A stretch of 64,000 nucleotides of DNA from Clostridia bacterium. GTDB taxonomy: Bacteria > Bacillota > Clostridia > Oscillospirales > CAG-272. Below, piece by piece: positions 1 to 64,000 of this stretch; position 1 is the first letter of the stretch, and every line of letters starts with the position of its first letter. The notes beneath the pieces are model-generated. The model worked only from the letters and a program-made list of their open reading frames with translations. It searched no databases and had not been told where the DNA came from. The translations under genes and the position numbers were made by a program. The DNA is taken from NCBI GenBank assembly GCA_017621475.1, contig JAGATA010000031.1, forward strand, positions 1,929 to 65,928, read 5' to 3'.

Positions 1-399
1 GATGGCTTGGAGCTTTCAATCGGTCAGTGGCAGAAGCTTTCCATCGCGCGTGCTTTCTACAGTGATTCCGACATCCTCATCCTCGATGAGCCTACAGCAA
101 GCCTTGACGCCATCGCAGAGCAGGAAATATACAATCAGTTCGACACGCTCCGCAAGGACAAAACGACTATTTTCGTTTCCCACAGACTTTCAAGTGCTAC
201 AGTTGCTGACAAGATACTCGTTATCGACGGCGGCGTGCTTACGGAGCAAGGCTCCCACGCGGAGCTTATGCAGAAGCGCGGAACTTACTACGAACTTTTC
301 TCTACCCAGGCTAAACGATATATGGAAAACCCCGACGAGGCTTTCCCTGCGGAAGAAAAACCGCCGATGCCCACTCACGCAAGACCTCCGAGAAGATAA
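1..399 (+). CDS. ABC transporter ATP-binding domain, 3' fragment (gene begins left of the window)
   Basis: Frame 1 is open from base 1 to the TAA at 397-399. The translation carries an ABC signature-like LSIGQWQKLSIARA, Walker B ILILDEPTASLD and H-loop FVSHRL, i.e. the C-terminal half of an exporter-type NBD. A hairpin terminator follows. Confidence 0.85.
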   Translation, partial: DGLELSIGQWQKLSIARAFYSDSDILILDEPTASLDAIAEQEIYNQFDTLRKDKTTIFVSHRLSSATVADKILVIDGGVLTEQGSHAELMQKRGTYYELFSTQAKRYMENPDEAFPAEEKPPMPTHARPPRR

Positions 400-450
400 A
401 GAGGTCCGTGTCTGCCACAGATAACATACCTCTACCCGTCTAGAGTCAGC

Positions 451-487
451 AAACAACCATAGGTCAAAAACCTATGGTTGTTTTTTG
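451..487 (+). terminator. Rho-independent terminator after the ABC gene
   Basis: Stem AAACAACCATAGG / CCTATGGTTGTTT with a 7-nt loop, followed by a T-run (481-486). Confidence 0.75.
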
Positions 488-559
488 TTACCCTGCCTCA
501 CGCACCGAGTTATTGTTTTCGCACACACCGTATGATAAAATATAACCGAGGTGAGATAT

Positions 560-1504
560 ATGAGTCAAAATAAAAGCTATATGTCCGTCATCGGGCAAAA
601 CATAAAGAAACTTCGTGCAGGCAACAAAACGAGCCAGGCACAGCTTGCGCAGTTTTTGGGAATACAGACACAGACCGTTTCCAAATGGGAGCGTGAGGTC
701 TGCGCGCCCGATATAGAGAAAATACCAGAAATAGCTGCGTTTTTCGGCGTGAACATAGACGAGCTTTTCCGAACCGACAGCGAAAAATCGCCCGAGGTCG
801 CACTCTCTCAGCTAAAGAAGCTGATGGCAGAGTTAAAATTCCAAGATCTCTGCGAAAAAGCGCTCGAATTCGCCATAGCGTTTCCCCAAAACAAAGAATT
901 TACGGAATATCTTCTTGAAGGCGCGGTACAATCTCTTCATTGTAAGCTCCCTATTTCTCAAAGCACTCTGGAGCAAGCCGTAAACATCGGCAAGCGCACC
1001 GCGGCAGAGCACGCGGATGCATACGGGATAATTTACAATCTTTGCGCTCTTTTATACCTCTTAAAGCGTAACAAAGAAGCGGATTTTTACTATGATATGC
1101 TCTGCCCCGCAACACTCTGCCGCCAGATGCTCTCGCATTATAAATACACGGGCGAGGCAAGAAAAAATGCTCTCAAAGAAAATATAGGTATGTACCACAC
1201 GTTCATCGCCACGTCCCTTTCCCTTCTTTCGGACAAGGAAAAAGAGCTTTCCAATATTGTAAAATACCGTGACCAGGCGATATTCCACCACGAGCAAGCC
1301 TTCGCATATACGGGCAACAAGCGTTTTCTTGAAATAAATCTTTCGCTGATGCTAGCCATCCGCACGGCTTTTGCCGAATCCGGCGAAAGCGAAAAAGCGG
1401 CAGAAGTTCTTGCACAAGCCGAAAGATACGCGCAAAAATACGGGCTTCAAGATTGCTTCGCCAAGCTTTGTGTAAGACACGTCCGCGAAGAAAGCGGCAA
1501 TTAA
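560..1504 (+). CDS. XRE-family HTH transcriptional regulator with helical-repeat (TPR-like) C-terminal domain, RNPP/Rgg-like architecture
   Basis: GAGGTGA RBS at 548-554, then ATG 560; the ORF-track GTG 551 sits inside the RBS. N-terminal HTH_3 motif QAQLAQFLGIQTQTVSKWEREVCAPDIEKIPEIAAFFGVNIDELF. The remaining ~240 aa are helix-rich repeats. Confidence 0.8.
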   Translation: MSQNKSYMSVIGQNIKKLRAGNKTSQAQLAQFLGIQTQTVSKWEREVCAPDIEKIPEIAAFFGVNIDELFRTDSEKSPEVALSQLKKLMAELKFQDLCEKALEFAIAFPQNKEFTEYLLEGAVQSLHCKLPISQSTLEQAVNIGKRTAAEHADAYGIIYNLCALLYLLKRNKEADFYYDMLCPATLCRQMLSHYKYTGEARKNALKENIGMYHTFIATSLSLLSDKEKELSNIVKYRDQAIFHHEQAFAYTGNKRFLEINLSLMLAIRTAFAESGESEKAAEVLAQAERYAQKYGLQDCFAKLCVRHVREESGN

Positions 1505-1517
1505 ACGGGGTGAGTTT

Positions 1518-2066
1518 ATGTACACCGACCTTTACTGCCACAAAATGCTCCTCAAAAACGAGAAAGTCCCCGTAATTTTCACGGTGCTTCGCAAAATTTT
1601 GGGTGTTGTGTTTCTGCTCGTTTCCGTCTTGGCGCTCGTCATCGCCATTCACGCGACGAAAAGATTTTTCGCAATACTTCTTACCATAGTTTTTTTCACC
1701 GCCGCTGTGCCTATCATAATAATGGACGGCGCATATCTTGTGATTTGGCAAAAGCACATCGTAAGCGTTCAGGCAAAGCACGGCTTGCCCATAAAATATA
1801 ACAAACGCAAACTTGTTATGGGATACGCAAAGATATTTTCGTTTCTTTGGTTCTTCCCCGCCGCATCTTTCCTCATACCGGGCGGCAGCCTTTGGCTGGC
1901 GGTGCTTCCGCCGCTGCTGCTCGCAAGCGTGCTGACGCTCGTTCTTACGGAACACACTTGGACGGCTTTCGGCTTTTCACGACGTTCATATTGGCTTATG
2001 CATACGCTTGCGCTTGCCGCGCTCTCTGCGGCGGCGATAGCGTTCAGAGTGCGTATTGGGTATTAA
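1518..2066 (+). CDS. Hypothetical polytopic membrane protein (182 aa)
   Basis: GGGGTGAG RBS before ATG 1518, 13 nt after the regulator stop. At least four hydrophobic helices (e.g. GVVFLLVSVLALVIAI, FFAILLTIVFFTAAVPIII, SFLWFFPAASFLIPGGSLWLAVLPPLLLASVLTLVL). No family recognised. Confidence 0.6.
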   Translation: MYTDLYCHKMLLKNEKVPVIFTVLRKILGVVFLLVSVLALVIAIHATKRFFAILLTIVFFTAAVPIIIMDGAYLVIWQKHIVSVQAKHGLPIKYNKRKLVMGYAKIFSFLWFFPAASFLIPGGSLWLAVLPPLLLASVLTLVLTEHTWTAFGFSRRSYWLMHTLALAALSAAAIAFRVRIGY

Positions 2067-2070
2067 CACA

Positions 2071-2100
2071 GAAAAGCAGTTGCTTTCGCAACTGCTTTTC
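2071..2100. terminator. Bidirectional hairpin terminator between convergent genes
   Basis: GAAAAGCAGTTGC-TTTC-GCAACTGCTTTTC, a perfect 13-bp stem whose A/T-rich ends supply U-tracts in both orientations. It lies between the stop at 2066 (+) and the stop at 2102 (-). Confidence 0.65.
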
Positions 2101-2101
2101 T

Positions 2102-3889
2102 TTATGCTTTATTACCTTTTATGGTTCTATAATATTCCTCAAGTTTCTTTCTGCGGTAGATAACGCCCATAACGATGCCGACAGAGATAAAAAGGAACGC
2201 CGTTACGCCGAGTATAGCGAACGTAAACTGGAAAATGCTCATACCCATAAACATTCGCACGCCTGTTGTAACGTATTCTATTTCTTCAAACTGCACAAGC
2301 TCTCCGTAATCGGGCGCATCATCGGGGGAGATTATCGCGTCCTGCACGCTGACAGAGCCCACGTTCAGCGCAATAACATATTCGGTTGAAGCTTTTATGG
2401 AGCTGAGGTAATACGTCGCGTATCCGTTTTTATCCACCTTTACGGTCTGCAAAAGCTCAAGTCCTTTGCCCGGCACGTTCTGGTAAAGCGTTGCCGTGCT
2501 GCCCGCCGCGCTCTTGCCAATAAATATCTTCGGGGAGAAATCGAATTTCGCGTCGCCCGCGAAAGAGATCAAGTAGCTTGACGCATCGCCAAAGGCTTTT
2601 TTGTGCGCCTTTGTCGGCTCTGTGTTGCTTGTGAGGGTGTAGGTAAGGGTATAATTTTCGGGATGCTCTTCCTTTTTATCAAGGCGCTCGCAATCGATCT
2701 TGACGGTAGAGCCATCGTTCATATCGATAGTGATGTTCACGTCCTTGCCCGAAAGAGAGCCGATGGTATCACCGGGAATCTCCTGCTTATCGTTTACGTT
2801 GACGGAAACATCTATCTGATTTTCATCAACGTTTTTGGTCTCGCCGTTTTCGATCTGCTCTATGAGCTCGCGCCAGCCTTCGATGTTTTCAAGCACTGCC
2901 TCGATGGAAACATTAGTCTGCTTATCACCAACGATTTGGTTTTCCACGGTAATGGATTCCTTGACCGTTGTGGAAACCATGGAGTTATCGGTCTTATTGA
3001 CCGTTGTCGTGGTGATGATAACTGTATCGTCCTTTACGTCAACGCTTGACGAGGAGGACGTATTTTTTTCGGGTACAGTGTATTCAACCGATCCTTGGGA
3101 AAAGTCTTCAATGCTTGTACCGCGTATATCATCGGAAATAGCTTCGCCGTCTGCCGCCTCGCCGCTGTAATAAACTTTGTTAAAGTTTTCACAGCGATAA
3201 AAAGCTTTTCTGCCAATGGATTTGATGCTCGCGGACAAAGTAACCTGCGAAAGCATATCGCAACCGTAGAAAGTCCATTCGGGGAGAGTGGATATGTTCG
3301 CGTTCACCTGCGCTGTGACGAGCGTGTTGCAATACGTGAACATCTGGTTGCCCATTGAAGTTACGGATGCAGGAATTGTTATTGCCTGCAATTTGTAGCA
3401 ACGGTAGAACGCCTTTTTGCCGATGGTGCGAAGCGAGCTTGGCAAATTGACGCTTGCAAGGCTTTCGCAACATTCGAACGCGCTCTCGCCAATGCTTGTA
3501 ACGCCGGAGCCGAGAGAGAGCATTTTAAGGCTCGTACAATGGGCGAAAGCGTAAGCGCCGATGCTCTTAACGGTGTAGGCGATATTCACGGAAGTGACGT
3601 TTTCGCACCCGTAAAAAGCGAGGTTGCCCACGGAGGTAACGCCGTTTTTTATTTCGACAACGCGGATCTGATCCGCAACGTCGTGCCAAGGGGCAGGGTT
3701 TGTTTCCGTGAAATTGTTCATTGCTCCGCTTCCCGAAATGGTGAGCGTGCCGCCCGAAAGCGACCAGGTAAGACCCGAGCCGACCTCTGCCGCAGAAACG
3801 GCAGGGGCGAGCAAAGCCACGAGCAAAACAAAGACGAGAAGCGCCGCCGAGGCTTTGCGAATATTAAGTTTTTTTGCTGTTTCGCGCAT
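2102..3889 (-). CDS. BspA-type leucine-rich-repeat cell-surface protein, C-terminally membrane anchored (595 aa)
   Basis: AAGGAGG RBS before ATG 3889. Signal peptide ...LLVFVLLVALLAPAVSAA. Tandem ~23-aa LRR_5/BspA-like repeats (..AFYGCENVTSVNIAYTVKSIGAYAFAHCTSLKMLSLGSGVTSIGESAFECCESL..). Beta-rich Ser/Thr middle region. C-terminal TM FAILGVTAFLFISVGIVMGVIY followed by RRKK. Confidence 0.8.
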   Translation of the reverse strand: MRETAKKLNIRKASAALLVFVLLVALLAPAVSAAEVGSGLTWSLSGGTLTISGSGAMNNFTETNPAPWHDVADQIRVVEIKNGVTSVGNLAFYGCENVTSVNIAYTVKSIGAYAFAHCTSLKMLSLGSGVTSIGESAFECCESLASVNLPSSLRTIGKKAFYRCYKLQAITIPASVTSMGNQMFTYCNTLVTAQVNANISTLPEWTFYGCDMLSQVTLSASIKSIGRKAFYRCENFNKVYYSGEAADGEAISDDIRGTSIEDFSQGSVEYTVPEKNTSSSSSVDVKDDTVIITTTTVNKTDNSMVSTTVKESITVENQIVGDKQTNVSIEAVLENIEGWRELIEQIENGETKNVDENQIDVSVNVNDKQEIPGDTIGSLSGKDVNITIDMNDGSTVKIDCERLDKKEEHPENYTLTYTLTSNTEPTKAHKKAFGDASSYLISFAGDAKFDFSPKIFIGKSAAGSTATLYQNVPGKGLELLQTVKVDKNGYATYYLSSIKASTEYVIALNVGSVSVQDAIISPDDAPDYGELVQFEEIEYVTTGVRMFMGMSIFQFTFAILGVTAFLFISVGIVMGVIYRRKKLEEYYRTIKGNKA

Positions 3890-3905
3890 AGGCGCCTCCT
3901 TTTGT

Positions 3906-3978
3906 GGTTAATACCTCTTCCGTCGCCATAGGCGACACCTTCCCCAAAGGGGAAGGTGTCACGGTGTAAGCCGTGACG
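3906..3978. repeat. Cluster of GC-rich palindromic repeats; includes the left arm of a 16-bp inverted repeat flanking the DUF559 gene
   Basis: Three consecutive hairpins: GTCGCC-ATA-GGCGAC (3922-3936), ACACCTTCCCC-AAA-GGGGAAGGTGT (3936-3959), CACGG-TGTAAG-CCGTG (3960-3975). TAATACCTCTTCCGTC at 3909-3924 is the exact reverse complement of 4659-4674. Confidence 0.8.
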
Positions 3979-3987
3979 AAAGAGGTT

Positions 3988-4341
3988 CTAAATCGACCTC
4001 TCCTTTACTCTCAAATCGATCATTCTGCACACACCGCGCAGATTTTTTGTTATGTCCGAATTTGGAAAGCGCAACACCTCTATACCCAAGCTGTTCAAAT
4101 AATTTGTTCGCACAGCATCGTGGTGCTTACCCTCCTGCTCGTAATGCTGGGAGCCGTCAAGCTCCACGGCAAGCTTTGCCGCAGCACAATAGAAGTCCAA
4201 AATGTATGGACCTACCGTAACTTGTCGGCGGAACTGAATGGGGTGAGTTCGCAAGTATGCGTACCACAACTTTTTCTCTTGTTCCGTCATATTTTTCCGC
4301 AATTCCTGCGCATATGGCGTGAGATTTGAATTGTGTTTCAT
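3988..4341 (-). CDS. DUF559 / Vsr-like endonuclease-domain protein (117 aa)
   Basis: AAGGAG RBS then ATG 4341 (internal Met of the ORF-track frame 3988-4656). Sequence MKHNSNLTPYAQELRKNMTEQEKKLWYAYLR...FRRQ..VGPYILDFYC...LAVELDGSQH......D..R..YL...GIEVLRF.N matches the DUF559 pattern as I remember it. Confidence 0.8.
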   Translation of the reverse strand: MKHNSNLTPYAQELRKNMTEQEKKLWYAYLRTHPIQFRRQVTVGPYILDFYCAAAKLAVELDGSQHYEQEGKHHDAVRTNYLNSLGIEVLRFPNSDITKNLRGVCRMIDLRVKERSI

Positions 4342-4379
4342 TTCTTGCTCCTTTCGTTGTTCAACCTCATCCACCACTC

Positions 4380-4700
4380 CGAGAACCCCAAAATATGCTG
4401 ACGCATAATTTGAGGCCCCCGATCGCGGTCCCCCTTCCCCAGAGTGGAAGGGCCTACGGCACCACACTCGGTTAGAGTTTCGCGCCTGCGAGCCCCTCCC
4501 CGTTGGGGAGGGTGGTTGAGCGTCGCGAAATCGGGTGAGGTTCTTTTCCTCTTCAGTCCCTCGTGGGACAGCTTCCCCAGAGGGGAAGCCATTGCCTTCC
4601 CCTTTGCGTAAGCAAAAATTTGGGGAAGGTGGATTTTGCGAAGCCGTGCAGAGCAAAAGACGGAAGAGGTATTAGCCCCTACCTTATGGGGTGCGCCCTT
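4380..4700. repeat. Array of short GC-rich palindromes (same family as 3906-3978, 20640-20905, 61886-61923); includes the right arm of the 16-bp inverted repeat
   Basis: Palindromes of type CC(C/T)TCCCC-N3-5-GGGGA(A/G)GG near 4433-4452, 4493-4512, 4571-4589 and 4619-4632. GACGGAAGAGGTATTA at 4659-4674 is the inverse of 3909-3924. The ORF-track reading through this region gives low-complexity G/P/R/S sequence and is not credible coding. Confidence 0.75.
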
Positions 4701-4799
4701 CGAGCGAAGCGAGAATTTAACTAAATATTAAAATCTGCTCTCGCTCTAAAGGGGATAGAACTGTTCGCACTATGAGGGTGCCTTTAGGCGGGTGAGGTA

Positions 4800-7700
4800 T
4801 TAGTACGGGTTATTGATCGTGATAGACACAGGAACGACATATTCTTTACCGTCATAGGTAAGAACAAGCTCCGTTGCTGTAAGAGTGCCTGCAGGGGTTT
4901 TGGAACCATTCCTGTAATCAAGCTCGCTGCTCGAATACAAAGAATATCCAATATATAATGTTTTCTCGCCATCACAACCATTTTTGTTTGTATTGTTTTC
5001 GCCCCAATTATAGCTATTCGTACCATCAGATGTATAGTTTCCACGTCCCCAAGAATCGTACCAAGTTGTATATAATGGGGTACCAGTTCCAAAACTAAGA
5101 GTTGCATCGCTAGCATAACCGGAGTTTAACAACTGAATACTTACTGTAGAAGATTGGTAACAATATCTTTTTGTTTTTGTAAACAATCCAGTTTCGTGTA
5201 TTGTACATTCCATATACACAGTAGCAGATGTGTCCGTTTTACTATTCGTTTTTGTGGTATATCCCTTACCGTCGCTACTTGTATCAACACCCATCGAAGT
5301 ACTAGGACTAACTGCACTAATCTTCACACTCGGGGTTACCGAATAAACACTCAACTTTGGCAACTCAACATCAAATGACGTATTATTCATATCCCTAAGC
5401 GTTATTGTAGCTGTCGGAACATAATCGCCGGCTATCTTGAGCGACAATGCATTGCCTTTAAACGTAATATTATCCGCACTCGTAATTGTAACAAGAGTTT
5501 CCTCTACTGTGCTAGCAGCTTCATAAGTATATCTACCGTTAGCTTTAGTGGTACTCATCTCTTTTTTCAAGGAGAGCGTTACGTTATTAGCAATCTGTTT
5601 GCCTTCAAAGTCCGTAATGGTAAATTCGATTGCGTTAACATTGTGTGATTCCATAAACGCACCTGTTTTTTTGGTAACCTTGCCTGTTGCATCAACATCT
5701 GCTCCATATACAGTTTGAACACCGCCATTGGCTCCGATATTGTGTGTCAATTTATATGTTGCAATCACCTTTATTGTAGTATTGCGATTTGCAAGTTCAT
5801 CTTCAACAACAAAATAGTAGCCGCTTGCCGCTGTTTCAATCATCTGCTCAACCGTCATACTCGTTTCTTCGTCAACTTTATCGGTAATCTCTACCGCGTT
5901 GCCGTTCCCTTTAAAGATAGGTTTAAGCGGGTCTGTTTGGAAGAAATCTATTTCGCCCTCTGCGTTTCTATATGCAACGTTCGTTGCATATACCTCTTTA
6001 AGCGTCCAATAACCGTCCTCGTCGGGAAGAGTGAATATATAATATCCCTCATTTTCCGTATCCTTTTCGGCGCTAATAAGATATTTGGTTGTTGCTCCTT
6101 CAATTTCTTTTTCAAATAAGCCGTAAACGATAGCGGAATCACCGTTTTTGAAGCCAACTGCAACCTGTGCATTGCTTCCGTTTATAACGATAACCTCTTC
6201 ACCGGATGGCAATATCAAGTTGCTAAACTCTGCGGGGTCGCGGGAAATAGCCGTGACAACGGATGCGCTTATTGCTTTGGTAATATTTTCACCGTTAACA
6301 GATGCGCTTACGAATTTATATTCGCCAACACTATCCACGGGGATATAGCCAACGTAGCAACCGCCGTCCGCAGTGCTCCATTCAAGGTCTGCCGTTGCGT
6401 TCTTAGTATAGGTCAACTTCGGCTCTACAAGACCTATTATCTCTTGACCTGTACTGTCGTAAACCTTCATTTTTACAAAGAAATCGTGGCTACGATCAAA
6501 TATAAACTTATAGTCATTTCCAACTTTTTCAAACTCGCCCTCAATCTCGGTAATATCGCAACAGCTATCATCGTGCGTGAGCCATACGGCTACGCTGAGC
6601 TTGGTGCGTACTTCGCGCGTGTAGGTCGAGCCAACTGAATAGTAAAGTCCATCGACCATAATGTTTTCAAGCGTATACGTACCGTCGGAAACAAAAGTAG
6701 CCGTACCCGTATAGCGGCCGCTGCCGCTTTGAGTTTCCGTAAAGTTTATCGTTACGGCAACGTTATCTTCGTTGATGAACACACCTTTAACGCTGCCCGG
6801 GGTAAGAGTTCCGTTTTCATATGCGCTTATATTTACGGAAAAGCTTTCCGTAACGTAGTCTGAAGCGGTCATATATTCGTGCGTCAAGCCCAAATTGGGG
6901 TCACCGCTGAAGCCCGATACGCTGAAGCCGTGAACAATGACCTTTACCGCTTCGGCGTTACCCGTATCGACCACGTTCGTAAGCTTGCGCTCAATACCAT
7001 CTGCAAAAACGCTTCGCAAGATGTATTCGCCGGGGGCGGTGAACGTAGCAGTTGCCGTCCACTTTGTCGGGTCGCTTGCGCTTTGAGTAAACTCAATAGT
7101 TTCCCCGCGTGTACCCTGCGTTGTCGTGATCTTACGCAGGAAGTTTGCTGTAATTGTTTTGGGAGCTTCGCCCTCAACAGAAAGTTCTACCGTTGCAGTG
7201 AAGGATTTTTCTGTATCCTTAAAATAGAATTGGGGGTTTTCCTTACCCTGAGCATCCGTAACCTTTGCCGTTATCTTGAGCGTTTCGGACATAAGCTCTT
7301 CATCGTCAAGGGGCTGGGGCTCATAGGTGTTGCCAAACTGAAGATTGAGCTGACCCTGAATATCGGAGGAAGAAAGCACTTTGTCATTGGAAACAACATC
7401 ACCATCAAGATATACAAGGGCTGTGATGAGCGTAGGTACGTTCTGCTCAAGGCTCATTATCGCGCGGATATCGTCGCCTTCCTCTGTGTCCTCGCCCGTG
7501 TCGATGGCATTTTCATCGAGCATAAGCGGAACAACGTACTTACCGTATTCGGAGAAGCAATATTCCGTTGCAAGGCTTGCCGTAGCAAGGAGGGTTCCGT
7601 TGCTGTCAACAAACGCAACCTTGAAAGCTTTGAGAATGTCAAGTATCTGACCTTTTTCGCCGGGCTCTGCATAAAAAGTATAGCAGCTGCCCATACCCTG

Positions 7701-9890
7701 TGTCGTTCTGTATTCCATTTCGGACATTGTTTCAAGCTCTTCTTCTGTCCAGATTCGGTTTGCGCCAACATAACCCGCAACCTCTTTTGTTTGGAGCTTA
7801 TCGTCGGAGTTTTCGCTCATATCGGGTTCTGTAACAGTGCCTTCAACAGGAGTGTTGCCCATATAGTAGTACCAAACATTTCCCGCGCCGTCTTTCTTGG
7901 GAGCAAAATAGACTTCCTGATCCTCAAAAACAGTATTCTCCATAATGGGGTTGCCATTTTCATCTACAACAGGATTACCGTTTTCGTCAACCTTGGGAGT
8001 TTGCGTGGTTACGTCGGTAACGTAAACCTGATATTCCGTGCCGTCTATAGTAACCTTAACGTCTATATAGGTATATACAACCTCGCCCTCGAGTGTAAGG
8101 AATGACTGCGGAGCGTTTGTACGAAGCCAAAAATCTATGGAAAGACCGTAAGTATCACGTGCAACGTAATCTCTTACAACCTCTTTGAAGCCCGATGCGG
8201 TTTTGGCATTGTCAATGTCACTCTTGATTATACATTTTGTCGTATCACCGGATGCATTTGTAGTAAGCTTGGCATTAATATAGGTAAAACCATTATTAGA
8301 TGCATTATCAATCAAACGATTCGCCAAACCAGACATAGAGCCAGCTACGGTTGCAGCCTTTGCTTTCAAAGACTCTGATTTGATTTTTATAGTAATGTAA
8401 TCTATTATAAGTGATCCTTTGCCAAAGCCAAAAAGCATTTTGTCAATACGCTCAATAAGGCCTGATTGAACTGTAACAGATGATTTTATATTGTCACCGG
8501 GCGTTTTTCCGAGCAAACCGAACAATGCCAAAGCTTCGGTGATCCCTAGTCCTTTTATCCAGTCATTAATAGTTTTGGAAGTACTTCCATCACTAAGTAA
8601 AACTCCGTCCTTTCCATCTATTGTAACAAGATAGTCAACTATCGGTTGTATATTGCCCCAAGTTACATTTGCGCTGCCAACTGTTTGACCGTCCTGGAAC
8701 GTAACGTAACCGTTGTCTTCCATACTTTTTATGCAAGATCTAAGTTTTGTTATATCAGCTATAAAGGGAAAAAGTGCGTTAAATTCATCATTAGATGCAA
8801 GCGCCGTATTAAGCTCCTCGTAAAATTTTTTGTTTGATGTACTTGAATTAACGTTTAATTTGTCTCCCGTAACAACACGTTCAAGACCTTCGATGTCGTC
8901 ACGCTTGTCGTTCATTTCCGCAAGAACTTGCTCCACAGTGGTGCAGAAAACGTCAACACTTTCAAATCTTTCGTACCCATCGATGCCATAAGTGTTTATC
9001 TGGTAAACCTCAAAAATATCGATAAGGGCTTCGCCGATGGGAACCATAACAGCTTCGTCCAAGAATACAAGGAGATCGTAAAAGCCCGCAACGTCATCGG
9101 CACTACATATAACAGTGTTATCAGCCCCTGTAAGAACACCGTCCGCGTAAGAGCTGAGCAAGCCGCCAACCGCCTGCATATAGCGATAATTAGCGCCGCT
9201 AACATTCAAACTAAGGAAATTGCCATTTGCTACGCCTGCATCTTGACCGGCATTACCCAAAGTTGTTTGGTATATAAAATCTTTTACACTATCCGTAGGA
9301 ACATCAACCTCAATATAATCTACAGAAGAAATAGCCTTTATTCCTTTTAAATGGCTTTTTGTGAATTCACTCGACTCAGAATTATACTGCGTATATTCAA
9401 AAGCGTTTATAAGTTCTTTAATACGTCCGTCCACGCCGTACGTTGCGGAATAGAGCGGATGCGCCAAAAGAGAACTTGTATTAAGCGTTGCAGGGCGCAG
9501 CGTAATATTTTCCAAGCCGTAAGAAGCATCCGAAAGGTTAACGATATTACCCCAAGTAAGGTTTTTCTGCGTTATGGAAAGCAAGGAATCACCTATGGCA
9601 GAAGCAGACGGAGGAATAGCAATTACGTTGCCGTCTTCATCAATCATAGGAGTACCATCTTCTTTCAGCAATATATCGCGTGCCAAGGCTATTTCCAAGT
9701 TACCGTTAGCGGCGATAGTGGTTGTCGCTCCGCTTACCTCAGGCGCTACGGAAAGTGTTATCCACGAAAAGGTGGAAACCGTCAGCATAGCAATGGAGAA
9801 AACAAATATCATAAGCGCCGCTATAACGCGCTCGCGGGCGCGTGGGAGCAAGGCTTTATACTTTTGTATTCTTAATTCTGTTTCTTTCAT
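4800..9890 (-). CDS. Giant (1696 aa) secreted fibre-subunit-like protein: SipW-type signal plus an N-terminal ~850-aa module paralogous to the 676-aa protein, then a ~840-aa beta-rich (Ig-like) extension
   Basis: ATG 9890 overlaps the stop of the upstream sipW-like gene (ATGA). N-terminus is basic, then hydrophobic, then STFSWITLSVAPEVSGATTTIAANGNLEIAL. Blocks shared with 18559-20589: NLTWGN(I/L), YGL, YG(V/S)DGRI. Internal motif ALVYLDGDVVSNDKVLSSSDIQGQLNLQF at about nt 7325-7430. No LPXTG and no C-terminal TM. Confidence 0.65.
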   Translation of the reverse strand: MKETELRIQKYKALLPRARERVIAALMIFVFSIAMLTVSTFSWITLSVAPEVSGATTTIAANGNLEIALARDILLKEDGTPMIDEDGNVIAIPPSASAIGDSLLSITQKNLTWGNIVNLSDASYGLENITLRPATLNTSSLLAHPLYSATYGVDGRIKELINAFEYTQYNSESSEFTKSHLKGIKAISSVDYIEVDVPTDSVKDFIYQTTLGNAGQDAGVANGNFLSLNVSGANYRYMQAVGGLLSSYADGVLTGADNTVICSADDVAGFYDLLVFLDEAVMVPIGEALIDIFEVYQINTYGIDGYERFESVDVFCTTVEQVLAEMNDKRDDIEGLERVVTGDKLNVNSSTSNKKFYEELNTALASNDEFNALFPFIADITKLRSCIKSMEDNGYVTFQDGQTVGSANVTWGNIQPIVDYLVTIDGKDGVLLSDGSTSKTINDWIKGLGITEALALFGLLGKTPGDNIKSSVTVQSGLIERIDKMLFGFGKGSLIIDYITIKIKSESLKAKAATVAGSMSGLANRLIDNASNNGFTYINAKLTTNASGDTTKCIIKSDIDNAKTASGFKEVVRDYVARDTYGLSIDFWLRTNAPQSFLTLEGEVVYTYIDVKVTIDGTEYQVYVTDVTTQTPKVDENGNPVVDENGNPIMENTVFEDQEVYFAPKKDGAGNVWYYYMGNTPVEGTVTEPDMSENSDDKLQTKEVAGYVGANRIWTEEELETMSEMEYRTTQGMGSCYTFYAEPGEKGQILDILKAFKVAFVDSNGTLLATASLATEYCFSEYGKYVVPLMLDENAIDTGEDTEEGDDIRAIMSLEQNVPTLITALVYLDGDVVSNDKVLSSSDIQGQLNLQFGNTYEPQPLDDEELMSETLKITAKVTDAQGKENPQFYFKDTEKSFTATVELSVEGEAPKTITANFLRKITTTQGTRGETIEFTQSASDPTKWTATATFTAPGEYILRSVFADGIERKLTNVVDTGNAEAVKVIVHGFSVSGFSGDPNLGLTHEYMTASDYVTESFSVNISAYENGTLTPGSVKGVFINEDNVAVTINFTETQSGSGRYTGTATFVSDGTYTLENIMVDGLYYSVGSTYTREVRTKLSVAVWLTHDDSCCDITEIEGEFEKVGNDYKFIFDRSHDFFVKMKVYDSTGQEIIGLVEPKLTYTKNATADLEWSTADGGCYVGYIPVDSVGEYKFVSASVNGENITKAISASVVTAISRDPAEFSNLILPSGEEVIVINGSNAQVAVGFKNGDSAIVYGLFEKEIEGATTKYLISAEKDTENEGYYIFTLPDEDGYWTLKEVYATNVAYRNAEGEIDFFQTDPLKPIFKGNGNAVEITDKVDEETSMTVEQMIETAASGYYFVVEDELANRNTTIKVIATYKLTHNIGANGGVQTVYGADVDATGKVTKKTGAFMESHNVNAIEFTITDFEGKQIANNVTLSLKKEMSTTKANGRYTYEAASTVEETLVTITSADNITFKGNALSLKIAGDYVPTATITLRDMNNTSFDVELPKLSVYSVTPSVKISAVSPSTSMGVDTSSDGKGYTTKTNSKTDTSATVYMECTIHETGLFTKTKRYCYQSSTVSIQLLNSGYASDATLSFGTGTPLYTTWYDSWGRGNYTSDGTNSYNWGENNTNKNGCDGEKTLYIGYSLYSSSELDYRNGSKTPAGTLTATELVLTYDGKEYVVPVSITINNPY

Positions 9891-10645
9891 TTTTCTGCCT
9901 CCCTTGAGTCAGCTTCATTCGGCGAATCTTCATTTGATTGCTGTTTGCCGTTTTCCGCTTCTATTTCAGCCAAAATTTCTTGTTTGAGCTTTTGGCGGAG
10001 CTCTTCGCGAAGCTTTTCTTCATCTTGTTCCCGCTCCGCTTCATTTATTTCCTGCTTAATAGCTTTAATTTCTTTCGTTATTTTTTTTATGTTTTCCTGC
10101 ATTATGATCGTTACAAGAATTATAACCGGCACGACCACTACAGAAAAAAATCCTATTTTATTCGTCAATATAGAATAAAGTGTTGTTATAAACCCCTCAG
10201 GGCGCAAGATCACGATTATCTTGCCTATAAAATTTTCCTTGGTTACATAAAATCCATCCACGCTGTTGTTTGCATCTCCGCGTGTTACGAGAAGCAATTC
10301 GCCGTCACGGTCCTTTATTTCCGCAACGCGGTGGGTTATTATCTGTCCCGCCATATAAGATTCGCGGGAGAAAAAGCTTATAATATCGCCTTCTTTAATG
10401 CTTTCTATATCCGTCTTTTGAGAAATTATAAGCGAGCCGACCGGCATCGTATCACCCATACTCTCGGAAACAACGCGAAACACGCTACAACCGAAAATAG
10501 TCACATAGCCGTTGGTCTTTATCTGATACATCACAGTGCCGCAGAATAAGATTGCAATGGCAAGCAAAACAGAAGTCGCTATGGAAAAGATTTTTTCCGA
10601 AAGTTTCCTTTCTTGCTTCGGGATATTCACTTCTTCTGTGTTCAT
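9887..10645 (-). CDS. sipW: SipW-type (ER/archaeal-type, S26B) signal peptidase I with C-terminal TM and charged cytoplasmic tail (252 aa)
   Basis: AGGAGAT RBS. N-terminal TM, then catalytic-Ser box VVSESMGDTMPVGSLII, His box QIITHRV and TRGDANNSVD, as in B. subtilis SipW (SGSMEP / THRI / KGDNN). Second TM FFSVVVVPVIILVTIIM, then ~65 aa of E/K/R-rich tail containing ELRQKLKQEILAEIEAE. Confidence 0.75.
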   Translation of the reverse strand: MNTEEVNIPKQERKLSEKIFSIATSVLLAIAILFCGTVMYQIKTNGYVTIFGCSVFRVVSESMGDTMPVGSLIISQKTDIESIKEGDIISFFSRESYMAGQIITHRVAEIKDRDGELLLVTRGDANNSVDGFYVTKENFIGKIIVILRPEGFITTLYSILTNKIGFFSVVVVPVIILVTIIMQENIKKITKEIKAIKQEINEAEREQDEEKLREELRQKLKQEILAEIEAENGKQQSNEDSPNEADSREAEK

Positions 10646-10677
10646 TGCGATATATCTCCTAAATCAAAAATGTGCTT

Positions 10678-10705
10678 GTGCTTCTCCGCTTTCGCGGAGA
10701 AGCAC
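10678..10705 (-). terminator. Strong intercistronic hairpin (possible partial terminator or processing site) between the beta-helix gene and sipW-like gene 2
   Basis: GTGCTTCTCCGC-TTTC-GCGGAGAAGCAC, a perfect 12-bp stem. On the minus strand it is followed by AAGCACATTTTTGATTT, so the T-run is not immediately adjacent. Confidence 0.35.
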
Positions 10706-10721
10706 TCTGTTTGTCAAATTG

Positions 10722-12995
10722 TTACACCTCTGTTGTCGGTTCTGTTATTTCTTCCGTTGATACCGCAGGTTCTTCGGAAGGTGCTGTTGTTACTTCTGCG
10801 GAAGTTGTTGCTTCCGTGGAAGTTGTTGCTTCCGTGGAAGTTGTTACTTCTGTAGAAGTTGTTACTTCTGTAGAAGTTGTTACTTCCGCAGTAGCTGTTG
10901 TTGTGGCTGTTGTTGTCGTTGTTTCAGCGGGAGCCGTTGTTGTCGTCGCTGCATCAGCAGAAGCTGTTGTGGTTGTCGATCCTTGGGAGGTTGTTCCCGT
11001 GGGAGCTGTTGTAGTTGTAGTTGTGGTTGTGCCGCTTGTAGATGAACCTGTATCTCCTCCTGTTGTAGAGGTCGGATTATCAAGATCCTCTATTCTATAA
11101 TCGCCGGCTTTCACCGCTGAACTGTTGTAGGTACAAGTATCGTGCTTAAATCCTATGTCGCCAACAACGCAGGTATCTGCAAAAGTATTGTTTTCTGCCT
11201 GAACATTAGTCTTACCGTTGACGTAGATAGCGGATTTATTGACAATGTTCTCGAAAGATGAGCCCGAAACAAAAAGATCTGCGCCGATATTTTTATCATC
11301 CGCAACTTTAAGACCGCCGTAGGAAGTGGAATTTCCGTCAAACGTACAGTTTTTAACGTAATAAGCGGGATATTCTCTTCTTCCGTACTCATTATCAAGG
11401 AATAAGCAATACATATTGATTCCATCTTCCTTAAAGTTGCAGTTTTCAAAACGAGCATCTCCGTACGTTACAACACCGCCGTTAAAATCGCAGTTCGTAT
11501 AAGTTACATCCTTTGCATAAGCATATGTATAAAGTGTGCCACGATTTGCGGTTGTTTCACAAGTATCATCGGCAGTTTTATTGTTGTTAAATACGATATT
11601 AGAGAAAGTCACGGTTGTGCCTGCTCTAACATCATTCACATAATCGTTGAGAGCATCAAAGTTAAATCCGGAAGTTGCTCTTACTTGACCCTGCCAAGCA
11701 TAGCCTGTAGCAACACTGTTGAGGTTTATCTCGGCTTTACCGCTTGCCGTAACCGATGAATCGGCACCTATAATATTGATGCTTACAGGATGTTCGCTTT
11801 CATCACCCTCTAAAACGGGAACACTTTGGAATCGTATCTCACTGCCGAGTATAACGTTATCGTGCAATATCCAAGTTTGGTTATCGGAAACGTAATTATC
11901 CGCGGCAAGCTGCGTGAACACGCCCCAAAGCTCGGCTTTGTTTTCGTCGATGATGGTGTAGTTGCCCGTTGTGCCAAGCACGATACGTCCGTATGACTTA
12001 TCCTGACCTTCGGGGAAGGTCTTGCCCGTTTGGGTAAGCTCAACTTTTTCGGTATTGCAATTTTTAACGACCATTTCGCCGACGTTCGCCGTGCCGACTA
12101 TCTCACCGATGCGCCAACCGCCGTCATCGGTGGATTTAAGTTTTGTATTTGTTACAGTACAGTTTTCCACAACGGTATATGTCCAAGGGTTGTTGCCCGC
12201 GTGACCGATGATGCCGCCAGCGGAGCCTGTTGCTTCTATAGTGCAGTTTTCAACTGAGCAATCCTTAACGGTAACGTAAGTTTTTACGGGGCCGTCATTT
12301 TCATTATTATAGCCCGCAGTCCAACCTATAAGGCCGCCCGTTCTGGAACCTTTGACCGTACTGTTTTTAAGGTGGCAGTTTGTAAGCGTTATTACGTCCA
12401 TAGAATCGGCATAATCAATAAACGCTCCGCTGCCGTTTGAGGTATTTGTGCTTGTAATATTGGAATTTGCGATGGTAAGGTTTTCTATAACTATACCCGA
12501 ACCGCCGGCAAAACCGCCCGCGAACAAGGGGTTCGTTAAGCGAAGACCTATTTCCTTTTTCTCCCCGTTTTCGTCTTGAGTGGGGGCGAGTATTGTGATG
12601 ATATCATCACCGTTCTGACCGTCAACTTGTATAGAAGGCAGCGTCATATTCTCTGCGCTTGCCATATCGATACTGTTAACTATCTTCATAGTAAGATTGC
12701 CGACATCTGCGTTATTTATATAGTTAACGATCCACCAAAGCTGTGCGCCGTTTTCTATAATATAAACGCCTTCCTCGTCTTGCTGTGGCTGTTGATCTAT
12801 ATTGCCTTCCCAGACTTCGTCAAATTCAAATTCCGGGAGTTTCCAAAGTTCTTTGCCTGCCACGCCGAATCCCGCTCCGCCTGTGCTCGGAGATGTGGAA
12901 ATTACCATCCAAGCATATGCCGAAATAACTATAAGTAAAACGGAAACCAGCAGGATATAGACAGATGAAAACAATCTTAACCAAGAATGTTTCAT
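10722..12995 (-). CDS. Secreted right-handed beta-helix-like protein with SipW-type signal motif and Thr-rich repetitive C-terminal tail (757 aa)
   Basis: ATG 12995 overlaps the stop of the upstream gene (ATGA). N-terminus LLVSVLLIVISAYAWMVISTSP. Repetitive N/T/G-rich turns with GGLIGW and AGGIIGH (GLUG-like) and repeated ..NC.(V/F).N.. rungs typical of parallel beta-helices. The last ~130 aa are >50% Thr with (E/A)VTTST repeats. No anchor motif. Confidence 0.6.
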   Translation of the reverse strand: MKHSWLRLFSSVYILLVSVLLIVISAYAWMVISTSPSTGGAGFGVAGKELWKLPEFEFDEVWEGNIDQQPQQDEEGVYIIENGAQLWWIVNYINNADVGNLTMKIVNSIDMASAENMTLPSIQVDGQNGDDIITILAPTQDENGEKKEIGLRLTNPLFAGGFAGGSGIVIENLTIANSNITSTNTSNGSGAFIDYADSMDVITLTNCHLKNSTVKGSRTGGLIGWTAGYNNENDGPVKTYVTVKDCSVENCTIEATGSAGGIIGHAGNNPWTYTVVENCTVTNTKLKSTDDGGWRIGEIVGTANVGEMVVKNCNTEKVELTQTGKTFPEGQDKSYGRIVLGTTGNYTIIDENKAELWGVFTQLAADNYVSDNQTWILHDNVILGSEIRFQSVPVLEGDESEHPVSINIIGADSSVTASGKAEINLNSVATGYAWQGQVRATSGFNFDALNDYVNDVRAGTTVTFSNIVFNNNKTADDTCETTANRGTLYTYAYAKDVTYTNCDFNGGVVTYGDARFENCNFKEDGINMYCLFLDNEYGRREYPAYYVKNCTFDGNSTSYGGLKVADDKNIGADLFVSGSSFENIVNKSAIYVNGKTNVQAENNTFADTCVVGDIGFKHDTCTYNSSAVKAGDYRIEDLDNPTSTTGGDTGSSTSGTTTTTTTTAPTGTTSQGSTTTTASADAATTTTAPAETTTTTATTTATAEVTTSTEVTTSTEVTTSTEATTSTEATTSAEVTTAPSEEPAVSTEEITEPTTEV
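10783..10890. repeat. Tandem 18-bp repeat, ~6 units, encoding the (E/A)(V/A)TTS(T/A) tail repeats
   Basis: Plus-strand units GAAGTTGTTGCTTCCGTG x2 (10801-10836), GAAGTTGTTACTTCTGTA x2 (10837-10872) and GAAGTTGTTACTTCCGCA (10873-10890), preceded by a degenerate unit at 10783-10800. Confidence 0.9.
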
Positions 12996-14803
12996 CCTGC
13001 CGCTCCATTCACCGTTTTCTCGCCGTTTTCTTCGTCTTCTCCTTTATAGTTTCGGCGGTAATTTATGCTTGATTCCAAGTTATTCATAAACAGCTCAAGT
13101 TCTGTGAGCTGTGCTTTAAGCTGTTCTCTGTCTTTTTCCTTTTGAGCTTCTTCCGCTATGCGGCGCTCCTCTTCTTTGCGTGCGCGTTCTTCTGCAAGAC
13201 GCGCTTTCTCCTCCGCTTTGCGGCGGAGTTCTTCTTGTTGTTTTTCCCAAAGAGCCTGCGCTTTTTCTTCTTCGAGGCGCTTCTTCAAGCGCTCGTTTTC
13301 TTCTTTTCTGCGCTGTTCCTGCTCTTCAAGTATTCTTGCCGCATCCTCAAACTCCTGCTTCTCTGCTTGAGAAAGACGAAGGTGTTCTTCTTCTTCTCTT
13401 GTTTCAAGGCGGGAGCTTATCTTGCCAAACAGAGCTTCAAGCTCTCGCTTGAAGATGTTGCCGCGGCGGTAATCTTCCATTTCGCGGCGCATACGCTCCG
13501 CTTTTATGCGCATTTCTTCCGCTTCTTTTTCTTTGCGGATGCGCTCTTCTTCTTTTTCTTTTTCAATGCGGATACGCTCTTCTTCTGCCTCTTTTTCGCG
13601 GCGCAGGCGTTCTTCTTCTTCTTTTCTGAGTCTTTCCTGCTCCTCTACAAGGCGGAGGCGTTCTTCCGCTTCCTCCTTCATAAGGTCGGATTTTGTAAGT
13701 TCTTCTATAAGCACCTTGCGCACCTCAACGTCGGGAAGGTCGTAATCTTCCGTAAGCTCTTCTATTATCTCTTTTATAAACTTGGGGCGAAGGGTGCGCT
13801 TCTTTCCCTTATTAGGTACTGAGACTTCCCTGCCCTTGTCCTCGTCGAGATAATTTTTAAGAACAACGTAGTTGAAAAGCACGCTGTGGAACACGTCCGT
13901 CTGCAAAGTTTCATTTACTTCCGGAGTTTGCTCTATTACGTTTATCGCATATCCGATATCGTCGTATTTCTGCAAAAACTCGTAAAGCTTTACTATTTCC
14001 TTATAGTACGGGTTTTTCTTCAAAACGTTTGTTTTCATAAGCGCGCCTTTTATACGAGTAGCCTTTGCAAGCGATTTCACAAATGGCGTTTCCATAAACG
14101 CGGTAAACAAACGGTTGAGTCTTGCAATACGCTCGAACGCTTCCCTGTGTTTATTGTCCGTGGAAAGTATATCGTCGCGCTCCTTGATGTGCATAAACAT
14201 ATCCATATGGATATTTTCAGTCGTAGCGGTTATATCCGTGGAGAATTTGAGCTTCGCGCCGAATTCGTCCGACATCGCACCGAAGAGTGCGTCGTAACGT
14301 ATTCTTACAAAGCGATATGCGTTTTCAATAACCGTTATAACAAGCCTGTTTTCGTAAAGCTCCACGGTGTCCTCGCGCAGCTTCTGCATAAGCTTGTTGG
14401 GGCGGACGTCGCCCGTTTCCTCGTCGAAATTCTGTATCATAGAGGAGCCGTGCTGTGCCAGATGGCGAACAACGGAGGAATCGCTCTTTTTAACGTGAGC
14501 AACGTCCACGATGAGTTCGTCCTCTTTAATAATGTTTCGAGGAGAGGATATAATGTGTTGGATCGCAGGAAGCGCCGATTCTATGGAATCTATCCAAGTG
14601 AAATCCAAAAGCTTTTCCATTCTGCGGTTGGAGAACTGGAATTCATTGTGCGCTCCCGCGAGCTCGTTCATAAAATACTCATAGAACTCGGTACTGGAAA
14701 GCGCGCGTATCACGCTTTTGGTATATTTAAGATATATCGAATCAATCAGCGATTTTTTCTCGCTTTGTTCGTTTTGCGGGGTATTGTAAGGTGATTCTGA
14801 CAT
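12992..14803 (-). CDS. Partner protein of the McrB-like NTPase: ~370-aa globular N-domain (possibly McrC/DUF2357-like) plus ~230-aa E/R/K-rich single-helix or coiled-coil region; no nuclease motif seen (603 aa)
   Basis: AAGGAG RBS 6 nt before ATG 14803. ELYENRLVITVIENAYRFV resembles the ENR motif of McrC/DUF2357-type proteins (weak, from memory). Residues ~375-600 are uninterrupted charged helix (EEAEERLRLVEEQERLRKEEEERLRREKEAEEERIRIEKEKEEERIRKEKE...). The stop overlaps the next gene's ATG. Confidence 0.5.
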   Translation of the reverse strand: MSESPYNTPQNEQSEKKSLIDSIYLKYTKSVIRALSSTEFYEYFMNELAGAHNEFQFSNRRMEKLLDFTWIDSIESALPAIQHIISSPRNIIKEDELIVDVAHVKKSDSSVVRHLAQHGSSMIQNFDEETGDVRPNKLMQKLREDTVELYENRLVITVIENAYRFVRIRYDALFGAMSDEFGAKLKFSTDITATTENIHMDMFMHIKERDDILSTDNKHREAFERIARLNRLFTAFMETPFVKSLAKATRIKGALMKTNVLKKNPYYKEIVKLYEFLQKYDDIGYAINVIEQTPEVNETLQTDVFHSVLFNYVVLKNYLDEDKGREVSVPNKGKKRTLRPKFIKEIIEELTEDYDLPDVEVRKVLIEELTKSDLMKEEAEERLRLVEEQERLRKEEEERLRREKEAEEERIRIEKEKEEERIRKEKEAEEMRIKAERMRREMEDYRRGNIFKRELEALFGKISSRLETREEEEHLRLSQAEKQEFEDAARILEEQEQRRKEENERLKKRLEEEKAQALWEKQQEELRRKAEEKARLAEERARKEEERRIAEEAQKEKDREQLKAQLTELELFMNNLESSINYRRNYKGEDEENGEKTVNGAAG

Positions 14804-14836
14804 ACCGAGCTCCTTTCGTGATGTATCAATAATTTA

Positions 14837-16411
14837 TCAGTTTACTTTTTTGAGGTATTCGATGTAATCCTTGCAAATGCTCATTGCGTTCTTGCCGAAG
14901 AGCTTATCAAGGTATGTGGAGAATTTTGTGAGTTCTTCTTTCATAAATCCAAGGCTCAAGGACTCGAATTTACGCAAAACTTTCTTTGCTACCATAAAGT
15001 CAACGGCTTCTATTTCCGTACCGCCGCAGGCGATGTAGCAAGGAACATAATCTTTAAGCTGTTTCATAATACGGTTACCGAAAGCAAGACGGAAATTCGC
15101 GATAAGATATTCGTTCATCTGCTCGAGCTTCGCCATTGTATCTTCGGAAACAGTATAATTTTCTTTTGCTTCCTTAAACATTGCATTAAGGTGGTCTGTG
15201 GAAATTGTGATAGCTTCTGTTTCCTCTGCTTCAAAAGCATCCGCACGGGTATCAAGGTCGATCGGAATAGCACGGTCATAAACCTTATCGGCAACGGCGA
15301 AGGTAGAGTCGTCGTTGTTGATAGTACCGATGAACCATACGTTGTTCGGTATCTGAACCTTACCGTTTTCGATAAGGCAGGGGTCGTTATCCCACATAGC
15401 GGAAACGATGTCTATAAGCCATTCTTCCTGGCGGGGCATTTCGAGGATGGAGAGCATTTCCGCGAAGTAATATTCAACGCGGGCGATGTTCATTTCATCG
15501 AGAATTATGAGGTTGGGGTCTCTGTAATAGTTGGATTCGTAAATTGTACGAAGGAAATCTGTTTCGGTATATTTTTTTGTAAATTCGTTGAAGTAACCGT
15601 AAAGCTCCGTACGTTCACGCCAAGCAGGCTGAACGGAAACAACGGTGGAGTCTTTCTGAACAAACTTACCGAAAGCGTACGGCAAGGACGTTTTACCTGT
15701 ACCGGAAATACCCTGCAAGATAATGATTCGCGCCGTACCGAACGCGGCTATAAAGTGTCTTATAAGCTTGAGCTCATAGTAAAGATGGAGCTTCGATGCC
15801 GCAAAGTTGCGGAAGCGTTCGCAGAACTGAGGTAGGGTTATGTCGTTATCGTAAACGGGATATTGATATTCCGTCTTGTAAAAGTTATCCACAGAAGTAA
15901 GGCGGAAGAAGCGGCTCGTTGTGGGGTCAACACACGGAGAGAGAGGTGTGTTGCGGTTGGGGTTTGCGGAGGAAAACTCTGCTTCCTCCCCTTCCTTTTC
16001 TTCTTCGGGAAGTTCCGCTTCGCCGGGCTTGCCGCCAAGCTCTGCCAAGCGCATTGCAAGAAGCTTATCTTTTTCGTAATTTGCACGGATAAGCTCTCTC
16101 TGCAAGTTTTTGACCTGCTTTTCCATTTCCTCAAACTTTTTAACGGGAACGCGGAAACGGAATACGCGGCGCAAAAGCTTCACAAGAAGTATCACCAGCA
16201 CGATTATCAGCGCAATGAGCGCGATGTTCGCAATAAGGAGAAGTATCCAGTCCGTTCTCGTGAACTCGCTTTCGTTCGCCTTGATGATCTCCATTCTGCC
16301 GGGGAAGTTCAGCAAGCGCACCAAGAAATCCCATATCGCGCCGAATATATCAAGGAAGGCGTAAAACACCATCCCTATATCCTGAATAAAATATCGCAAA
16401 AAATTATCCAT
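14837..16411 (-). CDS. Membrane-anchored McrB-family (AAA_5) AAA+ NTPase, probably a GTPase (524 aa)
   Basis: AGAGGAG RBS 7 nt before ATG 16411 (track TTG 16417 less likely). N-terminal TM WILLLIANIALIALIIVLVILLV, short coiled coil and an acidic linker. Then Walker A ILQGISGTGKTS, Walker B LIILDEMN with ARVEYYFAEMLSILE, FIGTINNDDST (NxxD-like) and DKVYDRA. This is the motif set of McrB-type NTPases. Confidence 0.7.
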   Translation of the reverse strand: MDNFLRYFIQDIGMVFYAFLDIFGAIWDFLVRLLNFPGRMEIIKANESEFTRTDWILLLIANIALIALIIVLVILLVKLLRRVFRFRVPVKKFEEMEKQVKNLQRELIRANYEKDKLLAMRLAELGGKPGEAELPEEEKEGEEAEFSSANPNRNTPLSPCVDPTTSRFFRLTSVDNFYKTEYQYPVYDNDITLPQFCERFRNFAASKLHLYYELKLIRHFIAAFGTARIIILQGISGTGKTSLPYAFGKFVQKDSTVVSVQPAWRERTELYGYFNEFTKKYTETDFLRTIYESNYYRDPNLIILDEMNIARVEYYFAEMLSILEMPRQEEWLIDIVSAMWDNDPCLIENGKVQIPNNVWFIGTINNDDSTFAVADKVYDRAIPIDLDTRADAFEAEETEAITISTDHLNAMFKEAKENYTVSEDTMAKLEQMNEYLIANFRLAFGNRIMKQLKDYVPCYIACGGTEIEAVDFMVAKKVLRKFESLSLGFMKEELTKFSTYLDKLFGKNAMSICKDYIEYLKKVN

Positions 16412-16445
16412 TGCCAAACTCCTCTTTGTTCTCTATCGGAGGCTC

Positions 16446-17300
16446 TTACTGCTCCGTTTTGTCTTTGTTTTCGTCTTTATTCTCGGCATCCGTCGCGTTC
16501 TGCTTTGCGATATCTGCCATAAGCTCTGCTTTGAGCTTCTCGCGCAATTCGGCTTCTATCGCCGCCCTACGAATTTCGTCTCTTTCTTTTTCGTCTTTGA
16601 TCTGTGTTTCAATGAGGTCTTCCGTTCTGCCTCTTTCCTGCTCGTACTTGATGAGCATCTTCACGTTCTGGTACTCAAACAAAACGCGGAAGAACTGTAC
16701 AAGGTGGAATATGAAGAATATAAGCACGGGGATGATAACAAGAAGGAAGAAGCCCGTGGACGTCTGGAGGTAGTCAACCACTTTGCCAAGACCGGGGATA
16801 CGCATTCCCGTCCATTTGCCGACAACGTCGGCTGCGTGGACGTTGTTATAGTCGGCGGTTCCTGCTTTATCGCCCGATGTCTGGAAGGATGTGAAGTTGT
16901 TTATGCTTTCGGGGTAAATAGCCGTAATTCTATGGGTGTTAAGGATAAGCTGGCCCTGTTCATTTGTCCAGAAAGTGATAACATCACCAACCTTGAGCTT
17001 TTCAACTTCTTCGTTGTTTTTGATAGTCGTATCGATAATAAGGTCTCCCGGTTTAAGCGTAGGGTACATAGAGTCCGTCTGAATAGAAAGGAAGCTTATG
17101 CCGAAAATGCTGGGAATTCCGCTGCCGGATGTGGAAACGAAAGAAATATACGTGGAAAACGCTGCCAAAACGATTGCCACTATCAACAGCACGTTAACGA
17201 CAATGTTTATTATCTTTTTGACGTCTTTTTTGTTTTCCTTTTTGTTTGTAGCCGCGCCTGCATCCGTGGGGGCGGCGTTTGTTTCGATTTTATTTTCCAT
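16446..17300 (-). CDS. sipW: SipW-type (S26B) signal peptidase I, second paralog, with C-terminal TM and long charged tail (284 aa)
   Basis: AGGAGAG RBS. N-terminal TM IVVNVLLIVAIVLAAF. Ser box LSIQTDSMYPTLKPGDLII, His box LNTHRITAI, and SGDKAGTAD. C-terminal TM FFLLVIIPVLIFFIFHLV, then ~85 aa of E/K/R-rich tail containing ELREKLKAELMADIAKQ. Confidence 0.75.
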   Translation of the reverse strand: MENKIETNAAPTDAGAATNKKENKKDVKKIINIVVNVLLIVAIVLAAFSTYISFVSTSGSGIPSIFGISFLSIQTDSMYPTLKPGDLIIDTTIKNNEEVEKLKVGDVITFWTNEQGQLILNTHRITAIYPESINNFTSFQTSGDKAGTADYNNVHAADVVGKWTGMRIPGLGKVVDYLQTSTGFFLLVIIPVLIFFIFHLVQFFRVLFEYQNVKMLIKYEQERGRTEDLIETQIKDEKERDEIRRAAIEAELREKLKAELMADIAKQNATDAENKDENKDKTEQ

Positions 17301-17361
17301 AACTCTCTCCTAAAAATTTTTATTATATATTTATTATGTTTTTCTCACATAAAAAATTTTC

Positions 17362-18378
17362 TTACTTAATTTCATCTTCTTCAAGGCCTGTATCGGGTTT
17401 TCTTTCGGCGTGGAATTGCACGTTTGCAAGCATCATTGCCTCTTTTCCGATTTCGTTGGTGCAGTCAACATCTTGACCTTCAAGCCAAATATATATATCT
17501 ATCTTTGCGGTGCAGTTTTTATCAAGGTCGAAAAGATGGTTGTCATCCAAAAATTCGCCGTAATCAAAAACCACAACTCCTTTTTGCACAGGATTTGTCT
17601 CCAACCAAGCGGTGGATTCCTGCCTTATAAGGCGGTCTGCGGGAACAAGACTTTCCGTGCCGTCCATACTCGGGGTCGGTTCATAATCAGTGGTATAATC
17701 GAGGTGGTTGTCACAGTTTGGCTCGTATATTATAAACAAGGGTTCTTCATCTATTTGTTTGCCATCCGGGTCGAAGCGCGTAACACGGAAACCAATTCTC
17801 ATTGCGCTTTGTGCGCCCTTGCCGCCGTTGTTGTGAATAATTTCTTCATCGTTCCAAACGGGCGTGCCGACAAGGTACGTGCCGGAATTTTCTATATTTT
17901 TGGAAAGCTCCACTTCAACGTCCTCGTCCGTGCGGGCATAAACGGTAAAAGCAACGTAATACCCTTCCGCATCCTCGCGGTTAGCGTTTTGAGCGTCGTT
18001 AAGCTCTTTGGAAATGGAAGCTATTCTGCCATCCAAACCGAAGTTTGTGGCGTAAAAGGTTTTGTTTATATCTGAATAAGTAACGGGTTTAAGCGTGGAA
18101 TTTTGCGTAAATTTTTTGTTATAGTCGAGGTGCCACCCCCAAGCTTCCTCGTCATCGGAAAGCTCCCAGGATATTTGCAAGCCGACGCTGCTGTTTACAA
18201 AAACAGCCATATCGTTTACTTTTGGAGTTTTACTCAAAGAAAACCAGGTGTATGTAGCGGTGGAGAGTAAAACAAGCAAAACAAGCATACCGTATAAAAG
18301 CTTTATAAATATGTGTCTGCGCTTTTTTTGTTTTGGTGTGGAAATTGCTTGTGAGCTCAATTTATTTTCTCCTTTCAT
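17362..18378 (-). CDS. Secreted TasA-like-motif protein, small paralog (338 aa); candidate minor fibre subunit
   Basis: N-terminus KKRRHIFIKLLYGMLVLLVLLSTATYTWFSLSKTPKV (SipW-cognate-like). C-terminal motif IDIYIWLEGQDVDCTNEIGKEAMMLANVQF. Internal block EGYYVAFTVYARTDEDVEVEL parallels ERYFAYTFYIRNDGASTVGY of the 348-aa protein. The RBS is weak. Confidence 0.55.
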   Translation of the reverse strand: MKGENKLSSQAISTPKQKKRRHIFIKLLYGMLVLLVLLSTATYTWFSLSKTPKVNDMAVFVNSSVGLQISWELSDDEEAWGWHLDYNKKFTQNSTLKPVTYSDINKTFYATNFGLDGRIASISKELNDAQNANREDAEGYYVAFTVYARTDEDVEVELSKNIENSGTYLVGTPVWNDEEIIHNNGGKGAQSAMRIGFRVTRFDPDGKQIDEEPLFIIYEPNCDNHLDYTTDYEPTPSMDGTESLVPADRLIRQESTAWLETNPVQKGVVVFDYGEFLDDNHLFDLDKNCTAKIDIYIWLEGQDVDCTNEIGKEAMMLANVQFHAERKPDTGLEEDEIK

Positions 18379-18452
18379 AGGGTTTTGCGGTGCACCGCCG
18401 TGTCGAGCAAAGACCTACACTCCAAATCAGCCTTTGCTCAAATTCGGTGTAT

Positions 18453-18484
18453 CCACCGCACAGGGCAAAAGCCCTGTGCGGTGG
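18453..18484 (-). terminator. Perfect 14-bp hairpin downstream of the 676-aa gene (possible attenuating terminator or RNA-stabilising element)
   Basis: CCACCGCACAGGGC-AAAA-GCCCTGTGCGGTGG, 75 nt after the stop at 18559. There is no clean U-tract on the minus strand (ATACACCGAATTT follows). Confidence 0.4.
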
Positions 18485-18558
18485 GTTATTGAACATTCAG
18501 TTGTTGCGATAACGCACATCTATGTATCACCGCATTTCTTGTTTAATCCGTGTAGGGA

Positions 18559-20589
18559 TTAGCCTTGGCCGCCAGCGCCTGCGCCGCCACCTTCACCGCC
18601 CTGTGCGGGGGTCTGGTTCTGAAGAGGTGCGTAAGGCATAGGTGTAAGTGTCTTGTCAGAGCTGAACTGGAGGTTAAGTGTACCAGTCATAGAAGAAGCA
18701 GCATTTGCTACCATTGTGTTGTCAACAAGGTCGCCGTCAAGGTAAACGTATGCAGAAAGACGAGTTGCTTGATTCTTTGTAAGAGCCATAATTTCAGCTT
18801 TACCGGATGTGCCGTCATCTTTCCAGCTAATAGTTTCAGTAGCTCCTTCGCCTGTTGTAGTAGTAATCTTGATACGATAATCGTGGTTTTCGCCTGTTCC
18901 TTTGTCTTCAAAAGTAAAGTTGCAAAGTCTTACATTTGCCGTTACCTCTGTACCAACTACAGCTTCATTTTCGGTATCAAGAAGACCAACAGCTACAATG
19001 TTACCCGAAGCATCCGTGAAAACGATACGAATAGCAGACATAAGTTCAAGAACATTCGCTGTTGTAAAGTCGGTTGTCAAAGATTCAAAAGTCATCGTGC
19101 TGCCGTGACCCATTGTTTCCTGAGAGCCGCCCTCTGTGTAGATACGGTTTACAGGATTTGTCTGAAGCATAAGTTTAGAGTCAGCCGCATTTGTACGGAA
19201 AGCAAGGTCAACAACATAGCCATAGAAGTCTGTGAGCTTAGGAGTAGAGCTTGTATTGGAAGAAGGTCCCTTTGCAGGAACAGCAGCGTAAATGTCATAT
19301 GAAACAGTTACTTTCGTTGTCATTCTCGCAGCCATATTATCAAGAGCCAAACCACCGTATTCAATTTTTTCGATAGTAACATCTGCGCTATACTCGCCGC
19401 AAACCTTAGCTATATTAGAATATACGCCACCGTTATCATCCAATTCAACAAGAACGCCTTGCGAGGCAACCTTACTAATAATGTCGCCTAAATTGTTTTT
19501 AACGTCATTTGCAGCATAGCCATTCAGCTTTGCACCTTCAATGTTTACAAGATCTGTATCAATCAAAACGTCTGAAACTTCATCCCAAGTTACCGCCGTA
19601 ATATCATTGTTGTGAGTAGTTTTTACTGTTGCCAATGCTGTTCCAGCATTAGTTATAGCCGTTGCATTGATTGTATATTGAGTATATGCATCTTTTACTG
19701 CTTGAGGAATTGAATTATACCAAGCCGTACCCTCAGCCATCAACGCAGAAAGTCCTTGTGTTTCCAACGCCGCCTTTGCCGTGCCATAATCATTTTCTGG
19801 CGTAGTTTGATTAGCAATAGCAAAAACTGCAACTATGTAAGCGCGTATTGCTTTTTCAATTTCAGCATTTGCTGCTCCAAGCTGTGTTATAAGGTTATCA
19901 GCGCAAGAAAGGTCGTAAGTAGTAGTACTATCCTCCGTAGCCTTTTTAGAAAGAATACTTGCAAGTGCAGAACCATTCGCCGTCAAAGACTGAGCAGCTT
20001 TTGTTTTTGCGGAATCAACAGCTGTGGAAATTTCGTATTTAGCATTACGGAAATCCATCTGTTGCTGGGACATTGTTGTGGATGTACCAATAGCACGAAC
20101 GCCGTAGTCGTCATTCTGCAAGAACGACTGTGTCTGCGTATCATACGTAGCCAATATTGTATTAGCGGTAAGTGTTGAAATTCTACCGTCAGAACCATAT
20201 GTAGGCGTAAGCAAAGGAAGCGATGCCACCTGATAATCCGTGCCGCTAAGACCAATATTCAGTCTTGACGGAAGCAAAGACACCTTAGAAAGTCCATAAG
20301 CTTCGTGATTGAGGTCAATAAGGTTACCCCAAGTAAGGTTTCTATCAACCAATGCCTTGGTGCTATCATTAACAGTAGAATCCGGAATAGTTTCAGACCA
20401 AAGCGCGATTTCAAGGTTACCGTTAGCACCTACAGCTGTGTAGATACCCGTTACTTCGGGCGCTGTGGAAAGTGTAAACCACGCGTAAGACGAAGAAATA
20501 ACCATAAAGAACGCAACCAAGAGCATAGCAACTGCTGCCATAAGTTTACTCTTGATGTTTAAAAAACTTTTTTCACGAGTTTTTTCCAT
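18559..20589 (-). CDS. Secreted TasA-like-motif protein (676 aa); candidate major fibre subunit, paralog of the N-terminal half of the 1696-aa protein
   Basis: AAGGAGAG RBS. N-terminus KSKLMAAVAMLLVAFFMVISSSYAWFTLSTAPEVTGIYTAVGANGNLEIAL. C-terminal AYVYLDGDLVDNTMVANAASSMTGTLNLQF, followed by a Pro- then Gly-rich tail ...TPAQGGEGGGAGAGGQG. Ala/Thr-rich and Cys-poor composition typical of extracellular proteins. Confidence 0.6.
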   Translation of the reverse strand: MEKTREKSFLNIKSKLMAAVAMLLVAFFMVISSSYAWFTLSTAPEVTGIYTAVGANGNLEIALWSETIPDSTVNDSTKALVDRNLTWGNLIDLNHEAYGLSKVSLLPSRLNIGLSGTDYQVASLPLLTPTYGSDGRISTLTANTILATYDTQTQSFLQNDDYGVRAIGTSTTMSQQQMDFRNAKYEISTAVDSAKTKAAQSLTANGSALASILSKKATEDSTTTYDLSCADNLITQLGAANAEIEKAIRAYIVAVFAIANQTTPENDYGTAKAALETQGLSALMAEGTAWYNSIPQAVKDAYTQYTINATAITNAGTALATVKTTHNNDITAVTWDEVSDVLIDTDLVNIEGAKLNGYAANDVKNNLGDIISKVASQGVLVELDDNGGVYSNIAKVCGEYSADVTIEKIEYGGLALDNMAARMTTKVTVSYDIYAAVPAKGPSSNTSSTPKLTDFYGYVVDLAFRTNAADSKLMLQTNPVNRIYTEGGSQETMGHGSTMTFESLTTDFTTANVLELMSAIRIVFTDASGNIVAVGLLDTENEAVVGTEVTANVRLCNFTFEDKGTGENHDYRIKITTTTGEGATETISWKDDGTSGKAEIMALTKNQATRLSAYVYLDGDLVDNTMVANAASSMTGTLNLQFSSDKTLTPMPYAPLQNQTPAQGGEGGGAGAGGQG

Positions 20590-20639
20590 TTTTGATTTTT
20601 TCTCTCCTTTTCAAAGAAATTTTTTATTACAAATTTGCG

Positions 20640-20905
20640 GGGTCGGTGTTGGAGTGCGCCGCCTTCGCAAACAGTAAACTGTTTTAGGGACTTATTATCC
20701 CCTTTACCGCAAGGGAAAGGGGACTTTAACTAGTTAAAGTCCGAGTTTTGTATCTTTTCTCTTTCGCCTCCCTCCGGGAGGGAGGTGGCACGAGCCTTTG
20801 CGAGTGACGGAAGGAGAGCGCGTGAACATCAAATTTTCACAATACTTTGATGTCGCGCAGGCTTCTCCACCGCTTCGCGGAGCCCCCTCTCGGAGGGTGC
20901 CTTTT
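20640..20905. repeat. Intergenic array of GC-rich palindromes (same family as 3906-3978 and 4380-4700)
   Basis: CCCCTTTACC-GCAA-GGGAAAGGGG (20699-20722), a perfect 22-bp palindrome GGACTTTAACTAGTTAAAGTCC (20721-20742), CCTCCCT-N5-AGGGAGG (20767-20785), and CCCCCTC-TCG-GAGGGTG near 20883-20899. Confidence 0.75.
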
Positions 20906-20922
20906 TAGAAAAGAGGTTAAGA

Positions 20923-21969
20923 TCAATAATCTTCCTCGGTCACGAGCTTGAACGTGACTTCCACGCCAAGGTGTCCGCCGATAAGATCGTTTGTGCAATC
21001 GGGGTCGTTGCCTTCCAGCCACAGAACAACTGTGTATTTATGTACCTCCTGCGGTACTACGTCCGGCACCGTTCCCGATGTTATAACGAAGTCAGATTCA
21101 AAAGGTATGGGATAGAAATAATAAAGCGGTGCGGGGAGTTCCTCCTCTGTTTCCAGCTTTTTATACTGTTCTTCGGGGTATTTTGCGTTTTCATAGAAAG
21201 GACAGGTACGGAAACCCGTATATCTGCCTCTTTCTGCCGCCTCCGCCACGACCTGCGCGCTCGGAATGACTTCGGAACCTCCGTCATCGTCCGCGTGTGC
21301 ATAGAAAGTCATTTCGCCGTCGCGGAAAAGCATGACCCAAACCGCTTCGGAAAGGTCCTTACTTTCCGAGTTTATCGCGACCTGATAATCATAGCCAACG
21401 GTGGATGCACCGTCGTTTCTTATGTAGAAAGTGTAAGCAAAGTATCTCTCCCCGTTGTGGGAACCGTCTATCATATCAACGTTTGCGGGAATATCGGTAA
21501 ACGTGGTGTCAAGGGTTCCTTCCACGGGAATACTGTAGAGATATGAGGTAGGGTTATCGAACGTTTTCGTGTCGCTTATGGTAAAGCCCTCTCGGAAAAG
21601 CTCGTTCGTTGTGTTAATTGTGAAGTGTCCCCTCATTCTTGTGATAAGGGACATAAGGAAGAATGCCGTAAGCAGCGCCGCCAGCGCCCCAAGGAGCGCC
21701 CAAAGCCATTTTCCGCGCATAAGCCAAGGCAAAAATCCCAGGAATTTTCGCTTATCGAAGTACAAACCGAGGCTGGATGCGGTAAGCTCAAAATCCTTTT
21801 TGCTTTTTAAGCCTGCCGCGCGCATTTCGCGGCGAAGCTTTTTTCTGCCGGCTTTTATCTCCTGCACCTCATTTTCGGTGAGGACGACACCGGCACGCTT
21901 CTTTTTAAAAAGCCTTTTTTGTTTCTTCTCCGCCGCGGCAGCGGACGGAGTTTGCTCTTTCTTACTCAT
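20923..21969 (-). CDS. Type-II membrane protein with long basic cytoplasmic N-terminus and extracellular TasA-like-motif domain (348 aa); candidate anchor or base subunit
   Basis: ATG 21969 overlaps the stop of the upstream HD-GYP/EAL-like gene by 8 nt. Residues 1-85 are K/R-rich. TM WLWALLGALAALLTAFFLMSLI. C-terminal motif YTVVLWLEGNDPDCTNDLIGGHLGVEVTF is shared with the 338-, 676- and 1696-aa proteins. Confidence 0.55.
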   Translation of the reverse strand: MSKKEQTPSAAAAEKKQKRLFKKKRAGVVLTENEVQEIKAGRKKLRREMRAAGLKSKKDFELTASSLGLYFDKRKFLGFLPWLMRGKWLWALLGALAALLTAFFLMSLITRMRGHFTINTTNELFREGFTISDTKTFDNPTSYLYSIPVEGTLDTTFTDIPANVDMIDGSHNGERYFAYTFYIRNDGASTVGYDYQVAINSESKDLSEAVWVMLFRDGEMTFYAHADDDGGSEVIPSAQVVAEAAERGRYTGFRTCPFYENAKYPEEQYKKLETEEELPAPLYYFYPIPFESDFVITSGTVPDVVPQEVHKYTVVLWLEGNDPDCTNDLIGGHLGVEVTFKLVTEEDY

Positions 21970-23428
21970 TGCGTTCCCTCAAGAGAGATTCTTTTATCAT
22001 CTCATCTTCATCTATGGGGTGGCTCATTGCGCTCTTGCGGTAAACGTTGCAAGCGCCCAGCCAACGCGCCGCGTCCTCTCCCTCGGAGGGTTCGGAGTAG
22101 AGCACGATTCCCTTTTCCTCAAGAACGGCGATGGCATCTGCCGTTTCGTGCTTGAGGTGGGTTGCTGCGCTCACGCGGATGTGTGTAAATCCAACTTCAA
22201 GCACCGTTTCTGCGGAAAGCGTTTCGGGCTCCCAAGCATCGAGCATTATAGAGATACCGTTTTTAAGGTAACGCTTAACGGTCTCCTTATTCTCTTTGCC
22301 AAGCGCAAGGTAGGTTTTTTGCGGAATGGTAAGAACGAGCTTGGATTTGTCTATCGGTTGGTCTTTCCAGAGCTTTTGGAAGCGCTGGAGCTGTGTTCCC
22401 TGCGCATAGAACGAAGGGATCATTTTAAGAACTATAGCTTCTATATCGAGCTTGCAGTTTTCGATACGCAGAAGCGCGTCTGCCGCCTCGTAAAGGAAAT
22501 AGAATGACATATCCGCAACAAGGTCCAGGCGAAGGAGTTGTTCTTCAACGTCTGCGATCTCCTCTTTTTCGTTGGGATCTTCCGCGATGCCGCCGAACCA
22601 CGGAATGGCTTCGTAAGAAACGATATTTCCGTTTTCGTAATTCATAACAGCGCTGTAATCAAGACCCATGGGGCGGTCTTTTCTCTTTTCTACAAGCGGG
22701 ATAGTTTTAGGTATGGTCAAAGTGTAGGGGAGGTATTTTCTATATACCGCGCGGCATTTTGCACGTGCGGAGCGAAGCACATCTATAAGCTCGGGAGAGA
22801 AAGCTTTGCCGCTTTCTGCAAGAAGCTTTTCGTATGCTTCCGCGAAGGGGTCTTCGGATTTTGTTTCCGAGGTGAGGCGGTCAAGCTCCTTGGCAAGCCC
22901 TACTACCTGCGCGATGGGGCTGATCTCCATACCCTTTCTGCCGTCCGGGTAACCCGTGCCATCCCATTTTTCCATATGCTGACCGCAAGTCTCGCGGATC
23001 ATAAGCCACGGAATATTTTCCGTAGGGTTTTCTTCTGCGGCGTCTGTTCCGCGGCGTCTTGTTCTCTGGCGCAGGGTCTTTTCCTGAAGACGCGCCACAA
23101 GAAGTCTGCCGTCAGAGGTGTATTTGCGGTAAAGCGCCTGTTCTTCTTCGGTAAAGTCGCCCTGCCATACCTGATATTCCGCGGGCACGAGCGCTTTGCC
23201 AAGCTGATGGTAGATACCGCATTTATACGCAAGCTCGGCATATTTGCCGTTCATACGTTCGGCGCCGTCCGCCGTCTGCGTTCCGTAAGAGGAGGCACAC
23301 GCCTGTACAAAAAGCACTTGCGCGTAGGAAGCAACGCGAACAGATTGTTGCCTTATAACAGGGGCGAGAGCGCGGAAAGCCTCATCCCACGTATCATATT
23401 CTTTTCGTTTCCAGGTCTGCTCTTTCAC
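21962..23428 (-). CDS. HD-GYP-like plus EAL-like two-domain protein, both domains apparently degenerate (488 aa); likely c-di-GMP sensor or effector
   Basis: AAGGAG RBS then GTG 23428. HD-GYP hallmark QHMEKWDGTGYPDG is present, but the HD box reads YHQLGK (HD to HQ) and HHE reads QHME. The C-terminal half looks EAL-like (NGNIVSYEAIPWF in place of EALxRW; ISIMLDAWEPE in place of DDFGTG). Confidence 0.6.
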   Translation of the reverse strand: MKEQTWKRKEYDTWDEAFRALAPVIRQQSVRVASYAQVLFVQACASSYGTQTADGAERMNGKYAELAYKCGIYHQLGKALVPAEYQVWQGDFTEEEQALYRKYTSDGRLLVARLQEKTLRQRTRRRGTDAAEENPTENIPWLMIRETCGQHMEKWDGTGYPDGRKGMEISPIAQVVGLAKELDRLTSETKSEDPFAEAYEKLLAESGKAFSPELIDVLRSARAKCRAVYRKYLPYTLTIPKTIPLVEKRKDRPMGLDYSAVMNYENGNIVSYEAIPWFGGIAEDPNEKEEIADVEEQLLRLDLVADMSFYFLYEAADALLRIENCKLDIEAIVLKMIPSFYAQGTQLQRFQKLWKDQPIDKSKLVLTIPQKTYLALGKENKETVKRYLKNGISIMLDAWEPETLSAETVLEVGFTHIRVSAATHLKHETADAIAVLEEKGIVLYSEPSEGEDAARWLGACNVYRKSAMSHPIDEDEMIKESLLRERNE

Positions 23429-23522
23429 AAGCTGACTCCTTTCTTACATTAAAATGAATGATAAGGTGCATTTGCACTTATTTTCCTATGTTAATTTCTA
23501 AGATTTTCCTTTTGCCAAAAGC

Positions 23523-23561
23523 AAATGTGTCCGCAAACAAAGTGCTGTCACGGACACATTT
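23523..23561 (-). terminator. Hairpin after the 376-aa gene (candidate terminator of the dockerin/cohesin-like bicistron)
   Basis: AAATGTGTCCG-N17-CGGACACATTT, an 11-bp stem. On the minus strand it is followed by GCTTTTGGCAAAAGG. Confidence 0.4.
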
Positions 23562-23572
23562 ACAATCAACTA

Positions 23573-24703
23573 TTATTTGTTGTCTTCCTCAATGCTGTAG
23601 TTTACGAGGGGAGTTGTGTCCTTATGATTATTTTTTTTACGGAGAAAATAAACAACTGTAAGTACAATAAACGCCACGTTTATCACTGCACTGATTATGA
23701 GCAATACCAACCATACTTTATGGGAGGATTTGTTACAGAAGGGTTCTGTAGGTTCTGTGGGAACTTCAACCGTTACTTCAACGGGAACTTCTTTGATAAC
23801 TTCTTTAGTTACTTCAACTTCTTTTATAACTTCTTTTGTTACAACAACTTCTTTTGTAACTTCAACAGTTTCAGCAGGTCTGTTAACGATCTCTGTAAGA
23901 GCCGCTACAGCGGAAAGAAGAGCGTTTGCAGCATCGTCGATGTCTTTCTGAACGTTGGATGTGATCATTTCGTTAGCTGTGTTTACAGCGTCAACGAAGT
24001 CTTTCCAAGCCTTTGTATCGTCGTTCTTTGCGAAGAGCTTGCCTGCTTCGTCAATAGCCTGAAGAAGCTTTGTGCGGTCGATCTTTACAAGAGATGCGAT
24101 AGCTGTTTTGAGTTTGTTTGTGCTTGCGTCAACTCTAACCTGGCTTGTGCTCTTGAGGTTTGCACGAGCTTCGTTAAGAGCGGTAAGCATTGCTTCCCAG
24201 CTTTCAGATGTGTAATCGTTCTTGTTGAGTTCGTTTGCAATCTTGATCTGTTCGCTGATTTTGCTGTAGTCGATAGTAACTACGGGAGTTGCAGCGGCAA
24301 CCTTTACTGTGTGTGTTTCAGAGAACGTACCCATAGTACCGTCCTGGTAAACCTTATCGCCGCTGATCGTTATAGTAGCTGTATCACCAATGTTTGCACT
24401 GTTGCTGATAGTGCATTTAACAGTAACAACATATGTTTTGGGAGCTACAGAAGTAACAGTGAAGAAGCTGTCTACGCCTGTGCTCATAGCGTCTGTAACG
24501 GAAACTGTGTAGTTGGAAATAGCGTTGCCGCTAACGGAAATTGTACCGTTGATACCCATAACGCCGGATACTGCTGTGGAAACGGTAACTGTTGCACCGC
24601 GCTGGCCGCTTGCGCTTGCCGCGGAAACAGGCAAGCACAAAGCACAGAACGCAAGTGACAAAACTATAACAAGTATTAAAGCTTTATAAAATCTTTTCAT
24701 CAT
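23573..24703 (-). CDS. Membrane-anchored surface protein: signal peptide, beta-sandwich (possibly cohesin-like) module, two FIVAR-like helical segments, VTKEV repeats, C-terminal TM (376 aa)
   Basis: GGAGG RBS. Starts 12 nt after the stop of the 2041-aa gene. Signal ...LAFCALCLPVSAASA. Residues ~35-140 are beta-rich (GATVTVSTAVSGVMGINGTISV...TITISGDKVY). NDYTSESWEAMLTALNEARANL and DDTKAWKDFVDAVNTANEMI are FIVAR-like. Repeats EVTKEVVVTKEVIKEVEVTKEVIKEV. TM VWLVLLIISAVINVAFIVLTVVYF followed by LRKK. Confidence 0.6.
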   Translation of the reverse strand: MMKRFYKALILVIVLSLAFCALCLPVSAASASGQRGATVTVSTAVSGVMGINGTISVSGNAISNYTVSVTDAMSTGVDSFFTVTSVAPKTYVVTVKCTISNSANIGDTATITISGDKVYQDGTMGTFSETHTVKVAAATPVVTIDYSKISEQIKIANELNKNDYTSESWEAMLTALNEARANLKSTSQVRVDASTNKLKTAIASLVKIDRTKLLQAIDEAGKLFAKNDDTKAWKDFVDAVNTANEMITSNVQKDIDDAANALLSAVAALTEIVNRPAETVEVTKEVVVTKEVIKEVEVTKEVIKEVPVEVTVEVPTEPTEPFCNKSSHKVWLVLLIISAVINVAFIVLTVVYFLRKKNNHKDTTPLVNYSIEEDNK

Positions 24704-24715
24704 TCTGCCTCCAAA

Positions 24716-27700
24716 TTATTTGTTTTCCAAATCGGAATCGTAAGAATTGTCATCCCAAGATGTGTACTTGATGGCAATCTTGTATGTATCGCCGACGTTA
24801 ATAGCGCCGTCACCATTGAGGTCTGCTGCGAGCAAACCTGCTGTATCAAGTGTCTTAACACCTGTGTAATGCTGAGCTATCGCGTATGCGTCACCGATGT
24901 TTGTAACGCCGTCTGCATTCGTGTCACCCATAATGATGACTGTGTACTCTGCTTCTACAGAGCCCTTTGCGTTGCTTGCAACAACTTTAACTTTGTCGCC
25001 GTTGCGGATAAGACCGTCTGTCTTTTCGTTGCCGTCTCTGCCAAGAACAGAAACAACTACTTTATCAGCACCGGGAGCGTTAAAGATGATGTGTGTTACG
25101 TCATCTACGGACCAGCCTGCGGGTGTGATGTCAACGAAGATAGTATCGTTTGCAACTTCCCAGCCGGCTACGATATCGGAGCTTACGCCGAGGTCGATAA
25201 CAGGTTCTTCGATAACGATGTCGCCTGCTTCGGAGAAGAGTGTGAGTTTGAGCGCGATGTCAACGTTGTAACCCTTTACGTTTTCGCGTGTGAAAGCATA
25301 TTCGTATTCCGTTCCGCTAACCTTGAGCGCGGAAAGCTTTGTTGCGGGGCCTGTGATATCGAGCTTTGTAAGAACAACGCCCGCGATATCGATAAGGTCG
25401 CCGTAAACCGCTTCGAGTTCAACAACGTCGGCGGATGTGAGGCCGAGCTTTGTAAGCATCGCTTCACAAGTTGTGGAAGAAAGTGCTTTAATAGCTGCAA
25501 CAAACTGCGCTGCTGTTACGTTGTCAATAGCAGCTGCGAGAGCCTCAATGTCGCCGTTTGCGCTTTCAAAATAAACAGTAAGAGCTTTTACAAGAGCATC
25601 TTTTGCAGTGCCTTCGGGCATAGCGTATGCAACAGCTGTACCGATGAGAGCTGCATAGTCGTGATTGGAGGAGAAATCAACTTCGATATCAGCGGAAGCG
25701 TCATATTCGAGGTCGAATCCGTCGTTGTAGTTAACGTCCGTTACGTTGATGTAAAGGTCGTTTACAGTAACTGTATTTGCAAGACCTTCACAAAGTTTTG
25801 CAAGTTCAGTCTTTTCATCTTCCGTACCTACAACAACTACGGAGATAGTGCCGGATGTTTCGATATTGGGAACAACATCAAGTGTGATGTAGCCGTTTTC
25901 AACTCTCAACGGAGAAAATTTCCAAGCTTTTATTGCGTAATCGTAGGAAGCAACGGATTCGCCTGCTTCGATAGCGGCTTTAAGAGCTTCAAAGTCGTAA
26001 ACGTCTGCAACAACTGTGTTGATGAAATTTGTAAGAGCAGGCCACTTGATGAAATCGAGCGCTGTGTTAGCAAGGTCTGTCTTTGTGCTTTCAAGATAGC
26101 TTACTGCATCCAAAACTTCGATACTGTAAACTGTTTCACCGCCGAGTGTCATTTCAGCGTTTGTGAACATATTGAGTGCTACGTCAAACGCAACGTCAAC
26201 GAGCATAGGTTTAAGATCTGGGAAGTTTGCTTTATTGAGGAAGTCTGCGGAAAGGTTGATCGTAATGTTGCCGTTTTCTTCTACTACTGTGTAAATAGCA
26301 TTGGAAACGTAGCCTGTTTCCGTTACTTCATAACCCTTGGGAAGCATTGTTGCAACGTCGCAAGAGTATTTTCCGCCTGTGATAACAAAGTTACCGGAGA
26401 GATTGCCGTTTACAGCGCCGCATTCTGTAGAAGCAAGGCTGTCAACGATTCTTACCTTACCGTTTGCTACCATATCACCGCTGATTGTTTTACCGTTGAG
26501 GTTGATAAATACATTGTTGTTGATAGTAACAGCTTTGTCGAAAACAACATCGGAGAGGAGAACCACTACCGCGTTATTGCCAAGACCTGCAAGAACTGTA
26601 TCAAGGTTATCTGTTACAAAGAATTTGTTCGTGATACCTTCTGCGCTGTAGTCAAATACGATAGCTTCGTATTCTTCATCAAGGCCGTTAACTCGGATGG
26701 AGAAGTCAACAACGAGGCCTTCGCTGTCTGCGCCTGCTTCAGCAATGAACTGGAGGAGAGCTTCGTCAAGGTTGAGAGAGAGGAGCTTATCGCGGATCTG
26801 TGCGCTTACAGAGCCTTCGTAATATGTGTTTTCGCCTTCAAGCTCAACTGTTGTGAGCAAGTAGTTAACAAGCTTACGAACGAGATTGAACATTTCGCCG
26901 TATTCGGAAAGGTCAACTGTCTGACCGAGCTTAGCGGACGTAGCTTCGATAGCGTCTACCGTGAAATCGGTATCAGCGAAGATATCTTTAATAAGAGAGA
27001 TCTCGTATGCAAGGTTATCCTTAACATTTGTATCTGTTACGTTTTCAAGATCTACTCTGCCTGTGATAGCCATCTGTGCAAGGTAGTATGCGTATGCAGC
27101 CTTGGGAACATTGATGGTCACGTTATATTTGCCGTTGCCGCACTGAACGTCAACGTAGGATTTAACGGATGTAACAGCATCATCAAGCTGTTTGAGAGTT
27201 TTAGCGTCGCCGCTCATTGTGATGTAAAGGTCATAAACATTTGTAACATCATCAAGAGCGAGCGTGGATGTAACGAGTTCTGCACCAACTGTGCTGCCGC
27301 CAGCGATAACTGTATATGCGCCGAGAGCCATAGGTTTAACGTTACCGTTTGCGTCGATAGCACCGGCAATCTTGTTAAAGCCGAAGTCGCTGTCTGCAAG
27401 AACATCGATAATCGTCTGGATGGAAACGGAAAGGCCGTTCCAGAATTCGTAGCCGCCGATGTAAACGTAATCAGCGCTTGCGATAGCTTGGGACATATTC
27501 TTAACAGCGGACATAAGAGCATCCTGACCTACCGTTGCAACGGAAGCGTCCATATTGAGAACGAGGACGATCTTACCTTCTGCATTTTCAAGTGCGGAGA
27601 AGGAGATACCAACGGACTTGAGTGCATCGTTAAGTGCTGTTGTGAAATTGATAAGGTCTTCGCGGGAAAGGATAACCTTTTCGCGTGTGATCTTAAATGT

Positions 27701-30700
27701 GTCGTTCACAAAGAGAGTTTTGAGTTCATCGGGTGTGAATGTAACACTTGTACCCTGTGCAGTTTCTTTGCCGTTTACCGTGTAAACGTATTTAGCACCG
27801 CTTTCCGTGCATACGGGAAGCTTAACTTCCGTCTTATCGGAATAGATAGTAACGGGGTCTTCGCCTTCAATCTCAACTGTGTAAGATTTAGGAGCGTATT
27901 TGATCGTAATGGTCATAGCACCCTTGAATTCGTCGCCCTCGGAGGGGATGGTGCCGTCAACCGTTACGTTGTAGAGATCTTTGTCTATTGTGAGCTTATT
28001 CTGAAGCGTTGTGATAAGAGCATTGATCTTATCAACGTCATTCTTTGTAAGCTTGCTGCCTACCGTGAAGGTAAGGCTGTCTGTTGCGGACTGACCGCCG
28101 AGAGGTTCGCCGTTGGAGCCGTAAGCCGCAACGTTTACAACGATTCTCTTCATACCGGAAACCATACCGCTTACGTATTCGATAAGCTGTGTGGAGTTAC
28201 CAAGGCCGTAATCCTTCGTTGTGCCCTTTGCAGCCGCGATAGCGGAAGCAAGCTTCTGAAGGTCATCAAGGCTTGCGTTTGTATCGATATAGGGATTTAT
28301 ATCAAGAGCGCTGAGCTGTGCCTTGTAGCTTGCAAATGTTTCGTCTATATCTGCGATCTTGTCAACGTAATCCTGAGCGTTACCGCCGATAAGGCTTGCG
28401 TTTGCAAGGATGAAATCGTCAAGATAATCGTCAGCGGCGATTATTTCGAAGTAATTTGCAAGAGCTTCGATCTCAGCCTTCAAATCCTGAGCGTTTGTAC
28501 CTGTGTAAAGGTAAGCAAGACCGCCGTTCTGGTAATCCGTAAGGGATTCGAGAATGTAGAAGCCGTTAGTGCCAAGGCATTCAAGCTTCATAGCAGCCGC
28601 AGCATCTTTTGTTTCCTGCTTGAACTGGTCTGTGTTTGCGATCAAGTTAAAGAGAGTACCTGCTATGTTGTTAAGAGTTGTAAGGTTGCTGTAAACCGTA
28701 CCGTTCTTGTTGGACAGAGGATCGAGAAGAGCCTTCTGTGCATTTGCTTCTGTTACGAGTGTGTGAGGAAGATTTGTGTAAGCATCCGTTTCACCTGTAG
28801 CAAACTCAAGCTTGTATGCAACCTTGATCTCGGTGATAGCACCTGTGTAATCAAAAGTTTTTTCCGTTGCGCCGTTGAATACGACCGTAACGCCTGTATC
28901 CTGTGTTCCGTTATAAACGTAACCGATATAAGGAACCCATTCGAGGTCGCCAAGACCGGAAGCAAGCTTCTTCGCGGATACCTTGTATGTATCTTCGTCA
29001 ACAGCAGTTACTTCAACGAGTTCTTCGTCAAGACCTACGGGTGTTCTGTAGTAGATTTTGTCGCTCTTGATAGCTGTGGAGTAAAGGATGGATTTTTCGC
29101 CTTCGCTGTATTCCGTTCCGGGGAAGTAGCTGTTAGCAATAACTTCGCGAAAGAAATAGCCTACAGTTGCCTTACCCTCTGTACGAGTGATAACTGTATC
29201 GCCTGTTACGCGGTATGTGATACCTTCGCGCATAGGCTCGCCATTTACCTTATAGTCGTAAGACTTGGAATTGTCATAGTTTTCCGCAGCGTATGTTCTG
29301 AGTGTCTGAACGTAGCCGTAAGGAACGCTCTCTACTGTGCCGCAGAAGTCAAGTTCGTAGTTAATGGGTACAAATGTTACTGTGCAAGTTACATCGCTTG
29401 TAAGCGCATCGCCAAGGCCCGCATAATCAACTATAATGTAATTGGTTTCGTTGATTTCGTAACCCTTAGTTGCTTCGTCAGCAGCCCAAGCAGCAATAGC
29501 GTCGGTAATAACGCCTGTTTCTTTGATACCTGCGATAACGTCAGCCTTTGTTGTATTTTTGTCAAGTGTAACGGTAACTGTTTCGGTAGAAACTACAGGT
29601 GTGAGAACTTTGCTGTCGGCAATGTCGCCTTTGACAACATTTGCCTGAACTTTAACAGTTACGTTGAACTGGTCAACACCCTGTTTGAGTGTTACAGAAC
29701 CTGCAGGATATTCAGACTGTTCTGCAAGTGTGCCGTCGTGAGAGATAGCACCGCCCTGTGCAAGTGCAACAACTGCATCATTAAGTGCAGAAAGCTCTGC
29801 CGGTGTAGCTGTATCTTTGATGAGGTCGTGGTTGATAAATTTCCAGTTAGAGGAATCAACAGCCACAGCACTCAACTTTTCACCAATATTTTCAAGGGTG
29901 CTGAAGCCGTTTTTGTACAACGCAGCCTCTGCCACGCCTAAAGTTCCCATACTTACAAGGAGATCAATCGAACCCATAATAGTTCTAAAGCCGGATTTTG
30001 CATCAACAAGAACTTCAATAATATCGCAAATTCTTTCAAAAGCTTCTTTTACTTTTGCGCCATTAGCGAGCATATACTCAACCTTGTTTTCGGCTGCATT
30101 ATATTCTGCAATAAGCTTAGATATTTCAAGCTTATTGCCGTTTGCAACGTATTCCGCATAGAGGTTGCCCATTGCTTCGCGAGTATCACCGGGAGCAAGG
30201 CTTACGTTGCCGGAGCCATATGAAATACCGGGTGTGTGCAATTTGTAAAGCTCGGGAATTGCAGTTTCAATAAGTTCGATGTCGCCCGCGAGTGCCGCAA
30301 CAGCATTCATATTAACGATACCGTTGGAAAGGTACATAGGAGCGTTAACAAGTGTCTGGAACAACTCGGATTCGATTGCAACAGAAACAACGTATGTAAC
30401 TTCGATACTGTAGTTGTTGGAATCGCATACGAAAGAGCCCTTGCCGTTTGCGTCAAGAGTTATATCCTTGTAAGTAGTTCCGTAAATCAACTGAACCTTT
30501 GCGGGTTTCCAAGTGTACCCGTCTTTTGTGAAGTTTTTAACTTCAACGGTTTTTTCTTCTTTGTTTATAATGATAAGATCTGCCCTATCATCATCTGTCG
30601 GAGCCGTTATCATGTGTTCGTTTCCGACGAGTGCCGTGCAATGCAAAACAGCTTTTTCGCCATCAGACAAAAAGTCGCCTGCATAATCGGCAATGATTTT

Positions 30701-30841
30701 CGCATCGGTGATACCCGATACAGAACCTGAGAGCGTAAGTATTCCATTGTTTCCGGACGCAAATACGCCTACGTTGATGCAACCGGCGAGGAGCGCGATC
30801 GACAAAACCATAGAAACTATACGCAAAATTGATTTTTTCAC
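24716..30841 (-). CDS. Giant (2041 aa) secreted protein or lipoprotein with C-terminal type-I dockerin
   Basis: AGGGGGAAAG RBS then GTG 30841. Signal peptide with a possible lipobox LLAG|C (alternative SPase I site VFA|SG). The C-terminal 70 aa (about nt 24719-24928) are a classical two-segment dockerin: GDTNADGVTNIGDAYAIAQHY...AADLNGDGAINVGDTYKIAIKY. The rest is Ala/Thr/Asp/Val-rich extracellular-type sequence. Confidence 0.8.
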   Translation of the reverse strand: MKKSILRIVSMVLSIALLAGCINVGVFASGNNGILTLSGSVSGITDAKIIADYAGDFLSDGEKAVLHCTALVGNEHMITAPTDDDRADLIIINKEEKTVEVKNFTKDGYTWKPAKVQLIYGTTYKDITLDANGKGSFVCDSNNYSIEVTYVVSVAIESELFQTLVNAPMYLSNGIVNMNAVAALAGDIELIETAIPELYKLHTPGISYGSGNVSLAPGDTREAMGNLYAEYVANGNKLEISKLIAEYNAAENKVEYMLANGAKVKEAFERICDIIEVLVDAKSGFRTIMGSIDLLVSMGTLGVAEAALYKNGFSTLENIGEKLSAVAVDSSNWKFINHDLIKDTATPAELSALNDAVVALAQGGAISHDGTLAEQSEYPAGSVTLKQGVDQFNVTVKVQANVVKGDIADSKVLTPVVSTETVTVTLDKNTTKADVIAGIKETGVITDAIAAWAADEATKGYEINETNYIIVDYAGLGDALTSDVTCTVTFVPINYELDFCGTVESVPYGYVQTLRTYAAENYDNSKSYDYKVNGEPMREGITYRVTGDTVITRTEGKATVGYFFREVIANSYFPGTEYSEGEKSILYSTAIKSDKIYYRTPVGLDEELVEVTAVDEDTYKVSAKKLASGLGDLEWVPYIGYVYNGTQDTGVTVVFNGATEKTFDYTGAITEIKVAYKLEFATGETDAYTNLPHTLVTEANAQKALLDPLSNKNGTVYSNLTTLNNIAGTLFNLIANTDQFKQETKDAAAAMKLECLGTNGFYILESLTDYQNGGLAYLYTGTNAQDLKAEIEALANYFEIIAADDYLDDFILANASLIGGNAQDYVDKIADIDETFASYKAQLSALDINPYIDTNASLDDLQKLASAIAAAKGTTKDYGLGNSTQLIEYVSGMVSGMKRIVVNVAAYGSNGEPLGGQSATDSLTFTVGSKLTKNDVDKINALITTLQNKLTIDKDLYNVTVDGTIPSEGDEFKGAMTITIKYAPKSYTVEIEGEDPVTIYSDKTEVKLPVCTESGAKYVYTVNGKETAQGTSVTFTPDELKTLFVNDTFKITREKVILSREDLINFTTALNDALKSVGISFSALENAEGKIVLVLNMDASVATVGQDALMSAVKNMSQAIASADYVYIGGYEFWNGLSVSIQTIIDVLADSDFGFNKIAGAIDANGNVKPMALGAYTVIAGGSTVGAELVTSTLALDDVTNVYDLYITMSGDAKTLKQLDDAVTSVKSYVDVQCGNGKYNVTINVPKAAYAYYLAQMAITGRVDLENVTDTNVKDNLAYEISLIKDIFADTDFTVDAIEATSAKLGQTVDLSEYGEMFNLVRKLVNYLLTTVELEGENTYYEGSVSAQIRDKLLSLNLDEALLQFIAEAGADSEGLVVDFSIRVNGLDEEYEAIVFDYSAEGITNKFFVTDNLDTVLAGLGNNAVVVLLSDVVFDKAVTINNNVFINLNGKTISGDMVANGKVRIVDSLASTECGAVNGNLSGNFVITGGKYSCDVATMLPKGYEVTETGYVSNAIYTVVEENGNITINLSADFLNKANFPDLKPMLVDVAFDVALNMFTNAEMTLGGETVYSIEVLDAVSYLESTKTDLANTALDFIKWPALTNFINTVVADVYDFEALKAAIEAGESVASYDYAIKAWKFSPLRVENGYITLDVVPNIETSGTISVVVVGTEDEKTELAKLCEGLANTVTVNDLYINVTDVNYNDGFDLEYDASADIEVDFSSNHDYAALIGTAVAYAMPEGTAKDALVKALTVYFESANGDIEALAAAIDNVTAAQFVAAIKALSSTTCEAMLTKLGLTSADVVELEAVYGDLIDIAGVVLTKLDITGPATKLSALKVSGTEYEYAFTRENVKGYNVDIALKLTLFSEAGDIVIEEPVIDLGVSSDIVAGWEVANDTIFVDITPAGWSVDDVTHIIFNAPGADKVVVSVLGRDGNEKTDGLIRNGDKVKVVASNAKGSVEAEYTVIIMGDTNADGVTNIGDAYAIAQHYTGVKTLDTAGLLAADLNGDGAINVGDTYKIAIKYTSWDDNSYDSDLENK

Positions 30842-30981
30842 AGTTCTTTCCCCCTAATTTTATTTGTTTCTTCTTGTAAAAGCGCGTTTTTTGAACGATT
30901 TTCGTGCAATTATTACCAATTTGTTTTAAAAACCATCAAAAGAGCGCAAATTCTACAATAAAGACACGTATAACTATACCT

Positions 30982-31010
30982 ATAATAGCATTTTTCATCT
31001 TTATTGTCAA
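30982..31010 (-). promoter_or_regulatory. Candidate sigma-A promoter for the 2041-aa gene
   Basis: The minus strand reads TTGACA (31010-31005), a 17-nt spacer, then TATTAT (30987-30982), within a 465-bp AT-rich intergenic region. Confidence 0.35.
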
Positions 31011-31248
31011 TATATTTTTTTAATTCAATGTTCAAAGAAGATCTGCCAATTTATCCCTTTAAAAGGCATATCAGGTATATTTTATATATTGTCCTATTTT
31101 TGATTTTTCTTTGTACATAAACAAGCTTTCATTACATTATATATACGCGAGAGAAAACCTCTTTATCTCTTTTCACAAGCATTTTCCCACATTCTTATTC
31201 ATAGCATCGTTGATTTTTAAACTTTGTAAGAATTTTTATATAAATCCC

Positions 31249-31277
31249 TTGACAAGTTATAGAATTTGTGCTACAAT
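31249..31277 (+). promoter_or_regulatory. Near-consensus sigma-A promoter with extended -10
   Basis: TTGACA (31249-31254), a 17-nt spacer ending in TGc, then TACAAT (31272-31277); 30 nt upstream of ATG 31307. Confidence 0.65.
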
Positions 31278-31306
31278 ATGCTCATCAGATAGCCAGAGGT
31301 GAGTTT

Positions 31307-31963
31307 ATGAAAAAAAGCGTATATTCCGTAGTTCTTTCCGATGATGTTATAGCAGAGGTTGACAGACTCGCCTATATCAAAGGAACTAACCGTTCAAATA
31401 TGATAAATCAGATACTTGCAGAGTATGTTTCGCTCACAACGCCCGAAAAAAGAATAAACGACATCTTCGATGAGCTTTCTTCTCTGCTTTATTCGGGAGA
31501 AACGTTCAGAGAACTTTCTCCGCGCGCTCCCTCCGTTATGTCGATACGCTCCGCGCTATCATATAAATACAACCCGACAGTAAAATACACGGTGGAGCTT
31601 TATAAAATTCCGCAAGGCTCCTCTCAAGGGGAGATAAGAGTTTCCACAAGAACGCAAAACTCCGCGCTCATTTTGGAAATGCTTCATTTTTATAATATAT
31701 GGGCAGATATTGAATCACGTTACGGTTTTTCGGGAGAAAATTCTTTCGAGGACGGAGTTTTTCGCCGCCCGATAATTCTTCGCGAAAGTCCAATGCCAAA
31801 CGCAACGGCAAAAGTCGCGCACTCCGCAGGTGAAATGATTGCCGACTATATTTCTCTTTTCGATACATCTATGAAAACTTATTTTGCTGCAGTTTCGGAC
31901 TCCACGCAGAAAATTTTCAATCTTTATTATGATTACATTCGTACAAATCAAAAAATAATATAA
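31307..31963 (+). CDS. Ribbon-helix-helix (CopG/Arc-like) N-terminal domain protein with uncharacterised C-terminal domain (218 aa)
   Basis: GAGGTGA RBS then ATG 31307 (internal Met of the track ORF). VVLSDDVIAEVDRLAYIKGTNRSNMINQILAEYV fits the RHH strand-helix-helix pattern. Confidence 0.6.
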   Translation: MKKSVYSVVLSDDVIAEVDRLAYIKGTNRSNMINQILAEYVSLTTPEKRINDIFDELSSLLYSGETFRELSPRAPSVMSIRSALSYKYNPTVKYTVELYKIPQGSSQGEIRVSTRTQNSALILEMLHFYNIWADIESRYGFSGENSFEDGVFRRPIILRESPMPNATAKVAHSAGEMIADYISLFDTSMKTYFAAVSDSTQKIFNLYYDYIRTNQKII

Positions 31964-32026
31964 TACATTATATTATATAGTTTAGGAAGAAGTTTCGCAT
32001 TCTTTAAGTTAAAGGAGATGAAATTT

Positions 32027-34624
32027 ATGAATGCAGAAAAATTTACACAAAAATCTATGGAGGCTCTTCGTCTGGCGCAGACAACGGCGGCGGAAAACGG
32101 AAATAATTCGGTAGAAGAAGAACATCTTCTTTTCGCCCTCGTTTCTCAAGACGAAGGTCTTGTTGGGGAAATTTTTAAAAGTCTCGGTGCATCGAGCGAA
32201 AACATCAAGAGCGCGCTCGATGCCGCTATATCAAAATTCCCAAAAATAAGCGGCGGCGGTTATGATCCCTCTCGCATATATATTTCCGGCTCTCTTGATA
32301 AAGCGCTCTCCGCGGCAGAAAAGCAAGCCGAAAAAATGAAGGACGATTATATTTCCGTGGAGCATCTTCTCCTTGGCATAATGGAGCATCCGACGGAAAA
32401 TATCAAAAAAATATTAAATTCCCAAAACATCACCGCCGCAAAAGTGCTCGATTCGCTCAAAAAAATTCGCGGAAACCAAAAGGTGCAGAGCGATAACCCC
32501 GAAGACACATATAACGTCCTTAAAAAATACGGCACAGACCTTGTTGAGCGTGCGCGCGAACGCAAGCTTGACCCCGTTATCGGCAGAGATGAGGAAATTC
32601 GCAACGTCATCCGCATACTTTCGCGCAAAACGAAGAACAACCCCTGTCTTATCGGCGAGCCCGGCGTTGGTAAAACAGCTATCGCGGAGGGGCTTGCCCT
32701 TCGCATTGTCAGCGGCGACGTACCCGATAATTTGAAAGACAGAACAATATTCTCCCTCGACCTCGGCGCGCTTATTGCAGGCGCAAAATTCCGCGGTGAA
32801 TTTGAAGAAAGACTCAAAGCGGTTTTGGGGGAGGTAAAAGCATCCGACGGAAAAATAATTCTTTTTATTGATGAGCTTCACACCATCGTTGGTGCGGGCA
32901 AAACGGACGGTGCGCTCGACGCAGGCAACCTCTTAAAGCCCATGCTTGCGCGCGGCGAGCTTCACTGCATCGGAGCTACAACGCTCAACGAATACCGCCA
33001 ATATATCGAAAAAGACGCGGCTCTCGAACGCCGTTTCCAACCCGTTATGGTGGAAGAACCCACGGTTGAGGACACGGTTGCCATTCTCCGCGGTCTTAAA
33101 GAGAGATACGAGGTTTACCACGGCGTAAAAATTCTTGACAGCTCCATCATCGCCGCGGCAACACTTTCCGCAAGATATATACAGGACCGTTTCCTCCCTG
33201 ACAAGGCAATCGACCTTATAGATGAGGCGTGCGCGCTTATCAAAACGGAAATGAACTCTATGCCCACGGAAATGGACGAGATATCCCACAAGATAATGCA
33301 GCTTGAAATTGAAGAAGCCGCGCTTTCCAAGGAAACGGACAAGCTTGCAATAGAGCATCTTTCAGAGATAAAGGAAGAGCTTTCCGCGCTTCGCGATCAG
33401 ATGAACGAGATGAGGGCAAAATGGGAAAACGAAAAGAACAGTATTGAAAAAGTTCAAGCCATACGCTCTAAGATAGAGGACGTAAACAGCCGTATCGAAA
33501 AGGCGCAGAACGAATACGACCTTGCCAAAGCCGCAGAGCTTAAATACGGCGAGCTTCCCAAGCTTCAAAAGGAGCTTGAAGAGGAAGAAAAGAAAGCGGA
33601 AACGCAGAAAAACACTCTCTTACGCGACAGAGTTACGGATGACGAGATTGCAAAAATCGTTTCCCGTTGGACGGGTATTCCTGTTTCCAAGCTTGTGGAA
33701 GGCGAGAGAAACAAGCTTCTTTCGCTTGATTCCGTGCTTCACGAAAGAGTTATCGGTCAGGACGAAGCTGTTCGCAAGGTAAGCGACGCCATACTTCGCT
33801 CCCGCGCGGGCATAAAAGACCCTCGCCGCCCTGTAGGTTCATTCCTTTTCCTGGGACCTACGGGTGTGGGCAAAACAGAGCTTGCGAAAGCTTTAACGCA
33901 AGCCCTGTTCGATGATGAAAAGAGCCTTGTTCGCATTGATATGAGTGAGTATATGGAAAAATACTCCGTTTCCCGCCTTATCGGAGCACCTCCCGGATAC
34001 GTCGGATATGACGAGGGCGGTCAGCTCACGGAGGCTGTGCGCCGCAAGCCCTACTCCGTCGTTCTTTTCGACGAGGTGGAAAAAGCGCATCCCGACGTTT
34101 TCAACGTGCTTTTGCAGGTTCTTGACGATGGCAGGATAACGGACAGCCACGGAAAAACGGTAGATTTCAAAAATACGATAATAATCCTCACCTCAAATTT
34201 GGGTTCGGATATAATTTTGGACGGCATTACGCAGGATGGAGAGATAAGCGAGGGTGCGCGTGCGCGCGTGAACGAGCTTCTCAAACGCAGCTTCCGCCCC
34301 GAATTTCTCAACAGACTCGATGAAATTATTTTCTACAAGCCGCTTACAAAGGATAATATCCGCGGCATTGTAGAGCTTAAAATTGCGGAAATTGCCGCGC
34401 GTCTTGAAGAACGCCGCGTAAAGATAAAGGTTTTGCCCGCGGCTATTGAAGAAATTATCGAAAAATCTTACGACCCTGCATACGGCGCGCGCCCGATAAA
34501 ACGCTTTATCGGCGCAAACATCGAAACGCTTATTGCACGGAAGATGATAGAATGCGATATTGAACCCGACACGGAAATTTCCGTTGATTTTGAAAACGGC
34601 ACATTCACAGCCGCGATTTCCTGA
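32027..34624 (+). CDS. clpB: ATP-dependent chaperone ClpB (865 aa)
   Basis: AAAGGAG RBS 9 nt before ATG 32027. Clp N-domain, two AAA+ modules ([16 protein letters not shown]), a long coiled-coil middle domain between them, and the C-terminal D2 small domain. Confidence 0.95.
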
Positions 34625-34686
34625 AAGTTCGGACAAAGCTTTTGTAAAATTGTTTCTTATTAAATCATTTTTTTGAATTATTTTAT

Positions 34687-34719
34687 AAAAGACCGCATCG
34701 ATGCGGTCTTTTATTTTTT
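34687..34719 (+). terminator. Rho-independent terminator of clpB
   Basis: AAAAGACCGCATC / GATGCGGTCTTTT stem followed by ATTTTTTG. Confidence 0.8.
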
Positions 34720-34845
34720 GCATAATTATAACGATTTGTGCGAAACATATTATCGTCCTTTTTCGACAATCTTATTTTATCCTACTTTATCTCACTTGTC
34801 AATACCTTATCTTGTTTTATTGTATAATTTTTTTGAGGTGAAATT

Positions 34846-35007
34846 ATGAAACCATTGAAAGAAAAGATAAGCATAACCATTGATGGAGATATTTTGGAAA
34901 AGATCAGAGAAGCCGCCGAAAAAGACGACCGTTCCCTATCGCAATATATAAATATTGTTTTAAAAGATCATTTGAAAAGAGCCGAAAATAATTTCGGTTC
35001 AAAATAA
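34846..35007 (+). CDS. Small ribbon-helix-helix (CopG-family, antitoxin-like) protein, 53 aa (not in the ORF track)
   Basis: GAGGTGA RBS then ATG 34846. Translation: MKPLKEKISITIDGDILEKIREAAEKDDRSLSQYINIVLKDHLKRAENNFGSK. Typical RHH pattern (beta strand ISITID, helices EKIREAA and RSLSQYINIVLKDHL). No adjacent toxin gene seen. Confidence 0.55.
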   Translation: MKPLKEKISITIDGDILEKIREAAEKDDRSLSQYINIVLKDHLKRAENNFGSK

Positions 35008-35048
35008 AAAAGCGTTTTTGAGGAAAATTCAAAATTTCTCGTTTTTTT

Positions 35049-35069
35049 CGGGAGGCGGAACGCCTCCCC
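35049..35069. repeat. GGGAGGCG-N3-CGCCTCCC hairpin repeat, copy 1 of 3 (inverted orientation relative to the others)
   Basis: CGGGAGGCGGAACGCCTCCCC. The reverse complement with its flanks resembles the copies at 41723 and 60013. Confidence 0.7.
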
Positions 35070-35213
35070 TACAAATATAATCATCTTTTTTGCAAAAAAC
35101 ATCAATTTTTAACCAAAATTCAAGCTTTCTCCGTAGGGTGGCTTGCCTTCAAGCCGCTGTTTTGCTTATTTTTTGCAAAAATCACACATTTTCTGCCGAA
35201 ACCATATTCGCGC

Positions 35214-35245
35214 AAAAAAACTCTCGCCGACAGCGAGAGTTTTTA
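35214..35245 (-). terminator. Rho-independent terminator of the EF-G-like gene
   Basis: The minus strand reads AAAAACTCTCGC-TGTCG-GCGAGAGTTTTTTT, directly after the stop at 35251. Confidence 0.8.
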
Positions 35246-35250
35246 ATATA

Positions 35251-37320
35251 TTACGCGTTTGCGTTAGCTTCAGCAATGATCTTCTGGGAAACTGCTTCGG
35301 GAACGTCCTCGTATCTTACGAACTCGAACGTATATTTGCCTCTGCCCTGTGTGATAGCGCGGAGCTGTGTTGCGAAATCGTTCATTTCGCCGAACGGAGC
35401 TTCCGCTTCGATAACCTGTTCGCCCTTCTTTTCTGTGTGTTCCATGCCGAGAACTCTGCCGCGGCGCTTGTTGATAGCGCTCATAATATCGCCGAGCATA
35501 TCGGAGGGAGCATAAACAAGAAGTTTACCAACGGGTTCAAGGATAACAGGTTTTGCTTTTGCCATACCAACTTTATAAGCCATATTAGCGGCAACCTTGA
35601 ACGCCATTTCTGAAGAGTCAACGGGGTGGTAAGAACCGTCATAAAGGTCTGCTTTAAGACCGATCATCGGGTAGCCTGCAAGAACGCCCTGCTGCATAGA
35701 ATCGAGCAAGCCTTTTTCAACCGCGGGATAGTAGTTCTTCGGAACAGTACCGCCAACAACGGACTGTGTAAATTCAAGACCGTCCTTTTCGGGAGCTTCG
35801 AACACGATCTTGATGTGACCGTACTGACCGTGACCGCCGGATTGTTTCTTATATTTAGCTTCAGTATCAGCTCTGCCGCGGATGGATTCGCGGTAAGCGA
35901 TCTTGGGTTTCTTGAGTTCAACGGAAACGCCGAAACGGGATTTAAGTCTTGCAACAGTTACGTCGAAGTGAATATCACCCTGTGCATAGAGAACCTGTTC
36001 TTTTGTTTCTGCGTTATTTTCGTACTTGATTGTGAGATCTTCTTCAAGAAGTTTGGAAATACCGGAAGCGATCTTGTCCTCATCGCCCTTTGCTTTGGGT
36101 TTGATAGCCATCTGCATAAAGGATTTCGGGAAGTCGATCTTTGTATATTTGTACATACGGGGATTTGCGGAGAGAGTATCATTTGTATTTGTGTCTGCAA
36201 GCTTCGCTGTCATACCGATATCACCTGCGCAGAGAGTATCAACCTCTGTCTGCTTTTTACCGCAGAGAGTGTAAATATGTGCCATCTTTTCGGAAGCGCC
36301 CGTTTCGATATTTATAAGAGCAGCATCGCGGTTAAGCTCGCCCGTCATAACCTTGAAATAGGACATCTTACCAACGAACGGGTCGGCAACTGTTTTAAAT
36401 ACGAACACGGAAGTATCTCCTGCTTCTTTGATGCGGAAGAATTTTTCGCCTTCGTCCGTCATAATTTTTTCAGCGCGTCGGGAGATGGGGCTGGGGAATG
36501 TATCAACGATAGTGTCAAGAAGGAGTCGAATACCCCAAAGGTTTGTTGCGGAAACGGAAAGGACAGGGGCAACCGTACCGGAAAGGAATCCTGAGGAAAG
36601 CGCAGTTACAACTTCTTCGTCCGTGAACTTTTCGCCTTCGAAGAATTTTTCCATAAGCTCATCGCTTGTTTCAGCGAGAGATTCCATAAGCATTGTGCGG
36701 TATGTTTCTACCTTGCCCATATACGCTTCGGGAATTTCCGTTGTCTCGCGAGTGCCATCTGCCTTGTATGTATATTTGCAAAGCTTGATAAGGTCGATAA
36801 TACCTTCGTTCCCCAAGCTTTCATTGATCGGGATGAACATCGGGCAAGCTGTGTGACCGAATGCATCGCGGATCTGCTTAAATACTTTTTCAAATTTTAC
36901 TTCGGGATCGTCAACCTTGTTGATAACGAATGCACGGGGAACATCCGCTTCCGCTGTGTAATCCATAGCGAGTTCCGTACCAACTTCAACGCCCGCTTTA
37001 CCGTCAACAACAACGAGAGCGGAAGCCGCAACGCGAAGAGCCTCTTTAACTTCGCCTGCGAAGTCAAAATATCCTGGTGTGTCCAAAAGGTTGATCTTTG
37101 TATCTTTCCAAGTCATATTTGCCATAGACATAGATACGGAGAAGCCTCTCTTTATGGATTCAGCATCGTAATCGAGCACAGTATTTCCGTCTTCAACCTT
37201 ACCGAGTCTGTCTGTCTGTTTCGATATATAAAGCATAGCCTCTGCAATGCTTGTCTTACCTGCTGCGGAGTGACCGAGCAAGCACACGTTTCTTATATCT
37301 TTTGCGGGGATTTTTACCAT
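35251..37320 (-). CDS. Elongation factor G family translational GTPase (stand-alone EF-G paralog, 689 aa)
   Basis: G1 GHSAAGKTS, DTPG, NKVD, and EF-G domains II-V by overall similarity (...GGHGQYGH..., ...VLEP...). Not adjacent to rpsL/rpsG/tuf, so probably not the canonical fusA. Confidence 0.85.
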   Translation of the reverse strand: MVKIPAKDIRNVCLLGHSAAGKTSIAEAMLYISKQTDRLGKVEDGNTVLDYDAESIKRGFSVSMSMANMTWKDTKINLLDTPGYFDFAGEVKEALRVAASALVVVDGKAGVEVGTELAMDYTAEADVPRAFVINKVDDPEVKFEKVFKQIRDAFGHTACPMFIPINESLGNEGIIDLIKLCKYTYKADGTRETTEIPEAYMGKVETYRTMLMESLAETSDELMEKFFEGEKFTDEEVVTALSSGFLSGTVAPVLSVSATNLWGIRLLLDTIVDTFPSPISRRAEKIMTDEGEKFFRIKEAGDTSVFVFKTVADPFVGKMSYFKVMTGELNRDAALINIETGASEKMAHIYTLCGKKQTEVDTLCAGDIGMTAKLADTNTNDTLSANPRMYKYTKIDFPKSFMQMAIKPKAKGDEDKIASGISKLLEEDLTIKYENNAETKEQVLYAQGDIHFDVTVARLKSRFGVSVELKKPKIAYRESIRGRADTEAKYKKQSGGHGQYGHIKIVFEAPEKDGLEFTQSVVGGTVPKNYYPAVEKGLLDSMQQGVLAGYPMIGLKADLYDGSYHPVDSSEMAFKVAANMAYKVGMAKAKPVILEPVGKLLVYAPSDMLGDIMSAINKRRGRVLGMEHTEKKGEQVIEAEAPFGEMNDFATQLRAITQGRGKYTFEFVRYEDVPEAVSQKIIAEANANA

Positions 37321-37522
37321 AATTTTAAGCTCCTTATTTGAGTATTACATAACCGTATAATGTCGGCTAATGATATAATTATATAGTAAATTTCTTCACA
37401 TTACAAGCAAAAATTTGTATATTTTCTGCAAAGCACAGAGAAAAAAATTCTTTTTCTTTGTGAATTTTATACAGATTATCATATTTTCGCGCAGTAAAAC
37501 ACGAAAAAACGCAAAAAATGTA

Positions 37523-37551
37523 TTGACAAGCGCGTCTCCGGAAAGTATAAT
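37523..37551 (+). promoter_or_regulatory. Consensus sigma-A promoter
   Basis: TTGACA (37523-37528), an exact 17-nt spacer, then TATAAT (37546-37551); 36 nt upstream of ATG 37588. Confidence 0.7.
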
Positions 37552-37587
37552 TATAGTTGTATATTTATATTTTTGGAGGATTTTAAA

Positions 37588-37785
37588 ATGCAGGTAACAA
37601 AGAATTCCATCATCGGTGATGTTCTTGATATGGCTCCCGAAACAGCTCAGTTCTTCTTTGAGATCGGTATGCACTGCCTCGGTTGCCCTTCCGCACGCGG
37701 CGAAAGCATTGAAATGGCTTGCGCTGTTCACGGCACAGATGCAGACGAGCTCGTTGCAAAGATCAACGCTTTTCTCGCAAAATAA
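37588..37785 (+). CDS. DUF1858-type small protein (hybrid-cluster-protein-associated redox disulfide domain), 65 aa
   Basis: GGAGG RBS then ATG 37588. The sequence ...IGDVLDMAPETAQFFFEIGMHCLGCPSARGESIEMACAVHG.D.DELV..IN matches the conserved M-H-C-(L/V)-G-C-P motif of this family. Confidence 0.75.
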   Translation: MQVTKNSIIGDVLDMAPETAQFFFEIGMHCLGCPSARGESIEMACAVHGTDADELVAKINAFLAK

Positions 37786-37901
37786 GTAAAGTTTATCCAT
37801 ATATTATATGTATGGCATAAACAGACATCATCACTACGAAGGTAAAGTTATCCCCCTTTTCCAAATACGGAAGAGAGGGATTTCTTTGAAAGGCAGACAT
37901 T

Positions 37902-38585
37902 TTGGAAATTACGAACAGACTTCTCGCCGCCGCTTCCCTCGTTCGGCACGGCTCATATATCATAGACGTTGGCACGGACCACGCATATCTTCCGATATAC
38001 CTCGTTCAAAACGGCATTGCTCGCGCCTGCCTTGCCTCCGATATTAACGAAGGTCCATGCGAAAGCGCGAAAAAACACATCGCAGAATGTGGGCTTTCGG
38101 ATAAGATAACGGTACGCAAAGCAGACGGACTTTGCGGTGCAAGCGCTTGTGGGCAAACGGACGTTATTATCGCAGGGATGGGCGGTGCGCTCATCTGCGA
38201 TATATTGGAAAAAGCGGATTTTATTAAAGACGGAAACGTCCGTCTCATCCTCCAACCGATGCGAAACGTACCAGATCTTCGCAAATATCTGCTTGATAAC
38301 GGCTTTGCCATCGTGAACGAGGTCCTTGCCGCGGAGGATGAGCGCATTTACGAGATAATTTGTGCCGAATTTTGCGTAAAAAAAGGAGAATATACTCCTC
38401 TTTCCCTTTTGCTCGGCCCCAAAAACATAGAAAACAAAAAGGAAAACGCCGCGCTTTTCGCCGCATTCTGTGAAAAAGCGGCTTCCGCCCTCAATAAAAA
38501 AATATGCGGTATGCGCGAAGGGGGACAAGATGCTTCCGAACAGGAAGCTCTCCTCTCGCTCGTTCTGCAAGAAAAGGAAGTGTGA
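37902..38585 (+). CDS. trmK: tRNA (adenine22-N1)-methyltransferase TrmK (227 aa)
   Basis: TTG start per the ORF track. Strong eye-alignment to B. subtilis YqfN/TrmK: IIDVGTDHAYLPIYLV, ASDINEGP, ITVRKADGL, VIIAGMGGALICDIL, RLILQP. Followed by nif3 as in yqfN-yqfO. Confidence 0.85.
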   Translation: MEITNRLLAAASLVRHGSYIIDVGTDHAYLPIYLVQNGIARACLASDINEGPCESAKKHIAECGLSDKITVRKADGLCGASACGQTDVIIAGMGGALICDILEKADFIKDGNVRLILQPMRNVPDLRKYLLDNGFAIVNEVLAAEDERIYEIICAEFCVKKGEYTPLSLLLGPKNIENKKENAALFAAFCEKAASALNKKICGMREGGQDASEQEALLSLVLQEKEV

Positions 38586-38588
38586 CAT

Positions 38589-39365
38589 ATGGCAATAGTA
38601 CAGGAACTTTACAACTATCTTGACGAAGTTATTCCGCGCTCTCTTTCATGCAGTTGGGATAACGATGGACTTATGCTCTGCCCCAACCCTTACGAAAAGG
38701 TAAACAAAGTATTGCTCGCGCTTGACGCAACGGACGAGGTTGCAGATTACGCCGTTCAAAACGGGTTCGACGTTATCGTGACTCACCACCCGATGATATT
38801 TTCCCCCTTGCGTTCGCTCTGCGCTTCTGACCCCATACCGCGCCGCGCGCTGTTTCTTGCGAAAAACGGTATCTCCGTTATGAGCTTTCACACACGCCTT
38901 GACGCGCGCAACGGCGGCGTAAACGATATGCTTGCAAAGCGCCTTGGCGTTATCAGCACGGTACCCTTCGGTCCCGAAGGCGAAAAGCTCGGCAGATTCG
39001 GCGTGCTTCCCAAGCCCATGGAATTCCGTATGTTCTGCGGAATGGTAAGCGAAGCGCTCGGAACGGATGCCGTAACAGCTATTGGAAACAATAAGGAGAT
39101 CCGCATGGTAGCGGTGCTCGGCGGCGGCGGAAAAGATTTTGTGGATTCCGCAATAGAGCTCGGCGCAGATGTTCTTGTAACGGGAGAAGTTACATACAAC
39201 GTAATGCTCGATGCCAAATCCCGCGGGCTCTGCCTTATAGCCGCAGGTCACTACCACACGGAAGTTCCCGTTCTCGATTCTCTCGGCGGAGCTATCAGAG
39301 AAAGATTTTACGATGTCCAGATCAAAAAATATCCCCACGACACAGAGGTGTTTATAGTTAAATGA
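38589..39365 (+). CDS. Nif3-family dinuclear metal centre protein (YqfO-like, 258 aa)
   Basis: WDNDGL, VIVTHHPMIF, and the C-terminal ...AAGHYHTE motif. Conserved synteny with trmK. Confidence 0.85.
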   Translation: MAIVQELYNYLDEVIPRSLSCSWDNDGLMLCPNPYEKVNKVLLALDATDEVADYAVQNGFDVIVTHHPMIFSPLRSLCASDPIPRRALFLAKNGISVMSFHTRLDARNGGVNDMLAKRLGVISTVPFGPEGEKLGRFGVLPKPMEFRMFCGMVSEALGTDAVTAIGNNKEIRMVAVLGGGGKDFVDSAIELGADVLVTGEVTYNVMLDAKSRGLCLIAAGHYHTEVPVLDSLGGAIRERFYDVQIKKYPHDTEVFIVK

Positions 39366-40879
39366 AAAAACTGTTAAGCAAACTTATAAGCAGACTTTCC
39401 ATCACGCTTCTGCTTATTGCGATACAGGCAGGCTGGGGCGTTGCGATGCTTTCGCGCGCCTCCGCTGTTTTTCCGTGGATAAACCGAATTTTCGGCGTTG
39501 TCGCCATCTTCGTTGTCATCTATATAATTAACAGAGACGCCAATCCTTCGTACAAGATAGCTTGGATAGTACCGATACTCATTTTTCCTCTTTTCGGTGT
39601 ATCCATCTACCTGCTCTACGGCAAAAAGAAGCCTACGAAATCTATGAGAAAGAAATTTAAGAAAAACGAATATATCCTGCGCGATAACCTTTCCCAATCC
39701 GAAGAAACCGTAAACGCTATGGATACACGCGATGCTTGCAGAGCTTCGTATCTGCAGCGATACAGCTACCCGGTTTACGGAAATACGCAAACGGAATATT
39801 TTCCATCCGGCGAAGCGCTCTTTCCCCGCATAATAGAGGAAATATCCGGGGCAGAACGCTTTATCTTCCTTGAATATTTTATCATAGAGGAAGGTACCGT
39901 TTGGAATTCCATTCTCGAAATACTTGCCAAAAAAGCAAAAGAGGGCGTTGACGTGCGCGTTATTTACGATGACGTGGGTTGTGTCAGCAAGCTTCCCACA
40001 GGTTACGCGCTCAAGCTCCAATCTATGGGCATAAAATGCACGAAATTCAATCCGTTCGTTCCGTTCGTCAGCGTCATTATGAACAACCGCGACCACAGAA
40101 AGATTCTCGTGGTGGACGGTCACACCGCTTTCACGGGCGGCATAAATCTGGCGGATGAATATATGAACATCACGCACCCTTTCGGATATTGGAAGGATAC
40201 CGCCGTTATGATGCGCGGCGAAGCGGCGTGGAGCTTTACATGTATGTTTTTGCAAATGTGGCACGTTATCCGCGGCAAAGAAGAGGATACTTCCGCCTTC
40301 CGTCCCGACGTAAGATACGCGCAAAAGTTCGCGGGAAAGGGCTTCGTTCAGCCGTTCAGCGACAGCCCCTTGGACGATGAGGCGGTTTCCGAAAACGTAT
40401 ATATCGATATTATTGCGGCGGCGCAAAAATACGTTTATATCTGCACGCCGTATCTTGTTATAGACGACAGAATGAAAAACGCGCTCACGCTTGCCGCAAA
40501 GCGCGGTGTTGACGTGCGTATCATCACCCCGGGCATCCCCGATAAAAAAATAATCTACCGTCTTACGCGCTCCTATTATCCGGAGCTTCTGCAAGGCGGC
40601 GTTAAGATTTACGAATACACCCCCGGATTTCTACACGAAAAAGCTATCGTTTCCGACGACAGATGCGCCGTTGTCGGCACAATAAATATGGATTTTCGCA
40701 GTCTTTATCTGCATTTTGAATGCGGCGTGCTTATGACGAATACAACTGCGGTCTTCGATGTGCGCGATGACACGCTCTCTCTTTTCCCCTCCTGCCGCGA
40801 GGTGGAAAAGATAAAAAAGAAAAATATTTTCGCAAGAGTATTCGATTCCATCCTCAGGACATTTGCTCCTCTTTTATAA
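39362..40879 (+). CDS. cls: Cardiolipin synthase (505 aa)
   Basis: Start overlaps the nif3 stop (ATGA). Two N-terminal TM helices. Two HKD motifs: HRKILVVDGHTAFTGGINLADE and HEKAIVSDDRCAVVGTINMDFRS. Confidence 0.9.
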   Translation: MKKLLSKLISRLSITLLLIAIQAGWGVAMLSRASAVFPWINRIFGVVAIFVVIYIINRDANPSYKIAWIVPILIFPLFGVSIYLLYGKKKPTKSMRKKFKKNEYILRDNLSQSEETVNAMDTRDACRASYLQRYSYPVYGNTQTEYFPSGEALFPRIIEEISGAERFIFLEYFIIEEGTVWNSILEILAKKAKEGVDVRVIYDDVGCVSKLPTGYALKLQSMGIKCTKFNPFVPFVSVIMNNRDHRKILVVDGHTAFTGGINLADEYMNITHPFGYWKDTAVMMRGEAAWSFTCMFLQMWHVIRGKEEDTSAFRPDVRYAQKFAGKGFVQPFSDSPLDDEAVSENVYIDIIAAAQKYVYICTPYLVIDDRMKNALTLAAKRGVDVRIITPGIPDKKIIYRLTRSYYPELLQGGVKIYEYTPGFLHEKAIVSDDRCAVVGTINMDFRSLYLHFECGVLMTNTTAVFDVRDDTLSLFPSCREVEKIKKKNIFARVFDSILRTFAPLL

Positions 40880-40896
40880 AAATTACAAAAGCAAAC

Positions 40897-40933
40897 AGAA
40901 AGGCTTCCTCTTACAGGAAGCCTTTCTTCTGTT
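40897..40933. terminator. Hairpin terminator between convergent cls and the alkD-like gene
   Basis: AGAAAGGCTTCC-TCTTACA-GGAAGCCTTTCT, followed by TCTGTT. Confidence 0.6.
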
Positions 40934-40994
40934 AACACGCAAAATTTCGTTTTTTAGAACTGTCAACTATAGAATTTTGATCTTTAAGAAAAAT

Positions 40995-41684
40995 TCAAAT
41001 TTTCAGCATTTTCAAAAATTCTTTTTGTTCTTTCGTTATGCGAAAGCTTTCCACGGCTTTTTGAATGGTCTTGTTATGCACCCAAGGTGAAAGCCGCTTT
41101 TCCGTCAAAAAAGGAATAACGGCATCGTATTTTTTTGCAAGCGCCGTGGCAAAATACCACGCTATCATCATTTTTACGTAATATTCTTCACTTTGAATGT
41201 GCGCCACGGCTTCCGCATAAGAAACGTCAAAGTCTTCATCAAGAAAATGGCGCATAAGCGTACCTATGCCGTATCTTACCGTATATGTATGGGGCGAAGT
41301 AAGCCATTCCCAAGTTTTTGCAAGGAGCGCCGTTTTGTTTCTTGCAAGCACCTTTGGGTTCATACAATCGCACGTTGCCCAGTTATCAACACAAGGCAAA
41401 AAAGCATCAAGTTCCGCGATAACTTTATCAAAATCCTTTATTTTTTCGAGCAAAAAGGCGTGAAGATTGTCTTCTTCATAATATTTGTGAGGCAAAACAC
41501 TCAAAAATTCCGCGGCAAGCGGAGTTTTTGAAAGCTCTGTGGCATATTTTCGCAAAATCGGAGTGCGAACACCTATAATTTTTTCTTTCGGAACCGTCGG
41601 CATAAGCGCGGATTGAAAATCGCGGTATGCGACATCCGAAAAAGAAAAAAGTTTTTCTCTTATGACTATTTCAAAATCTTTCAA
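40995..41684 (-). CDS. DNA alkylation repair protein (AlkD-like HEAT-repeat family, 229 aa)
   Basis: The pattern ...YRDFQSALMPTV....IGVRTPILRKYA... and ...VDNWATCD... is typical of the DNA_alkylation family. Confidence 0.75.
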   Translation of the reverse strand: MKDFEIVIREKLFSFSDVAYRDFQSALMPTVPKEKIIGVRTPILRKYATELSKTPLAAEFLSVLPHKYYEEDNLHAFLLEKIKDFDKVIAELDAFLPCVDNWATCDCMNPKVLARNKTALLAKTWEWLTSPHTYTVRYGIGTLMRHFLDEDFDVSYAEAVAHIQSEEYYVKMMIAWYFATALAKKYDAVIPFLTEKRLSPWVHNKTIQKAVESFRITKEQKEFLKMLKI

Positions 41685-41722
41685 ATCTATCTCCTTAATT
41701 ATTTTTGATCATTTTTGCAGGA

Positions 41723-41743
41723 GGGGAGGCGTTTCGTCTCCCG
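41723..41743. repeat. GGGGAGGCG-TTTCG-(T/C)CTCCC hairpin repeat, copy 2 of 3
   Basis: GGGGAGGCGTTTCGTCTCCCG followed by TTTTATTGAATTT. Near-identical, flanks included, to the copy at 60013-60033. Confidence 0.7.
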
Positions 41744-41769
41744 TTTTATTGAATTTGCACCGAAAAATC

Positions 41770-41796
41770 AAAAAAGTTGGCAACGCCAACTTTTTT
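41770..41796. terminator. Terminator after the DUF4340-like gene
   Basis: AAAAAAGTTGG-CAACG-CCAACTTTTTT, with symmetric A/T tracts, 10 nt after the stop at 41806. Confidence 0.7.
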
Positions 41797-41805
41797 GTTT
41801 TATTT

Positions 41806-43992
41806 TTAGTCAACTGCCCATTTATCAATTGGTTCACCTGCGAGAAGCTTCGCCGTGTCGGAAATAAGTTTTTCAACAGATGCGCGGCGGATGCAGGAGC
41901 CCATCTTTTCTGCTGCTACCTTATCCTCAGAAAGAAGGGTTCTGGAACCGTCCGCTTCTATGCGGTAAGTTCTTGTAACAGCATTGGGTACAACGAGCAT
42001 ATACGTCTGGTTAAGGAGCTTGGAAACGTTGCCATTTGCATCAACCACCTCATCGTACATATCGTAGAAATCGTATTCGTAAGTTGTAACGGTATATTCC
42101 GCAGTAGCGTCTTTAAGCGCAAGATACGTGGGAACTATCTCATTATCCTCGTTATAAGTGTAGGAACGGGGCTTCATTTCGCCATCCGCTGTGTCCTTTT
42201 CTTTTATGAAATATCTTCCCGCAAGCTCGTTATAATAAGCTTTTTCGTAAGTGAGCGTTTTGCCGTTTGCGGAAGTACCCGTAAGATTATTTACAACAAC
42301 GTTACCGCCGATATACTGAACGGTTACATAGCCGCCGTTTTCAATGACCCTTGTGTCCCCGTCGTATTTATAAAACTGGCTGCTTCTGTCGCGCACGATC
42401 GTCTGCGCTTCAACGCGAAGAACGGGCTTTTGTTCTGCGGGAATTTCTCTTATATCTTCGCTTGTATCAATCATTCTTGTGATAAGAACGTAGTAAAGAT
42501 TACGGAACTCTTCAAAAGGTCCGGAGAAATTCGTATCATATTTCGTTTTTTCAAACTCAACGTCGTAAACAAGGTCCTTGCCTGCGCCGTCTTTTATAGC
42601 AGTAGTGCCTGCGGCGTTAGACACGTCAACGTGGTAAGTATATGCGTTACCCGTAAGAGTAAAGCGAACGTCCGTCTTTTTATCTGCGGAAAGAACAGAG
42701 AAATAGTCGAGAGATCCGATCGCTTCAAAGAAGAGTCTGTCGCTCGTGTAGCCTGTTACAGGCCAAGAAACGAAATCGAATGCTGCGGAATCTACCATAA
42801 AGATCTCATACTGGGAGGGGGAATATACATAATAACATTCCGCACCCGTGGGAAGAAGCTTCTTCTCGCTTATATAAAGCGTATTTTCATAAGGCTCACC
42901 TTTGTTATTTTGGCAAGCATAGGTAAACTTGATATAGTTTTTATCCGTACCCGCTTCAAGTCTTTCGAGATTGAGGTCAAGACCGTATTTCTCATAGATC
43001 GCAGGATCGTGAACTTCATCACCCAAAGCAACGACCGCCGTTGCTTCCATATAAGAGAGTGCTGTAAGAACTACGCTTTCAAAATTCGTATCGTTTATGA
43101 GGTAACCTCTGGGATATTCTATTTCGTAAGCAGAGGATGTTGCTGTTTCTGTGTTTTCGTTTGCACCGATCTTGATGATAAGCTTGCGTTCACCATCTAT
43201 AACTCTGTGTATTTCAAAGTTGGAAAGATATGCAACGCCATTGCCCACATACTCACCGATGATAGGGGAAACAAGACCGGTTTTATCATAAAGGAGTGTT
43301 GCGGATGTCGTTGTATCAAGAACGTAAACTATATAATAGGAAGAAGTTGTACCGTTTTCGTCTGTAACGGTGTTCATTCTATTTTCGCCTTCAACATAAG
43401 CGTAATGGCTTGTACCTGTAGGAAGAGCATCGCCGATGAACACGCGGTAAGCTTCTCCGCTTTCAAGCGTTACTCTGAACCAAGAGGGATCGGATGCTTC
43501 GTCCAACCCGTATTTTGCAAGGTCTTCTTTCGTTGCATATTCATCCGCGCGGTAATTTTTGCTGTCCGCCGCAATAGCAACGGGCTGACCTGCGGAAACT
43601 ACAATGCCTGCAAGAGCGTATTCATCAAGTACAACGCCCTCGCCGCCTTCAAGGGTGAAGGTTCTGCCGATGGCGCTTCCCTTACCGTTGAGCACGTAAG
43701 AGCCGTTTTTGTTTTTAACCTCTATTTTAGTCATCTCGGCTCTTTTGTACGGGCCAACGACATAGAGAGTGGAACCATCGTAATATTCACCTTCATAAGT
43801 ATAGGTAACTTCCGCTGTACGGTCCTGTATCATCGGATAGATGAAAAAATAGAATACTGCGAAAAGAAGCGCTATCGCAAGTCCTATAATAATGAAGATA
43901 TACTGCTTCTGCAGGGTGGTCTTGCCGGTTTTAACGGCAACACTGCCCGCAGCATTTTCCGGGGTTTCTGCTGTTTTGATATTTTTTCTCAT
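41806..43992 (-). CDS. N-terminally anchored extracytoplasmic protein, DUF4340-like, last gene of the GldA/F/G-like ABC operon (728 aa)
   Basis: ATG 43992 overlaps the upstream stop (ATGA); the track start 44073 lies inside the upstream gene. TM YIFIIIGLAIALLFAVFYFFIY, then a large beta-rich ectodomain. The family call rests mostly on position after the GldG-like gene. Confidence 0.55.
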   Translation of the reverse strand: MRKNIKTAETPENAAGSVAVKTGKTTLQKQYIFIIIGLAIALLFAVFYFFIYPMIQDRTAEVTYTYEGEYYDGSTLYVVGPYKRAEMTKIEVKNKNGSYVLNGKGSAIGRTFTLEGGEGVVLDEYALAGIVVSAGQPVAIAADSKNYRADEYATKEDLAKYGLDEASDPSWFRVTLESGEAYRVFIGDALPTGTSHYAYVEGENRMNTVTDENGTTSSYYIVYVLDTTTSATLLYDKTGLVSPIIGEYVGNGVAYLSNFEIHRVIDGERKLIIKIGANENTETATSSAYEIEYPRGYLINDTNFESVVLTALSYMEATAVVALGDEVHDPAIYEKYGLDLNLERLEAGTDKNYIKFTYACQNNKGEPYENTLYISEKKLLPTGAECYYVYSPSQYEIFMVDSAAFDFVSWPVTGYTSDRLFFEAIGSLDYFSVLSADKKTDVRFTLTGNAYTYHVDVSNAAGTTAIKDGAGKDLVYDVEFEKTKYDTNFSGPFEEFRNLYYVLITRMIDTSEDIREIPAEQKPVLRVEAQTIVRDRSSQFYKYDGDTRVIENGGYVTVQYIGGNVVVNNLTGTSANGKTLTYEKAYYNELAGRYFIKEKDTADGEMKPRSYTYNEDNEIVPTYLALKDATAEYTVTTYEYDFYDMYDEVVDANGNVSKLLNQTYMLVVPNAVTRTYRIEADGSRTLLSEDKVAAEKMGSCIRRASVEKLISDTAKLLAGEPIDKWAVD

Positions 43993-45560
43993 GAATGGCG
44001 TCTCCTTATCCAAACGACAGTGCCGGCGGTAATGAACGCAAGCGGGATAACCGCAACGCAAGCTATCGTCCAAGCATTTGTCTGCGCGCTTGTAACGGAA
44101 AGAGTGTTATCGTCAAAAGCTTTGTACTTGATATCATCAAAAGTCACCGTGCCGCTCCACATAAGTCCGAGGGAGTAGTACATAAGCATTTTGTTATAGT
44201 TGGAATTATCGTAATCGGAATTTACAAAGTCGGAAGAACCGATGCACATAATGTAATGTGTTGTTTCATCGCCCTGGTTAACATCGCCTTCGATAAGAGT
44301 GATGGAAGCAAGTGCTGTTTCCGCATTCTTGGGAACTTCGCCTTCGACCTTAGCGGTGTTATAGGGAGCGAGGAGAACTTCGCAGGTAGCTCTGCCGTTT
44401 GTGGGAACGATTATCTTGGAATCATCGTAAACGTAGATTGCACGTGGGTTTGTGAAGATGGAGGGAGCCTGGTTGCTGCCGGAGCCCATCGTACCCTGGA
44501 TAAGCTGTTTGGAGATGCTATCCTTTGTACCGCTGTAATCCGCAAGGATCTTTGTAGCGCCGGAGCCTGCAACGTCATGATCTTTATCGGTGATGATACC
44601 GCCAATGCCAATGCCCCATTCGCTCATAAGGTTGTTGAACGCGGGAAGATTGGATGTTGTTGCATCAAGAGTTATGATAACGTTGCCGTACTGTGTTGCC
44701 GCAAATCTGCGGATCTTCTTAACTTCGTTTACGCCGCCTTCGGAATTGTCAACGAAAAGGTCCGTCTTGGGAAGGTTTATAAAAAGAATGGAACCTTTTG
44801 TAATATCTTCAGGGAAATCCTCGTAAATGAGGTTGATCTCCTTAACGGAGAAACCCGCATCCTCAAAGAGGGCTACCCAATCCGCGCCCTGCTCTATAGT
44901 AGCCTCCCCATGACCTTTGAGGTAGTAAACGATGGGGGCTGTTTCTTCGCTCACCTTACCGGAAAGCTGAGCAAAAGCGGAAAGGAGCTTTGCTTCCGCA
45001 TTGTATGCGAAAACTTCGTTTGTATCGGAGTCAACCATATAGAAAGTGTTAATAGCAAGTTTTTTATAACCAAGGTCGCTCTTGGAGTTGTGATCCTTAT
45101 CTGCAACTTCTATAATAACGTCCGTAATAGAATAGTTATCGGAAGAAGTTTTCTGGTAACGATCTTTAACGAGCTCGGGGTTCTGCGTGGAGTTTATCGC
45201 CTGAAGTTCGATGTGGTCGTTCATAGCAACGACCTGCTTGATGGAACGGTAAACGTAATATGTTGTTGTGCTGTAATCTTTGAAAGCATCCTCATCCATA
45301 AGGAGAACGATGTTGAAGTAAAGGTCGTTTGTCTCGTCTGCATCGTAGTTTACATCAAGAAGACCTTCAAGGTTCTTTTCAAACTCTTCGGACATAGAGT
45401 AAACTGATTTACCCGTAAGGTCGGCATACCAGGAGAACGTGTTACCCAAGGAAGCGATAACAAGGTTCAAAAGAATTACCGCCGCAACGACAACCGCTGT
45501 AAACGCGGCAGCAACACCGCCGTATTTAAGGTTTCTTTTATTTATTGTTTTCTTTGTCAT
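43989..45560 (-). CDS. GldG-like ABC-transporter auxiliary protein (523 aa)
   Basis: N- and C-terminal TM helices bracket a large extracytoplasmic domain. It follows the ABC-2 permease and ATPase, the canonical GldA-GldF-GldG-like order. Confidence 0.65.
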   Translation of the reverse strand: MTKKTINKRNLKYGGVAAAFTAVVVAAVILLNLVIASLGNTFSWYADLTGKSVYSMSEEFEKNLEGLLDVNYDADETNDLYFNIVLLMDEDAFKDYSTTTYYVYRSIKQVVAMNDHIELQAINSTQNPELVKDRYQKTSSDNYSITDVIIEVADKDHNSKSDLGYKKLAINTFYMVDSDTNEVFAYNAEAKLLSAFAQLSGKVSEETAPIVYYLKGHGEATIEQGADWVALFEDAGFSVKEINLIYEDFPEDITKGSILFINLPKTDLFVDNSEGGVNEVKKIRRFAATQYGNVIITLDATTSNLPAFNNLMSEWGIGIGGIITDKDHDVAGSGATKILADYSGTKDSISKQLIQGTMGSGSNQAPSIFTNPRAIYVYDDSKIIVPTNGRATCEVLLAPYNTAKVEGEVPKNAETALASITLIEGDVNQGDETTHYIMCIGSSDFVNSDYDNSNYNKMLMYYSLGLMWSGTVTFDDIKYKAFDDNTLSVTSAQTNAWTIACVAVIPLAFITAGTVVWIRRRHS

Positions 45561-45583
45561 TTTTAATTATCCTCCGATCATAA

Positions 45584-46294
45584 TTATGCCCAACGGCGTC
45601 TTTCAAGCACTCTTACCGTGAGGAAAAGGAACAAGCCGGAAAGGGATACGTAATATACGAGCGCGGGCCAATCGAACACGCCGGAAGCAAAGGAAACGTA
45701 ACGGGATGTTACGGAGAGCGAGGAGATGACCGTGCGAATAAACCCGTTATTGATGTAGCTGTTAAGCGTACTTGCGAAAATAAAGGGAACAAGCATTGCC
45801 ATTGTGCTGAACGCGGCGATAAACTGGTTTTCGGTAAGTGCAGATGCGAAAACGCCTATGGCAATAAATGCGCCGCCCGCAAGGAGAACCGCAAATGCGC
45901 AGCAGAAATAGATAACTGCGTTGGGATTGCCGTAAAGAGAAAGCGGAATGTAATAAATAACGGAGGAAACAGCGAAAGAACCGCCGAACACAGTATATGC
46001 CGCCAAGTATTTTGCAATAACGATACCGGGAAGTGTAACGGGACCTGTAAGTATGAGCTGTTCTGTTCTGAGTTTTCTTTCTTCGCTCATCAACTTCATC
46101 GTAAGAAGAGGAATGATTGCAACGAAAAGAACAAGTATAAGCTGGAAGTAGGAGCCGGGGCTGCTGGCTTCACCCTGCTGGAGTGTATTGGACATAAAAA
46201 ACCATGCGCTTACAGCCATAAAAATAGCAACGAAGATATAGCCGATAGGCGATGTAAAGTAGGAGCGCATTTCGCGCTTGTAGATAGCGATCAT
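45584..46294 (-). CDS. ABC-2 type transporter permease (GldF-like, 236 aa)
   Basis: MIAIYKREMRSYFTSPIGYIFVAIF... is the typical N-terminus of this family. Six predicted TM helices. Confidence 0.8.
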   Translation of the reverse strand: MIAIYKREMRSYFTSPIGYIFVAIFMAVSAWFFMSNTLQQGEASSPGSYFQLILVLFVAIIPLLTMKLMSEERKLRTEQLILTGPVTLPGIVIAKYLAAYTVFGGSFAVSSVIYYIPLSLYGNPNAVIYFCCAFAVLLAGGAFIAIGVFASALTENQFIAAFSTMAMLVPFIFASTLNSYINNGFIRTVISSLSVTSRYVSFASGVFDWPALVYYVSLSGLFLFLTVRVLERRRWA

Positions 46295-46296
46295 TT

Positions 46297-47259
46297 TTAT
46301 TTATTTCCCCCTTTTTTCTGTTCGTGTTCGCTTTCGTCAACAACGGAGATGAACACGTCTTCGAGATTTGCGCCGGGAAATTCCAGCGAAAGTATGGGCC
46401 AGTTGTTCTTGGCAAGCATATAGAACATAGGCTTTCTTATATCAACGTCATTCTGGCTTTCGATAAGGAAGGAAGCCGTTCCGTCGCCGTATTCGGCACC
46501 AATGCTTGCATATACAACACCCGTAAGTTTTTTAAGTTCCGCAAGAACGCGTTCACAGGGGCCGTCAACGCGCACGGAGATGCGGCGGTTGCCGCGAAGC
46601 TCCCCCTCTATATTTCCCGTAAGCTGGTCTGCAACGATCTTACCATCATTTATGATGAGAATTCTATCGCAGATGGATTTTACCTCGGAGAGGATATGAG
46701 TGCTGAGTATTACCGTGTGGTCTTTACCAAGCTCTTTTATAAGGTTGCGGATATCGATTATCTGCTTGGGGTCAAGACCGTTCGTAGGTTCGTCAAATAT
46801 GATAACTTCCGGGTTGCCCACGATAGCGCCCGCGATACCTGTACGCTGGCGGTAGCCTTTGGAAAGGTTTTTGATCATACGGTTTTCCGTGCCTTCAAGC
46901 TTTACAACGCGGATAATTTCGTTGATATGTTCGCGGCGGTTGAGCTTGCATTTGCGAAGGTCATAGATGAAGTTGAGATATTCGCGAACCGTCATATCGA
47001 GGTAAAGCGGCGGCTGTTCTGGCAAAAAGCCTATTTTTTTCTTAACATCCATAGGATGTTCAAGAATATCGAGTCCATCGACCATAGCTTTGCCCGATGT
47101 AGAAGAGAGATAGCCTGTGAGTATGTTGAGTGTTGTGGATTTACCCGCACCGTTAGGTCCAAGGAAACCGACGATCTCACCTTTGCGAACTTCAAAGCTG
47201 ATATCGTTTACAGCATATCTGTCTCCGTATTTTTTTACAAGGTGTTCTACTTTTATCAT
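46297..47259 (-). CDS. ABC transporter ATP-binding protein (GldA-like, 320 aa)
   Basis: GGGAGG RBS. Walker A GPNGAGKST, signature LSKGYRQR, Walker B IIFDEPTNGLD. Confidence 0.9.
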   Translation of the reverse strand: MIKVEHLVKKYGDRYAVNDISFEVRKGEIVGFLGPNGAGKSTTLNILTGYLSSTSGKAMVDGLDILEHPMDVKKKIGFLPEQPPLYLDMTVREYLNFIYDLRKCKLNRREHINEIIRVVKLEGTENRMIKNLSKGYRQRTGIAGAIVGNPEVIIFDEPTNGLDPKQIIDIRNLIKELGKDHTVILSTHILSEVKSICDRILIINDGKIVADQLTGNIEGELRGNRRISVRVDGPCERVLAELKKLTGVVYASIGAEYGDGTASFLIESQNDVDIRKPMFYMLAKNNWPILSLEFPGANLEDVFISVVDESEHEQKKGGNK

Positions 47260-47473
47260 TCCGGTAGTAGCCTCCCATTTTATTTTTCTTGTTATTTATT
47301 TGTCATTCCTTAACAGAAATAATGTTTTCTATGTAAAAATGCAAAATGAACATATTTATTATATACCCCAAAAGCGGTTTTGTCTATACTTATGCGCCAT
47401 TTTTGCGCCTATTTAAGTCATTTTTTACAAAACGGACAAAAATTAAGGGGAATTTTTTATACTTATTCGAGGA

Positions 47474-47820
47474 GTTAAAACGCGCGACGTTTTAACAAAA
47501 ATATTATCCTCACTTTTTCTTTTTGAAAGAAAAAGTGACAAAAAGAAGCAAAAACCTTGCAGGTTTATCGCCTGCAAAATTTTTTATTCAAATCGACGTT
47601 CGAGTTGAGCGCAAACACAACGACTATTGAACTAATAGTTTTGAGAAATTTTAGTGTCGTTTGTGTGCAGCGCGAGTGTCCGAGAACGATAACGATAGTC
47701 GAAGTCCGCACACGCCGCTAAAGCCGACGCGAGGCTTTTTTACTTCTTTTGCTCCGCTTTTCTTTTAAACAAAGAAAAGCGGAAATATAATAATTCGAGA
47801 AAACGCGTGCGTTTTCTCTC
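47474..47820. repeat. Hairpin-bounded intergenic repeat element, copy A (related to 55893-56430)
   Basis: Contains palindromes GTTAAAACG-CGCGA-CGTTTTAAC (47474-47496), CACTTTTTCTTT-TTG-AAAGAAAAAGTG (47511-47537), CCGCTTTTCTTT-TAAAC-AAAGAAAAGCGG (47754-47782) and GAGAAAACGC-GT-GCGTTTTCTC (47797-47818). Conserved blocks CGACGTTCGAGTTGAGCG and GTCCGAGAACGATAAC...AGTCCGCACA...CTTTTT.CTTCTTTTGC are shared with copy B. Confidence 0.75.
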
Positions 47821-47835
47821 CTTACCACAAAACTA

Positions 47836-47864
47836 TTGACAAAAAAGCACATCTGTGATAGAAT
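47836..47864 (+). promoter_or_regulatory. sigma-A promoter of the pyr operon
   Basis: TTGACA (47836-47841), a 17-nt spacer ending in TGa, then TAGAAT (47859-47864). Confidence 0.65.
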
Positions 47865-47882
47865 ATTATACGAGAAAAAAAT

Positions 47883-47916
47883 CTTTAAAACGGTACCGTG
47901 AGACCGGTAAGATTGG
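47883..47916 (+). promoter_or_regulatory. Candidate PyrR-type binding loop in the pyr leader
   Basis: CTTTAAAACGGTACCGTGAGACCGGTAAGATTGG. A 5-bp stem TACCG/CGGTA closes the hexaloop TGAGAC. It resembles the PyrR box ..UUUAA..(A/G)UCCAGAGAGGCU.. as I remember it. No pyrR gene is in the window. Confidence 0.35.
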
Positions 47917-47968
47917 TAGCATATATACGTATATAGGATATTTATATATAAATATAAAGGCTATTTTT

Positions 47969-48003
47969 ATGTCTTGCCGCACGGTGGCAGGGCATTTTTA
48001 TTG
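47969..48003 (+). terminator. Leader (attenuator) terminator upstream of pyrC
   Basis: ATGTCTTGCC-GCACGGT-GGCAGGGCAT, a 10-bp stem including G-U pairs, followed by TTTTTATTG. It lies between the promoter and the pyrC RBS AGGAGG (48012-48017). Confidence 0.6.
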
Positions 48004-48022
48004 CCCGGAAAAGGAGGATTCG

Positions 48023-49288
48023 ATGAAAACTATCCTTAAAAACGGAAACGTTTTTATGAACGGCGAACTTTGCGCCCTTGATATTCTTATCGAAGATTGC
48101 TGCATTAAAGAAATAGCTAATAATATTGACGACAAAAACGCGGAGATCATTGATGTTCGCGGTCTTGCCGTCTTTCCCGGTTTTTCGGATGTTCACGTGC
48201 ATCTTCGAGAACCGGGTTTTTTATCGAAAGAGACGGTCAAAACAGGAACGCTCGCGGCGGCACACGGCGGCTACACAACGGTATGCTCCATGCCCAACCT
48301 CGACCCCTGCCCCGACACGATGGAACATTTGCAAATTCAGCTCGACGCCATCAAGCGTGACGCTTGCATAAACGTAGTTCCTTATGGTACAATAACTATA
48401 GGGGAAAAAGGCGAAACTCTTTCTGAAATGGACGCAATGGCAAGCTCCGTTGCCGCTTTCTCCGATGACGGACGCGGCGTGCAGAACGACGATATGATGC
48501 TTTCCGCAATGGAAAAAGCAAAGAGCCTTGGCAAGCTTATCGCCGCGCATTGCGAAGATAACTCTCTTCTCTTCGGCGGCTACATTCACGACGGCGAATA
48601 TGCAAAAGCGCACGGACACCGCGGTATCTGCTCCGAAAGCGAATGGAAACAGGTTGAGCGCGACCTTGAGCTTGTGCGCAAGACCGGAGTTTCCTACCAC
48701 GTTTGCCACATTTCCGCAAAAGAAACTGTGGATCTTATAAGGAACGCTAAAAAAGAAGGGCTTGACGTAACGTGCGAAACGGGCCCCCATTACCTTACTA
48801 TGACAGATGCGGACCTGAGGGAACACGGCAGATTTAAAATGAACCCCCCGCTTCGTGCAGAGGAAGACAGAAAAGCGCTCCTTGCAGGACTTTTGGACGG
48901 CACGATCGATATGATAGCAACAGACCACGCTCCCCACACAGCGGAAGAAAAGAGCCGCGGGCTTGAAAAGAGCCCGATGGGCGTTGTAGGTCTTGAAACA
49001 GCGTTCCCTGTTCTCTATACGGAGCTTGTTAAAACAGGTATCGCACCGCTTTCTCTTATCATAGAGAAAATGAGCGAAAACCCCGCAAAGAGATTTTCCC
49101 TTGGCGGCGGCAAAATAGAAGTCGGCGCACGCGCAGACCTTTGCGTGTTCGACCTTGACAAAGAGTACATAATAGATTCTTCGGAATTTTTATCTATGGG
49201 AAAAGCGACCCCCTTTGAAGGCAAAAAAGTCTTCGGCCGCGCTAAAATGACAATTTTTGGAGGTAAAACAGTATGGCAGGAAAAATGA
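48023..49288 (+). CDS. pyrC: Dihydroorotase (421 aa)
   Basis: AGGAGG RBS then ATG 48023; the track start 47855 runs through the promoter and leader. Metal ligand motifs DVHVHLREPG, AFSDDG, AHCED, HVCHIS, ATDHAPH. Confidence 0.95.
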   Translation: MKTILKNGNVFMNGELCALDILIEDCCIKEIANNIDDKNAEIIDVRGLAVFPGFSDVHVHLREPGFLSKETVKTGTLAAAHGGYTTVCSMPNLDPCPDTMEHLQIQLDAIKRDACINVVPYGTITIGEKGETLSEMDAMASSVAAFSDDGRGVQNDDMMLSAMEKAKSLGKLIAAHCEDNSLLFGGYIHDGEYAKAHGHRGICSESEWKQVERDLELVRKTGVSYHVCHISAKETVDLIRNAKKEGLDVTCETGPHYLTMTDADLREHGRFKMNPPLRAEEDRKALLAGLLDGTIDMIATDHAPHTAEEKSRGLEKSPMGVVGLETAFPVLYTELVKTGIAPLSLIIEKMSENPAKRFSLGGGKIEVGARADLCVFDLDKEYIIDSSEFLSMGKATPFEGKKVFGRAKMTIFGGKTVWQEK

Positions 49289-50364
49289 ACAAAAAAATCG
49301 TGCTTGAAGACGGTTCCGAATTTTACGGATACGGTTTCGGCGCGCAGAGTACATCGCGCGTTTGCGAAATAGTCTTCGACACATCTATGGTAGGATACCA
49401 GGAGATCGTATCCAACCCCGTTTATGCGGGCGCGGCTGTCGTTATGACATATCCGCTTATCGGTAACTACGGTATCACGGACGAAGATTTCGAAGCAAAA
49501 ACAGCTTCTATCGGCGCTCTTATCGTAAGAGAATACAACGATTTCCCCTCCAACTTCAGATATACGAAAACTCTTTCCGAATACCTTGAAGAAAACGGCG
49601 TTCCCGGTATCTACGGTATGGACACAAGAGAGCTTACACGCAAGATCCGCGACGGGGGCACTTGTAAAGCTATCATAGTGGATGCAGACGTTCCCACAGC
49701 AGAATCAGTTGAAGCTATCAAAAACGATCGCGATGCAAAAAACCTTGTTGCACAGGTTTCTTGTGCTAAAAGATGGTATGCGCGCACGGCAAACGCAAAA
49801 TTCTCCGTTGTCGCTATCGACTGCGGTCTTAAACTCAGCACAGTACGCACGCTCAACGAAATGGGCTGCAACGTAACGGTTCTTCCCGCAACAAGCACAG
49901 CCTCCGACGTTGAGATGATGAAGCCCGACGGCGTGCTTATTTCCCAAGGTCCCGGCAACCCCGAAGATGTAAAAGACGTTATCGCTCTTGTAAAAGCGCT
50001 TGCCGGCAAATATCCTATGTTCGGTATCGGTCTTGGACACCAGATAATCGCTCTTGCTTACGGCGCAAAAACTTCCAAGATGAAGTTCGGCCACCACGGC
50101 TGCAACCACCCCGTCAAGACACTTGCAACAGGCAAGATGGAAACAGTTACACAGCATTACAACTACATTGTAGATGCAGACAGTGTGGACGGCACGGACC
50201 TTGAAGTAACTCACATCGATATCCTCGATAAAACGGTTGCAGGTCTTGCTTGTGCAAAAGACAAAGTATTCTCCGTTCAGTTTGAGCCCACAACAATGTC
50301 CGGCCCCGATGGAAGAAAGAATCTCTATGAACAGTTTATCGCTCTTATGAAGGAGGGCAAATAA
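49273..50364 (+). CDS. carA: Carbamoyl-phosphate synthase small subunit homolog lacking the glutaminase catalytic triad (363 aa)
   Basis: GGAGG RBS 9 nt before ATG 49273 (alternative ATG 49285 overlaps the pyrC stop). Clear CarA similarity throughout, but FGIGLGHQ replaces FGICLGHQ, and SVQFEPT replaces SFQGHPE. Confidence 0.85.
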
Positions 50365-50366
50365 TT

Positions 50367-53300
50367 ATGCCGAAGAGAACAGACTTAAAGAAAATACTTG
50401 TTATCGGTTCAGGTCCTATCATCATCGGTCAGGCTGCTGAATTCGACTATGCAGGCACACAGGCGTGCCTTGCTCTCAAAGAAGAAGGCTATGAAGTAGT
50501 CCTTGCAAACTCCAACCCCGCGACGATCATGACAGATACAACGATCGCGGACAAAATATATATGGAACCCTTGACGCTTGAATACGTTGCGAAGATCCTT
50601 CGCTATGAGCGCCCCGACGCTATCGTTCCCGGTATCGGCGGTCAGACGGGTCTTAACCTTGCTATGCAGCTTGAAAAGAAGGGCATCCTTCGCGAATGCG
50701 GAGTAGAGCTTCTCGGCACGAGCAGCGAATCCATTGAACGTGCGGAAGACCGCGAAGGCTTCAAAAAGCTTTGCGAAGATCTTGGCGAGCCCGTCCTCCC
50801 CTCTCTTATCGCGCATACGATCGAAGAAGGTCTTGCAGCCGCAGAAGAGATTGGCTACCCCGTAGTGCTTCGCCCCGCGTTCACGCTCGGCGGTACGGGC
50901 GGCGGCTTTGCGGACAACCCCGAAGAATGCACAGAGCTTCTTAAAAACGGTCTTAAACTCTCCCCCGTTTCCGAAGTCCTCGTTGAAAAGAGTATAAAAG
51001 GCTATAAAGAGATAGAATACGAGGTTATGCGCGACGCTAACGACACAGCCATCGCTATCTGTAATATGGAAAACGTGGATCCCGTCGGCATCCACACGGG
51101 CGACTCCATCGTTGTCTGCCCCACGCAGACTCTTACAAGCAAAGAATGCAATATGCTTAAAGAAAGTGCGCTCAAGATCATCCGCGCGCTCAAGGTAGAA
51201 GGCGGCTGTAACGTACAGTTTGCTCTCGATCCCCACTCCTTTGAATACTACCTTATCGAAGTTAACCCCCGCGTTTCCCGTTCCTCCGCGCTCGCATCCA
51301 AAGCCAGCGGCTATCCCATCGCAAGAGTTACGGCAAAGATCGCAGTAGGTATGACACTTGATGAGATCCAGCTTGCAAGCGCTCCCGCGGCTTGCGAACC
51401 CACGCTCGACTACGTTGTTGCAAAATTCCCCCGCTTCCCGTTCGATAAATTCGCGGCGGCAAACAACAAGCTTTCCACACAGATGAAAGCAACGGGTGAG
51501 GTTATGAGCCTTGGCAGAACTCTTGAAGAATGTATGCTCAAAGCAGTTCGTTCCCTTGAGATCGGCGTTTGCCATATGTACATGGCAAAATTCGACGAGT
51601 ACACGACGGATGCGCTTATGGACTACATTGCCATCGGCACGGACGACCGCATCTACGCTATTTCCGAGCTTCTCCGACGCGGCGTTGACATCAGCCTTAT
51701 CGCAAGCGCAACAAAGATCGATATGCTCTTCATTGAAAAGCTCAATAACATCGTTATTATGGAAAACGCTGTTAAGGCCGGAAAAGGTAATATCGAAGTT
51801 CTTAAAGACGCTAAAAAGATGGGCTTTTCCGATAAATATATCGCAAAACTTTGGAACTGCCCCGAAATCGATATTTATAATCTCCGCAAAGCAAACGGCA
51901 TTATTCCCGTTTACAAGATGATCGACACCTGCGGTGCGGAATTTGCAAGCTACGTTTCCTACTTCTACTCCACTTACGAAAACGAAAACGAATCCGTCGT
52001 ATCCGATAAGAAGAAGGTCATCGTTCTCGGCTCCGGTCCTATCCGTATCGGTCAGGGCGTAGAGTTCGACTATTCCTCCGTTCACGCTATCAAAACTATC
52101 AAAGCTTCCGGCTACGAAGCTATCATCATAAACAACAACCCCGAAACGGTTTCCACAGACTATACCTGCTCCGACAAGCTCTATTTCGAGCCTCTCACCG
52201 TAGAAGATGTTATGAACATCATCGATATGGAAAAACCGGACGGCGTTATCGCCTCCCTCGGCGGTCAGACAGCCATCAACCTTGCTGCTCCCCTTACGGA
52301 ACGCGGCGTTAAGATCATCGGTACGGACGCAGAAGCTCTTGACAGAGCAGAAAACCGCGATTCCTTTGAAAAGCTCCTCGAATCCCTCAACATTCCTCAG
52401 CCCAAGGGCAGAGCCGTTACAAAGATCGAAGACGGCGTTGCTGCTGCGGCAGAGATCGGATACCCCGTTCTCGTTCGTCCCTCCTTCGTTCTCGGCGGAC
52501 GCGCTATGCAGATCGTTGCAAACGAAGAAATGCTTCGCAATTACTTAAGAACAGCCGTTGAGATAGACGAAGACAAGCCCGTTCTTGTTGACAAATACAT
52601 CTCCGGCAGAGAAGTTGAGGTTGACGCAGTTTGCGACGGCGAAAACGTATTCGTTCCCGGTATTATGGAGCTTGTAGAGCGTACGGGCGTTCACTCCGGT
52701 GACTCCATCTCCGTTTACCCCTCCTTCACACTTTCCGATAAAGTTAAAGAAACTATCCTCGATTACACAAAACGCCTTGGTATCGGCATCGGTATCGTAG
52801 GTCTTTACAATATCCAATTCATCGTTGATAAATCCGAAAAGGTATATATCATCGAAGTTAACCCCCGTTCCTCCAGAACAGTTCCCTTCCTTTCCAAATC
52901 CACGGGTTATTCCCTTGCGGACATCGGTACTCTTGCAATACTCGGCAAGACACTTCCCGAACAGGGCATAACAACTATCTACCCCGAAGAAAAGAAACGC
53001 CACTACGTAAAAGTTCCCGCGTTCTCCTTCTCCAAGCTCCGCGGTCTTGACGCATACCTCTCCCCCGAAATGAAGTCCACAGGCGAAGCTATCGGTTATG
53101 ACGACAGCCTTAACCGCGCACTTTACAAAGCTCTCCAGGCTTCCGGTATGCAGGTTATGAACTACGGTACTGTATTTGCAACCATCGCAGATGCAGACAA
53201 GGAAGAAGCTCTTCCCCTCATCCGCCGCTTCTACAACATGGGCTTCAATATCGAAGCTACGGCAGGTACAGCCGCATTCCTCAAGGAACACGGCATCCGC

Positions 53301-53543
53301 ACAAGAGTTAAGAAGAAGATCAGCGAAGGCAGTGAAGAAATTCTCGATTCCATCCGTCAGGGCTACGTAACTTACGTTATCAACACAAGAAACCTTGACG
53401 CTTCCGGCACAACGTCCGACGGCTTCCAGATCCGTCAGTGCGCAACTGAAAACAACGTTTCCATCTTCACTTCTCTCGACACACTCAAAGTTCTCCTCGA
53501 CGTACTCGAAGAGCAGACGATCTGCATCTCCACGATCAACTGA
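50367..53543 (+). CDS. carB: Carbamoyl-phosphate synthase large subunit (1058 aa)
   Basis: Duplicated ATP-grasp halves ([24 protein letters not shown] and [24 protein letters not shown]), an oligomerisation domain and an MGS-like C-terminal domain. Confidence 0.97.
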
Positions 53544-53554
53544 AAGGACAGGAA

Positions 53555-54289
53555 ATGACAACAGAAAGCATTTTTACGATAATATCTAACGAAAAGATCG
53601 CAAAAAACACTTATAAAATGGTTCTCTCGGGCACAGCGGAAGGCTGTGCTCCGGGAAAATTCGTCAATATAAAAATTGACGGATTCTTCCTTCGCCGCCC
53701 CATATCCGTTTGCGATCAACAAGGCGATAAGCTCACCCTCGTTTATAAGGCTTTGGGCAAGGGCACAGAAAAAATGGCGGCTATGACAGCAGGCGAAAAG
53801 CTCAACATCCTCGCATATCTTGGCAACGGCTACGAACTTTCCAAAAGCGGAGATACCCCGCTTCTCATCGGCGGCGGCGTTGGCGTTCCTCCCCTCTATA
53901 TGTGCGCAAGAAAGCTTCGCGAAGAAGGAAAGAGTGTAACCGTTATCCTCGGCTTCAACACAGCGGAAGAAGTTTTCTATAAAGATGAATTTGAAGCCCT
54001 CGGTGCGCGCGTGCTCGTTGCTACGGCAGACGGAAGCGTTGGCACAAAAGGCTTTGTAACGGACGCTATGAAAGAAGTATCTACATACTCCTACTTCTAC
54101 ACCTGCGGTCCCGAACCCATGCTCAAAGCAGTTTATGGTGCAACGGCAACCTCCGGCGAGTTCAGCTTTGAAGAACGTATGGGCTGCGGCTTCGGCGCGT
54201 GCGTTGGCTGCACCTGCAAAACAAAATACGGCAACAAGCGCATCTGCAAAGACGGCCCCGTTCTTGTTAAGGAGGAGATCATATGGTAA
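53555..54289 (+). CDS. pyrK: Dihydroorotate dehydrogenase B electron-transfer subunit (244 aa)
   Basis: FAD/NAD-binding fold ([14 protein letters not shown]) and C-terminal 2Fe-2S motif [11 protein letters not shown]...C. Confidence 0.9.
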
Positions 54290-55194
54290 ACACAAAAGTT
54301 ACACTTTCAGGTGTTGAACTCGACAACCCCATTATCCCCGCCAGCGGCACTTTCGGCTTCGGCTATGAAATGGCAGAGTTCTATGATATAAACATTCTCG
54401 GCACGTTTTCCTTCAAGGGTACAACGGCAGAGCCCCGCTTCGGCAACCCCACACCCAGAATTGCGGAAACACCCTCCGGTATGCTCAACGCGGTTGGTCT
54501 TCAGAACCCCGGCGTTGACAAAGTTATTGCGGAAGAGCTTCCCAAGATGGAAAAGGTGTTCCACAAAAAAGTTATGGCAAATATCAGCGGTTTTTCCGTT
54601 AAGGAATACGCCGAAACAGCAGAAAAGCTCGACGCGGTTGACAGCGTCGGTCTTCTCGAAGTAAACATCAGCTGCCCCAATGTTCACGGCGGCGGTATCA
54701 GCTTCGGTACGGACGCAAATTCGGCTTATGAGGTTACAAAAGCCGTTAAAGCGGTAACCAAAAAGCCCGTTTATATGAAACTTTCCCCCAATGTAACAGA
54801 CATCACAGAGATCGCACGCGCATGCGAAGCCGCAGGCGCAGACGGCATTTCTCTTATCAACACACTTATGGGTATGCGAATCGATCTTCGCCGCAGAACT
54901 CCCATCATTAAAAACAAAACAGGCGGTCTTTCCGGTCCTGCCATCTTCCCCGTTGCGGTAAGAATGGTTTACCAGGTTTACGACGCAGTTAAAATTCCGA
55001 TCATCGGTATGGGCGGCGTACAGAGCGCGGAAGACGTTATAGAGCTTATGCTCGCGGGCGCAACAGCGGTTCAGGTAGGTGCTGCAAACCTTGTTTCCCC
55101 ATGCATCTGCCGCGACATCATCAACGATTTGCCCGCAACAATGGACAAATACGGTATAACAAATCTTACAGATATTATAGGAGGCGCACACTAA
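54283..55194 (+). CDS. pyrD: Dihydroorotate dehydrogenase B catalytic subunit (303 aa)
   Basis: Overlaps the pyrK stop. [25 protein letters not shown] (catalytic Cys, class 1), GGLSGPAI. Confidence 0.95.
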
Positions 55195-55892
55195 TGGGAA
55201 AAGACGTAATTATTGCTTGTGACTTTGACAGCGCGGAAAAAGTTTTCGCATTCCTTGATAAATTCACAGGCAGAAAACCCTTTGTAAAAATCGGCATGGA
55301 ACTTTATTATGCAGAAGGTCCTTCCATAGTTCGTGAGATCAAAAAGAGAGGTCACAAAATATTCCTCGACCTCAAGCTTCACGACATCCCCAACACAGTT
55401 AAAAAATCTATGGCGGTTCTCTCCCGCCTTGACGTTGATATGACTAACCTTCACGCTGCCGGCACAGGCCGCATGATGGAAGCAGCTATCGAAGGTCTTA
55501 CACGCGAAGACGGCACACGTCCCATGCTCATCGCCGTAACACAGCTCACATCCACAGACGAAGAAACAATGAAGAAAGACCTTCTCATTGACAAGCCCAT
55601 CGCAGACGTTGTTATGCATTACGCTCACAACGCAAAGGTTGCAGGTCTTGACGGCGTTGTTTGCTCTCCCCTTGAAGCAGGCAAGGTTCACGAAACTTGC
55701 GGCGCAGGCTTTGTAACGGTTACACCCGGCGTTCGCTTTGCAGACGGCGACATCGGCGACCAGAAGCGCGTTATGACACCCGCAGAAGCTAAGAAGATCG
55801 GCTCCGACTACATCGTTGTCGGCAGACCCATCACAGCAGCGGAAGATCCCGTTGCCGCATACGAAAGATGCGTTGCCGAATTTATTGACTAA
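55194..55892 (+). CDS. pyrF: Orotidine 5'-phosphate decarboxylase (232 aa)
   Basis: GGAGG RBS. ATG 55194 shares a base with the pyrD TAA (TAATG). Motifs [23 protein letters not shown]. Confidence 0.95.
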
Positions 55893-56430
55893 GTTACCTT
55901 TCTTGAAAGAAAGGTAACCCAAAGAACTTTCCTCAAAAGTTAATTTGATTTTTTGTTGGAAATTCAAGCTTCACCCTTTTGGAGAAAAAGTAACCAAAAA
56001 GAACTTTGCTCGAAGTCACCTGTCTTCCTCTTGCGAACAAGTTATCTTATTCAACTTTTTCTTGTTTAAAGAAAAAGTTGCAAAAAGATAAAAAACCGTG
56101 CCGGTTTATCGCTGTCGAAAGGCAGAGCGGCTCCTTGTCCGCTACCGCACGTTTTTCACTCACTAAAGTTCGCAAAAAACGCACGGAATCCCGCGGAGGT
56201 CACTCGAGTTCTGAGCTTAATTGAAGCGCGCGATAGTAAAATCGAAATTTTTGATATAAAATATCACGCGTTTTAATAAAAAATCTGAACCCTCTTCCCG
56301 ACGTTCGAGTTGAGCGTGCTTGCACGCGATTGTCTGAGAACGATAACTCATATTCGAGTCCGCACAAGCGGATAAAGCGAAGGGCTTTTTGCTTCTTTTT
56401 GCAACTTTTTCTTTCAAAAAGAAAAAGTTG
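55893..56430. repeat. Hairpin-bounded intergenic repeat element, copy B (related to 47474-47820), filling the pyrF-pyrE spacer
   Basis: Palindromes GTTACCTTTC-TTGAA-AGAAAGGTAAC (55893-55918), CAACTTTTTCTT-GTTTA-AAGAAAAAGTTG (about 56050-56078) and CAACTTTTTCTTT-CAA-AAAGAAAAAGTTG (56402-56430). Conserved blocks CGACGTTCGAGTTGAGCG (56299-) and GTCTGAGAACGATAAC..AGTCCGCACA..CTTTTTGCTTCTTTTTGC. Confidence 0.75.
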
Positions 56431-56457
56431 ACTAAAACACACAAAGGAGATATACCA

Positions 56458-57114
56458 ATGGAATCTTACAAAAGAGAGTTTATACAGTTTCTTGAAAGCG
56501 CAGGCGTTCTCAAATTCGGCGATTTTACTGCAAAAAGTGGCAGAAAGATCCCTTATTTCGTAAACGCAGGCGAAATTAAAACAGGAGAACAGATCGCAAA
56601 GCTCGGCGAATTCTACGCAAAGAGCTACCTTGAAAAAGTAGGCAATAAAAAAACAGTCCTCTACGGACCTGCATATAAAGGCATTTCCATCGCCGTTTCT
56701 TCCTCCATCGCTCTTGCAAAAAGCGGTCTTGACGTTCCCTTCTTCTTCAACAGAAAAGAAGCTAAGGACCACGGCGAAGGCGGTATTTTCGTAGGCTACG
56801 TTCCGAAGGCAGGCGAAGAGATCGTTATCGTTGAAGACGTTATCACAGCAGGCACAGCTATCCGCGAAAGCATGGAAAACCTTTCCGCACTCGAAGGCAC
56901 AAAGGTTGCCGCTACATTCGTTATGGTTGACCGCAAGGAAGTTGGCAAGGGCGGCGTAAAATCCGCTATGGCAGAGATCGCAGACGAATTCGGTTTCCCC
57001 GTTTACTCCGTTGTTGACGTTTACGACATCATCGAATACCTCGAAGAAGACGAAAAGAACGCTGAAAACGTTACTCGCATCAAAAACTACCTCGCTATCA
57101 ACGGCGCAAAATAA
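56458..57114 (+). CDS. pyrE: Orotate phosphoribosyltransferase (218 aa)
   Basis: AAGGAGA RBS then ATG 56458; the track start 56389 lies in the repeat. GDFT..SGR...YF.N, and PRPP loop VIVEDVITAGTA. Confidence 0.93.
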   Translation: MESYKREFIQFLESAGVLKFGDFTAKSGRKIPYFVNAGEIKTGEQIAKLGEFYAKSYLEKVGNKKTVLYGPAYKGISIAVSSSIALAKSGLDVPFFFNRKEAKDHGEGGIFVGYVPKAGEEIVIVEDVITAGTAIRESMENLSALEGTKVAATFVMVDRKEVGKGGVKSAMAEIADEFGFPVYSVVDVYDIIEYLEEDEKNAENVTRIKNYLAINGAK

Positions 57115-57123
57115 TTACACAAA

Positions 57124-57156
57124 AAAACAGGCGGACGAAAACTCCGCCTGTTTTGG
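57124..57156 (+). terminator. Hairpin with U-tract between pyrE and pyrB (terminator or attenuator)
   Basis: AAAACAGGCGGA-CGAAAAC-TCCGCCTGTTTT followed by GG. Located 10 nt after the pyrE stop and 26 nt before the pyrB ATG. Confidence 0.65.
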
Positions 57157-57181
57157 AATACAACAGAACGGAGATACAAAA

Positions 57182-58264
57182 ATGAGAAGCCTTATAGATA
57201 TTCTTGATCTTTCTCTTGAAGAGATAGATTCACTTATAGCAACTGCATCCGACATTAAGAAAAATCCCGCAAAATATGCGGATAAATGCCGCGGCAAAAA
57301 GCTTGCAACACTCTTTTTCGAGCCTTCCACAAGAACAAGACTTAGCTTTGAAGCCGCTATGTACGAGCTCGGCGGCAACGTCCTCGGTTTTTCGGAGGCA
57401 AACTCCTCCTCTGCCTCAAAGGGCGAAAGTATGGCAGACACGGCAAAAGTCGTAAGCGGATATGCAGACATTATGGCGATCCGCCACCCTAAAGAGGGTG
57501 CGCCACTTGTAGCCGCTAAAAATGCTTACGTTCCGATCATCAACGCGGGCGATGGCGGTCACAACCACCCCACGCAGACCCTTGCAGACCTCTGCACGAT
57601 CAAAAACGAAAAAGGCAGACTTACAGACCTTACGGTTGGTTTCTGCGGTGACCTTAAATTCGGCAGGACGGTTCACTCTCTTCTTGCCGCTCTCTCCCGT
57701 TATACGGGCATCAAGGTCGTGCTCATCTCCCCCAAGGAGCTTCGCATCCCCAGCTACGTTAAACACGAGACAATCGGCAGATCCGGTATGGAATATATTG
57801 AAACGGAAAGCCTTGAAGAAGCACTCCCCCAGCTCGACGTTCTCTATATGACGCGCATTCAGAAGGAGCGTTTCTCCTACGTTGAAGATTATGAACGCCT
57901 TAAAGACAGCTACATACTCTCCGTAGATAAGCTCGCGTGCGCGAAAGACGATCTTTGCATTATGCATCCGCTTCCCCGCGTAAACGAAATTTCCGTTGCG
58001 GTTGATAACGACCACCGCGCGCGCTACTTCGAGCAAACGCTCTACGGCAAATATATGCGTATGGCTCTCATCCTCTTCCTGCTTGACGAAAAACAAAAAA
58101 ACGCAGGCGAACGCGAAGAAAAATACCGCCTTGTTCACAATAAAGTTTGCGTAAATCCCAACTGCATCACATCCACAGAGCAGGAACTTCCCCAGATATT
58201 CCGCTGTGTAAACGAAGAAGAAAGCGTTTACCGTTGCATCTGGTGCGAAAGCCGTGCGAAATAA
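57182..58264 (+). CDS. pyrB: Aspartate carbamoyltransferase catalytic chain fused to a PyrI-type zinc domain (360 aa)
   Basis: ACGGAGA RBS then ATG 57182. PyrB motifs STRTR, HPTQ, HPLPRV over ~304 aa. Then a 56-aa tail with CVNPNCITS...YRCIWCE, the four-Cys zinc domain of the regulatory chain. No separate pyrI follows. Confidence 0.85.
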   Translation: MRSLIDILDLSLEEIDSLIATASDIKKNPAKYADKCRGKKLATLFFEPSTRTRLSFEAAMYELGGNVLGFSEANSSSASKGESMADTAKVVSGYADIMAIRHPKEGAPLVAAKNAYVPIINAGDGGHNHPTQTLADLCTIKNEKGRLTDLTVGFCGDLKFGRTVHSLLAALSRYTGIKVVLISPKELRIPSYVKHETIGRSGMEYIETESLEEALPQLDVLYMTRIQKERFSYVEDYERLKDSYILSVDKLACAKDDLCIMHPLPRVNEISVAVDNDHRARYFEQTLYGKYMRMALILFLLDEKQKNAGEREEKYRLVHNKVCVNPNCITSTEQELPQIFRCVNEEESVYRCIWCESRAK

Positions 58265-58281
58265 AAGTTTTCGTTACACAA

Positions 58282-58317
58282 AAAAATCCGATACGGTAGG
58301 AACCGTATCGGATTTTC
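58282..58317. terminator. Bidirectional terminator between pyrB and the convergent lipoprotein gene
   Basis: AAAAATCCGATACGGT-AGGA-ACCGTATCGGATTTT. Confidence 0.8.
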
Positions 58318-58321
58318 TTCT

Positions 58322-59902
58322 TTAATATAAAATATCAGTTGTTATCTCTTGGAAACTCCAATAACCATCCGGGAAAGTTATTTCAACATCTTCGCCGAGG
58401 TTTTTGAATTCCACGCTTGCCTCAATGCTCGTATAAATAGTCTGATCGTTTCCAATCGGTATTTCCACCGCGTAGATGAGCGCATAGCTCTTTATAAATC
58501 CGTTTGCATCTATCACAACGTTAACGCAAGGCGCGTATATCTTATATTCGTTCACGGGAGCGCCCATTATGCTGTAATTGAGCTCGTTCACAAGAACGGA
58601 AAATTCTTTTGCAAAAATCGTTGCATCGGGCATCGCAGTAATATTTATCTCACCACCCAAAACCGAAACAGAAGCGTTTTTCATCGCATTCGCAGAAAGC
58701 GCTTTTACAATATCGAACGCAGGAGAGGTAGATTTATAATCGCTCTTCGCCACGCTTTCGCTGAATTTAAAGCTTTCGTTGTTATCGCGGTAGTAATAAT
58801 ATCCGTTTTCGTAATATATATCGTAAGCTTCCTTGGAATCTCCCAGCGTTATCTGCATATTATGTGAAACAGAGGGGGACGATGCAAGGTTCTTTGCGCG
58901 GACAATATCCGATATTGTGAAGCCCGCCTTATTTGCACCGATCTGCATTTCCGCAGACATAAGGCAATCGGCGTAAATATCATCAAGGCTTTTCATAAAA
59001 TCAACTCTCTCGGAAAGAAGAACGTATGCCATTTCATCTGCGGCAATCTCTTTATAGGAAGCATAACCCTCGGGTGCTGTAACGGAAACGTCGCCGTATT
59101 TTTCGAAATCGATGCTCCATACCATATCGATATTGCTTTTTGCGTGCATTACGCCTATCTGCACAGCCCAATCAAAATGGAGAGATACGGTGTAAACGTC
59201 TATATAGCCCTTAGCGTTTGTGGTTGCGCGAACGGAAGCGCCGGTAAACTTGATCTCGCCAAGCCCGCTTTCCTCAAAGGAGCTTACGGTTTCTTTTATA
59301 ATATCATCAAAATCTTTTTCGCAATCCTCTGCGCTTGCGTTGACAATGACGGATTTTCCGCCGTTAAGATCCGTCACGGGAACGGAATCATAGCAAGATT
59401 CGGAAAGAGGGAGAAAATATTTATCTATTTCGGCGAAATAGTCATAGGCATCGCCGCCGCGGCTTGCGGGGAGCTTGACTTTTATGCCGTATGAATCCAC
59501 ATAGTAATTATTATTTTCAAAATAAACGTTCGTATCTATCTTTTCGGAGCCTTCCGTATATTCGGAAAACGCGGAAAAACGTAAGGAGGACGTATTAACA
59601 CCTTGCGCATTTATTTTTGTTTTTACGGTTGTGCTTTCATTTACACTGAGGTATTGAATGGAAAAGTGGGAATTCGTCGTTGCGCTGAAGGAGGAAAGAT
59701 CCGTCGTTTTATTTATCGCGTTCAAAACAACGTCGTATGCGCTTTTATTTTCGGGCGAAGTTTGAGGCTGTTCCGTGGTCGCGCCCGAGGTCGTCGTTTG
59801 TTCGACTCCGTTTGTTTTTTCGGGTCCCATTATCGTTTTTGTGCAAGCGGCAAGCGAGAACATAAGAGCAAGCGCAAGCACAAGAGATATTATTTTCTTC
59901 AT
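58322..59902 (-). CDS. Hypothetical lipoprotein (526 aa)
   Basis: AAGGAG RBS then ATG 59902 (internal Met of the track ORF). Signal MKKIISLVLALALMFSLAAC with lipobox LAAC. The mature part has no family I recognise. Confidence 0.7.
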   Translation of the reverse strand: MKKIISLVLALALMFSLAACTKTIMGPEKTNGVEQTTTSGATTEQPQTSPENKSAYDVVLNAINKTTDLSSFSATTNSHFSIQYLSVNESTTVKTKINAQGVNTSSLRFSAFSEYTEGSEKIDTNVYFENNNYYVDSYGIKVKLPASRGGDAYDYFAEIDKYFLPLSESCYDSVPVTDLNGGKSVIVNASAEDCEKDFDDIIKETVSSFEESGLGEIKFTGASVRATTNAKGYIDVYTVSLHFDWAVQIGVMHAKSNIDMVWSIDFEKYGDVSVTAPEGYASYKEIAADEMAYVLLSERVDFMKSLDDIYADCLMSAEMQIGANKAGFTISDIVRAKNLASSPSVSHNMQITLGDSKEAYDIYYENGYYYYRDNNESFKFSESVAKSDYKSTSPAFDIVKALSANAMKNASVSVLGGEINITAMPDATIFAKEFSVLVNELNYSIMGAPVNEYKIYAPCVNVVIDANGFIKSYALIYAVEIPIGNDQTIYTSIEASVEFKNLGEDVEITFPDGYWSFQEITTDILY

Positions 59903-60012
59903 TGTATAATCTCCTTGATGATTCGTGTAAATACAGTATAGCATACGGAGTTTTATTATTCAAGAGGGTGTTAAAAAAAGATTTTTTGCCAAAAATTCAA
60001 TTTTTCATCTTA

Positions 60013-60033
60013 GGGGAGGCGTTTCGCCTCCCG
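60013..60033. repeat. GGGGAGGCG-TTTCG-CCTCCC hairpin repeat, copy 3 of 3
   Basis: GGGGAGGCGTTTCGCCTCCCG, a perfect 8-bp stem, followed by TTTTTATTAAAATT. Confidence 0.7.
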
Positions 60034-60071
60034 TTTTTATTAAAATTCTCTCAAAAATCGCGAGTTTCACG

Positions 60072-60100
60072 AAAAAAGGAAAGGTCGCCCTTTCCTTTTT
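60072..60100 (-). terminator. Terminator of the M3 peptidase gene
   Basis: AAAAAGGAAAGG-TCGC-CCTTTCCTTTTT, 10 nt after the stop at 60111. Confidence 0.75.
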
Positions 60101-60110
60101 CAATTATTTC

Positions 60111-61814
60111 TTATTTTTCAAATTTTTTTGCAAGTACGTTTTTAACGTAATCGTCAAGCTCGCCTGCAATGCTTGCAATCGCGCCTTCCTCATATGGAAG
60201 CACAAGACCTGCGCTCTTAACGATGTCCTCAAACGTAGCAGTGCCAGCCATATCCACAAAATCAAGGTATTTTGCCCAGGCTTCTTCGCGATTTTTGAGC
60301 GAAAGCATATAAAACTCGAAAGAAACCGTCTGCGCCATACAGTAATCTATATAATAGAACGGATACATAAAGATATGGAGCTGTCTTTGCCAGCCTGCAC
60401 CGCGGGAATAGAACGGAATATTCTCAAGATCTATATACGGGCGGTATTTTTTCTCAAGTCCGAGCCAAACTTCGTTTCTTTCCTCGGGGGAAAGCTCCGG
60501 CTTTTCATACATAACGTGCTGGAATTCATCAACCATACAGCCGTAAGGAATGAATATGAGTGAATCCTCCGCGTGGGAAAGCTCATATTTTTTAGTGTCT
60601 TCCTTGAAGAAAAGCTCGTGATAGGGCGCTGTCAAAAACTCCATAGACATAGAGTGGCATTCACAAGTTTCCATAGATGGGTTTTTGAGCTCATGGAGCG
60701 TATCCTGGCGAAGTGCGCGGTAAGCCGCAAAAGCATGACCCATTTCGTGAGTAAGCACGTCAACGTCGCCGCTTGTGCCGTTGAAGTTGGAGAAAACGAA
60801 CGGCGCTTTATAGCCGGAGATCTCCGTGCAGTAGCCGCCGGGCGCTTTGCCGTCCTTTGCAAGAACATCAAAAAATTCGCCGTCATACATAAAATCGATA
60901 AATTCTTTCGTTTCTGCGGAAAGCTCGTGGTACATCTGCTTTCCTGCGGCAAGGATATCCTCGCTTGTGCCGTGAGGCTTGGGGTTTCCATCCGTGAACA
61001 TAAAGAGATCGTCATAGATTTTAAGCTTATCTACACCTATTCTCTTTTGCTGGCGCTCTTTTACGCCTGCAACGATCGGCACCATATCCTTGGCAATCTG
61101 ATCGCGGAATGCGGCAACCTTATCCTTATCATAGCAGTTTCTGCCGAGTCTGTCATAAGCAAGAGAAACGAAGTTATCGTATCCAAGTTTATGCGCGATC
61201 TCTGTGCGAACGCCTACAAGCTCCGAATAAATTCTTTCAAAATCCGCTCTTCTTCCCTCGAACGCCTTGCCCTCTGCCTCGTAAGCGCTCTTACGAACGG
61301 CTCTGTCCGGGTTCTGCTTGTAGGGTGAAAGCTTCGTTATGGGAAGGACTTTTCCGTCGATCTCCGCTGTTGTTGTGGCGTAAAGCTTCTGATATTCCGT
61401 TGTGAGGGCGTTTTCTTTCTGCAAAAGAGGAATTATTTCGGGAGAGAAGGTCTTTTTCTCAATTTCCATATTTACAAAAAGGAGCGTACCGAATTTTTCT
61501 TCAAGTTCTTTTCTGAATTTGGATTCAAGAACGGCATTCATAAATTCCTGTGCTTTTTCTTCGAGGACGGGGCCGTTTTCATCAAAAAAATCGTTTTCCG
61601 CTTCGTAAAAAGCATCTCTTGTGTCGATACTGTGGCGGATGGACGCGATTGTTGCGTTTGTGCCAAAATCGGACATAAGCTTTTCTTTTTCAAGAATAAG
61701 CTCTATCTGTGTTTTGGCATCGAGTGCGGAGATCATTTTTTCCGTAAGAGCGGAAAGTTTTTCATTTGTCGCCGCAATATCCGGGCGTTTGTATTCAAGT
61801 TCTGAAAATTTCAT
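60111..61814 (-). CDS. M3-family oligoendopeptidase (PepF-like, 567 aa)
   Basis: AAGGAGG RBS then ATG 61814 (internal Met of the track ORF). Zinc motif HEMGHAF and a downstream E ligand region. Length and overall pattern fit M3B. Confidence 0.85.
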   Translation of the reverse strand: MKFSELEYKRPDIAATNEKLSALTEKMISALDAKTQIELILEKEKLMSDFGTNATIASIRHSIDTRDAFYEAENDFFDENGPVLEEKAQEFMNAVLESKFRKELEEKFGTLLFVNMEIEKKTFSPEIIPLLQKENALTTEYQKLYATTTAEIDGKVLPITKLSPYKQNPDRAVRKSAYEAEGKAFEGRRADFERIYSELVGVRTEIAHKLGYDNFVSLAYDRLGRNCYDKDKVAAFRDQIAKDMVPIVAGVKERQQKRIGVDKLKIYDDLFMFTDGNPKPHGTSEDILAAGKQMYHELSAETKEFIDFMYDGEFFDVLAKDGKAPGGYCTEISGYKAPFVFSNFNGTSGDVDVLTHEMGHAFAAYRALRQDTLHELKNPSMETCECHSMSMEFLTAPYHELFFKEDTKKYELSHAEDSLIFIPYGCMVDEFQHVMYEKPELSPEERNEVWLGLEKKYRPYIDLENIPFYSRGAGWQRQLHIFMYPFYYIDYCMAQTVSFEFYMLSLKNREEAWAKYLDFVDMAGTATFEDIVKSAGLVLPYEEGAIASIAGELDDYVKNVLAKKFEK

Positions 61815-61885
61815 ATATTTTTTCCTCCTTGGAATGTTTTTATGTACTATTTGAGATAACGCTGATATCTGTTTATAACCTCTTT

Positions 61886-61923
61886 CGGCGGCGTACGCCG
61901 CCACCTTCCCCAAGGGGGAAGGC
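61886..61923. repeat. GC-rich palindromes of the CCTTCCCC-N-GGGGAAGG family
   Basis: CGGCGGCG-TA-CGCCGCC (61886-61902), then ACCTTCCCC-AA-GGGGGAAGG (61903-61922). Same family as 3936-3959. Confidence 0.75.
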
Positions 61924-61949
61924 TTAAAAGGAAGAATTTTCGCTGTTTT

Positions 61950-62273
61950 TTATCTCACCACGGCGAAAAACTCCAGGTTTTCCACACCGTTGTTGATAAG
62001 CGAATGGCTCGTACCCTTGGGGCAATAGTGGCAATTTCCCGGCAAGAGAGCTTCTTCCGTATCTTCAAAAAGGCATTTTCCTTTTCCCGAAAGGATGTAG
62101 ATTATCTCCGCATTTTCCGTGTGCGCGTGAAAGCCGATGGACGCGCCGGGAACGAGAGTTCCGCGCATTATCTTGCTTTCGCCGTCGTCAAACATTTTTA
62201 CGGCAAAATCGCCCACACCGCCCTTGAACTGCGGCAAAATTTTCTTTTCCATAGAATTAAAATCTATCTTCAT
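61950..62273 (-). CDS. Cupin-domain protein (107 aa)
   Basis: Start overlaps the GH78 stop (4 nt). Cupin motifs G.S.GFHAH...E..Y.L.G.G and P.G..H...N. Confidence 0.7.
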   Translation of the reverse strand: MKIDFNSMEKKILPQFKGGVGDFAVKMFDDGESKIMRGTLVPGASIGFHAHTENAEIIYILSGKGKCLFEDTEEALLPGNCHYCPKGTSHSLINNGVENLEFFAVVR

Positions 62274-64000
62274 TTTGTACCTCTTACAAAAATTTCGTTT
62301 TTACCATTTGAAAGCTCTCTCATTTCTCCGCCAAAGGAGAAGCAAGCGTTCGCGCCCTCGGGAATTTCCACGTTAAAGAGAATTTCTTCGCCTTCTCTCT
62401 TTGCTTCCACGCTTATTTTTCCGTAAGGCGTTTCAAGCGCCCCCTTTACAAAAGAAAGCTTTTTCGGTATCTGTGGGCAGATGGTAACATTTGCGCCCTC
62501 TCTGCCAATGCCGAGCAAGCGAGTGTACAAATGGCGCACACCCGCGCCGAACATAGGATGGTCGTGGGAATACACACCGTCCCACTGCTCCCAGATGGTG
62601 GTGGCTCCGTGGCGTTTCATATAGAGGTAAGAGCCCATATCCTCGGATTCGAGAAGCTTGAGTGCCGTATCCGCATATCCGTAGTCGAAAAGCACCTCAA
62701 TGAGTATGTCCGTTCCGAGAAAGCCCGTGTCAAAATGACCTAGGCTTTCGTATTTTTCGGCAACAAGCGCGGCTGTCTGCGCGCCCGCAAGCCCTGCCCA
62801 CACGGCGTAAGCGGAAGCACCCTGCACTCCGCGGCAGTATTCGCCCTTTTCTTCATCGAAAAATTCTCGCTCAAGAGCATTTTTAAGCTCGCCTATCTTT
62901 GTTTCGTATACGGCTATGTCGGAATCTTTGCCGAGAATGTGCGCTATTTCGCAAAGAGTGGCAAGCATCTTCACAAAATAGCAGGTGTTCACATAGCTTT
63001 CCGGAATTTCCGGCTTTTCGAGCATACACCAGTCGCCAAGACACCAGCCTTTTTCCTCCTCGCGCACGATAATATCGTTTTCGCATCGTGTGCTGAGGTA
63101 ATCCATATATCTTCTCATCGGCTCGTAACACTCGGCAAGCACATCAAGCTCGCCAAATTCTCGGAAAAACGCATGGGGAACAAAAACTATCGCACTTCCC
63201 CAGCCGCCGGGGCCGCCGCCGCCGCCCATAAGGGGCGCTGTGTGACCGACGTGCCCTGTCACCTTACACTGTGAATCCAGAATATCGCGTATCCATTTGC
63301 GGTAAAATTCGCGAGTATCCATCGTCATCATAACCGTGGGGGCACAGACCTGACCGTCGCCCGTGTAGCCAAGGCGCTCTCTGTGCGGACAGTCGGAGGG
63401 GATGGAGCCGTGCATATTGTTAAGCTGTGTGCGGATAAACGCATCATAAAGAAAATTAAGCCCCTCGGAGGACGAGGAAAACTCGCTCGTCACATCTACG
63501 TCGCTGTGAATAACAAGCACTTCTGCGCTCTCTATTTCGCCCTCAACCTCAAAATAGCGGAACGCGTGCCAAGTAAATTTAGGTTCAAAAGTGCGCGTTT
63601 TGCCGTCTGCAACGAACACGTCGCGCATTATCTGCACACCACCGGATTTTATCCTGCAATGCGTGCCTGTACTTGTAAAATCGAGAGAGCCGTCTTCGGC
63701 AAGCTCCTCCGCAAAACGCAGCTTTATTATCTCTCCCGCGGACGCGGACGTAGTAACGCGAACGATACCGCTTATGTTTTCGCCCGCATCGTATATCTTT
63801 TTGCCGTTCACCGTACCGAGCAACACGGGCTTTATCGTGCGTATAACTCTGTCGGGCGTGCCGATCGCGGGGGAAAGCTGTGTTTGAGTGTCCGTAACCT
63901 GCACCTTGCCGCTTGTTTTCGGCGCGTCGGGGTCGTGTACCTCGCCTATGTAGAGGTTGTTATAGATAATTTCGCTTGATTCCCACGTTTCGCTTCCGTC
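62270..64000 (-). CDS. Alpha-L-rhamnosidase (GH78), 3' part; the gene continues beyond the right edge
   Basis: The frame stays open from the track start (GTG 63904) to base 64000 (..DGSETWESSEIIYNNLYIGEVHDPDAPK..). The catalytic (alpha/alpha)6 region has the hallmark IPSDCPHRERLGYTGDGQV. Confidence 0.8.
   Translation of the reverse strand, partial: DGSETWESSEIIYNNLYIGEVHDPDAPKTSGKVQVTDTQTQLSPAIGTPDRVIRTIKPVLLGTVNGKKIYDAGENISGIVRVTTSASAGEIIKLRFAEELAEDGSLDFTSTGTHCRIKSGGVQIMRDVFVADGKTRTFEPKFTWHAFRYFEVEGEIESAEVLVIHSDVDVTSEFSSSSEGLNFLYDAFIRTQLNNMHGSIPSDCPHRERLGYTGDGQVCAPTVMMTMDTREFYRKWIRDILDSQCKVTGHVGHTAPLMGGGGGPGGWGSAIVFVPHAFFREFGELDVLAECYEPMRRYMDYLSTRCENDIIVREEEKGWCLGDWCMLEKPEIPESYVNTCYFVKMLATLCEIAHILGKDSDIAVYETKIGELKNALEREFFDEEKGEYCRGVQGASAYAVWAGLAGAQTAALVAEKYESLGHFDTGFLGTDILIEVLFDYGYADTALKLLESEDMGSYLYMKRHGATTIWEQWDGVYSHDHPMFGAGVRHLYTRLLGIGREGANVTICPQIPKKLSFVKGALETPYGKISVEAKREGEEILFNVEIPEGANACFSFGGEMRELSNGKNEIFVRGTK

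Follow-up and report, generated by a model that had tools for sequence, protein, structure and literature searches.

The closest described systems are those in which a membrane-anchored McrBC pair is linked to signal peptidases, an association for which Bell et al. (2024; PMC11090510) introduced the name CoCoPALM. Their account comprises three sentences without a list of genes or any substrates, structures, or function, and defers the detail; no follow-up paper was found in the literature. Like CoCoPALM, the cassette analyzed here encodes an NxD-type McrB-like GTPase with an N-terminal transmembrane (TM) helix and a coiled coil, next to it a McrC (DUF2357) homologue that likewise has a coiled coil, as well as signal-peptidase-family genes in the operon, and it belongs to the class of that name. 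The initial annotation could not tell whether such an architecture had been described. Since the class has been named, though in passing, the cassette is not undescribed, whereas its parts and function were not characterized there. What is new here, as far as can be told, are the families of exported subunits, the A-type anchor, the EAL/HD-GYP component, the hairpin behind the B gene, and the dockerin/FIVAR neighbors.

With McrB and McrC of E. coli (6hz4, 6ut6) the cassette shares the AAA_5 core, Walker A and B, the McrB-type sensor motif, and a partner with the McrC N-terminal (DUF2357) domain, the gene of which lies immediately downstream. It differs in that the NTPase has NxD instead of the McrB NxxD and a membrane anchor plus coiled coil where McrB has its DNA-binding N-terminus, in that the partner (F603) carries an E/R/K helix in place of the McrC PD-(D/E)xK nuclease, and in that genes for surface proteins, not for methylation or defense, surround it. 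A precedent by analogy is PcdA from Staphylococcus aureus, a McrB-family AAA+ protein co-opted for division-plane selection and thus for a membrane-proximal, non-restriction role (PMC10602043); it serves cell division instead, and a McrC-like partner, peptidases, and exported subunits are not reported in the accessible part of that source. In tapA-sipW-tasA of Bacillus and sipW-bsaA of C. perfringens, as in the cassette, a dedicated SipW-type peptidase is encoded beside its substrates, and the cleavage-region motif T-[aromatic]-A/x-F (the slash marking the cut) stands in the same register; going by the accessible part of PMC10151520, the accessory protein TapA might be a plausible analogue of A348 as an uncleaved or anchoring component. 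The cassette differs from these operons by having two peptidases and not one, subunits of 338–1696 aa without detectable sequence or fold homology to TasA, and an NTPase pair and a c-di-GMP-type protein, both of which are missing from TasA systems. AbpA of the Pyrobaculum bundling pili (7ueg) and CanA of Pyrodictium (9dlo) resemble the cassette in having beta-sandwich subunits with a signal-peptidase-I-type signal; these archaeal filament systems are not known to have an NTPase.

Within the 64-kb window (the whole stretch of DNA that was analyzed), the genes form a co-directional minus-strand array running from 21969 to 4800 (Table 1). Re-reading of the sequence returned the array, its overlaps, and its spacers as initially annotated, but nine ORFs were counted instead of ten (348, 676, 338, 284, 526/524, 603, 757, 252, and 1696 aa). 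The tally reaches ten solely if the HD-GYP/EAL-like gene (Z) is added, and a scan of the array's spacers yielded no credible tenth ORF. Z overlaps the first ORF of the array by 8 nt, two ATGA overlaps are present (12992–12995 and 9887–9890), and the intergenic gaps comprise 333, 180, 61, 28–34, 33, and 76 nt. The array limits of 21969–4800 proved too narrow, as the conserved block reaches upstream to 30841. The GC content of the cassette resembles that of the surrounding DNA.

Table 1. Features of the cassette and its upstream neighbors in the order of transcription; a slash marks the putative cleavage site.
Feature	Position	Strand	Description
V2041	24716–30841	-	lipobox-like LAGC; C-terminal type I dockerin (Dockerin_1 E 1.5e-6)
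U376	23573–24703	-	signal peptide, FIVAR-like repeats (FIVAR E 2.9e-4), C-terminal TM anchor
Z	21962–23428	-	488 aa, predicted cytoplasmic; degenerate HD-GYP and degenerate EAL-like domain
A348	20923–21969	-	bitopic membrane protein, predicted from sequence and family alignment
Spacer 5' of B676	20590–20922	-	333 nt, several short hairpins, good Shine-Dalgarno sequence
B676	18559–20589	-	TM helix, motif SSSYA/WFTLSTAPEVTGIYTAVGANGNLEIAL (SYAWFT at 20473–20490)
Structured spacer 3' of B676	18379–18558	-	GC-rich hairpins of 14 bp and 13 bp, no T-run
C338	17362–18378	-	TM helix, ATYT/WFSLS (18238–18255), all-beta domain, C-terminal IWLEGQDVDCTN (17470–17487)
SipW1	16446–17300	-	284 aa; archaeal/ER-type signal peptidase I; Ser box at 17058–17075; second TM helix, conserved charged cytoplasmic tail
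NTPase	14837–16417	-	526 aa; public gene call from ATG 16411, 524 aa
F603	12992–14803	-	conserved N-terminal region of ~380 aa (DUF2357 type), then E/R/K-rich helix of ~220 aa
G757	10722–12995	-	SAYA/WMVIS (12903–12920), GLUG/beta-helix-like body, Thr-rich repeat tail
SipW2	9887–10645	-	252 aa; second archaeal/ER-type signal peptidase I; Ser box at 10448–10465; charged C-terminal tail
I1696	4800–9890	-	B676-like module (residues 1 to ~860), STFS/WITLS (9756–9773), then ~830 aa of extra domains

The genes are arranged in the order HD-GYP/EAL-like gene, A348, B676, C338, SipW, NTPase, partner, variable subunit, SipW, and adhesin. Among 80 syntenic loci from independent Clostridia genomes (Oscillospiraceae, Acutalibacteraceae, Lachnospiraceae, and others), the order Z-A-B-C-SipW-NTPase-F-x-SipW is kept in 59–76, a recurrence that lifts the array pattern far beyond chance and supports the view of one conserved surface-assembly cassette. 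The cassette is real and widely conserved in gut Clostridia. A further set of 35 divergent metagenome loci, collected by anchoring on the NTPase, carries the McrC-like gene in 35/35, SipW and A-like genes in 33/35 each, and B/C-like genes in 32/35 (C-like genes, too, in 32/35), so that peptidases, motif-bearing proteins, and NTPase pair are linked in both sets. Since SipW (33) and A-/C-like genes (32–33) recur in these NTPase-anchored loci, the NTPase pair is integral to the cassette and not an inserted defense island. Viewed on its own, the descent of the pair from McrB/McrC would also fit a chance juxtaposition, in which a McrBC-like defense pair had entered an adhesin operon with which it has nothing to do. 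This is refuted by the synteny data and retains practically no probability: the embedded pair holds one position in 59–62 of the 80 loci (all those long enough), it again has SipW and A- or C-like genes as neighbors in 33 of the 35 divergent loci, and the ATGA overlap joins F603 and G757 by translational coupling. In a few related loci (L081–L086 type) the NTPase pair is present and no SipW or subunit gene is detectable.

With 67–73% identity across loci, the NTPase is the most conserved cassette gene. One or two N-terminal TM segments are followed by a coiled coil and the NTPase module with Walker A (15689–15712), Walker B (15488–15508), and GTINNDDS (15305–15328). AAA_5 was found by Pfam in 43/43 family members, the family profile matches the McrB structure 6hz4 (E 6e-4), an NxDD/NxDE motif occurs in 132 of 150 representatives, and a TM segment precedes Walker A in 88 of 141 sequences, whereas an FtsB homology of the N-terminus was not reproduced with Pfam. 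By its motifs, the protein is a membrane-anchored NxD-type McrB-like AAA+. Of the 43 family members of F603, 11 contain DUF2357 (best E 4.1e-8), one fragment in its 90% cluster is labeled “DUF2357 domain-containing protein” by NCBI, and no match was obtained among PDB sequences. An F603-type gene adjoins the NTPase gene in 59/80 loci as well as in 35/35 divergent loci. F603 is a nuclease-less McrC-like (DUF2357) partner, and the pair, judging by these domains, derives from a restriction system. One may therefore ask whether the locus is an anti-phage or conflict system of the McrBC radiation, in which the GTPase pair senses infection and the surface proteins serve as effectors or as phage receptors that are modulated. 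In favor of this, the PADLOC candidate PDC-M26A is matched by the NTPase module (E 3.5e-44, with partial coverage), and the clade has been described as CoCoNuT-like (PMC11090510). However, neither a nuclease nor a nucleic-acid-binding domain was found in the two proteins, the membrane anchor replaces the DNA-binding N-terminus of McrB, and the stable syntenic position and high NTPase identity across Clostridia families contrast with the patchy distribution of defense islands. Together with the matching GC content, the surface proteins as neighbors, and the non-defense precedent PcdA, as presented in the accessible part of PMC10602043, this makes an anti-phage role very unlikely. The wider NTPase clade is otherwise defense-associated, which counts against a surface assembly.

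Both peptidases are of the SipW type, as had been annotated: SipW1 (TIGR02228 E 1e-21, 77.5 bits; SipW model E 2.3e-30) and SipW2 (TIGR02228 E 4.1e-25, 88.5 bits) score above the TIGR02228 cutoff of 51.85 bits. Their Ser, His, and Asp boxes are conserved in 64 SipW1 sequences (DSMYPT, THR, and KGDNN-type) and 50 SipW2 sequences (ESMGDT, THR, and GDAN), and both enzymes look active. The SipW1 tail VQFFRVLFEYQNVK..KYEQERGRTEDLIE is conserved in the 64-sequence family alignment; SipW2 was found in 66/80 loci.

Among the 41 long ORFs of the window, the N-terminal motif [STAG][YFW][ASTG]W[FLIMYV][TSVN] occurs only in four cassette ORFs, each time directly past a hydrophobic helix, whereby the N-terminal TM helix of the exported paralogues ends in [ST]-[YFW]-[AST]/W-[FIM]-[TS]. 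All N- and C-terminal motifs quoted previously were found again. The shared strand motif, which had been called C-terminal in four ORFs, is present in all of them but internal in I1696, where VYLDGD...LNLQF at ~825–852 closes the B676-like module and an apparently beta-rich stretch of ~830 aa lies beyond. That the exported proteins share modules was borne out by hhalign, with an N-terminal module common to the B676 and C338 families (probability 96.3%, E 1.9e-9), a C-terminal module common to the A348 and C338 families (probability 88.6%, E 2.7e-6), and N-terminal paralogue homology over ~120 residues. A348 consists of a basic conserved cytoplasmic N-terminus (~85 aa), a single TM helix that lacks the cleavage motif, and, on the outside of the cell, a beta domain with WLEGNDPDC at its end; it was found in 76/80 loci and is proposed as a putative uncleaved base or anchor. 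B676 has at least 2698 homologues, none of which has a Pfam domain or name. Its body is a predicted beta-sandwich core that is split by a helical insert of ~170 aa and ends in the strands VYLDGD...LNLQF. In 101 B676 sequences, ~30 N-terminal positions are invariant, the TM helix is invariant on one face, and conservation extends ~25 residues beyond the putative cut, which exceeds the need of a throw-away signal peptide. We propose B676 as the candidate major subunit and C338, whose 619 homologues are annotated as hypothetical throughout, as a candidate small subunit. AlphaFold2 models of B676 (pLDDT 86.4, pTM 0.77; residues 34–55 below 50 and unstructured in the monomer) and C338 (pLDDT 90.1, pTM 0.85) had no Foldseek neighbor at E ≤ 1e-3, in the PDB for B676 and among PDB and viral structures for C338. 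G757 (Pfam GLUG, E 1.6e-5; tandem DNA repeats in the tail at 10786–10978) occurs in only 6–7 of the 80 loci, and in most loci its position is taken by a C338-like paralogue of ~450 aa that shares both the N and the C motif. I1696 aligns with B676 by BLASTP in the N-terminus (E 1e-25) and the C-terminal core (E 3e-10), and is replaced in most loci by a protein of ~640 aa with the motif and Beta_helix/Pectate_lyase_5. Terminal subunits carry adhesin-type domains (GLUG, Beta_helix/Pectate_lyase_5, Flg_new+CBM26), and I1696 is proposed as a likely adhesin-bearing subunit.

The exported proteins had been called TasA-style, i.e., they would be divergent TasA-fold subunits of an expanded TasA/camelysin-SipW family that polymerize by donor-strand exchange. 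In line with this, SipW-type peptidases are adjacent, the strand-like motifs that follow the cut and close the proteins look like the first and the last strand of TasA, and the residues around signal and cleavage site fall into register with those of TasA (T-[YW]-A/[AW]-F-[TN]; TATYAWFT against TasA GGGTWA/AFND), although the alignment is weak and confined to this region. Foldseek also returned two TasA-like filament subunits of archaea, 7ueg (E 0.098, probability 0.25) and 9dlo (E 0.19, probability 0.18), the only filament proteins in the lists of B676 and C338, as weak, non-significant matches (TM 0.1–0.3). On the other hand, Pfam and NCBIfam searches gave no PF12389 (Peptidase_M73), TIGR04088 (the curated SipW-cognate signal model), TasA, or camelysin match in any exported protein, minimal forms of 250–340 aa included, and PDB profile searches did not return TasA. 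Comparison by hhalign with 48 TasA-family sequences yielded probabilities of 0.2%, 0.9%, and 3.4%, the last of which (minimal subunits) spans the signal peptide only. TasA is not in the top 50 Foldseek matches of the two confident models, none of these matches was significant, and TasA systems lack the NTPase. Homology to TasA is not supported by these sequence and model comparisons, the cassette does not appear to be a TasA relative, and we consider the TasA reading improbable.

The 180-nt spacer behind B676 has a minimum free energy of -77.8 kcal/mol (z = -7.8). In 56 of 64 loci, the post-B spacer contains a 50-nt window of ≤ -25 kcal/mol, whereas coding controls reach ≤ -20 kcal/mol in only 5/64. 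The conserved strong hairpin fits a highly expressed major subunit; we propose that it may act as an attenuator or 3' stabilizer that lifts B676 expression above that of the downstream genes. The 333-nt spacer in front of B676, which has no Rfam family and no sigma-70-like consensus match on the minus strand, could hold an internal promoter or serve as 5' UTR. The hairpin also bears on whether the locus might be a dedicated system that sorts and secretes adhesins as monomers, be they surface-bound or secreted, without any polymer, analogous to sortase/LPXTG or exosortase/PEP-CTERM, with the N-terminal module as peptidase recognition tag and the NTPase pair as quality-control or regulatory device. 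Such a system would agree with the logic of cognate peptidase and tag, with the very diverse cargo-like C-terminal domains (beta-helix, Ig-like, CBM26), and with the Foldseek results for the B676 and C338 models, which demonstrate no filament fold. It is nevertheless a rather unlikely alternative: paralogue homology of ~120 residues, with invariance reaching ~25 residues past the cut, is more than a cleavage tag needs, the second, C-terminal module is present in the uncleaved A348 as well, and one paralogue is marked by a conserved post-gene hairpin, like major structural subunits.

Z stands at the head of the array, where a c-di-GMP-type sensor had been annotated; a c-di-GMP-type protein is indeed encoded there (Pfam HD_5 E 5.8e-13; EAL at 26 bits, short of the 31.3 cutoff) and is syntenic in 74/80 loci. 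In the 72 family members, HD is changed to HQ and HHE to HME, GYP is retained (22946–22963), and the EAL motif reads YEA.PW; Z is likely a c-di-GMP sensor and not an enzyme. Proteins of the LapD/FimX type are degenerate c-di-GMP receptors that control surface structures. Z resembles them in its cytoplasmic degenerate c-di-GMP-turnover domains and in that its gene accompanies those of surface-adhesion machinery with a protease or an NTPase among its parts, but it combines HD-GYP-like and EAL-like domains, and its c-di-GMP binding is putative. Divergent loci differ from LapD/FimX by an intact EAL instead: stand-alone true EAL proteins hold the Z position in 16/46 of them, and EAL-type proteins were found repeatedly beside the A gene.

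Overall, we give somewhat better than even odds (roughly 0.55) to the cassette being a CoCoPALM-class, SipW-processed surface assembly with an NTPase pair and c-di-GMP control. As to function, a fiber or an array of adhesins at the surface, processed by SipW, is most likely; B676 would be its major subunit, and c-di-GMP probably controls it. Precursors would be inserted via Sec as N-in/C-out membrane proteins and cleaved by SipW1 and SipW2 behind the small residue preceding the invariant Trp. We infer that the subunits then polymerize, whereby the conserved N-terminal segment, once set free, and the C-terminal strands common to the subunits would join them into the fiber or array. In this structure, B676 would be abundant, C338 and the position-7 protein would be minor or adaptor subunits, G757 and I1696 (elsewhere beta-helix, Ig-like, or CBM proteins) would be adhesive subunits, and the uncleaved A348 would form the membrane base. 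The role of the GTPase is speculative: a McrB-like hexamer with its McrC-like partner could sit at the cytoplasmic face and gate or drive processing and assembly by GTP/NTP hydrolysis, possibly via the cytoplasmic tails that are conserved in SipW1 and A348, while the HD-GYP/EAL protein would place assembly under c-di-GMP control.

Further upstream, U376 and V2041 are absent in the divergent loci inspected. In most loci whose flank is long enough, tblastn placed both genes upstream of Z in the same orientation, with V2041 matches in 49 loci.

Nine co-directional minus-strand ORFs, encoding proteins of 348, 676, 338, 284, 526, 603, 757, 252 and 1696 aa, were found from position 21969 to position 4800. 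This array is referred to as the cassette; A348, B676, C338, F603, G757 and I1696 are cassette proteins named by their length, SipW1 (284 aa) and SipW2 (252 aa) are the two signal peptidases, and the NTPase is the 526-aa protein (524 aa in the public gene call). The initial annotation had counted ten ORFs; the co-directional array was recovered, but no credible extra ORF lies within the spacers. The gaps were as described, and so were the ATGA overlaps (at 12992-12995 and at 9887-9890) and the 8 nt that the first ORF shares with the 488-aa gene upstream of it (21962-23428); every motif that the initial annotation quoted is present in the window ORFs. Written in general form as [STAG][YFW][ASTG]W[FLIMYV][TSVN], the N-terminal motif was found in exactly 4 of the 41 long ORFs of the 64-kb window, which are the four ORFs named for it, and it stands directly after a hydrophobic helix in each of them. 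In the background control for this motif, the near/far count was 74/587 near versus 5/205 far. One motif had been misplaced, as the strand motif of I1696 is not C-terminal but marks the end of a B676-like module, near residue 850, with about 830 residues beyond it. The observation was nevertheless essentially correct, and a surface-assembly reading of the cassette is reasonable.

A one-genome-per-species scan with only two exact peptide patterns yielded relatives in at least 142 species-level genomes. Of these, 80 loci were kept, every one of them from a Clostridia MAG of gut or rumen origin, and searched by tblastn with the window proteins. The genes recur on the same strand in the order HD/EAL head gene (74 of 80 loci), A348 (76), B676 (80), C338 (69), SipW1 (68), NTPase (62), F603 (59), a variable gene, SipW2 (66) and a terminal adhesin-like gene, whereby counts under 80 mostly reflect truncated contigs. 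Among the cassette genes, conservation is highest in the NTPase, at 67-73% identity across loci. In most loci the variable position is taken by a C338-like paralogue of about 450 aa with the same N- and C-terminal motifs, and the last position by a protein of about 640 aa that combines the N-terminal motif with Beta_helix/Pectate_lyase_5 domains; G757 and I1696 of the window are lineage-specific replacements. Linkage was also assessed in the reverse direction, starting from 15 divergent NTPase representatives, the majority of which are predicted to have a membrane anchor ahead of Walker A. Here, 80 metagenome loci were searched with HMMs from the first set, and among the 35 loci with enough flank a McrC-like gene was present in 35, SipW in 33, an A-like gene in 33 and a B- or C-like gene in 32. 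The neighbourhood survey suggested by the initial annotation bore out the linkage between the NTPase pair, SipW and the motif-bearing genes.

The NTPase consists of one or two N-terminal hydrophobic segments, a coiled coil and an AAA_5 module; a hydrophobic segment (about residues 57-80) leads into a basic stretch and then into a charged, heptad-like helix (about 93-125). It carries the Walker A motif GISGTGKT and the Walker B motif IILDEMN, followed by GTINNDDS, which is invariant across 43 family members and aligns to MNTADRS of McrB. AAA_5 was present in all 43 family members by Pfam, whereby the window protein alone stays under the cutoff (16.5 vs 22 bits), and a PDB profile search with the family found only McrB structures (6hz4, E 6e-4 over 160 residues). 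These data confirmed an embedded McrB-type NTPase. Its relatives amount to 8360 representatives at E<=1e-3 and 760 at E<=1e-30, most of which share only residues ~165-525 and have other N-termini; a TM segment before Walker A was predicted in 88 of 141 relatives. The neighbouring F603 has, as first noted, an E/R/K-rich low-complexity helix of about 220 aa, which makes up its C-terminal half. DUF2357, the McrC N-terminal domain, was found in 11 of 43 F603-family members (best E 4.1e-8), with the window protein itself under threshold, and NCBI names a fragment from its cluster as a DUF2357 protein. No nuclease family, and hence no PD-(D/E)xK nuclease, matched among the 43 members, and a PDB profile search with the family gave no meaningful match. 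The two proteins form a membrane-anchored, McrBC-derived pair without nuclease or DNA-binding domains. A restriction motor was apparently recruited to a membrane process, with a membrane anchor in place of the DNA-binding domain and a charged helix in place of the nuclease.

PADLOC matched the NTPase to PDC-M26A (E 3.5e-44, partial coverage), a "phage defence candidate" that was found via guilt-by-embedding, which would speak for a defence role of the cassette. Such a role is unlikely: the fixed gene order across the 80 loci marks the McrB/McrC-like pair as integral, and an inserted defence island was ruled out by the synteny in these and the 35 divergent loci.

A large clade of McrB GTPases with an NxD motif, followed by D or E, and with a fused FtsB-homologous domain has been named CoCoPALM, with the detail deferred to a forthcoming paper (Bell et al., 2024; eLife, PMC11090510). 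The window NTPase belongs to the NxD-motif branch of McrB-like proteins (NxDD in 101 and NxDE in 31 of 150 representatives, 132 together), it is adjacent to a McrC homologue (DUF2357) with a coiled coil-type E/R/K helix, and signal-peptidase genes are associated with it (66-68 of 80 loci, 33 of 35 divergent loci). With the NxD(D/E) motif, membrane anchor, coiled coil, DUF2357 partner and two peptidases, it fits the CoCoPALM definition. A Pfam scan of the 43 family members yielded no FtsB/DivIC match in the N-terminus; thus, the TM and coiled-coil architecture is present, and the FtsB homology was not reproduced. The array is therefore a conserved CoCoPALM-type cassette, and its architecture is not wholly undescribed, since it belongs to a named, uncharacterised class; yet nothing has been published on that class past its name. 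A full-text search found the term in its biological sense only in Bell et al. (2024) and its preprint, and literature on PDC-M26, on SipW with McrB and on SipW with Firmicutes donor-strand pili gave no description of the cassette. The cassette is of interest because of this silence, because it is common in gut Clostridia, because its subunits have confident structural models with no structural relatives and because it would represent a striking exaptation of a restriction motor; it supplies a concrete parts list for CoCoPALM, and all of its subunits are annotated as "hypothetical".

The SipW genes, which lie on both sides of the NTPase pair in the window, were verified as SipW-type by TIGR02228 (77.5 bits for SipW1 and 88.5 bits for SipW2 vs a cutoff of 51.85). 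Both encode archaeal/ER-type signal peptidases I (S26B) of the Ser/His type, and neither reaches the cutoff (190) of the equivalog model for Bacillus SipW, which makes them SipW-type enzymes and not SipW orthologues. The SM(Y/E)P Ser box, the THR His box and the GD(N/A)N Asp box are kept in 64 and 50 family sequences, respectively, so that both peptidases look active as judged from sequence. The charged cytoplasmic tail of SipW1 is also conserved.

Scans with Pfam, NCBIfam and PADLOC gave nothing for the 348-, 676-, 338-, 603- and 1696-aa proteins, whereas G757 carries a GLUG motif (Pfam). B676 has at least 2698 homologues, counted as cluster representatives, none of them with a Pfam domain or a name. 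The subunits are related among each other: as families, C338 and B676 show homology across the N-terminal ~120 residues (hhalign probability 96.3%, E 1.9e-9) and A348 and C338 across the C-terminal ~75 residues (88.6%, E 2.7e-6), and I1696 aligns with B676 at both ends. The cassette thus encodes paralogous exported proteins with a common peptidase-site-like N-terminal module and a common C-terminal module; A348 is an A-type membrane protein that looks uncleaved. The subunits of the divergent loci are minimal (250-340 aa) and were likewise without a Pfam or NCBIfam match; TATFAWFTTD is an example of their N-termini and WFEGQDVDC of their C-termini. In 101 B676 homologues, averaging about 42% identity, the stretch from residue 15 to residue 63 includes around 30 invariant positions, among them one face of the TM helix and some 25 residues past the putative cut. 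This helix face consists of K15, L16, A19, M22, L23 and M29 (alignment A2 of the B676 family). Its invariance, which is unusual in a signal peptide, suggests a specific intramembrane partner. The C-terminal tail of G757 is Thr-rich and likely a glycosylated or length-variable linker.

The initial annotation had called the secreted proteins TasA-style. As a statement of homology this was not supported. Against the retrieved TasA family, of which all members are PF12389 and 48 sequences were aligned, hhalign gave a probability of 0.2% for the C338 family, 0.9% for the B676 family and 3.4% for 73 minimal subunits, in the last case with the signal peptide as the sole aligned stretch. The PF12389 (Peptidase_M73) scan yielded no match at E<=0.1-1 in window proteins and minimal subunits, the proposed profile check with the SipW-cognate signal model TIGR04088 none at E<=0.1 in window proteins and none at E<=1 in minimal subunits, and TasA was outside the best 50 Foldseek matches of the whole models (pLDDT 86 and 90, helical insert included). 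The signal regions themselves align in register, weakly (pairwise E 0.013), as KrklissVaMLlva.i.L.TATYAWFT against siKKKLglGVASAALGLSLVGGGTWAAFND. TasA is known to be cleaved between A27 and A28, and this register places the cassette cut directly ahead of the invariant Trp, where positions -1 and -3 are small residues. The alignment gives modest support to a SipW-type cleavage site and none to a TasA-type mature fold.

AlphaFold2 modelled B676 (pLDDT 86.4, pTM 0.77) as a beta core with a helical insert of about 170 residues, whereby the unstructured part is exactly the conserved segment 34-55, and C338 (pLDDT 90.1, pTM 0.85) as a TM helix with an all-beta domain. In Foldseek searches, neither model had a PDB neighbour at E<=1e-3, nor did C338 have one among viral structures, and PDB profile searches with both families gave no meaningful match. 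The best Foldseek matches were generic jelly-roll domains, and filament subunits were matched only weakly (AbpA 7ueg, E 0.098; CanA 9dlo, E 0.19). The 180-nt spacer after B676 contains two long GC-rich hairpins without T-run (z = -7.8). In 56 of 64 loci, the B gene is likewise followed by a hairpin of <= -25 kcal/mol within 50 nt, and only 5 of 64 coding controls reached even -20. Such a pattern would be expected after a major structural subunit that is abundantly expressed and heads a longer operon, and the hairpin may act as an attenuator or mRNA 3' stabiliser. A promoter/terminator consensus scan of the two long spacers returned nothing informative.

Two known routes to Gram-positive pili were considered. 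Sortase-assembled pili were ruled out, as the 12 cassette proteins contain no LP.[TSA]G signal and no sortase family match. Type IV/Tad pili were rejected as well, since neither a G|F-type class III signal nor an aspartic prepilin peptidase nor a PilB/TadA-type ATPase family was found among the cassette proteins; unlike these systems, the cassette has Ser/His peptidases, an AAA_5 NTPase and its motif at the C-terminal end of the hydrophobic helix.

At the head of the cassette, the 488-aa protein Z has an HD_5 domain (Pfam, E 5.8e-13) and a sub-threshold EAL-like domain (26 bits vs a cutoff of 31.3). The consensus of 72 homologues reads YHQLGK and QHMERWDGSGYP, by which HD is changed to HQ and HHE to HME with GYP retained; the EAL signature is degenerate (YEA.PW), and its downstream positions are not conserved. 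The family therefore does not carry the HD and HHE ligands that accompany GYP in an intact HD-GYP phosphodiesterase, and Z neither reaches the Pfam cutoff nor has the catalytic motifs of an EAL phosphodiesterase. A sensor function of Z is more likely than an enzymatic one. In 16 of 46 divergent loci, stand-alone intact EAL proteins (about 250 aa, Pfam E 1e-25 to 1e-49) are encoded directly upstream of the A-like gene, so that a c-di-GMP-type component recurs, though it is not universal. These EAL proteins replace the fused degenerate protein of the window. An Rfam scan of the window matched no RNA family, and thus no c-di-GMP riboswitch precedes B676.

In most loci of the window's lineage, the genes for U376 and V2041 are conserved together with the cassette. 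The dockerin and FIVAR features of these neighbours suggest a cohesin-dockerin-like surface display linked to the cassette; no cohesin domain was detected in U376. In one divergent locus (L118), a 1064-aa protein has a cassette-type N-terminus, with a hydrophobic helix followed by VSAWVET, that falls outside the strict N-motif pattern. Its CBM26 module implies that carbohydrate particles may be a target of these structures.

Coordinates of cassette-associated features (window positions unless a locus is named)
Feature	Coordinates	Strand	Description
B676 gene	18559-20589	-	676-aa subunit with invariant TM-helix face
Spacer after B676	18379-18558		hairpin-containing
V2041	within 23573-30841	-	2041 aa, lipobox-like LAGC, C-terminal type I dockerin; directly upstream of cassette
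U376	within 23573-30841	-	376 aa, FIVAR, TM-anchored; directly upstream of cassette
G757 DNA repeats	10786-10978		18-nt and 30-nt tandem repeats encoding the TSTEVT-type C-terminal tail
DUF559-like ORF	3988-4656	-	small endonuclease-type, judged by sequence; just downstream of cassette
BspA-type LRR surface protein	2102-3889	-	595 aa, LRR_5 E 7e-52; adjoins DUF559-like ORF
Stand-alone EAL proteins	L093:5427-6182; L094:581-1330; L095:5907-6659; L152:7776-8522		Pfam EAL
1064-aa protein	L118:17148-20342		Listeria-Bacteroides (Flg_new) repeats, CBM26 starch-binding module
Tandem B676-like genes	L043:10001-20520		657/832/1932 aa
Tandem B676-like genes	L053:9992-20586		805/763/1900 aa
NTPase with short McrC-like partner	L086:10001-12612		partner of about 365 aa

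In the mechanism that we propose, the SipW peptidases would cleave the exported precursors before the invariant Trp, and the subunits would then build a fibre or an adhesin array on the cell surface. In it, B676 would serve as the major and C-like proteins as the minor subunits, A348 would form the base, and the adhesins would be terminal. From the cytoplasm, the NTPase pair would gate or energise assembly, possibly through the cytoplasmic tails of SipW1 and A348, which are conserved, and the cassette would be regulated via c-di-GMP. The main rival to this mechanism is a sorting system that does not form a polymer. We give a chance of a little more than one in three to the full reading, namely that this is a new Gram-positive filament class with subunits of a fold without solved relative, cut by dedicated SipW-type peptidases, polymerised through their conserved new N-terminus, driven or gated by a membrane-anchored McrBC-derived GTPase from the cytoplasm and controlled by c-di-GMP, by which abundant, mostly uncultured gut Clostridia attach to particles of dietary polysaccharide or to each other. 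If it is a fibre, Gram-positive bacteria would have a fourth filament route in addition to sortase pili, type IV pili and TasA-type fibres, and this route would be the first in which a McrBC-derived GTPase is used. Its carriers, Clostridia of gut and rumen, are mostly known as MAGs only, and CBM26, the pectate-lyase-like beta-helices and the dockerin neighbour point to a possible link to fibre and starch colonisation.

Some loci deviate from the common layout. In L043 and L053, three tandem B676-like genes directly follow an A348-like gene, and no C338, SipW or NTPase gene was present within the 10 kb of flank covered. In seven metagenome loci (L081-L086 and L089), a membrane-anchored NTPase and a short McrC-like partner lie among pgk-, gpmI- and lepA-like genes, and the HMM search detected no SipW or subunit gene; this type may be a CoCoPALM relative of different function. 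Downstream of the cassette in the window, the DUF559-like ORF and the LRR protein are not syntenic with it (0 and 3 loci). The real start of the DUF559-like ORF is probably an internal Met, and its long N-terminal extension looks spurious.

Follow-up and report, generated by a model that had tools for sequence, protein, structure and literature searches.

In the 64,000-nucleotide stretch of clostridial DNA analysed here (the window), a McrB-like AAA+ protein and its partner in the McrC position belong to the fixed core genes of a surface-protein locus with the signal peptidase SipW, a locus that wall-less Acholeplasma and hundreds of gut Clostridia share. On balance, the sequences favour the view that the pair is a membrane GTPase module, derived from McrBC and linked to the SipW-dependent biogenesis of surface proteins or fibres. 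The window architecture is not new. It was named CoCoPALM by Bell et al. (eLife 2024, PMC11090510) in three sentences that deferred its analysis, and the papers searched contained neither a fuller description nor an experiment. The window pair very probably belongs to this class.

Relationship of the pair to McrB and McrC

The kinship of the AAA+ protein to McrB is, as judged from its sequence, weak but specific. All four McrB/AAA_5 motifs quoted in the original prediction occur in the protein and do not vary across 39 orthologues, i.e. the Walker A motif GISGTGKTS (aa 234-242), the Walker B motif LIILDEMN (D305/E306), GTINNDDST (N365-N-D367-D368) and DKVYDRA (R380). A phmmer search of the PDB gave E. 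coli McrB (6hz4, 6ut6, 7vsr) as the sole matches (E=2e-4 to 5e-4, aa 228-387); the NCBIfam McrB model matched with E=1.6e-4, well under the family cut-off, and Pfam AAA_5 remained under its gathering score. NxD followed by D or E has been described as the signature of the NxD branch, and NxD(D) as specific to the McrB branch (Bell et al. 2024, PMC11090510). The residues N365-x-D367-D368 fit this signature. Of the 150 nearest cluster representatives, 124 have GT.NxD, the next residue being D in 91 and E in 28. Orthologues align over the full length with 61-82% identity. Every one of them opens with MDNF, which together with a GAGGAG ribosome-binding site 7 nt 5' of the ATG at 16411 identifies this codon as the true start; a TTG at 16417 is spurious.

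The AAA+ protein had been thought to begin with a transmembrane (TM) helix, followed by a coiled coil and an acidic linker. These three elements are present, but a conserved amphipathic segment of 55 aa stands ahead of the TM helix; AF2 predicts helices 2-34 and 36-46 therein, and a weak hydrophobic peak covers aa 12-31. The TM helix itself (19-residue Kyte-Doolittle mean of 3.4 across aa 56-78) is directly followed by the K/R-rich stretch RRVFRFRVPVKK, so that by the positive-inside rule the AAA+ domain would be cytoplasmic. In the juxtamembrane helix, N111, Y112, E113, K114 and D115 are invariant among orthologues. Whereas McrB has a DNA-binding N-domain, the window protein carries a membrane anchor and a coiled coil.

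In McrBC, the DUF2357 domain of McrC plugs the pore of the hexamer and stimulates GTP hydrolysis. Profile searches place the N-domain of the partner in DUF2357, the family of the McrC N-terminal domain. The window partner itself has no Pfam match; of the 43 sequences scanned, i.e. this protein and 42 orthologues (53-72% identical), 16 match DUF2357, and ten tested individually reach 24.7-36.2 bits against a gathering score of 23.3, at aa ~31-208. The ENR-type motif seen earlier corresponds to Y150-E151-N152-R153, which is invariant in 43 orthologues, and the AF2 secondary structure places beta-hairpins 52-66 and 183-206 in the same region.

In line with the original prediction, no PD-(D/E)xK nuclease was detected in the partner: none of the 43 members scanned has a nuclease family match, and in the AF2 model, which like that of the AAA+ protein is of moderate confidence (pLDDT 64.8 and 71.5 for the pair), aa 210-375 contain one strand only and therefore no PD-(D/E)xK core. 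The middle domain has no Pfam match at E<=10, and Foldseek against the PDB gave nothing below E=0.4. On the other hand, the continuous ER/K helix of ~230 aa proposed originally turned out to be two ER/K segments (376-445 and 495-560), which are split and ended by conserved amphipathic, heptad-like stretches (aa 450-466, 485-492 and 565-580). Conserved hydrophobic columns lie at positions 450, 451, 455, 458, 462, 466, 485, 491 and 492; such positions are few in the first ER/K segment. Compared with McrC, the partner thus keeps the DUF2357 N-domain only, and an interrupted ER/K stalk of ~230 aa replaces the nuclease.

Table 1. Features of the SipW locus in the window (positions are those of the whole stretch).
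Feature	Position	Strand	Basis or remark
Giant secreted protein, 1696 aa	4800..9890	-	Conserved cytoplasmic N-tail M[RK]ETExRIxxY...LP; signal motif FSWITLSVAPEVSG
SipW paralog 2, 252 aa	9887..10645	-	TIGR02228, 88.5 bits
Beta-helix/GLUG secreted protein, 757 aa, variable	10722..12995	-	Pfam GLUG; translationally coupled to partner
Partner in McrC position, 603 aa: DUF2357 N-domain, helical middle, ER/K tail	12992..14803	-	ORF
Partner, C-terminal amphipathic helix aa 565-580 and tail	12992..13123	-	L569, F572, L576, I580 conserved
Partner, ER/K segment 2, aa 495-560	13124..13321	-	ERK fraction 0.49-0.71; 0.35 opposite-charge i/i+4 pairs per residue
Partner, heptad-like amphipathic segments aa 446-494 (RRGxLF..E...F; FEDAAxLLEE)	13322..13468	-	Conserved hydrophobic columns
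Partner, ER/K segment 1, aa 376-445	13469..13678	-	ERK fraction 0.63-0.73; 0.43 opposite-charge i/i+4 pairs per residue
Partner, helical middle domain aa 209-375, conserved	13679..14179	-	AF2 helices and one strand
Partner, DUF2357 (McrC N-terminal)-like region aa ~31-208	14180..14713	-	Pfam in orthologues; AF2; invariant residues
McrB-like AAA+ protein, TM-anchored, 524 aa	14837..16411	-	ORF; McrB-only PDB matches; PDC-M26A; orthologues
AAA+, C-terminal helical lid region aa 391-524 and stop	14837..15241	-	AF2 helices 405-523, pLDDT 83-94; conserved in orthologues
AAA+ core, aa ~190-390	15242..15844	-	Near-invariant block; aligned with McrB AAA+ aa 34-195 of 6hz4; Foldseek
N-x-D-D motif	15308-15319	-	Within AAA+ core
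Walker B	15494-15511	-	Within AAA+ core
Walker A	15689-15712	-	Within AAA+ core
AAA+, acidic linker aa 125-152	15956..16039	-	Variable length and sequence across orthologues; pLDDT below 50
AAA+, juxtamembrane coiled-coil-like helix aa 90-124, KQVKNLQRELIRANYEKDKLLAM	16040..16144	-	AF2 helix 90-124; invariant residues
AAA+, predicted TM helix aa 56-78	16178..16246	-	Kyte-Doolittle; K/R-rich stretch after; AF2 helix 52-84
AAA+, amphipathic N-terminal segment aa 1-46, MDNFLRYFxQDIG...	16274..16411	-	Conserved in Clostridia and Acholeplasmatales; AF2
SipW paralog 1, 284 aa	16446..17300	-	NCBIfam TIGR02228, 77.5 bits (cut-off 51.85); SipW E=2e-30
G06, secreted, 338 aa	17362..18378	-	ATYTWFSLS motif; 34-59% identity across loci
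G05, secreted, 676 aa	18559..20589	-	SSYAWFTLSTAPEVTG...GANGNLEIAL motif
G04, bitopic membrane protein, 348 aa	20923..21969	-	Conserved cytoplasmic N-domain; no xAWF motif
HD_5/EAL-type (c-di-GMP-related) protein, 488 aa	21962..23428	-	Pfam HD_5 and EAL in orthologues; kept in loci

Conserved setting in SipW loci

The genes are tightly packed: gaps measure 34 and 33 nt, overlaps 4 nt. In agreement with the original prediction, a SipW paralog gene lies directly upstream of the AAA+ gene, at 34 nt, and the partner stop overlaps the ATG of the beta-helix gene as ATGA in gcaggATGAaac. The partner gene, preceded by the ribosome-binding site AAAGGAG, starts 33 nt after the AAA+ stop, and the 3' end of the HD_5/EAL gene shares 8 nt with the start of G04. 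In 84 related loci, all retrieved via the AAA+ gene, the genes keep the collinear order HD/EAL-G04-G05-G06-SipW-AAA-partner-(variable)-SipW-giant protein. The AAA+ protein is the best-conserved product of the locus, with 61-75% identity versus 25-60% for the secreted proteins. The same core, i.e. c-di-GMP enzymes, xAWF-signal proteins, SipW, AAA, DUF2357 partner and SipW, recurs in three loci of Acholeplasma hippikon and Bacilli MAGs (AAA+ identity 43-51%); this clade has FAWF-motif proteins and flanking SipWs, and in Acholeplasmatales GGDEF/EAL genes occupy the position of the HD_5/EAL gene. In a sister clade with polytopic TM proteins, 27 of the 41 metagenome loci with good flanking sequence have SipW directly upstream, and proteins with a FAAWI motif lie close by. 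Conserved alongside the pair are the two SipW paralogs, a bitopic protein resembling G04, xAWF proteins of ~300 aa and c-di-GMP enzymes.

It had been supposed that the motor was recruited for export or assembly of the giant neighbours. The tie to the SipW locus holds, and we infer an export or assembly role of the pair; the giant proteins, however, are not its conserved clients, since the coupled beta-helix gene is found in just ~7 of the 84 loci and the minimal Acholeplasmatales loci retain the pair without giants. Giants are missing from two of the three Acholeplasma/Bacilli loci. Giant-protein homologues occur in most loci (25-48% identity). Several secreted proteins share the signal-anchor motif xAWF(T/S)LS, G04 and G06 have a C-terminal WLEGxDxDCTN motif in common, and G04 is homologous to G04-like genes of loci L085 and L086. 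HMM and PDB profile searches assigned none of the secreted proteins to the TasA, camelysin or pilin families, and the terms fibre and pilus are therefore assumptions. Both SipW paralogs are catalytically intact. Paralog 1 has a long cytoplasmic C-terminal tail with the motif IEAELREKLKAELMADI, conserved in orthologues, and paralog 2 has the cytoplasmic tail EKLREELRQKLKQEILAEIE, whose motif is kept in orthologues and in Acholeplasmatales SipWs; common to both paralogs in both lineages is E-[RK]-[MIL]-R-x-E-[LIV]-[LM]-x-E-[LM]. A functional link between the pair and SipW-dependent surface-protein biogenesis appears likely from these genomic data, and it may run via the helical cytoplasmic tails of both SipW paralogs.

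Switch, defence and chaperone readings

The pair could instead be a regulatory GTPase switch, a c-di-GMP- or GTP-level-responsive scaffold that performs no mechanical work on substrates, with ring and partner sequestering and releasing SipW or localising the apparatus, e.g. to the septum via an FtsB-like TM helix and coil. We regard this as unlikely. The c-di-GMP enzymes (HD_5/EAL or GGDEF/EAL) do head the locus in both lineages, the ER/K helices resemble spacers such as rulers or tethers, and the conserved SipW tails suggest docking; yet a c-di-GMP-binding domain such as PilZ was not detected in either protein. FtsB-like homology has been stated for the N-terminal fusion of CoCoPALM (Bell et al. 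2024, PMC11090510), but Pfam HMMs did not recover FtsB/DivIC homology. That the catalytic core is so extremely conserved speaks for active NTP turnover, which fits switch and motor alike.

It is rather improbable that the pair acts as a membrane-associated defence or abortive-infection module, that is, a CoCoNuT-like McrBC derivative sensing invading nucleic acid or fibre-attacking phage, whose effector would not be a nuclease but would, for instance, shut down SipW-dependent display or disrupt the membrane. Among the PADLOC profiles, the GTPase core has a match to PDC-M26A, a candidate defence profile (E=3e-44, aa 209-335). Of the 150 nearest representatives, 49 lack a TM segment and have the long coiled coils of the CoCoNuT type; for these nearest TM-less relatives, a function in restriction or defence has been predicted (Bell et al. 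2024, PMC11090510). Furthermore, no SipW was detected within 9 kb of the related TM-anchored McrB/DUF2357 pairs L088, L091, L144 and L160, so that the pair can work in other contexts. However, CoCoNuTs without an McrC nuclease always have a nuclease adjacent (Bell et al. 2024, PMC11090510), whereas no nuclease, HEPN or other effector domain was detected either in the partner or in its neighbours, and the partner has no PADLOC match even at E<=10. Fixed synteny and an AAA+ protein that is most conserved across genera, into Acholeplasmatales, are unlike patchy, fast-evolving defence islands. The chromosomal surroundings are housekeeping genes (ClpB, EF-G, CarB), and no integrase or mobile element was seen near the locus. 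Together with the 84-locus collinearity, the Acholeplasma/Bacilli core and the lack of a detected nuclease, they support the earlier preference for a functional tie to the surface locus; the pair does not appear to be an inserted defence module.

It is highly improbable that the AAA+ protein is a generic chaperone of the MoxR/RavA type, needed for maturation of the very large secreted proteins while they are still in the cytoplasm, because the Foldseek ranking of the AAA+ model (RavA, 6q7l and 3nbx, MCM and dynein on top; McrB 49th) is countered by McrB as the sole PDB match by sequence, the NxD(D) signature, a partner that is DUF2357 and not a VWA protein, and the minimal loci without giants.

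A possible GTPase motor at the membrane

Returning to the McrBC-derived membrane module, we propose that the pair derives from the McrBC type IV restriction GTPase by loss of both DNA-directed parts. With a membrane anchor in place of the DNA-binding N-domain, the AAA+ ring would lie at the cytoplasmic face of the membrane, as a tethered GTPase hexamer activated by the DUF2357 partner. The juxtamembrane coil, the amphipathic segments of the partner and the helical C-terminal tails of both SipWs would connect this complex physically with the SipW peptidases, and perhaps also with the N-tails that the precursors have in the cytoplasm. No need for cytoplasmic energy is known for TasA-type fibres, which counts against this reading. 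In its favour, C. perfringens requires the type IV pilin PilA3 to secrete BsaC, a SipW-operon protein, and some type IV pilus-associated genes to secrete BsaA oligomers efficiently (bioRxiv 10.1101/2024.11.04.621531). The specific motor or gating mechanism is offered tentatively, as possible rather than probable: GTP-driven cycling may gate or power the processing of xAWF proteins, their membrane extraction or their polymerisation into a surface structure, a role that would be functionally analogous to that of the ATPase, platform and prepilin-peptidase trio of type IV pili.

Conservation of the locus order in Clostridia

The AAA+ protein belongs to a large family, with at least 8000 clusters at 90% identity matching it; the best 120 of these are all at least 69% identical to it over the full length. 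The N-domain of its partner, the protein encoded in the McrC position, gave 1620 matches, and at least 553 matching stretches were confirmed in species-representative genomes. Carriers are found in Oscillospiraceae, Acutalibacteraceae, Faecousia, Vescimonas and Angelakisella. For the locus comparison we used three long contigs and 80 species-representative genomes, all 80 genome loci being from uncultured gut or rumen Clostridia.

Across the compared Clostridia loci there is one same-strand, collinear arrangement, i.e. giant protein - G02 - HD_5/EAL - G04 - G05 - G06 - SipW - AAA+ - partner - (variable) - SipW - giant protein, where G04 is a bitopic protein and G05 and G06 are secreted proteins. 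All genes of interest are on the minus strand of the window. The AAA+ protein is the best-conserved product of these loci (61-75% identity); the corresponding ranges are 45-66% for the partner, 49-68% for SipW1 and 25-60% for the secreted proteins. SipW1 homologues occur in all 84 AAA+-anchored loci except three short contigs (L012, L019, L042) that break off no more than ~270 nt away from the AAA+ gene. SipW2-type matches are present in nearly all 84 loci as well; the original prediction had asked whether TM-fused McrB-like genes co-occur with sipW. Within AAA+-anchored loci, the computation shows what appears to be an obligatory coupling of the pair to two SipW, xAWF-signal proteins and c-di-GMP enzymes. 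The beta-helix gene is translationally coupled in the window, the partner stop overlapping its ATG (ATGA) as originally described; only about seven loci have such a gene.

The window cluster is flanked by housekeeping genes (ClpB, EF-G, cardiolipin synthase, CarB). Directly downstream of it lie a DUF559 (Vsr/REase-like) gene, which has a counterpart in none of the 84 related loci, and a BspA-type leucine-rich-repeat gene, which has one in four only. An unusually long plus-strand ORF is antisense to the gene of a 2041-aa giant protein. As homology and synteny favour the minus-strand gene, the ORF is probably a shadow ORF. Two paralogous loci (L080 and L081), whose AAA+ proteins share 65% and 56% identity with that of the window, are located in one Acutalibacteraceae MAG (JAZNED01), indicating that the system can be duplicated within a genome.

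Positions of genes and sequence elements in the window
Feature	Position	Strand	Description
AAA+ protein	14837-16411	-	ORF, 524 aa
Partner	12992-14803	-	603 aa; 33 nt downstream of AAA+ gene, behind AAAGGAG site
SipW1	16446-17300	-	
SipW1 C-terminal tail	16446-16600	-	
SipW2	9887-10645	-	
SipW2 C-terminal tail	9887-10060	-	
Beta-helix gene	10722-12995	-	757-aa GLUG secreted protein
Tandem repeat of beta-helix protein	10780-10910	-	C-terminus
Hairpin	10678-10705		12-bp, GC-rich, perfect
G12-type giant protein	4800-9890	-	1696 aa, secreted
Precursor N-tail	9820-9890	-	
G04	20923-21969	-	bitopic
HD_5/EAL gene	21962-23428	-	
Giant protein gene	24716-30841	-	2041 aa
Antisense ORF	24869-29941	+	1690 aa
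DUF559 gene	3988-4656		Vsr/REase-like
Leucine-rich-repeat gene	2102-3889		BspA-type

Architecture of the AAA+ protein and its partner

An MDNF N-terminus in 39 orthologues and an upstream GAGGAG ribosome-binding site identify the ATG at 16411 as the real start of the AAA+ gene, and a TTG start at 16417 was dropped on these grounds. The motifs GISGTGKT, LIILDEMN, GTINNDDST and DKVYDRA, quoted in the original prediction, are all present and invariant across orthologues. Among PDB sequences E. coli McrB was the sole match (E=2e-4, aa 228-387). The NCBIfam McrB equivalog was matched with E=1.6e-4, but since the score of 20.6 bits is far under the cut-off of 637, the protein is not an McrB orthologue. 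Judged from these alignments, the similarity to McrB is weak but specific. Pfam AAA_5 was matched below threshold. The GTINNDDST motif provides an NxD signature followed by a second D (N365-N-D367-D368); because HMMER places it ungapped on the N-T-A-D of E. coli, the motif alone cannot prove a one-residue deletion. A Foldseek search with the AAA+ model returned RavA, MCM, Vps4 and dynein on top and McrB at rank 49. This result speaks for the AAA+ superclade in general and not for an McrB-specific fold; the protein was assigned to McrB from its sequence, its motif and its partner.

The original prediction had the AAA+ protein begin with a strong TM helix. The helix is indeed there (aa 56-78, mean Kyte-Doolittle 3.4), yet a conserved amphipathic 55-aa segment precedes it. 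The RRVFRFRVPVKK that follows the helix places the AAA+ domain in the cytoplasm according to the positive-inside rule. Further on, aa 90-124 form a conserved helix, which leads into an acidic linker that varies between orthologues. The N-terminal modified-DNA-binding domain of McrB is absent, as had been stated, and amphipathic helix, TM helix, coil and acidic linker are found instead. A Pfam search for FtsB/DivIC homology of this N-terminus gave generic TM-plus-coil families only, e.g. DUF948 (E=0.0036). By computation, the AAA+ protein is a predicted NTPase with an intact active site on the cytoplasmic face of the membrane.

For the window partner itself Pfam gave no family match, and DUF2357 (PF09823), the N-terminal domain of McrC, was below reporting. 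In the partner family, however, the DUF2357 domain that had been suspected is matched by 16 of the 43 scanned members; ten members tested individually scored 24.7-36.2 bits over aa ~31-208, the gathering score being 23.3. The ENR-type motif noted at the outset is invariant in the family (YENR150-153). Searches for a nuclease in Pfam (window protein, 43 orthologues and sub-fragments at E<=10), in PADLOC at E<=10 and in the PDB (phmmer and profile searches) gave no signal. The AF2 model of the partner (pLDDT 64.8) has two beta-hairpins, helices and a single strand in aa 210-375, so that the model contains no PD-(D/E)xK core. Foldseek with the same model found nothing below E=0.4, a negative that carries little weight at this pLDDT. 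Together, the negatives from Pfam, PADLOC, the PDB and the AF2 model led us to drop the idea of a cryptic nuclease, in agreement with the missing PD-(D/E)xK signature reported at the outset.

The C-terminal 230 aa of the partner are not one continuous ER/K helix, as first thought, but comprise two ER/K segments (aa 376-445 and 495-560, with 0.43 and 0.35 opposite-charge i/i+4 pairs per residue) with conserved amphipathic, heptad-like segments between and after them. The computation shows a partner that keeps the ring-activating McrC N-domain and in which a helical stalk replaces the nuclease.

A PADLOC candidate, PDC-M26A, matches the AAA+ core with E=3e-44, through aa 209-335 alone (profile positions 314-440 of 724). 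Since PADLOC gave no match for the partner at E<=10, a complete PDC-M26 system is not present here; our search for literature on PDC-M26 found none.

SipW paralogs and secreted neighbours

The two SipW paralogs, one immediately upstream of the pair and the other two genes downstream, match TIGR02228 (ER/archaeal-type signal peptidase), the upstream SipW1 with 77.5 bits and the downstream SipW2 with 88.5, where the cut-off is 51.85. Both keep the SM..P, THR and GD.N motifs, which we take to be catalytic, and in both the C-terminus forms a long cytoplasmic tail that contains a conserved helix motif, e.g. IEAELREKLKAELLADM and ERIRAELIEELKQ in Clostridia and EKMRQELLAEM and ERLRQEVMKEL in Acholeplasmatales. 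The pattern, approximately E-[RK]-[MIL]-R-x-E-[LIV]-[LM]-x-E-[LM], is common to Clostridia and Acholeplasmatales (SipW genes of L085-L087). This tail motif is a candidate docking site for the coiled coils of the GTPase or its partner. Giant G12-type precursors, in turn, have a conserved cytoplasmic N-tail, M[RK]ETExRIxxYxxxLPxxxE[KR], ahead of the signal anchor (window and orthologues L003-L024). Such conservation is unusual in a signal peptide, and it suggests that a cytoplasmic factor recognises this tail.

The operons tapA-sipW-tasA of B. subtilis and sipW-bsaABC of C. perfringens likewise encode SipW beside its secreted substrates. There, too, the signal anchor of the substrates ends with a conserved aromatic motif, which reads xAWFxLS in the present loci and ...TWAAFND in TasA. 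The likeness of the secreted proteins to TasA-type substrates is limited to this motif. In HMM searches they are not recognisable as TasA, camelysin or BsaA: for G04, G05, G06, G10 and G12, Pfam, NCBIfam (including N-terminal fragments at E<=10) and PDB profiles gave no match to TasA, camelysin, BsaA or pilin families and no TIGR04088 signal. An assignment of the secreted neighbours as TasA, camelysin or pilin was therefore dropped. Further differences are the presence of two SipW paralogs with long cytoplasmic helical tails and the McrBC-like GTPase pair sitting between them; we know of no such pair in the SipW operons of Bacillus and C. perfringens.

G04 shares a C-terminal motif with the secreted proteins. 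On account of its conserved ~75-aa cytoplasmic N-domain and the lack of an xAWF motif, it could serve as a membrane anchor or base. The G04 start is overlapped by 8 nt by the 3' end of the HD_5/EAL gene. The position of HD_5/EAL beside G04, together with GGDEF/EAL at the equivalent Acholeplasmatales position, suggests that the locus is under c-di-GMP control.

Between the stop of the beta-helix gene and the ribosome-binding site of SipW2 we noted a hairpin (GTGCTTCTCCGC-GAAA-GCGGAGAAGCAC), followed on the coding strand by AAGCACATTTTTGATTT. Such a hairpin could work as an internal terminator or attenuator and divide the cluster into two transcription units. At the C-terminus of the beta-helix protein is a Thr/Ser/Glu/Val-rich tandem repeat, TTSTEVTTSTEVTTSTEATTSTEA..., whose DNA gave repeated stem-like signals when terminators were scanned for; a linker that is O-glycosylated or stalk-like is its probable identity.

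Relatives, CoCoPALM and a possible surface machine

An exhaustive search of 50%-identity representatives yielded 760 AAA+ relatives at E<=1e-30. Among the best 150 of these, 87 contain TM segments in the N-terminus, be it single-pass, polytopic or accompanied by an extracellular domain, and 49 are TM-less, E/R/K/Q-rich, CoCoNuT-like proteins of 700-870 aa; GT.NxD is found in 124, the next residue being D in 91 and E in 28. A clade with 43% identity over the full length comprises Acholeplasma hippikon (complete genome), Paracholeplasma and Bacilli MAGs. Here, L085 and L086 have the order GGDEF/EAL x2 - G04-like - two ~300-aa STFAWFTL-motif proteins - SipW - AAA+ - DUF2357 partner - SipW, with a K-rich coil on the partner. 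In L087 the upstream c-di-GMP genes are not visible because the contig ends inside the G04-like gene. SipWs stand on both sides of the pair in the Acholeplasmatales loci. Giant proteins are absent from L086 and L087, i.e. two of the three Acholeplasma-type loci, where unrelated genes follow directly. L085 (A. hippikon LR215050, 1428569-1450104) has the SipW-GTPase-DUF2357-SipW core with FAWF-motif proteins in a cultured wall-less Mollicute. In a polytopic-TM sister clade from metagenomes, 27 of the 41 well-flanked loci have SipW as the direct upstream neighbour, and proteins with an FAAWI motif are encoded nearby. Four metagenome contigs (L088, L091, L144, L160) encode a polytopic-TM GTPase and a DUF2357-like partner among housekeeping genes. 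No SipW was detectable within 9 kb of these pairs, so the membrane-anchored pair also occurs outside peptidase loci.

E. coli McrBC (6hz4, 6ut6, 7vsr) shares with our pair the AAA+ GTPase core, including Walker A/B and a signature that contains Asn, and the adjacent downstream partner with a DUF2357 domain, the ring activator in McrBC. In contrast, the pair has a TM anchor in place of the N-terminal DNA-binding domain, ER/K helices where McrC has its PD-(D/E)xK nuclease, the signature N-N-D-D (NxD branch) instead of N-T-A-D, and a location in a secretion/surface locus rather than a restriction-modification or defence island. Having neither DNA-binding domain nor nuclease, it is not an McrBC restriction enzyme. 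With CoCoNuT (CnuB/CnuC; Bell et al. 2024) it has in common the NxD branch (core identity 38-46% among representatives), coiled coils fused to the subunits, and McrC homologues that often lack an active nuclease. However, the GTPases of CoCoNuT carry a long coiled coil and no TM at the N-terminus (700-870 aa) and are always accompanied by HEPN or other nucleases, none of which is in the operon here; Pfam found no nuclease domain in the genes neighbouring the pair. The TM anchor and the lack of an adjacent nuclease therefore separate it from CoCoNuT.

Bell et al. 2024 (PMC11090510) also introduced the name CoCoPALM for an NxD-type GTPase fused to an FtsB-like TM plus coiled-coil domain, in three sentences without anatomy, the analysis being deferred to a forthcoming paper. 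We found no details in their supplementary text, nor the term in the other McrBC-related papers searched. The window pair, too, consists of an McrB-like GTPase of the NxD type and a DUF2357 partner that bears a coiled coil, and it adjoins signal-peptidase-family genes; N-terminally the GTPase has a TM helix and a second helix behind it, for which Pfam returned no FtsB/DivIC match. Coiled coils or long helices are found on both subunits (AAA+ helix 90-124; partner aa 376-580, ER/K plus amphipathic). With the NxD, signal-peptidase and coiled-coil descriptors all present and nothing contradicting, the pair is very probably a CoCoPALM member. The architecture had been named before this analysis. 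Added here, from gene comparison, are a fixed 10-12-gene synteny, two SipW paralogs with catalytic and tail motifs, xAWF-signal candidate clients, a G04-like putative anchor, the linkage to c-di-GMP enzymes, and the occurrence in wall-less Acholeplasma.

The original idea of an export or assembly motor is largely supported as far as the tie to a SipW surface locus is concerned, with the SipW/xAWF core as conserved clients, but not for the giant proteins as clients. We tentatively propose an NTP-driven surface-filament or secretion machine, in which a membrane-tethered, restriction-derived GTPase with an McrC-N shaft in its pore would be coupled by coiled coils to the SipW tails, and xAWF proteins would be extracted, gated or polymerised under c-di-GMP control. 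The hexamer-plus-partner complex would dock on SipW tails and/or precursor N-tails via coiled-coil contacts, and the surface proteins would be processed, extracted or polymerised in steps that GTP turnover gates or powers. A precedent is found in C. perfringens: the type IV pilin PilA3 is needed for secretion of BsaC, a SipW-operon protein, and some type IV pilus-associated genes are needed for efficient secretion of BsaA oligomers (bioRxiv 10.1101/2024.11.04.621531).

Such a machine would be a functional analogue, built from unrelated parts, of the ATPase, platform and peptidase trio of type IV pili. The resemblance to type IV pilus/type II secretion (PilB, PilC, PilD) is one of function only: a cytoplasmic NTPase at the membrane (its hexameric state being presumed in our case), a signal peptidase devoted to the system, and substrates that are kept in the membrane by a hydrophobic N-terminal segment in which a processing motif is conserved. 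On the other hand, the NTPase is of the McrB type and not PilB/GspE, and the peptidase is an S26 SipW and not an A24 aspartyl peptidase. Moreover, the xAWF motif closes the hydrophobic segment on its C-terminal side, which makes it probable that the anchor is cut off and not retained.

Alternatively, the pair could act as a regulatory switch or scaffold instead of a motor, which we consider unlikely. A membrane-associated defence module, the other option voiced originally, seems improbable; synteny, conservation and the housekeeping surroundings led us to reject the defence-island reading as the main explanation. A MoxR-like chaperone is hardly credible, as the likeness to MoxR/RavA is at the fold level only and the partner is a DUF2357 protein, not VWA/MIDAS.

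Experiments on the proposed surface machine could start from the conserved motifs in the SipW tails, from the partner's amphipathic segments, from the precursor N-tails and from the c-di-GMP enzymes at the head of the locus. The cultured carrier A. hippikon and the minimal loci L086/L087 are potential models. These handles make the deferred CoCoPALM question experimentally approachable. To our knowledge, SipW/TasA-style surface proteins are currently thought to be assembled without cytoplasmic energy; if true, our proposal would add an energy-consuming step to such systems and would give the McrBC family its first role outside defence. Provided that the linkage is functional, an McrBC motor would have been exapted into the cell-envelope biogenesis of very abundant, mostly uncultured gut Clostridia.

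Follow-up and report, generated by a model that had tools for sequence, protein, structure and literature searches.

The carA gene of the window (the whole 64-kb stretch of DNA analyzed here) encodes a full-length small subunit of carbamoyl-phosphate synthase (CPS) whose glutaminase domain is predicted to be catalytically dead, and we infer, with a probability of about 0.7, that the enzyme depends on ammonia and carries this subunit as a pseudo-amidotransferase, as a bacterial counterpart of vertebrate CPS I. The gene occupies 49273..50364 on the forward strand (363 aa), with a GGAGG ribosome-binding site 9 nt upstream. Its product is a true, full-length CarA orthologue with the small-subunit architecture, that is, a fully conserved N-terminal CPSase_sm_chain domain (PF00988, aa 9-135, 49297..49677, 5e-46) followed by a class-I GATase-fold domain (PF00117, aa 181-357, 49813..50343, 2e-38) without nucleophile, base and acid. 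It scores 406.6 bits with TIGR01368, for which the cut-off is 307. The NCBI pipeline labels such proteins as "glutamine-hydrolyzing".

The state of the glutaminase site was established by phmmer alignment to the E. coli CarA structures 1c30_B and 1bxr_B (E ~3e-72), which is gap-free in the motif regions. The nucleophile motif reads FGIGLGHQ opposite FGICLGHQ of E. coli, and a further motif segment of the window CarA pairs with SFQGHPEASPGP. Direct reading of the codons gives Gly253 (GGT, 50029..50031) at the nucleophile position, E. coli Cys269, and Glu338-Pro-Thr340 (GAG CCC ACA, 50284..50292) in place of His353-Pro-Glu355, with Glu338 (GAG, 50284-50286) opposite His353 and Thr340 (ACA, 50290-50292) opposite Glu355. 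These are the three substitutions that the first-pass annotation had proposed, found here in the same register, and the Cys-His-Glu triad that characterizes the small subunit of EC 6.3.5.5 is accordingly replaced by Gly253, Glu338 and Thr340. The glutamine pocket is degraded as well. The glutamine-binding segment QNHGF (E. coli 310-314) reads QHYNY (50152..50166), as had also been noticed earlier, so that N311, H312 and G313 become H295, Y296 and N297, and the glutamine-binding Ser47 is Val50 (49420..49422; alignment and codon). Taken together, S47/Q273/N311/H312/G313 read V/Q/H/Y/N, and Q273 alone is retained. Among canonical CarAs, defined by the presence of C269, H353 and E355, residues S47, Q273 and H312 are invariant in 85/85 representatives; since the same positions are invariant in canonical relatives, the pattern seen in the window is not due to chance. 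The oxyanion-hole residues G226 (E. coli G241) and L254 (E. coli L270) are kept; both are backbone elements, and their presence does not bring catalysis back.

Such a site might also stem from an error in sequencing or assembly, or belong to a decaying pseudogene; this reading is refuted, and we found nothing in its favor. Exactly the same CarA protein is encoded by 14 contigs, which were built by several assemblers from several ruminant-gut samples, and Logan contigs of three runs carry carA with 0 differences at 12-19x depth, in agreement with the earlier assumption that the codons at 50029-50031 and 50284-50292 are correct. The ruminant-gut origin of these contigs also fits the gut or rumen anaerobe that had been supposed as the source. 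A sheep-gut strain variant differs by 24 SNPs, none of which falls in the triad codons. As for a pseudogene, the gene has an uninterrupted reading frame and a dN/dS of 0.09-0.27, a whole clade shares the trait, and the operon is apparently transcribed.

The comparison with relatives shows that the loss of the glutaminase site is old and clade-wide. Among the 120 nearest protein clusters at 90% identity, 83 have Gly or Ala instead of Cys269. These 83 make up a single clade, sister to the canonical Cys-His-Glu clade, and show losses of His and Glu that are nested and independent, as well as a graded further decay of the site. Related taxa, as the first-pass annotation had anticipated, thus share the substitutions of the window and show additional ones. 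Loss of Cys269 also recurs in other gut anaerobes, in ~49 of 134 nearby 50%-identity clusters; in these 49 Cys-less representatives, S47 is kept in 13, Q273 in 25 and G359 in 26, although all three are invariant in the 85 canonical proteins. Dead CarAs were found in Oscillospiraceae-like rumen Clostridia, in Congzhengia (the CarA of a Congzhengia MAG, 56%, is likewise Cys-less), in a Sporomusaceae MAG and on a probable Bacteroidales contig. Taxon labels among the related clusters include Oscillospiraceae, Clostridia and a Sporomusaceae MAG. As a separate observation, the PurF encoded on that probable Bacteroidales contig lacks the nucleophile Cys1, which is also missing in 120/120 of its closest homologues. 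Among close relatives without both Cys269 and His353, position 353 is Asp or Glu in 31/37; an ammonium-recruiting acidic residue was considered at this position and rejected, as the wider sample has Tyr, Asn, Gln, Val and others, with nothing general. No description of a natural bacterial CarA without the triad was found in the literature searched.

The dead domain is nevertheless under purifying selection, as judged from substitution rates: dN/dS is 0.09-0.21 in the GATase domain, 0-0.13 in the N-terminal domain (dN = 0 against a 96% relative) and 0.02-0.10 in carB. The N-terminal domain has 72/138 positions conserved at 95% or more in both the dead and the canonical clades, and the GATase domain has 57/187 such positions in the dead clade versus 101/187 in canonical relatives. 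Moreover, the GATase domain is predicted to fold normally: the AF2 model of CarA (pLDDT 86) has E. coli CarA (1c30_B) as its best structural match, with a TM of 0.88, and reaches a TM of ~0.84 with the N-terminal moiety of human CPS1. The constraint on the dead domain and its intact predicted fold are both consistent with the earlier suggestion that the small subunit is retained for structural reasons.

The genomic context is that of a complete and ordinary pyrimidine operon, pyrC-carA-carB-pyrK-pyrD-pyrF-pyrE-pyrB, all on the forward strand. The dihydroorotase gene pyrC (48023..49288; on the identical contig L081, its 421-aa product has Amidohydro_1/DHOase domains) overlaps the start of carA by 16 nt. 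The large (synthetase) subunit is encoded by carB (50367..53543, 1058 aa), which starts 2 nt after the carA stop; it scores 1466 bits with NF003671, contains all Pfam domains and matches E. coli CarB (1bxr_A) with E = 0, so that carB is intact, as initially proposed. Downstream lie pyrK (53555..54289) and class 1B pyrD (54283..55194), both from the ORF list and L081, pyrF (55194..55892, L081 coordinates mapped onto the window), pyrE (56458..57114, L081) and pyrB (57182..58264, L081), the last with a short C-terminal remnant of the PyrI zinc domain. At gathering scores, Rfam gave no match in the whole 64-kb window; a PyrR-binding attenuator-like RNA lies below that threshold upstream of pyrC (47878..48002, forward strand; RF00515, full model 1-115, 47.8 bits for a gathering score of 54, E = 2.6e-5). 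Metatranscriptome contigs cover the operon, which appears to be transcribed. The adjacency of carA and carB is the same in all relatives examined and the canonical sister clade has the same operon, the dead carA filling the exact slot of the canonical gene; the two are therefore positional orthologues, and carA does hold the normal operon position that had been attributed to it.

We propose that the dismantling of the glutaminase site (nucleophile, base, acid and four glutamine-binding residues replaced) would leave a CarAB complex unable to take nitrogen from glutamine, in which CarA, still made and preserved by purifying selection, would pair with an intact CarB. Without nitrogen from glutamine, carbamoyl phosphate would have to come from free NH3, which would react with carboxyphosphate in CarB. 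Ammonia might arrive through the emptied glutamine pocket and the old tunnel, or it might enter from the side where the subunits meet, a route that has been proposed for human CPS1. Glutamine hydrolysis is known to require Cys269 and His353, and CarB by itself can form carbamoyl phosphate from ammonia (PMC6245113; PMC8121099). Should CarB need no partner when it works with ammonia, so strongly conserved a dead subunit would point to some role of CarA, which may help CarB to fold, stabilize it or shape it allosterically, as the corresponding domain does in vertebrate CPS I. In E. coli CPS, ammonia serves as a substrate only when its concentration is very high and probably unphysiological (PMC6245113), so that the window enzyme would have to bind NH3 with higher affinity or work in a cytoplasm very rich in ammonia. 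The ammonia-rich rumen or hindgut might make independence from glutamine affordable, and the ATP of glutamine synthesis would be saved.

Other explanations deserve consideration. A canonical carA or carAB might exist elsewhere in the genome, the window operon being a high-ammonium specialist, or its CarB borrowing the canonical CarA while the dead CarA competes or regulates. Bacilli do possess two CPSs, and Bacillus-type genomes place the arg-specific carAB by the arg cluster. In B. thetaiotaomicron, fitness data suggest that a canonical CarAB works at low ammonium and a separate, ammonium-dependent CarB2 at high ammonium (PMC8121099). However, neither the 64-kb window nor any of 100 related loci of ~20 kb showed a second CarA-like region or a second, canonical carA, and the dead carA sits precisely where the sister clade has its canonical gene. 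An independent dead-CarA lineage (L100) has a single carAB between argCJBD-argF and the pyr genes, which suggests, from gene order, that one CPS enzyme feeds both the arginine and the pyrimidine pathways; its arg cluster abuts the only visible carAB, at the place where Bacillus-type genomes put the arg-specific one. We regard the existence of two systems as unlikely, and it would still imply ammonia use by the window enzyme itself.

It might also be argued that another residue has taken over as nucleophile and keeps the glutaminase active, for instance Cys277 (TGC, 50101..50103), a clade-specific gain at the E. coli tunnel residue Gly293. Residue 293 is found close to the old site, where the tunnel begins (PMC4655335), and is Cys in 61/81 Cys269-less relatives and Gly in 36/36 sister canonical proteins, none of which has Cys. 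Yet the dead clade also has Gly, Ala, Thr and Ser at this position, Cys293 persists after the loss of His353 and Glu355, and it is present in 5/85 canonical CarAs that retain Cys269. In the window CarA, moreover, neither base nor acid is left, four glutamine-binding residues are replaced, and the decay of canonical-invariant residues in the Cys-less CarAs itself argues against a relocated active site; this explanation is barely credible. Neither as a relocated nucleophile nor as a CPS1-like tunnel plug was G293C retained, because position 293 is variable across the wider canonical set and not diagnostic (G32, A19, S12, V7, C5 among 85). A dead domain acting as a ligand sensor, binding glutamine or another small molecule to tune CarB allosterically, is highly unlikely for the window protein, whose degraded pocket (V50, H295, Y296, N297, E338, T340) makes glutamine binding improbable. 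This idea draws on the intermediate forms of the clade, G-H-D and G-H-E (44 clusters), which have no nucleophile and keep S47, Q273, N311, H312 and H353 almost invariantly, and E. coli C269 mutants reportedly still bind glutamine, with an ATPase altered by the binding (Mullins et al. 1991). Sensing of this kind may apply to these intermediate forms.

Ammonia-dependent synthesis with a pseudo-amidotransferase subunit has its closest known counterpart in vertebrate CPS I (human CPS1; PDB 5dou/5dot). Human CPS1 is ammonia-specific and has an inactive glutaminase-like domain, with Ser294 at the Cys position and Gln318 at the E. coli tunnel residue Gly293 (PMC4655335); the window enzyme similarly keeps an inactive domain in which the nucleophile and Gly293 are replaced. 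In contrast, CPS1 is one fused chain of 1500 residues that needs N-acetylglutamate and keeps His and Glu, whereas the window enzyme is encoded by two genes, has lost the whole triad and had an independent origin, since phmmer matches its CarA better with E. coli CarA (E = 3e-72) than with CPS1 (E = 9e-52). Mutants of E. coli CarA (the C269S structure 1c30; C269G/S, H353N) share the fold and the altered positions; loss of Cys269 or His353 there abolishes glutamine use, and the ammonia-dependent synthesis of CarB stays (PMC6245113). These are laboratory point mutants, unlike the window CarA, which is natural, clade-fixed, multiply substituted and, from its dN/dS, under purifying selection. On the strength of fitness data, direct use of ammonium for carbamoyl phosphate synthesis has been proposed for the orphan CarB2 of the gut anaerobe B. 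thetaiotaomicron (BT3866) (PMC8121099), but this protein has no small subunit and stands alongside a canonical CarAB, whereas a dead carA adjoins carB in the window. Archaeal ammonia-dependent CPSs, namely the carbamate-kinase-like enzyme of Pyrococcus and the minimal CPS of Methanobrevibacter smithii (as cited in PMC6245113 and PMC8121099), are also prokaryotic, but are other proteins with other architectures and are not known to have a CarA-like subunit.

Glutamine is held to be the nitrogen donor of all bacterial CPSs (PMC6245113, in 2018; PMC8121099, in 2021), and the confirmation of any bacterial ammonium-dependent CPS has been named as an important open step (PMC8121099). Bacterial CPSs with a dead-glutaminase CarA might form a widespread class of ammonia-dependent enzymes that evolved repeatedly, within a wider shift of amidotransferases toward free ammonia where the gut is rich in it, a proposal to which we give slightly less than even odds. 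If it is true, the view that all bacterial CPSs depend on glutamine would be overturned and many "glutamine-hydrolyzing" database entries would be wrong. Metabolic models of rumen and gut Clostridia probably misassign the nitrogen source and the ATP cost of pyrimidine, and possibly arginine, synthesis because of this pipeline label. With a natural CarAB predicted to be unable to hydrolyze glutamine in its small subunit, the operon also provides a clean and expressible test case and a natural experiment on the non-catalytic role of this subunit, independent of and parallel to the evolution of vertebrate CPS I.

No convincing adaptive change toward ammonia use was found in the comparisons of CarA and CarB. 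The ammonia-tunnel gate of CarB, whose residues are defined in PMC8674909, is C232/C251/A313 in the window, with Cys251 (51117..51119, forward strand; alignment and codon) in place of Ala251. This substitution was present in 7/7 members of the window clade compared and in none of the canonical sister. It was rejected as a general consequence of CarA death, as five other, independent dead-CarA lineages (L001, L095, L098, L099 and L100) keep Ala251, and from these comparisons A251C is best read as one lineage event.

The carA homolog at 49273-50364 (+) encodes a protein of 363 aa in which both small-subunit domains of carbamoyl-phosphate synthase (CPS) are present (CPSase_sm_chain, aa 9-135; class-I GATase fold, aa 181-357), and it scores above the cut-off of the NCBI CarA equivalog model (406.6 bits vs 307). 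The first-pass annotation had claimed, from an alignment by eye, that the entire Cys-His-Glu glutaminase triad is missing. Alignment by phmmer to E. coli CarA chains of known structure (E about 3e-72), gap-free in the critical motifs, gave the same register and the same result: the nucleophile Cys269, the base His353 and the acid Glu355 are replaced by Gly253 (GGT, 50029-50031, +), Glu338 (50284-50286, +) and Thr340 (50290-50292, +), and the glutamine-binding QNHGF (E. coli 310-314) indeed reads QHYNY (50152-50166, +). Moreover, the glutamine-binding residues Ser47, Asn311, His312 and Gly313 have become Val, His, Tyr and Asn; S47, K202, Q273, H312 and G359 are invariant among 85 canonical CarA representatives. 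Judged from these alignments, chance is far from accounting for the pattern. The protein is a CarA by descent, and it fails the triad test that defines the glutamine-hydrolysing subunit; every named close relative that we saw is annotated as "glutamine-hydrolyzing".

The gene occupies its normal place in a compact operon (pyrC, carA, carB, pyrK, pyrD, pyrF, pyrE, pyrB), where pyrC (48023-49288, +) overlaps it by 16 nt and carB (50367-53543, +) begins 2 nt past it. As had been supposed, carB is intact: all Pfam domains are present, NF003671 is matched at 1466 bits, and E. coli CarB at E = 0. Just upstream of pyrC, the pyr leader (47878-48002, +) holds a full-length match to the PyrR-binding site RF00515, at 47.8 bits against a gathering score of 54 (E = 2.6e-5). 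PyrB (57182-58264, +) carries a short C-terminal remnant of the PyrI zinc domain (PF02748, aa 380-415 of a long ORF), a feature common to relatives; a pyrI gene apart from it was not seen. The substitutions in carA are not sequencing or assembly errors, in agreement with the earlier argument: the identical protein occurs on 14 contigs, which come from several samples of ruminant gut and several assemblers, three runs cover the gene with 0 differences at a depth of 12-19x, and the 24 SNPs of a strain variant from sheep gut all lie outside the triad codons. The operon appears to be transcribed, with the caveat of DNA carry-over, since contigs from a bovine metatranscriptome run match most of it, carA included, at >=95% identity.

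The loss of Cys269 extends well beyond this protein. Of the 120 nearest clusters at 90% identity (57-96% identical), C-H-E (residues at 269, 353 and 355) is kept in 37 and Cys269 is lacking in 83, with states that include G-H-D (26 clusters), G-D-N (12), G-H-E (11), G-E-N (11) and G-E-T (9), to which the window protein belongs, so that the same substitutions do recur in related taxa. Neighbour-joining groups the Cys-less proteins in what is essentially a single clade with the canonical proteins as its sister; the sole exception is a small nested C-Q-E pair that lost His first. Within several subclades His353 has been replaced on separate occasions, by E/D, N, Y or Q. The canonical sister (P0085) and degraded forms (P0034, P0020, P0111, P0074) share the same operon and are therefore positional orthologues, not paralogues. 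In a wider search of 1.8 billion representatives, the 150 nearest 50%-identity clusters supplied 134 full-length proteins in which all three positions aligned; 49 of these lack Cys269, in many different triad states. Parsimony required at least 11 changes of state on a crude tree and a sample biased toward the query, so loss is recurrent. Labelled examples come from Oscillospiraceae/Ruminococcaceae and Clostridia MAGs, Congzhengia (A-N-E), a Sporomusaceae MAG (G-L-E) and a probable Bacteroidales contig, L095 (G-H-E), and three more independent lineages have intact Cys-less genes adjoining carB. In Phascolarctobacterium MAGs (L009:4098-5132, L023:495-1529), CarA keeps the nucleophile (LGICMGH) and lacks His-Pro-Glu (VQFLPDGEH); in this Negativicute the triad has decayed by another route. 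Only the nucleophile is missing from 44 clusters of G-H-D, G-H-E and similar states (e.g. P0034, L087:10001-11089), where S47, Q273, N311, H312 and H353 are almost invariant despite considerable divergence, as if selection still acted on the glutamine pocket; these intermediates could be glutamine sensors.

The GATase domain without Cys269 has been relaxed around its former active site. Its divergence relative to the N-terminal domain is about 1.3-1.8x in Cys-less proteins and about 0.8-1.1 in canonical relatives (well-populated divergence bins), and positions conserved at >=95% fall from 101/187 to 57/187 while those of the N-terminal domain stay at 72/138. The positions freed from constraint group around the old active site and the beginning of the tunnel (S47, K202, N240, C269, G293, T308, A309, H353, E355-P358); the GPG loop, the G-x-G-L-G elbow, the GH-G-NHP loop and the C-terminal helix are still fixed. 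Compared at the codon level with relatives at 96%, 88%, about 75% and about 67% identity, this domain has dN/dS values of 0.21, 0.09, 0.14 and 0.17; the N-terminal domain has 0-0.13 and carB 0.02-0.10. Strain SNPs in carA gave 0.27 overall, with changes concentrated in the inter-domain linker. An AlphaFold model (pLDDT 86, pTM 0.88) reaches a TM of 0.88 when superposed on E. coli CarA, and of about 0.84 when the reference is the N-terminal moiety of human CPS1. Together, low dN/dS, fixed structural elements and predicted fold argue that the domain lost its chemistry and kept a structural role.

Glutamine hydrolysis requires Cys269 and His353; the synthetase sites lie on CarB, which alone makes carbamoyl phosphate from ammonia (PMC6245113; PMC8121099). 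We therefore infer, as had been proposed, that this CarAB would be unable to use glutamine and would take free ammonia, the small subunit probably being retained as a scaffold or allosteric partner. It might also be one half of a dual system, with a canonical carA or carAB elsewhere in the genome: gut anaerobes have such systems, and in the B. thetaiotaomicron model a canonical CarAB serves at low ammonium beside an ammonium-dependent CarB2 (PMC8121099). We consider this unlikely, as no second CarA-like region was found within the window or 100 related loci and the Cys-less gene sits in the canonical carA slot. Moreover, on L100 (428-15060), a contig of an independent Cys-less lineage, argC-argJ-argB-argD-argF lies directly upstream of pyrB-pyrC-carA (G-Y-D)-carB-pyrK-pyrD-pyrF-pyrE, a single CPS flanked by both pathways that consume carbamoyl phosphate, as if it fed both.

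For the proposed ammonia-dependent enzyme, the closest likeness is vertebrate CPS1, which is ammonia-specific, has Ser at the Cys position, and has its ancestral tunnel blocked by Gln318 at E. coli Gly293, a side entrance for ammonia being proposed (PMC4655335). The window CarAB would work alike; it differs in being encoded by two genes, of bacterial origin, with the whole triad gone, and stands outside the CPS I family. Nor is it the same as the orphan CarB2 proposed for B. thetaiotaomicron. E. coli CPS uses ammonia only at very high concentration (PMC6245113), and no clear affinity-raising adaptation was found in this analysis. CarA G293C (Cys277, 50101-50103) was gained in the clade that lost Cys269, in parallel with Pro358 to Ser; position 293 is variable in canonical CarAs, so this is a lead only. 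The CarB tunnel gate consists of C232, A251 and A314 (PMC8674909). CarB A251C (51117-51119), at this gate, and Y261C (51147-51149) are common to the window's Cys-less clade and missing from the canonical sister; Ala251 is present in 63/64 canonical CarBs. Five other Cys-less lineages keep Ala251 and likewise lack Y261C, leaving A251C also as a lead only. All bacterial CPSs have been asserted to be glutamine-dependent (PMC6245113; PMC8121099), and we found no description of a natural bacterial CarA of this kind in the literature searched. Such a protein is of real interest both for enzymology and for the modelling of gut microbiomes, and is readily testable.

L095 carries, besides its Cys-less carA (10001-11083), a PurF gene (1891-3252, -; TIGR01134, 451 bits) whose product begins MGLLGVYG; the initiator Met stands where the nucleophile Cys1 would be, and an in-frame TAA stop precedes it by 9 nt. 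The same kind of start, MG[VLI]L[AG]V, is shared by all of the 120 closest homologues (80-100% identical, some labelled Bacteroidales MAGs), which suggests an ammonia-dependent PurF; PurL in the same operon keeps Cys, His and Glu. With both proteins on one contig, more than one amidotransferase seems to have switched to ammonia in at least some gut anaerobes.

Elsewhere in the window, a BspA-type LRR protein lies at 2102-3889, and none of nine consecutive large minus-strand ORFs (4800-21969; 1696, 252, 757, 603, 526, 284, 338, 676 and 348 aa) matches Pfam at E <= 1e-5. In a 2041-aa protein (24716-30841, -), the single Pfam match is to a type-I dockerin at the C-terminus and points to a putative cellulosome-type surface system. 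Antisense ORFs of great length (up to 1690 aa) are found all over the window at a GC of only 46%, such as 24869-29941 (+) opposite the dockerin gene and 50409-52085 (-) opposite carB. They arise because TTA, CTA and TCA codons are nearly wholly avoided: carA, carB, pyrC and the 2041-codon gene contain 1-4 of them apiece, the 1696-codon gene about 20.
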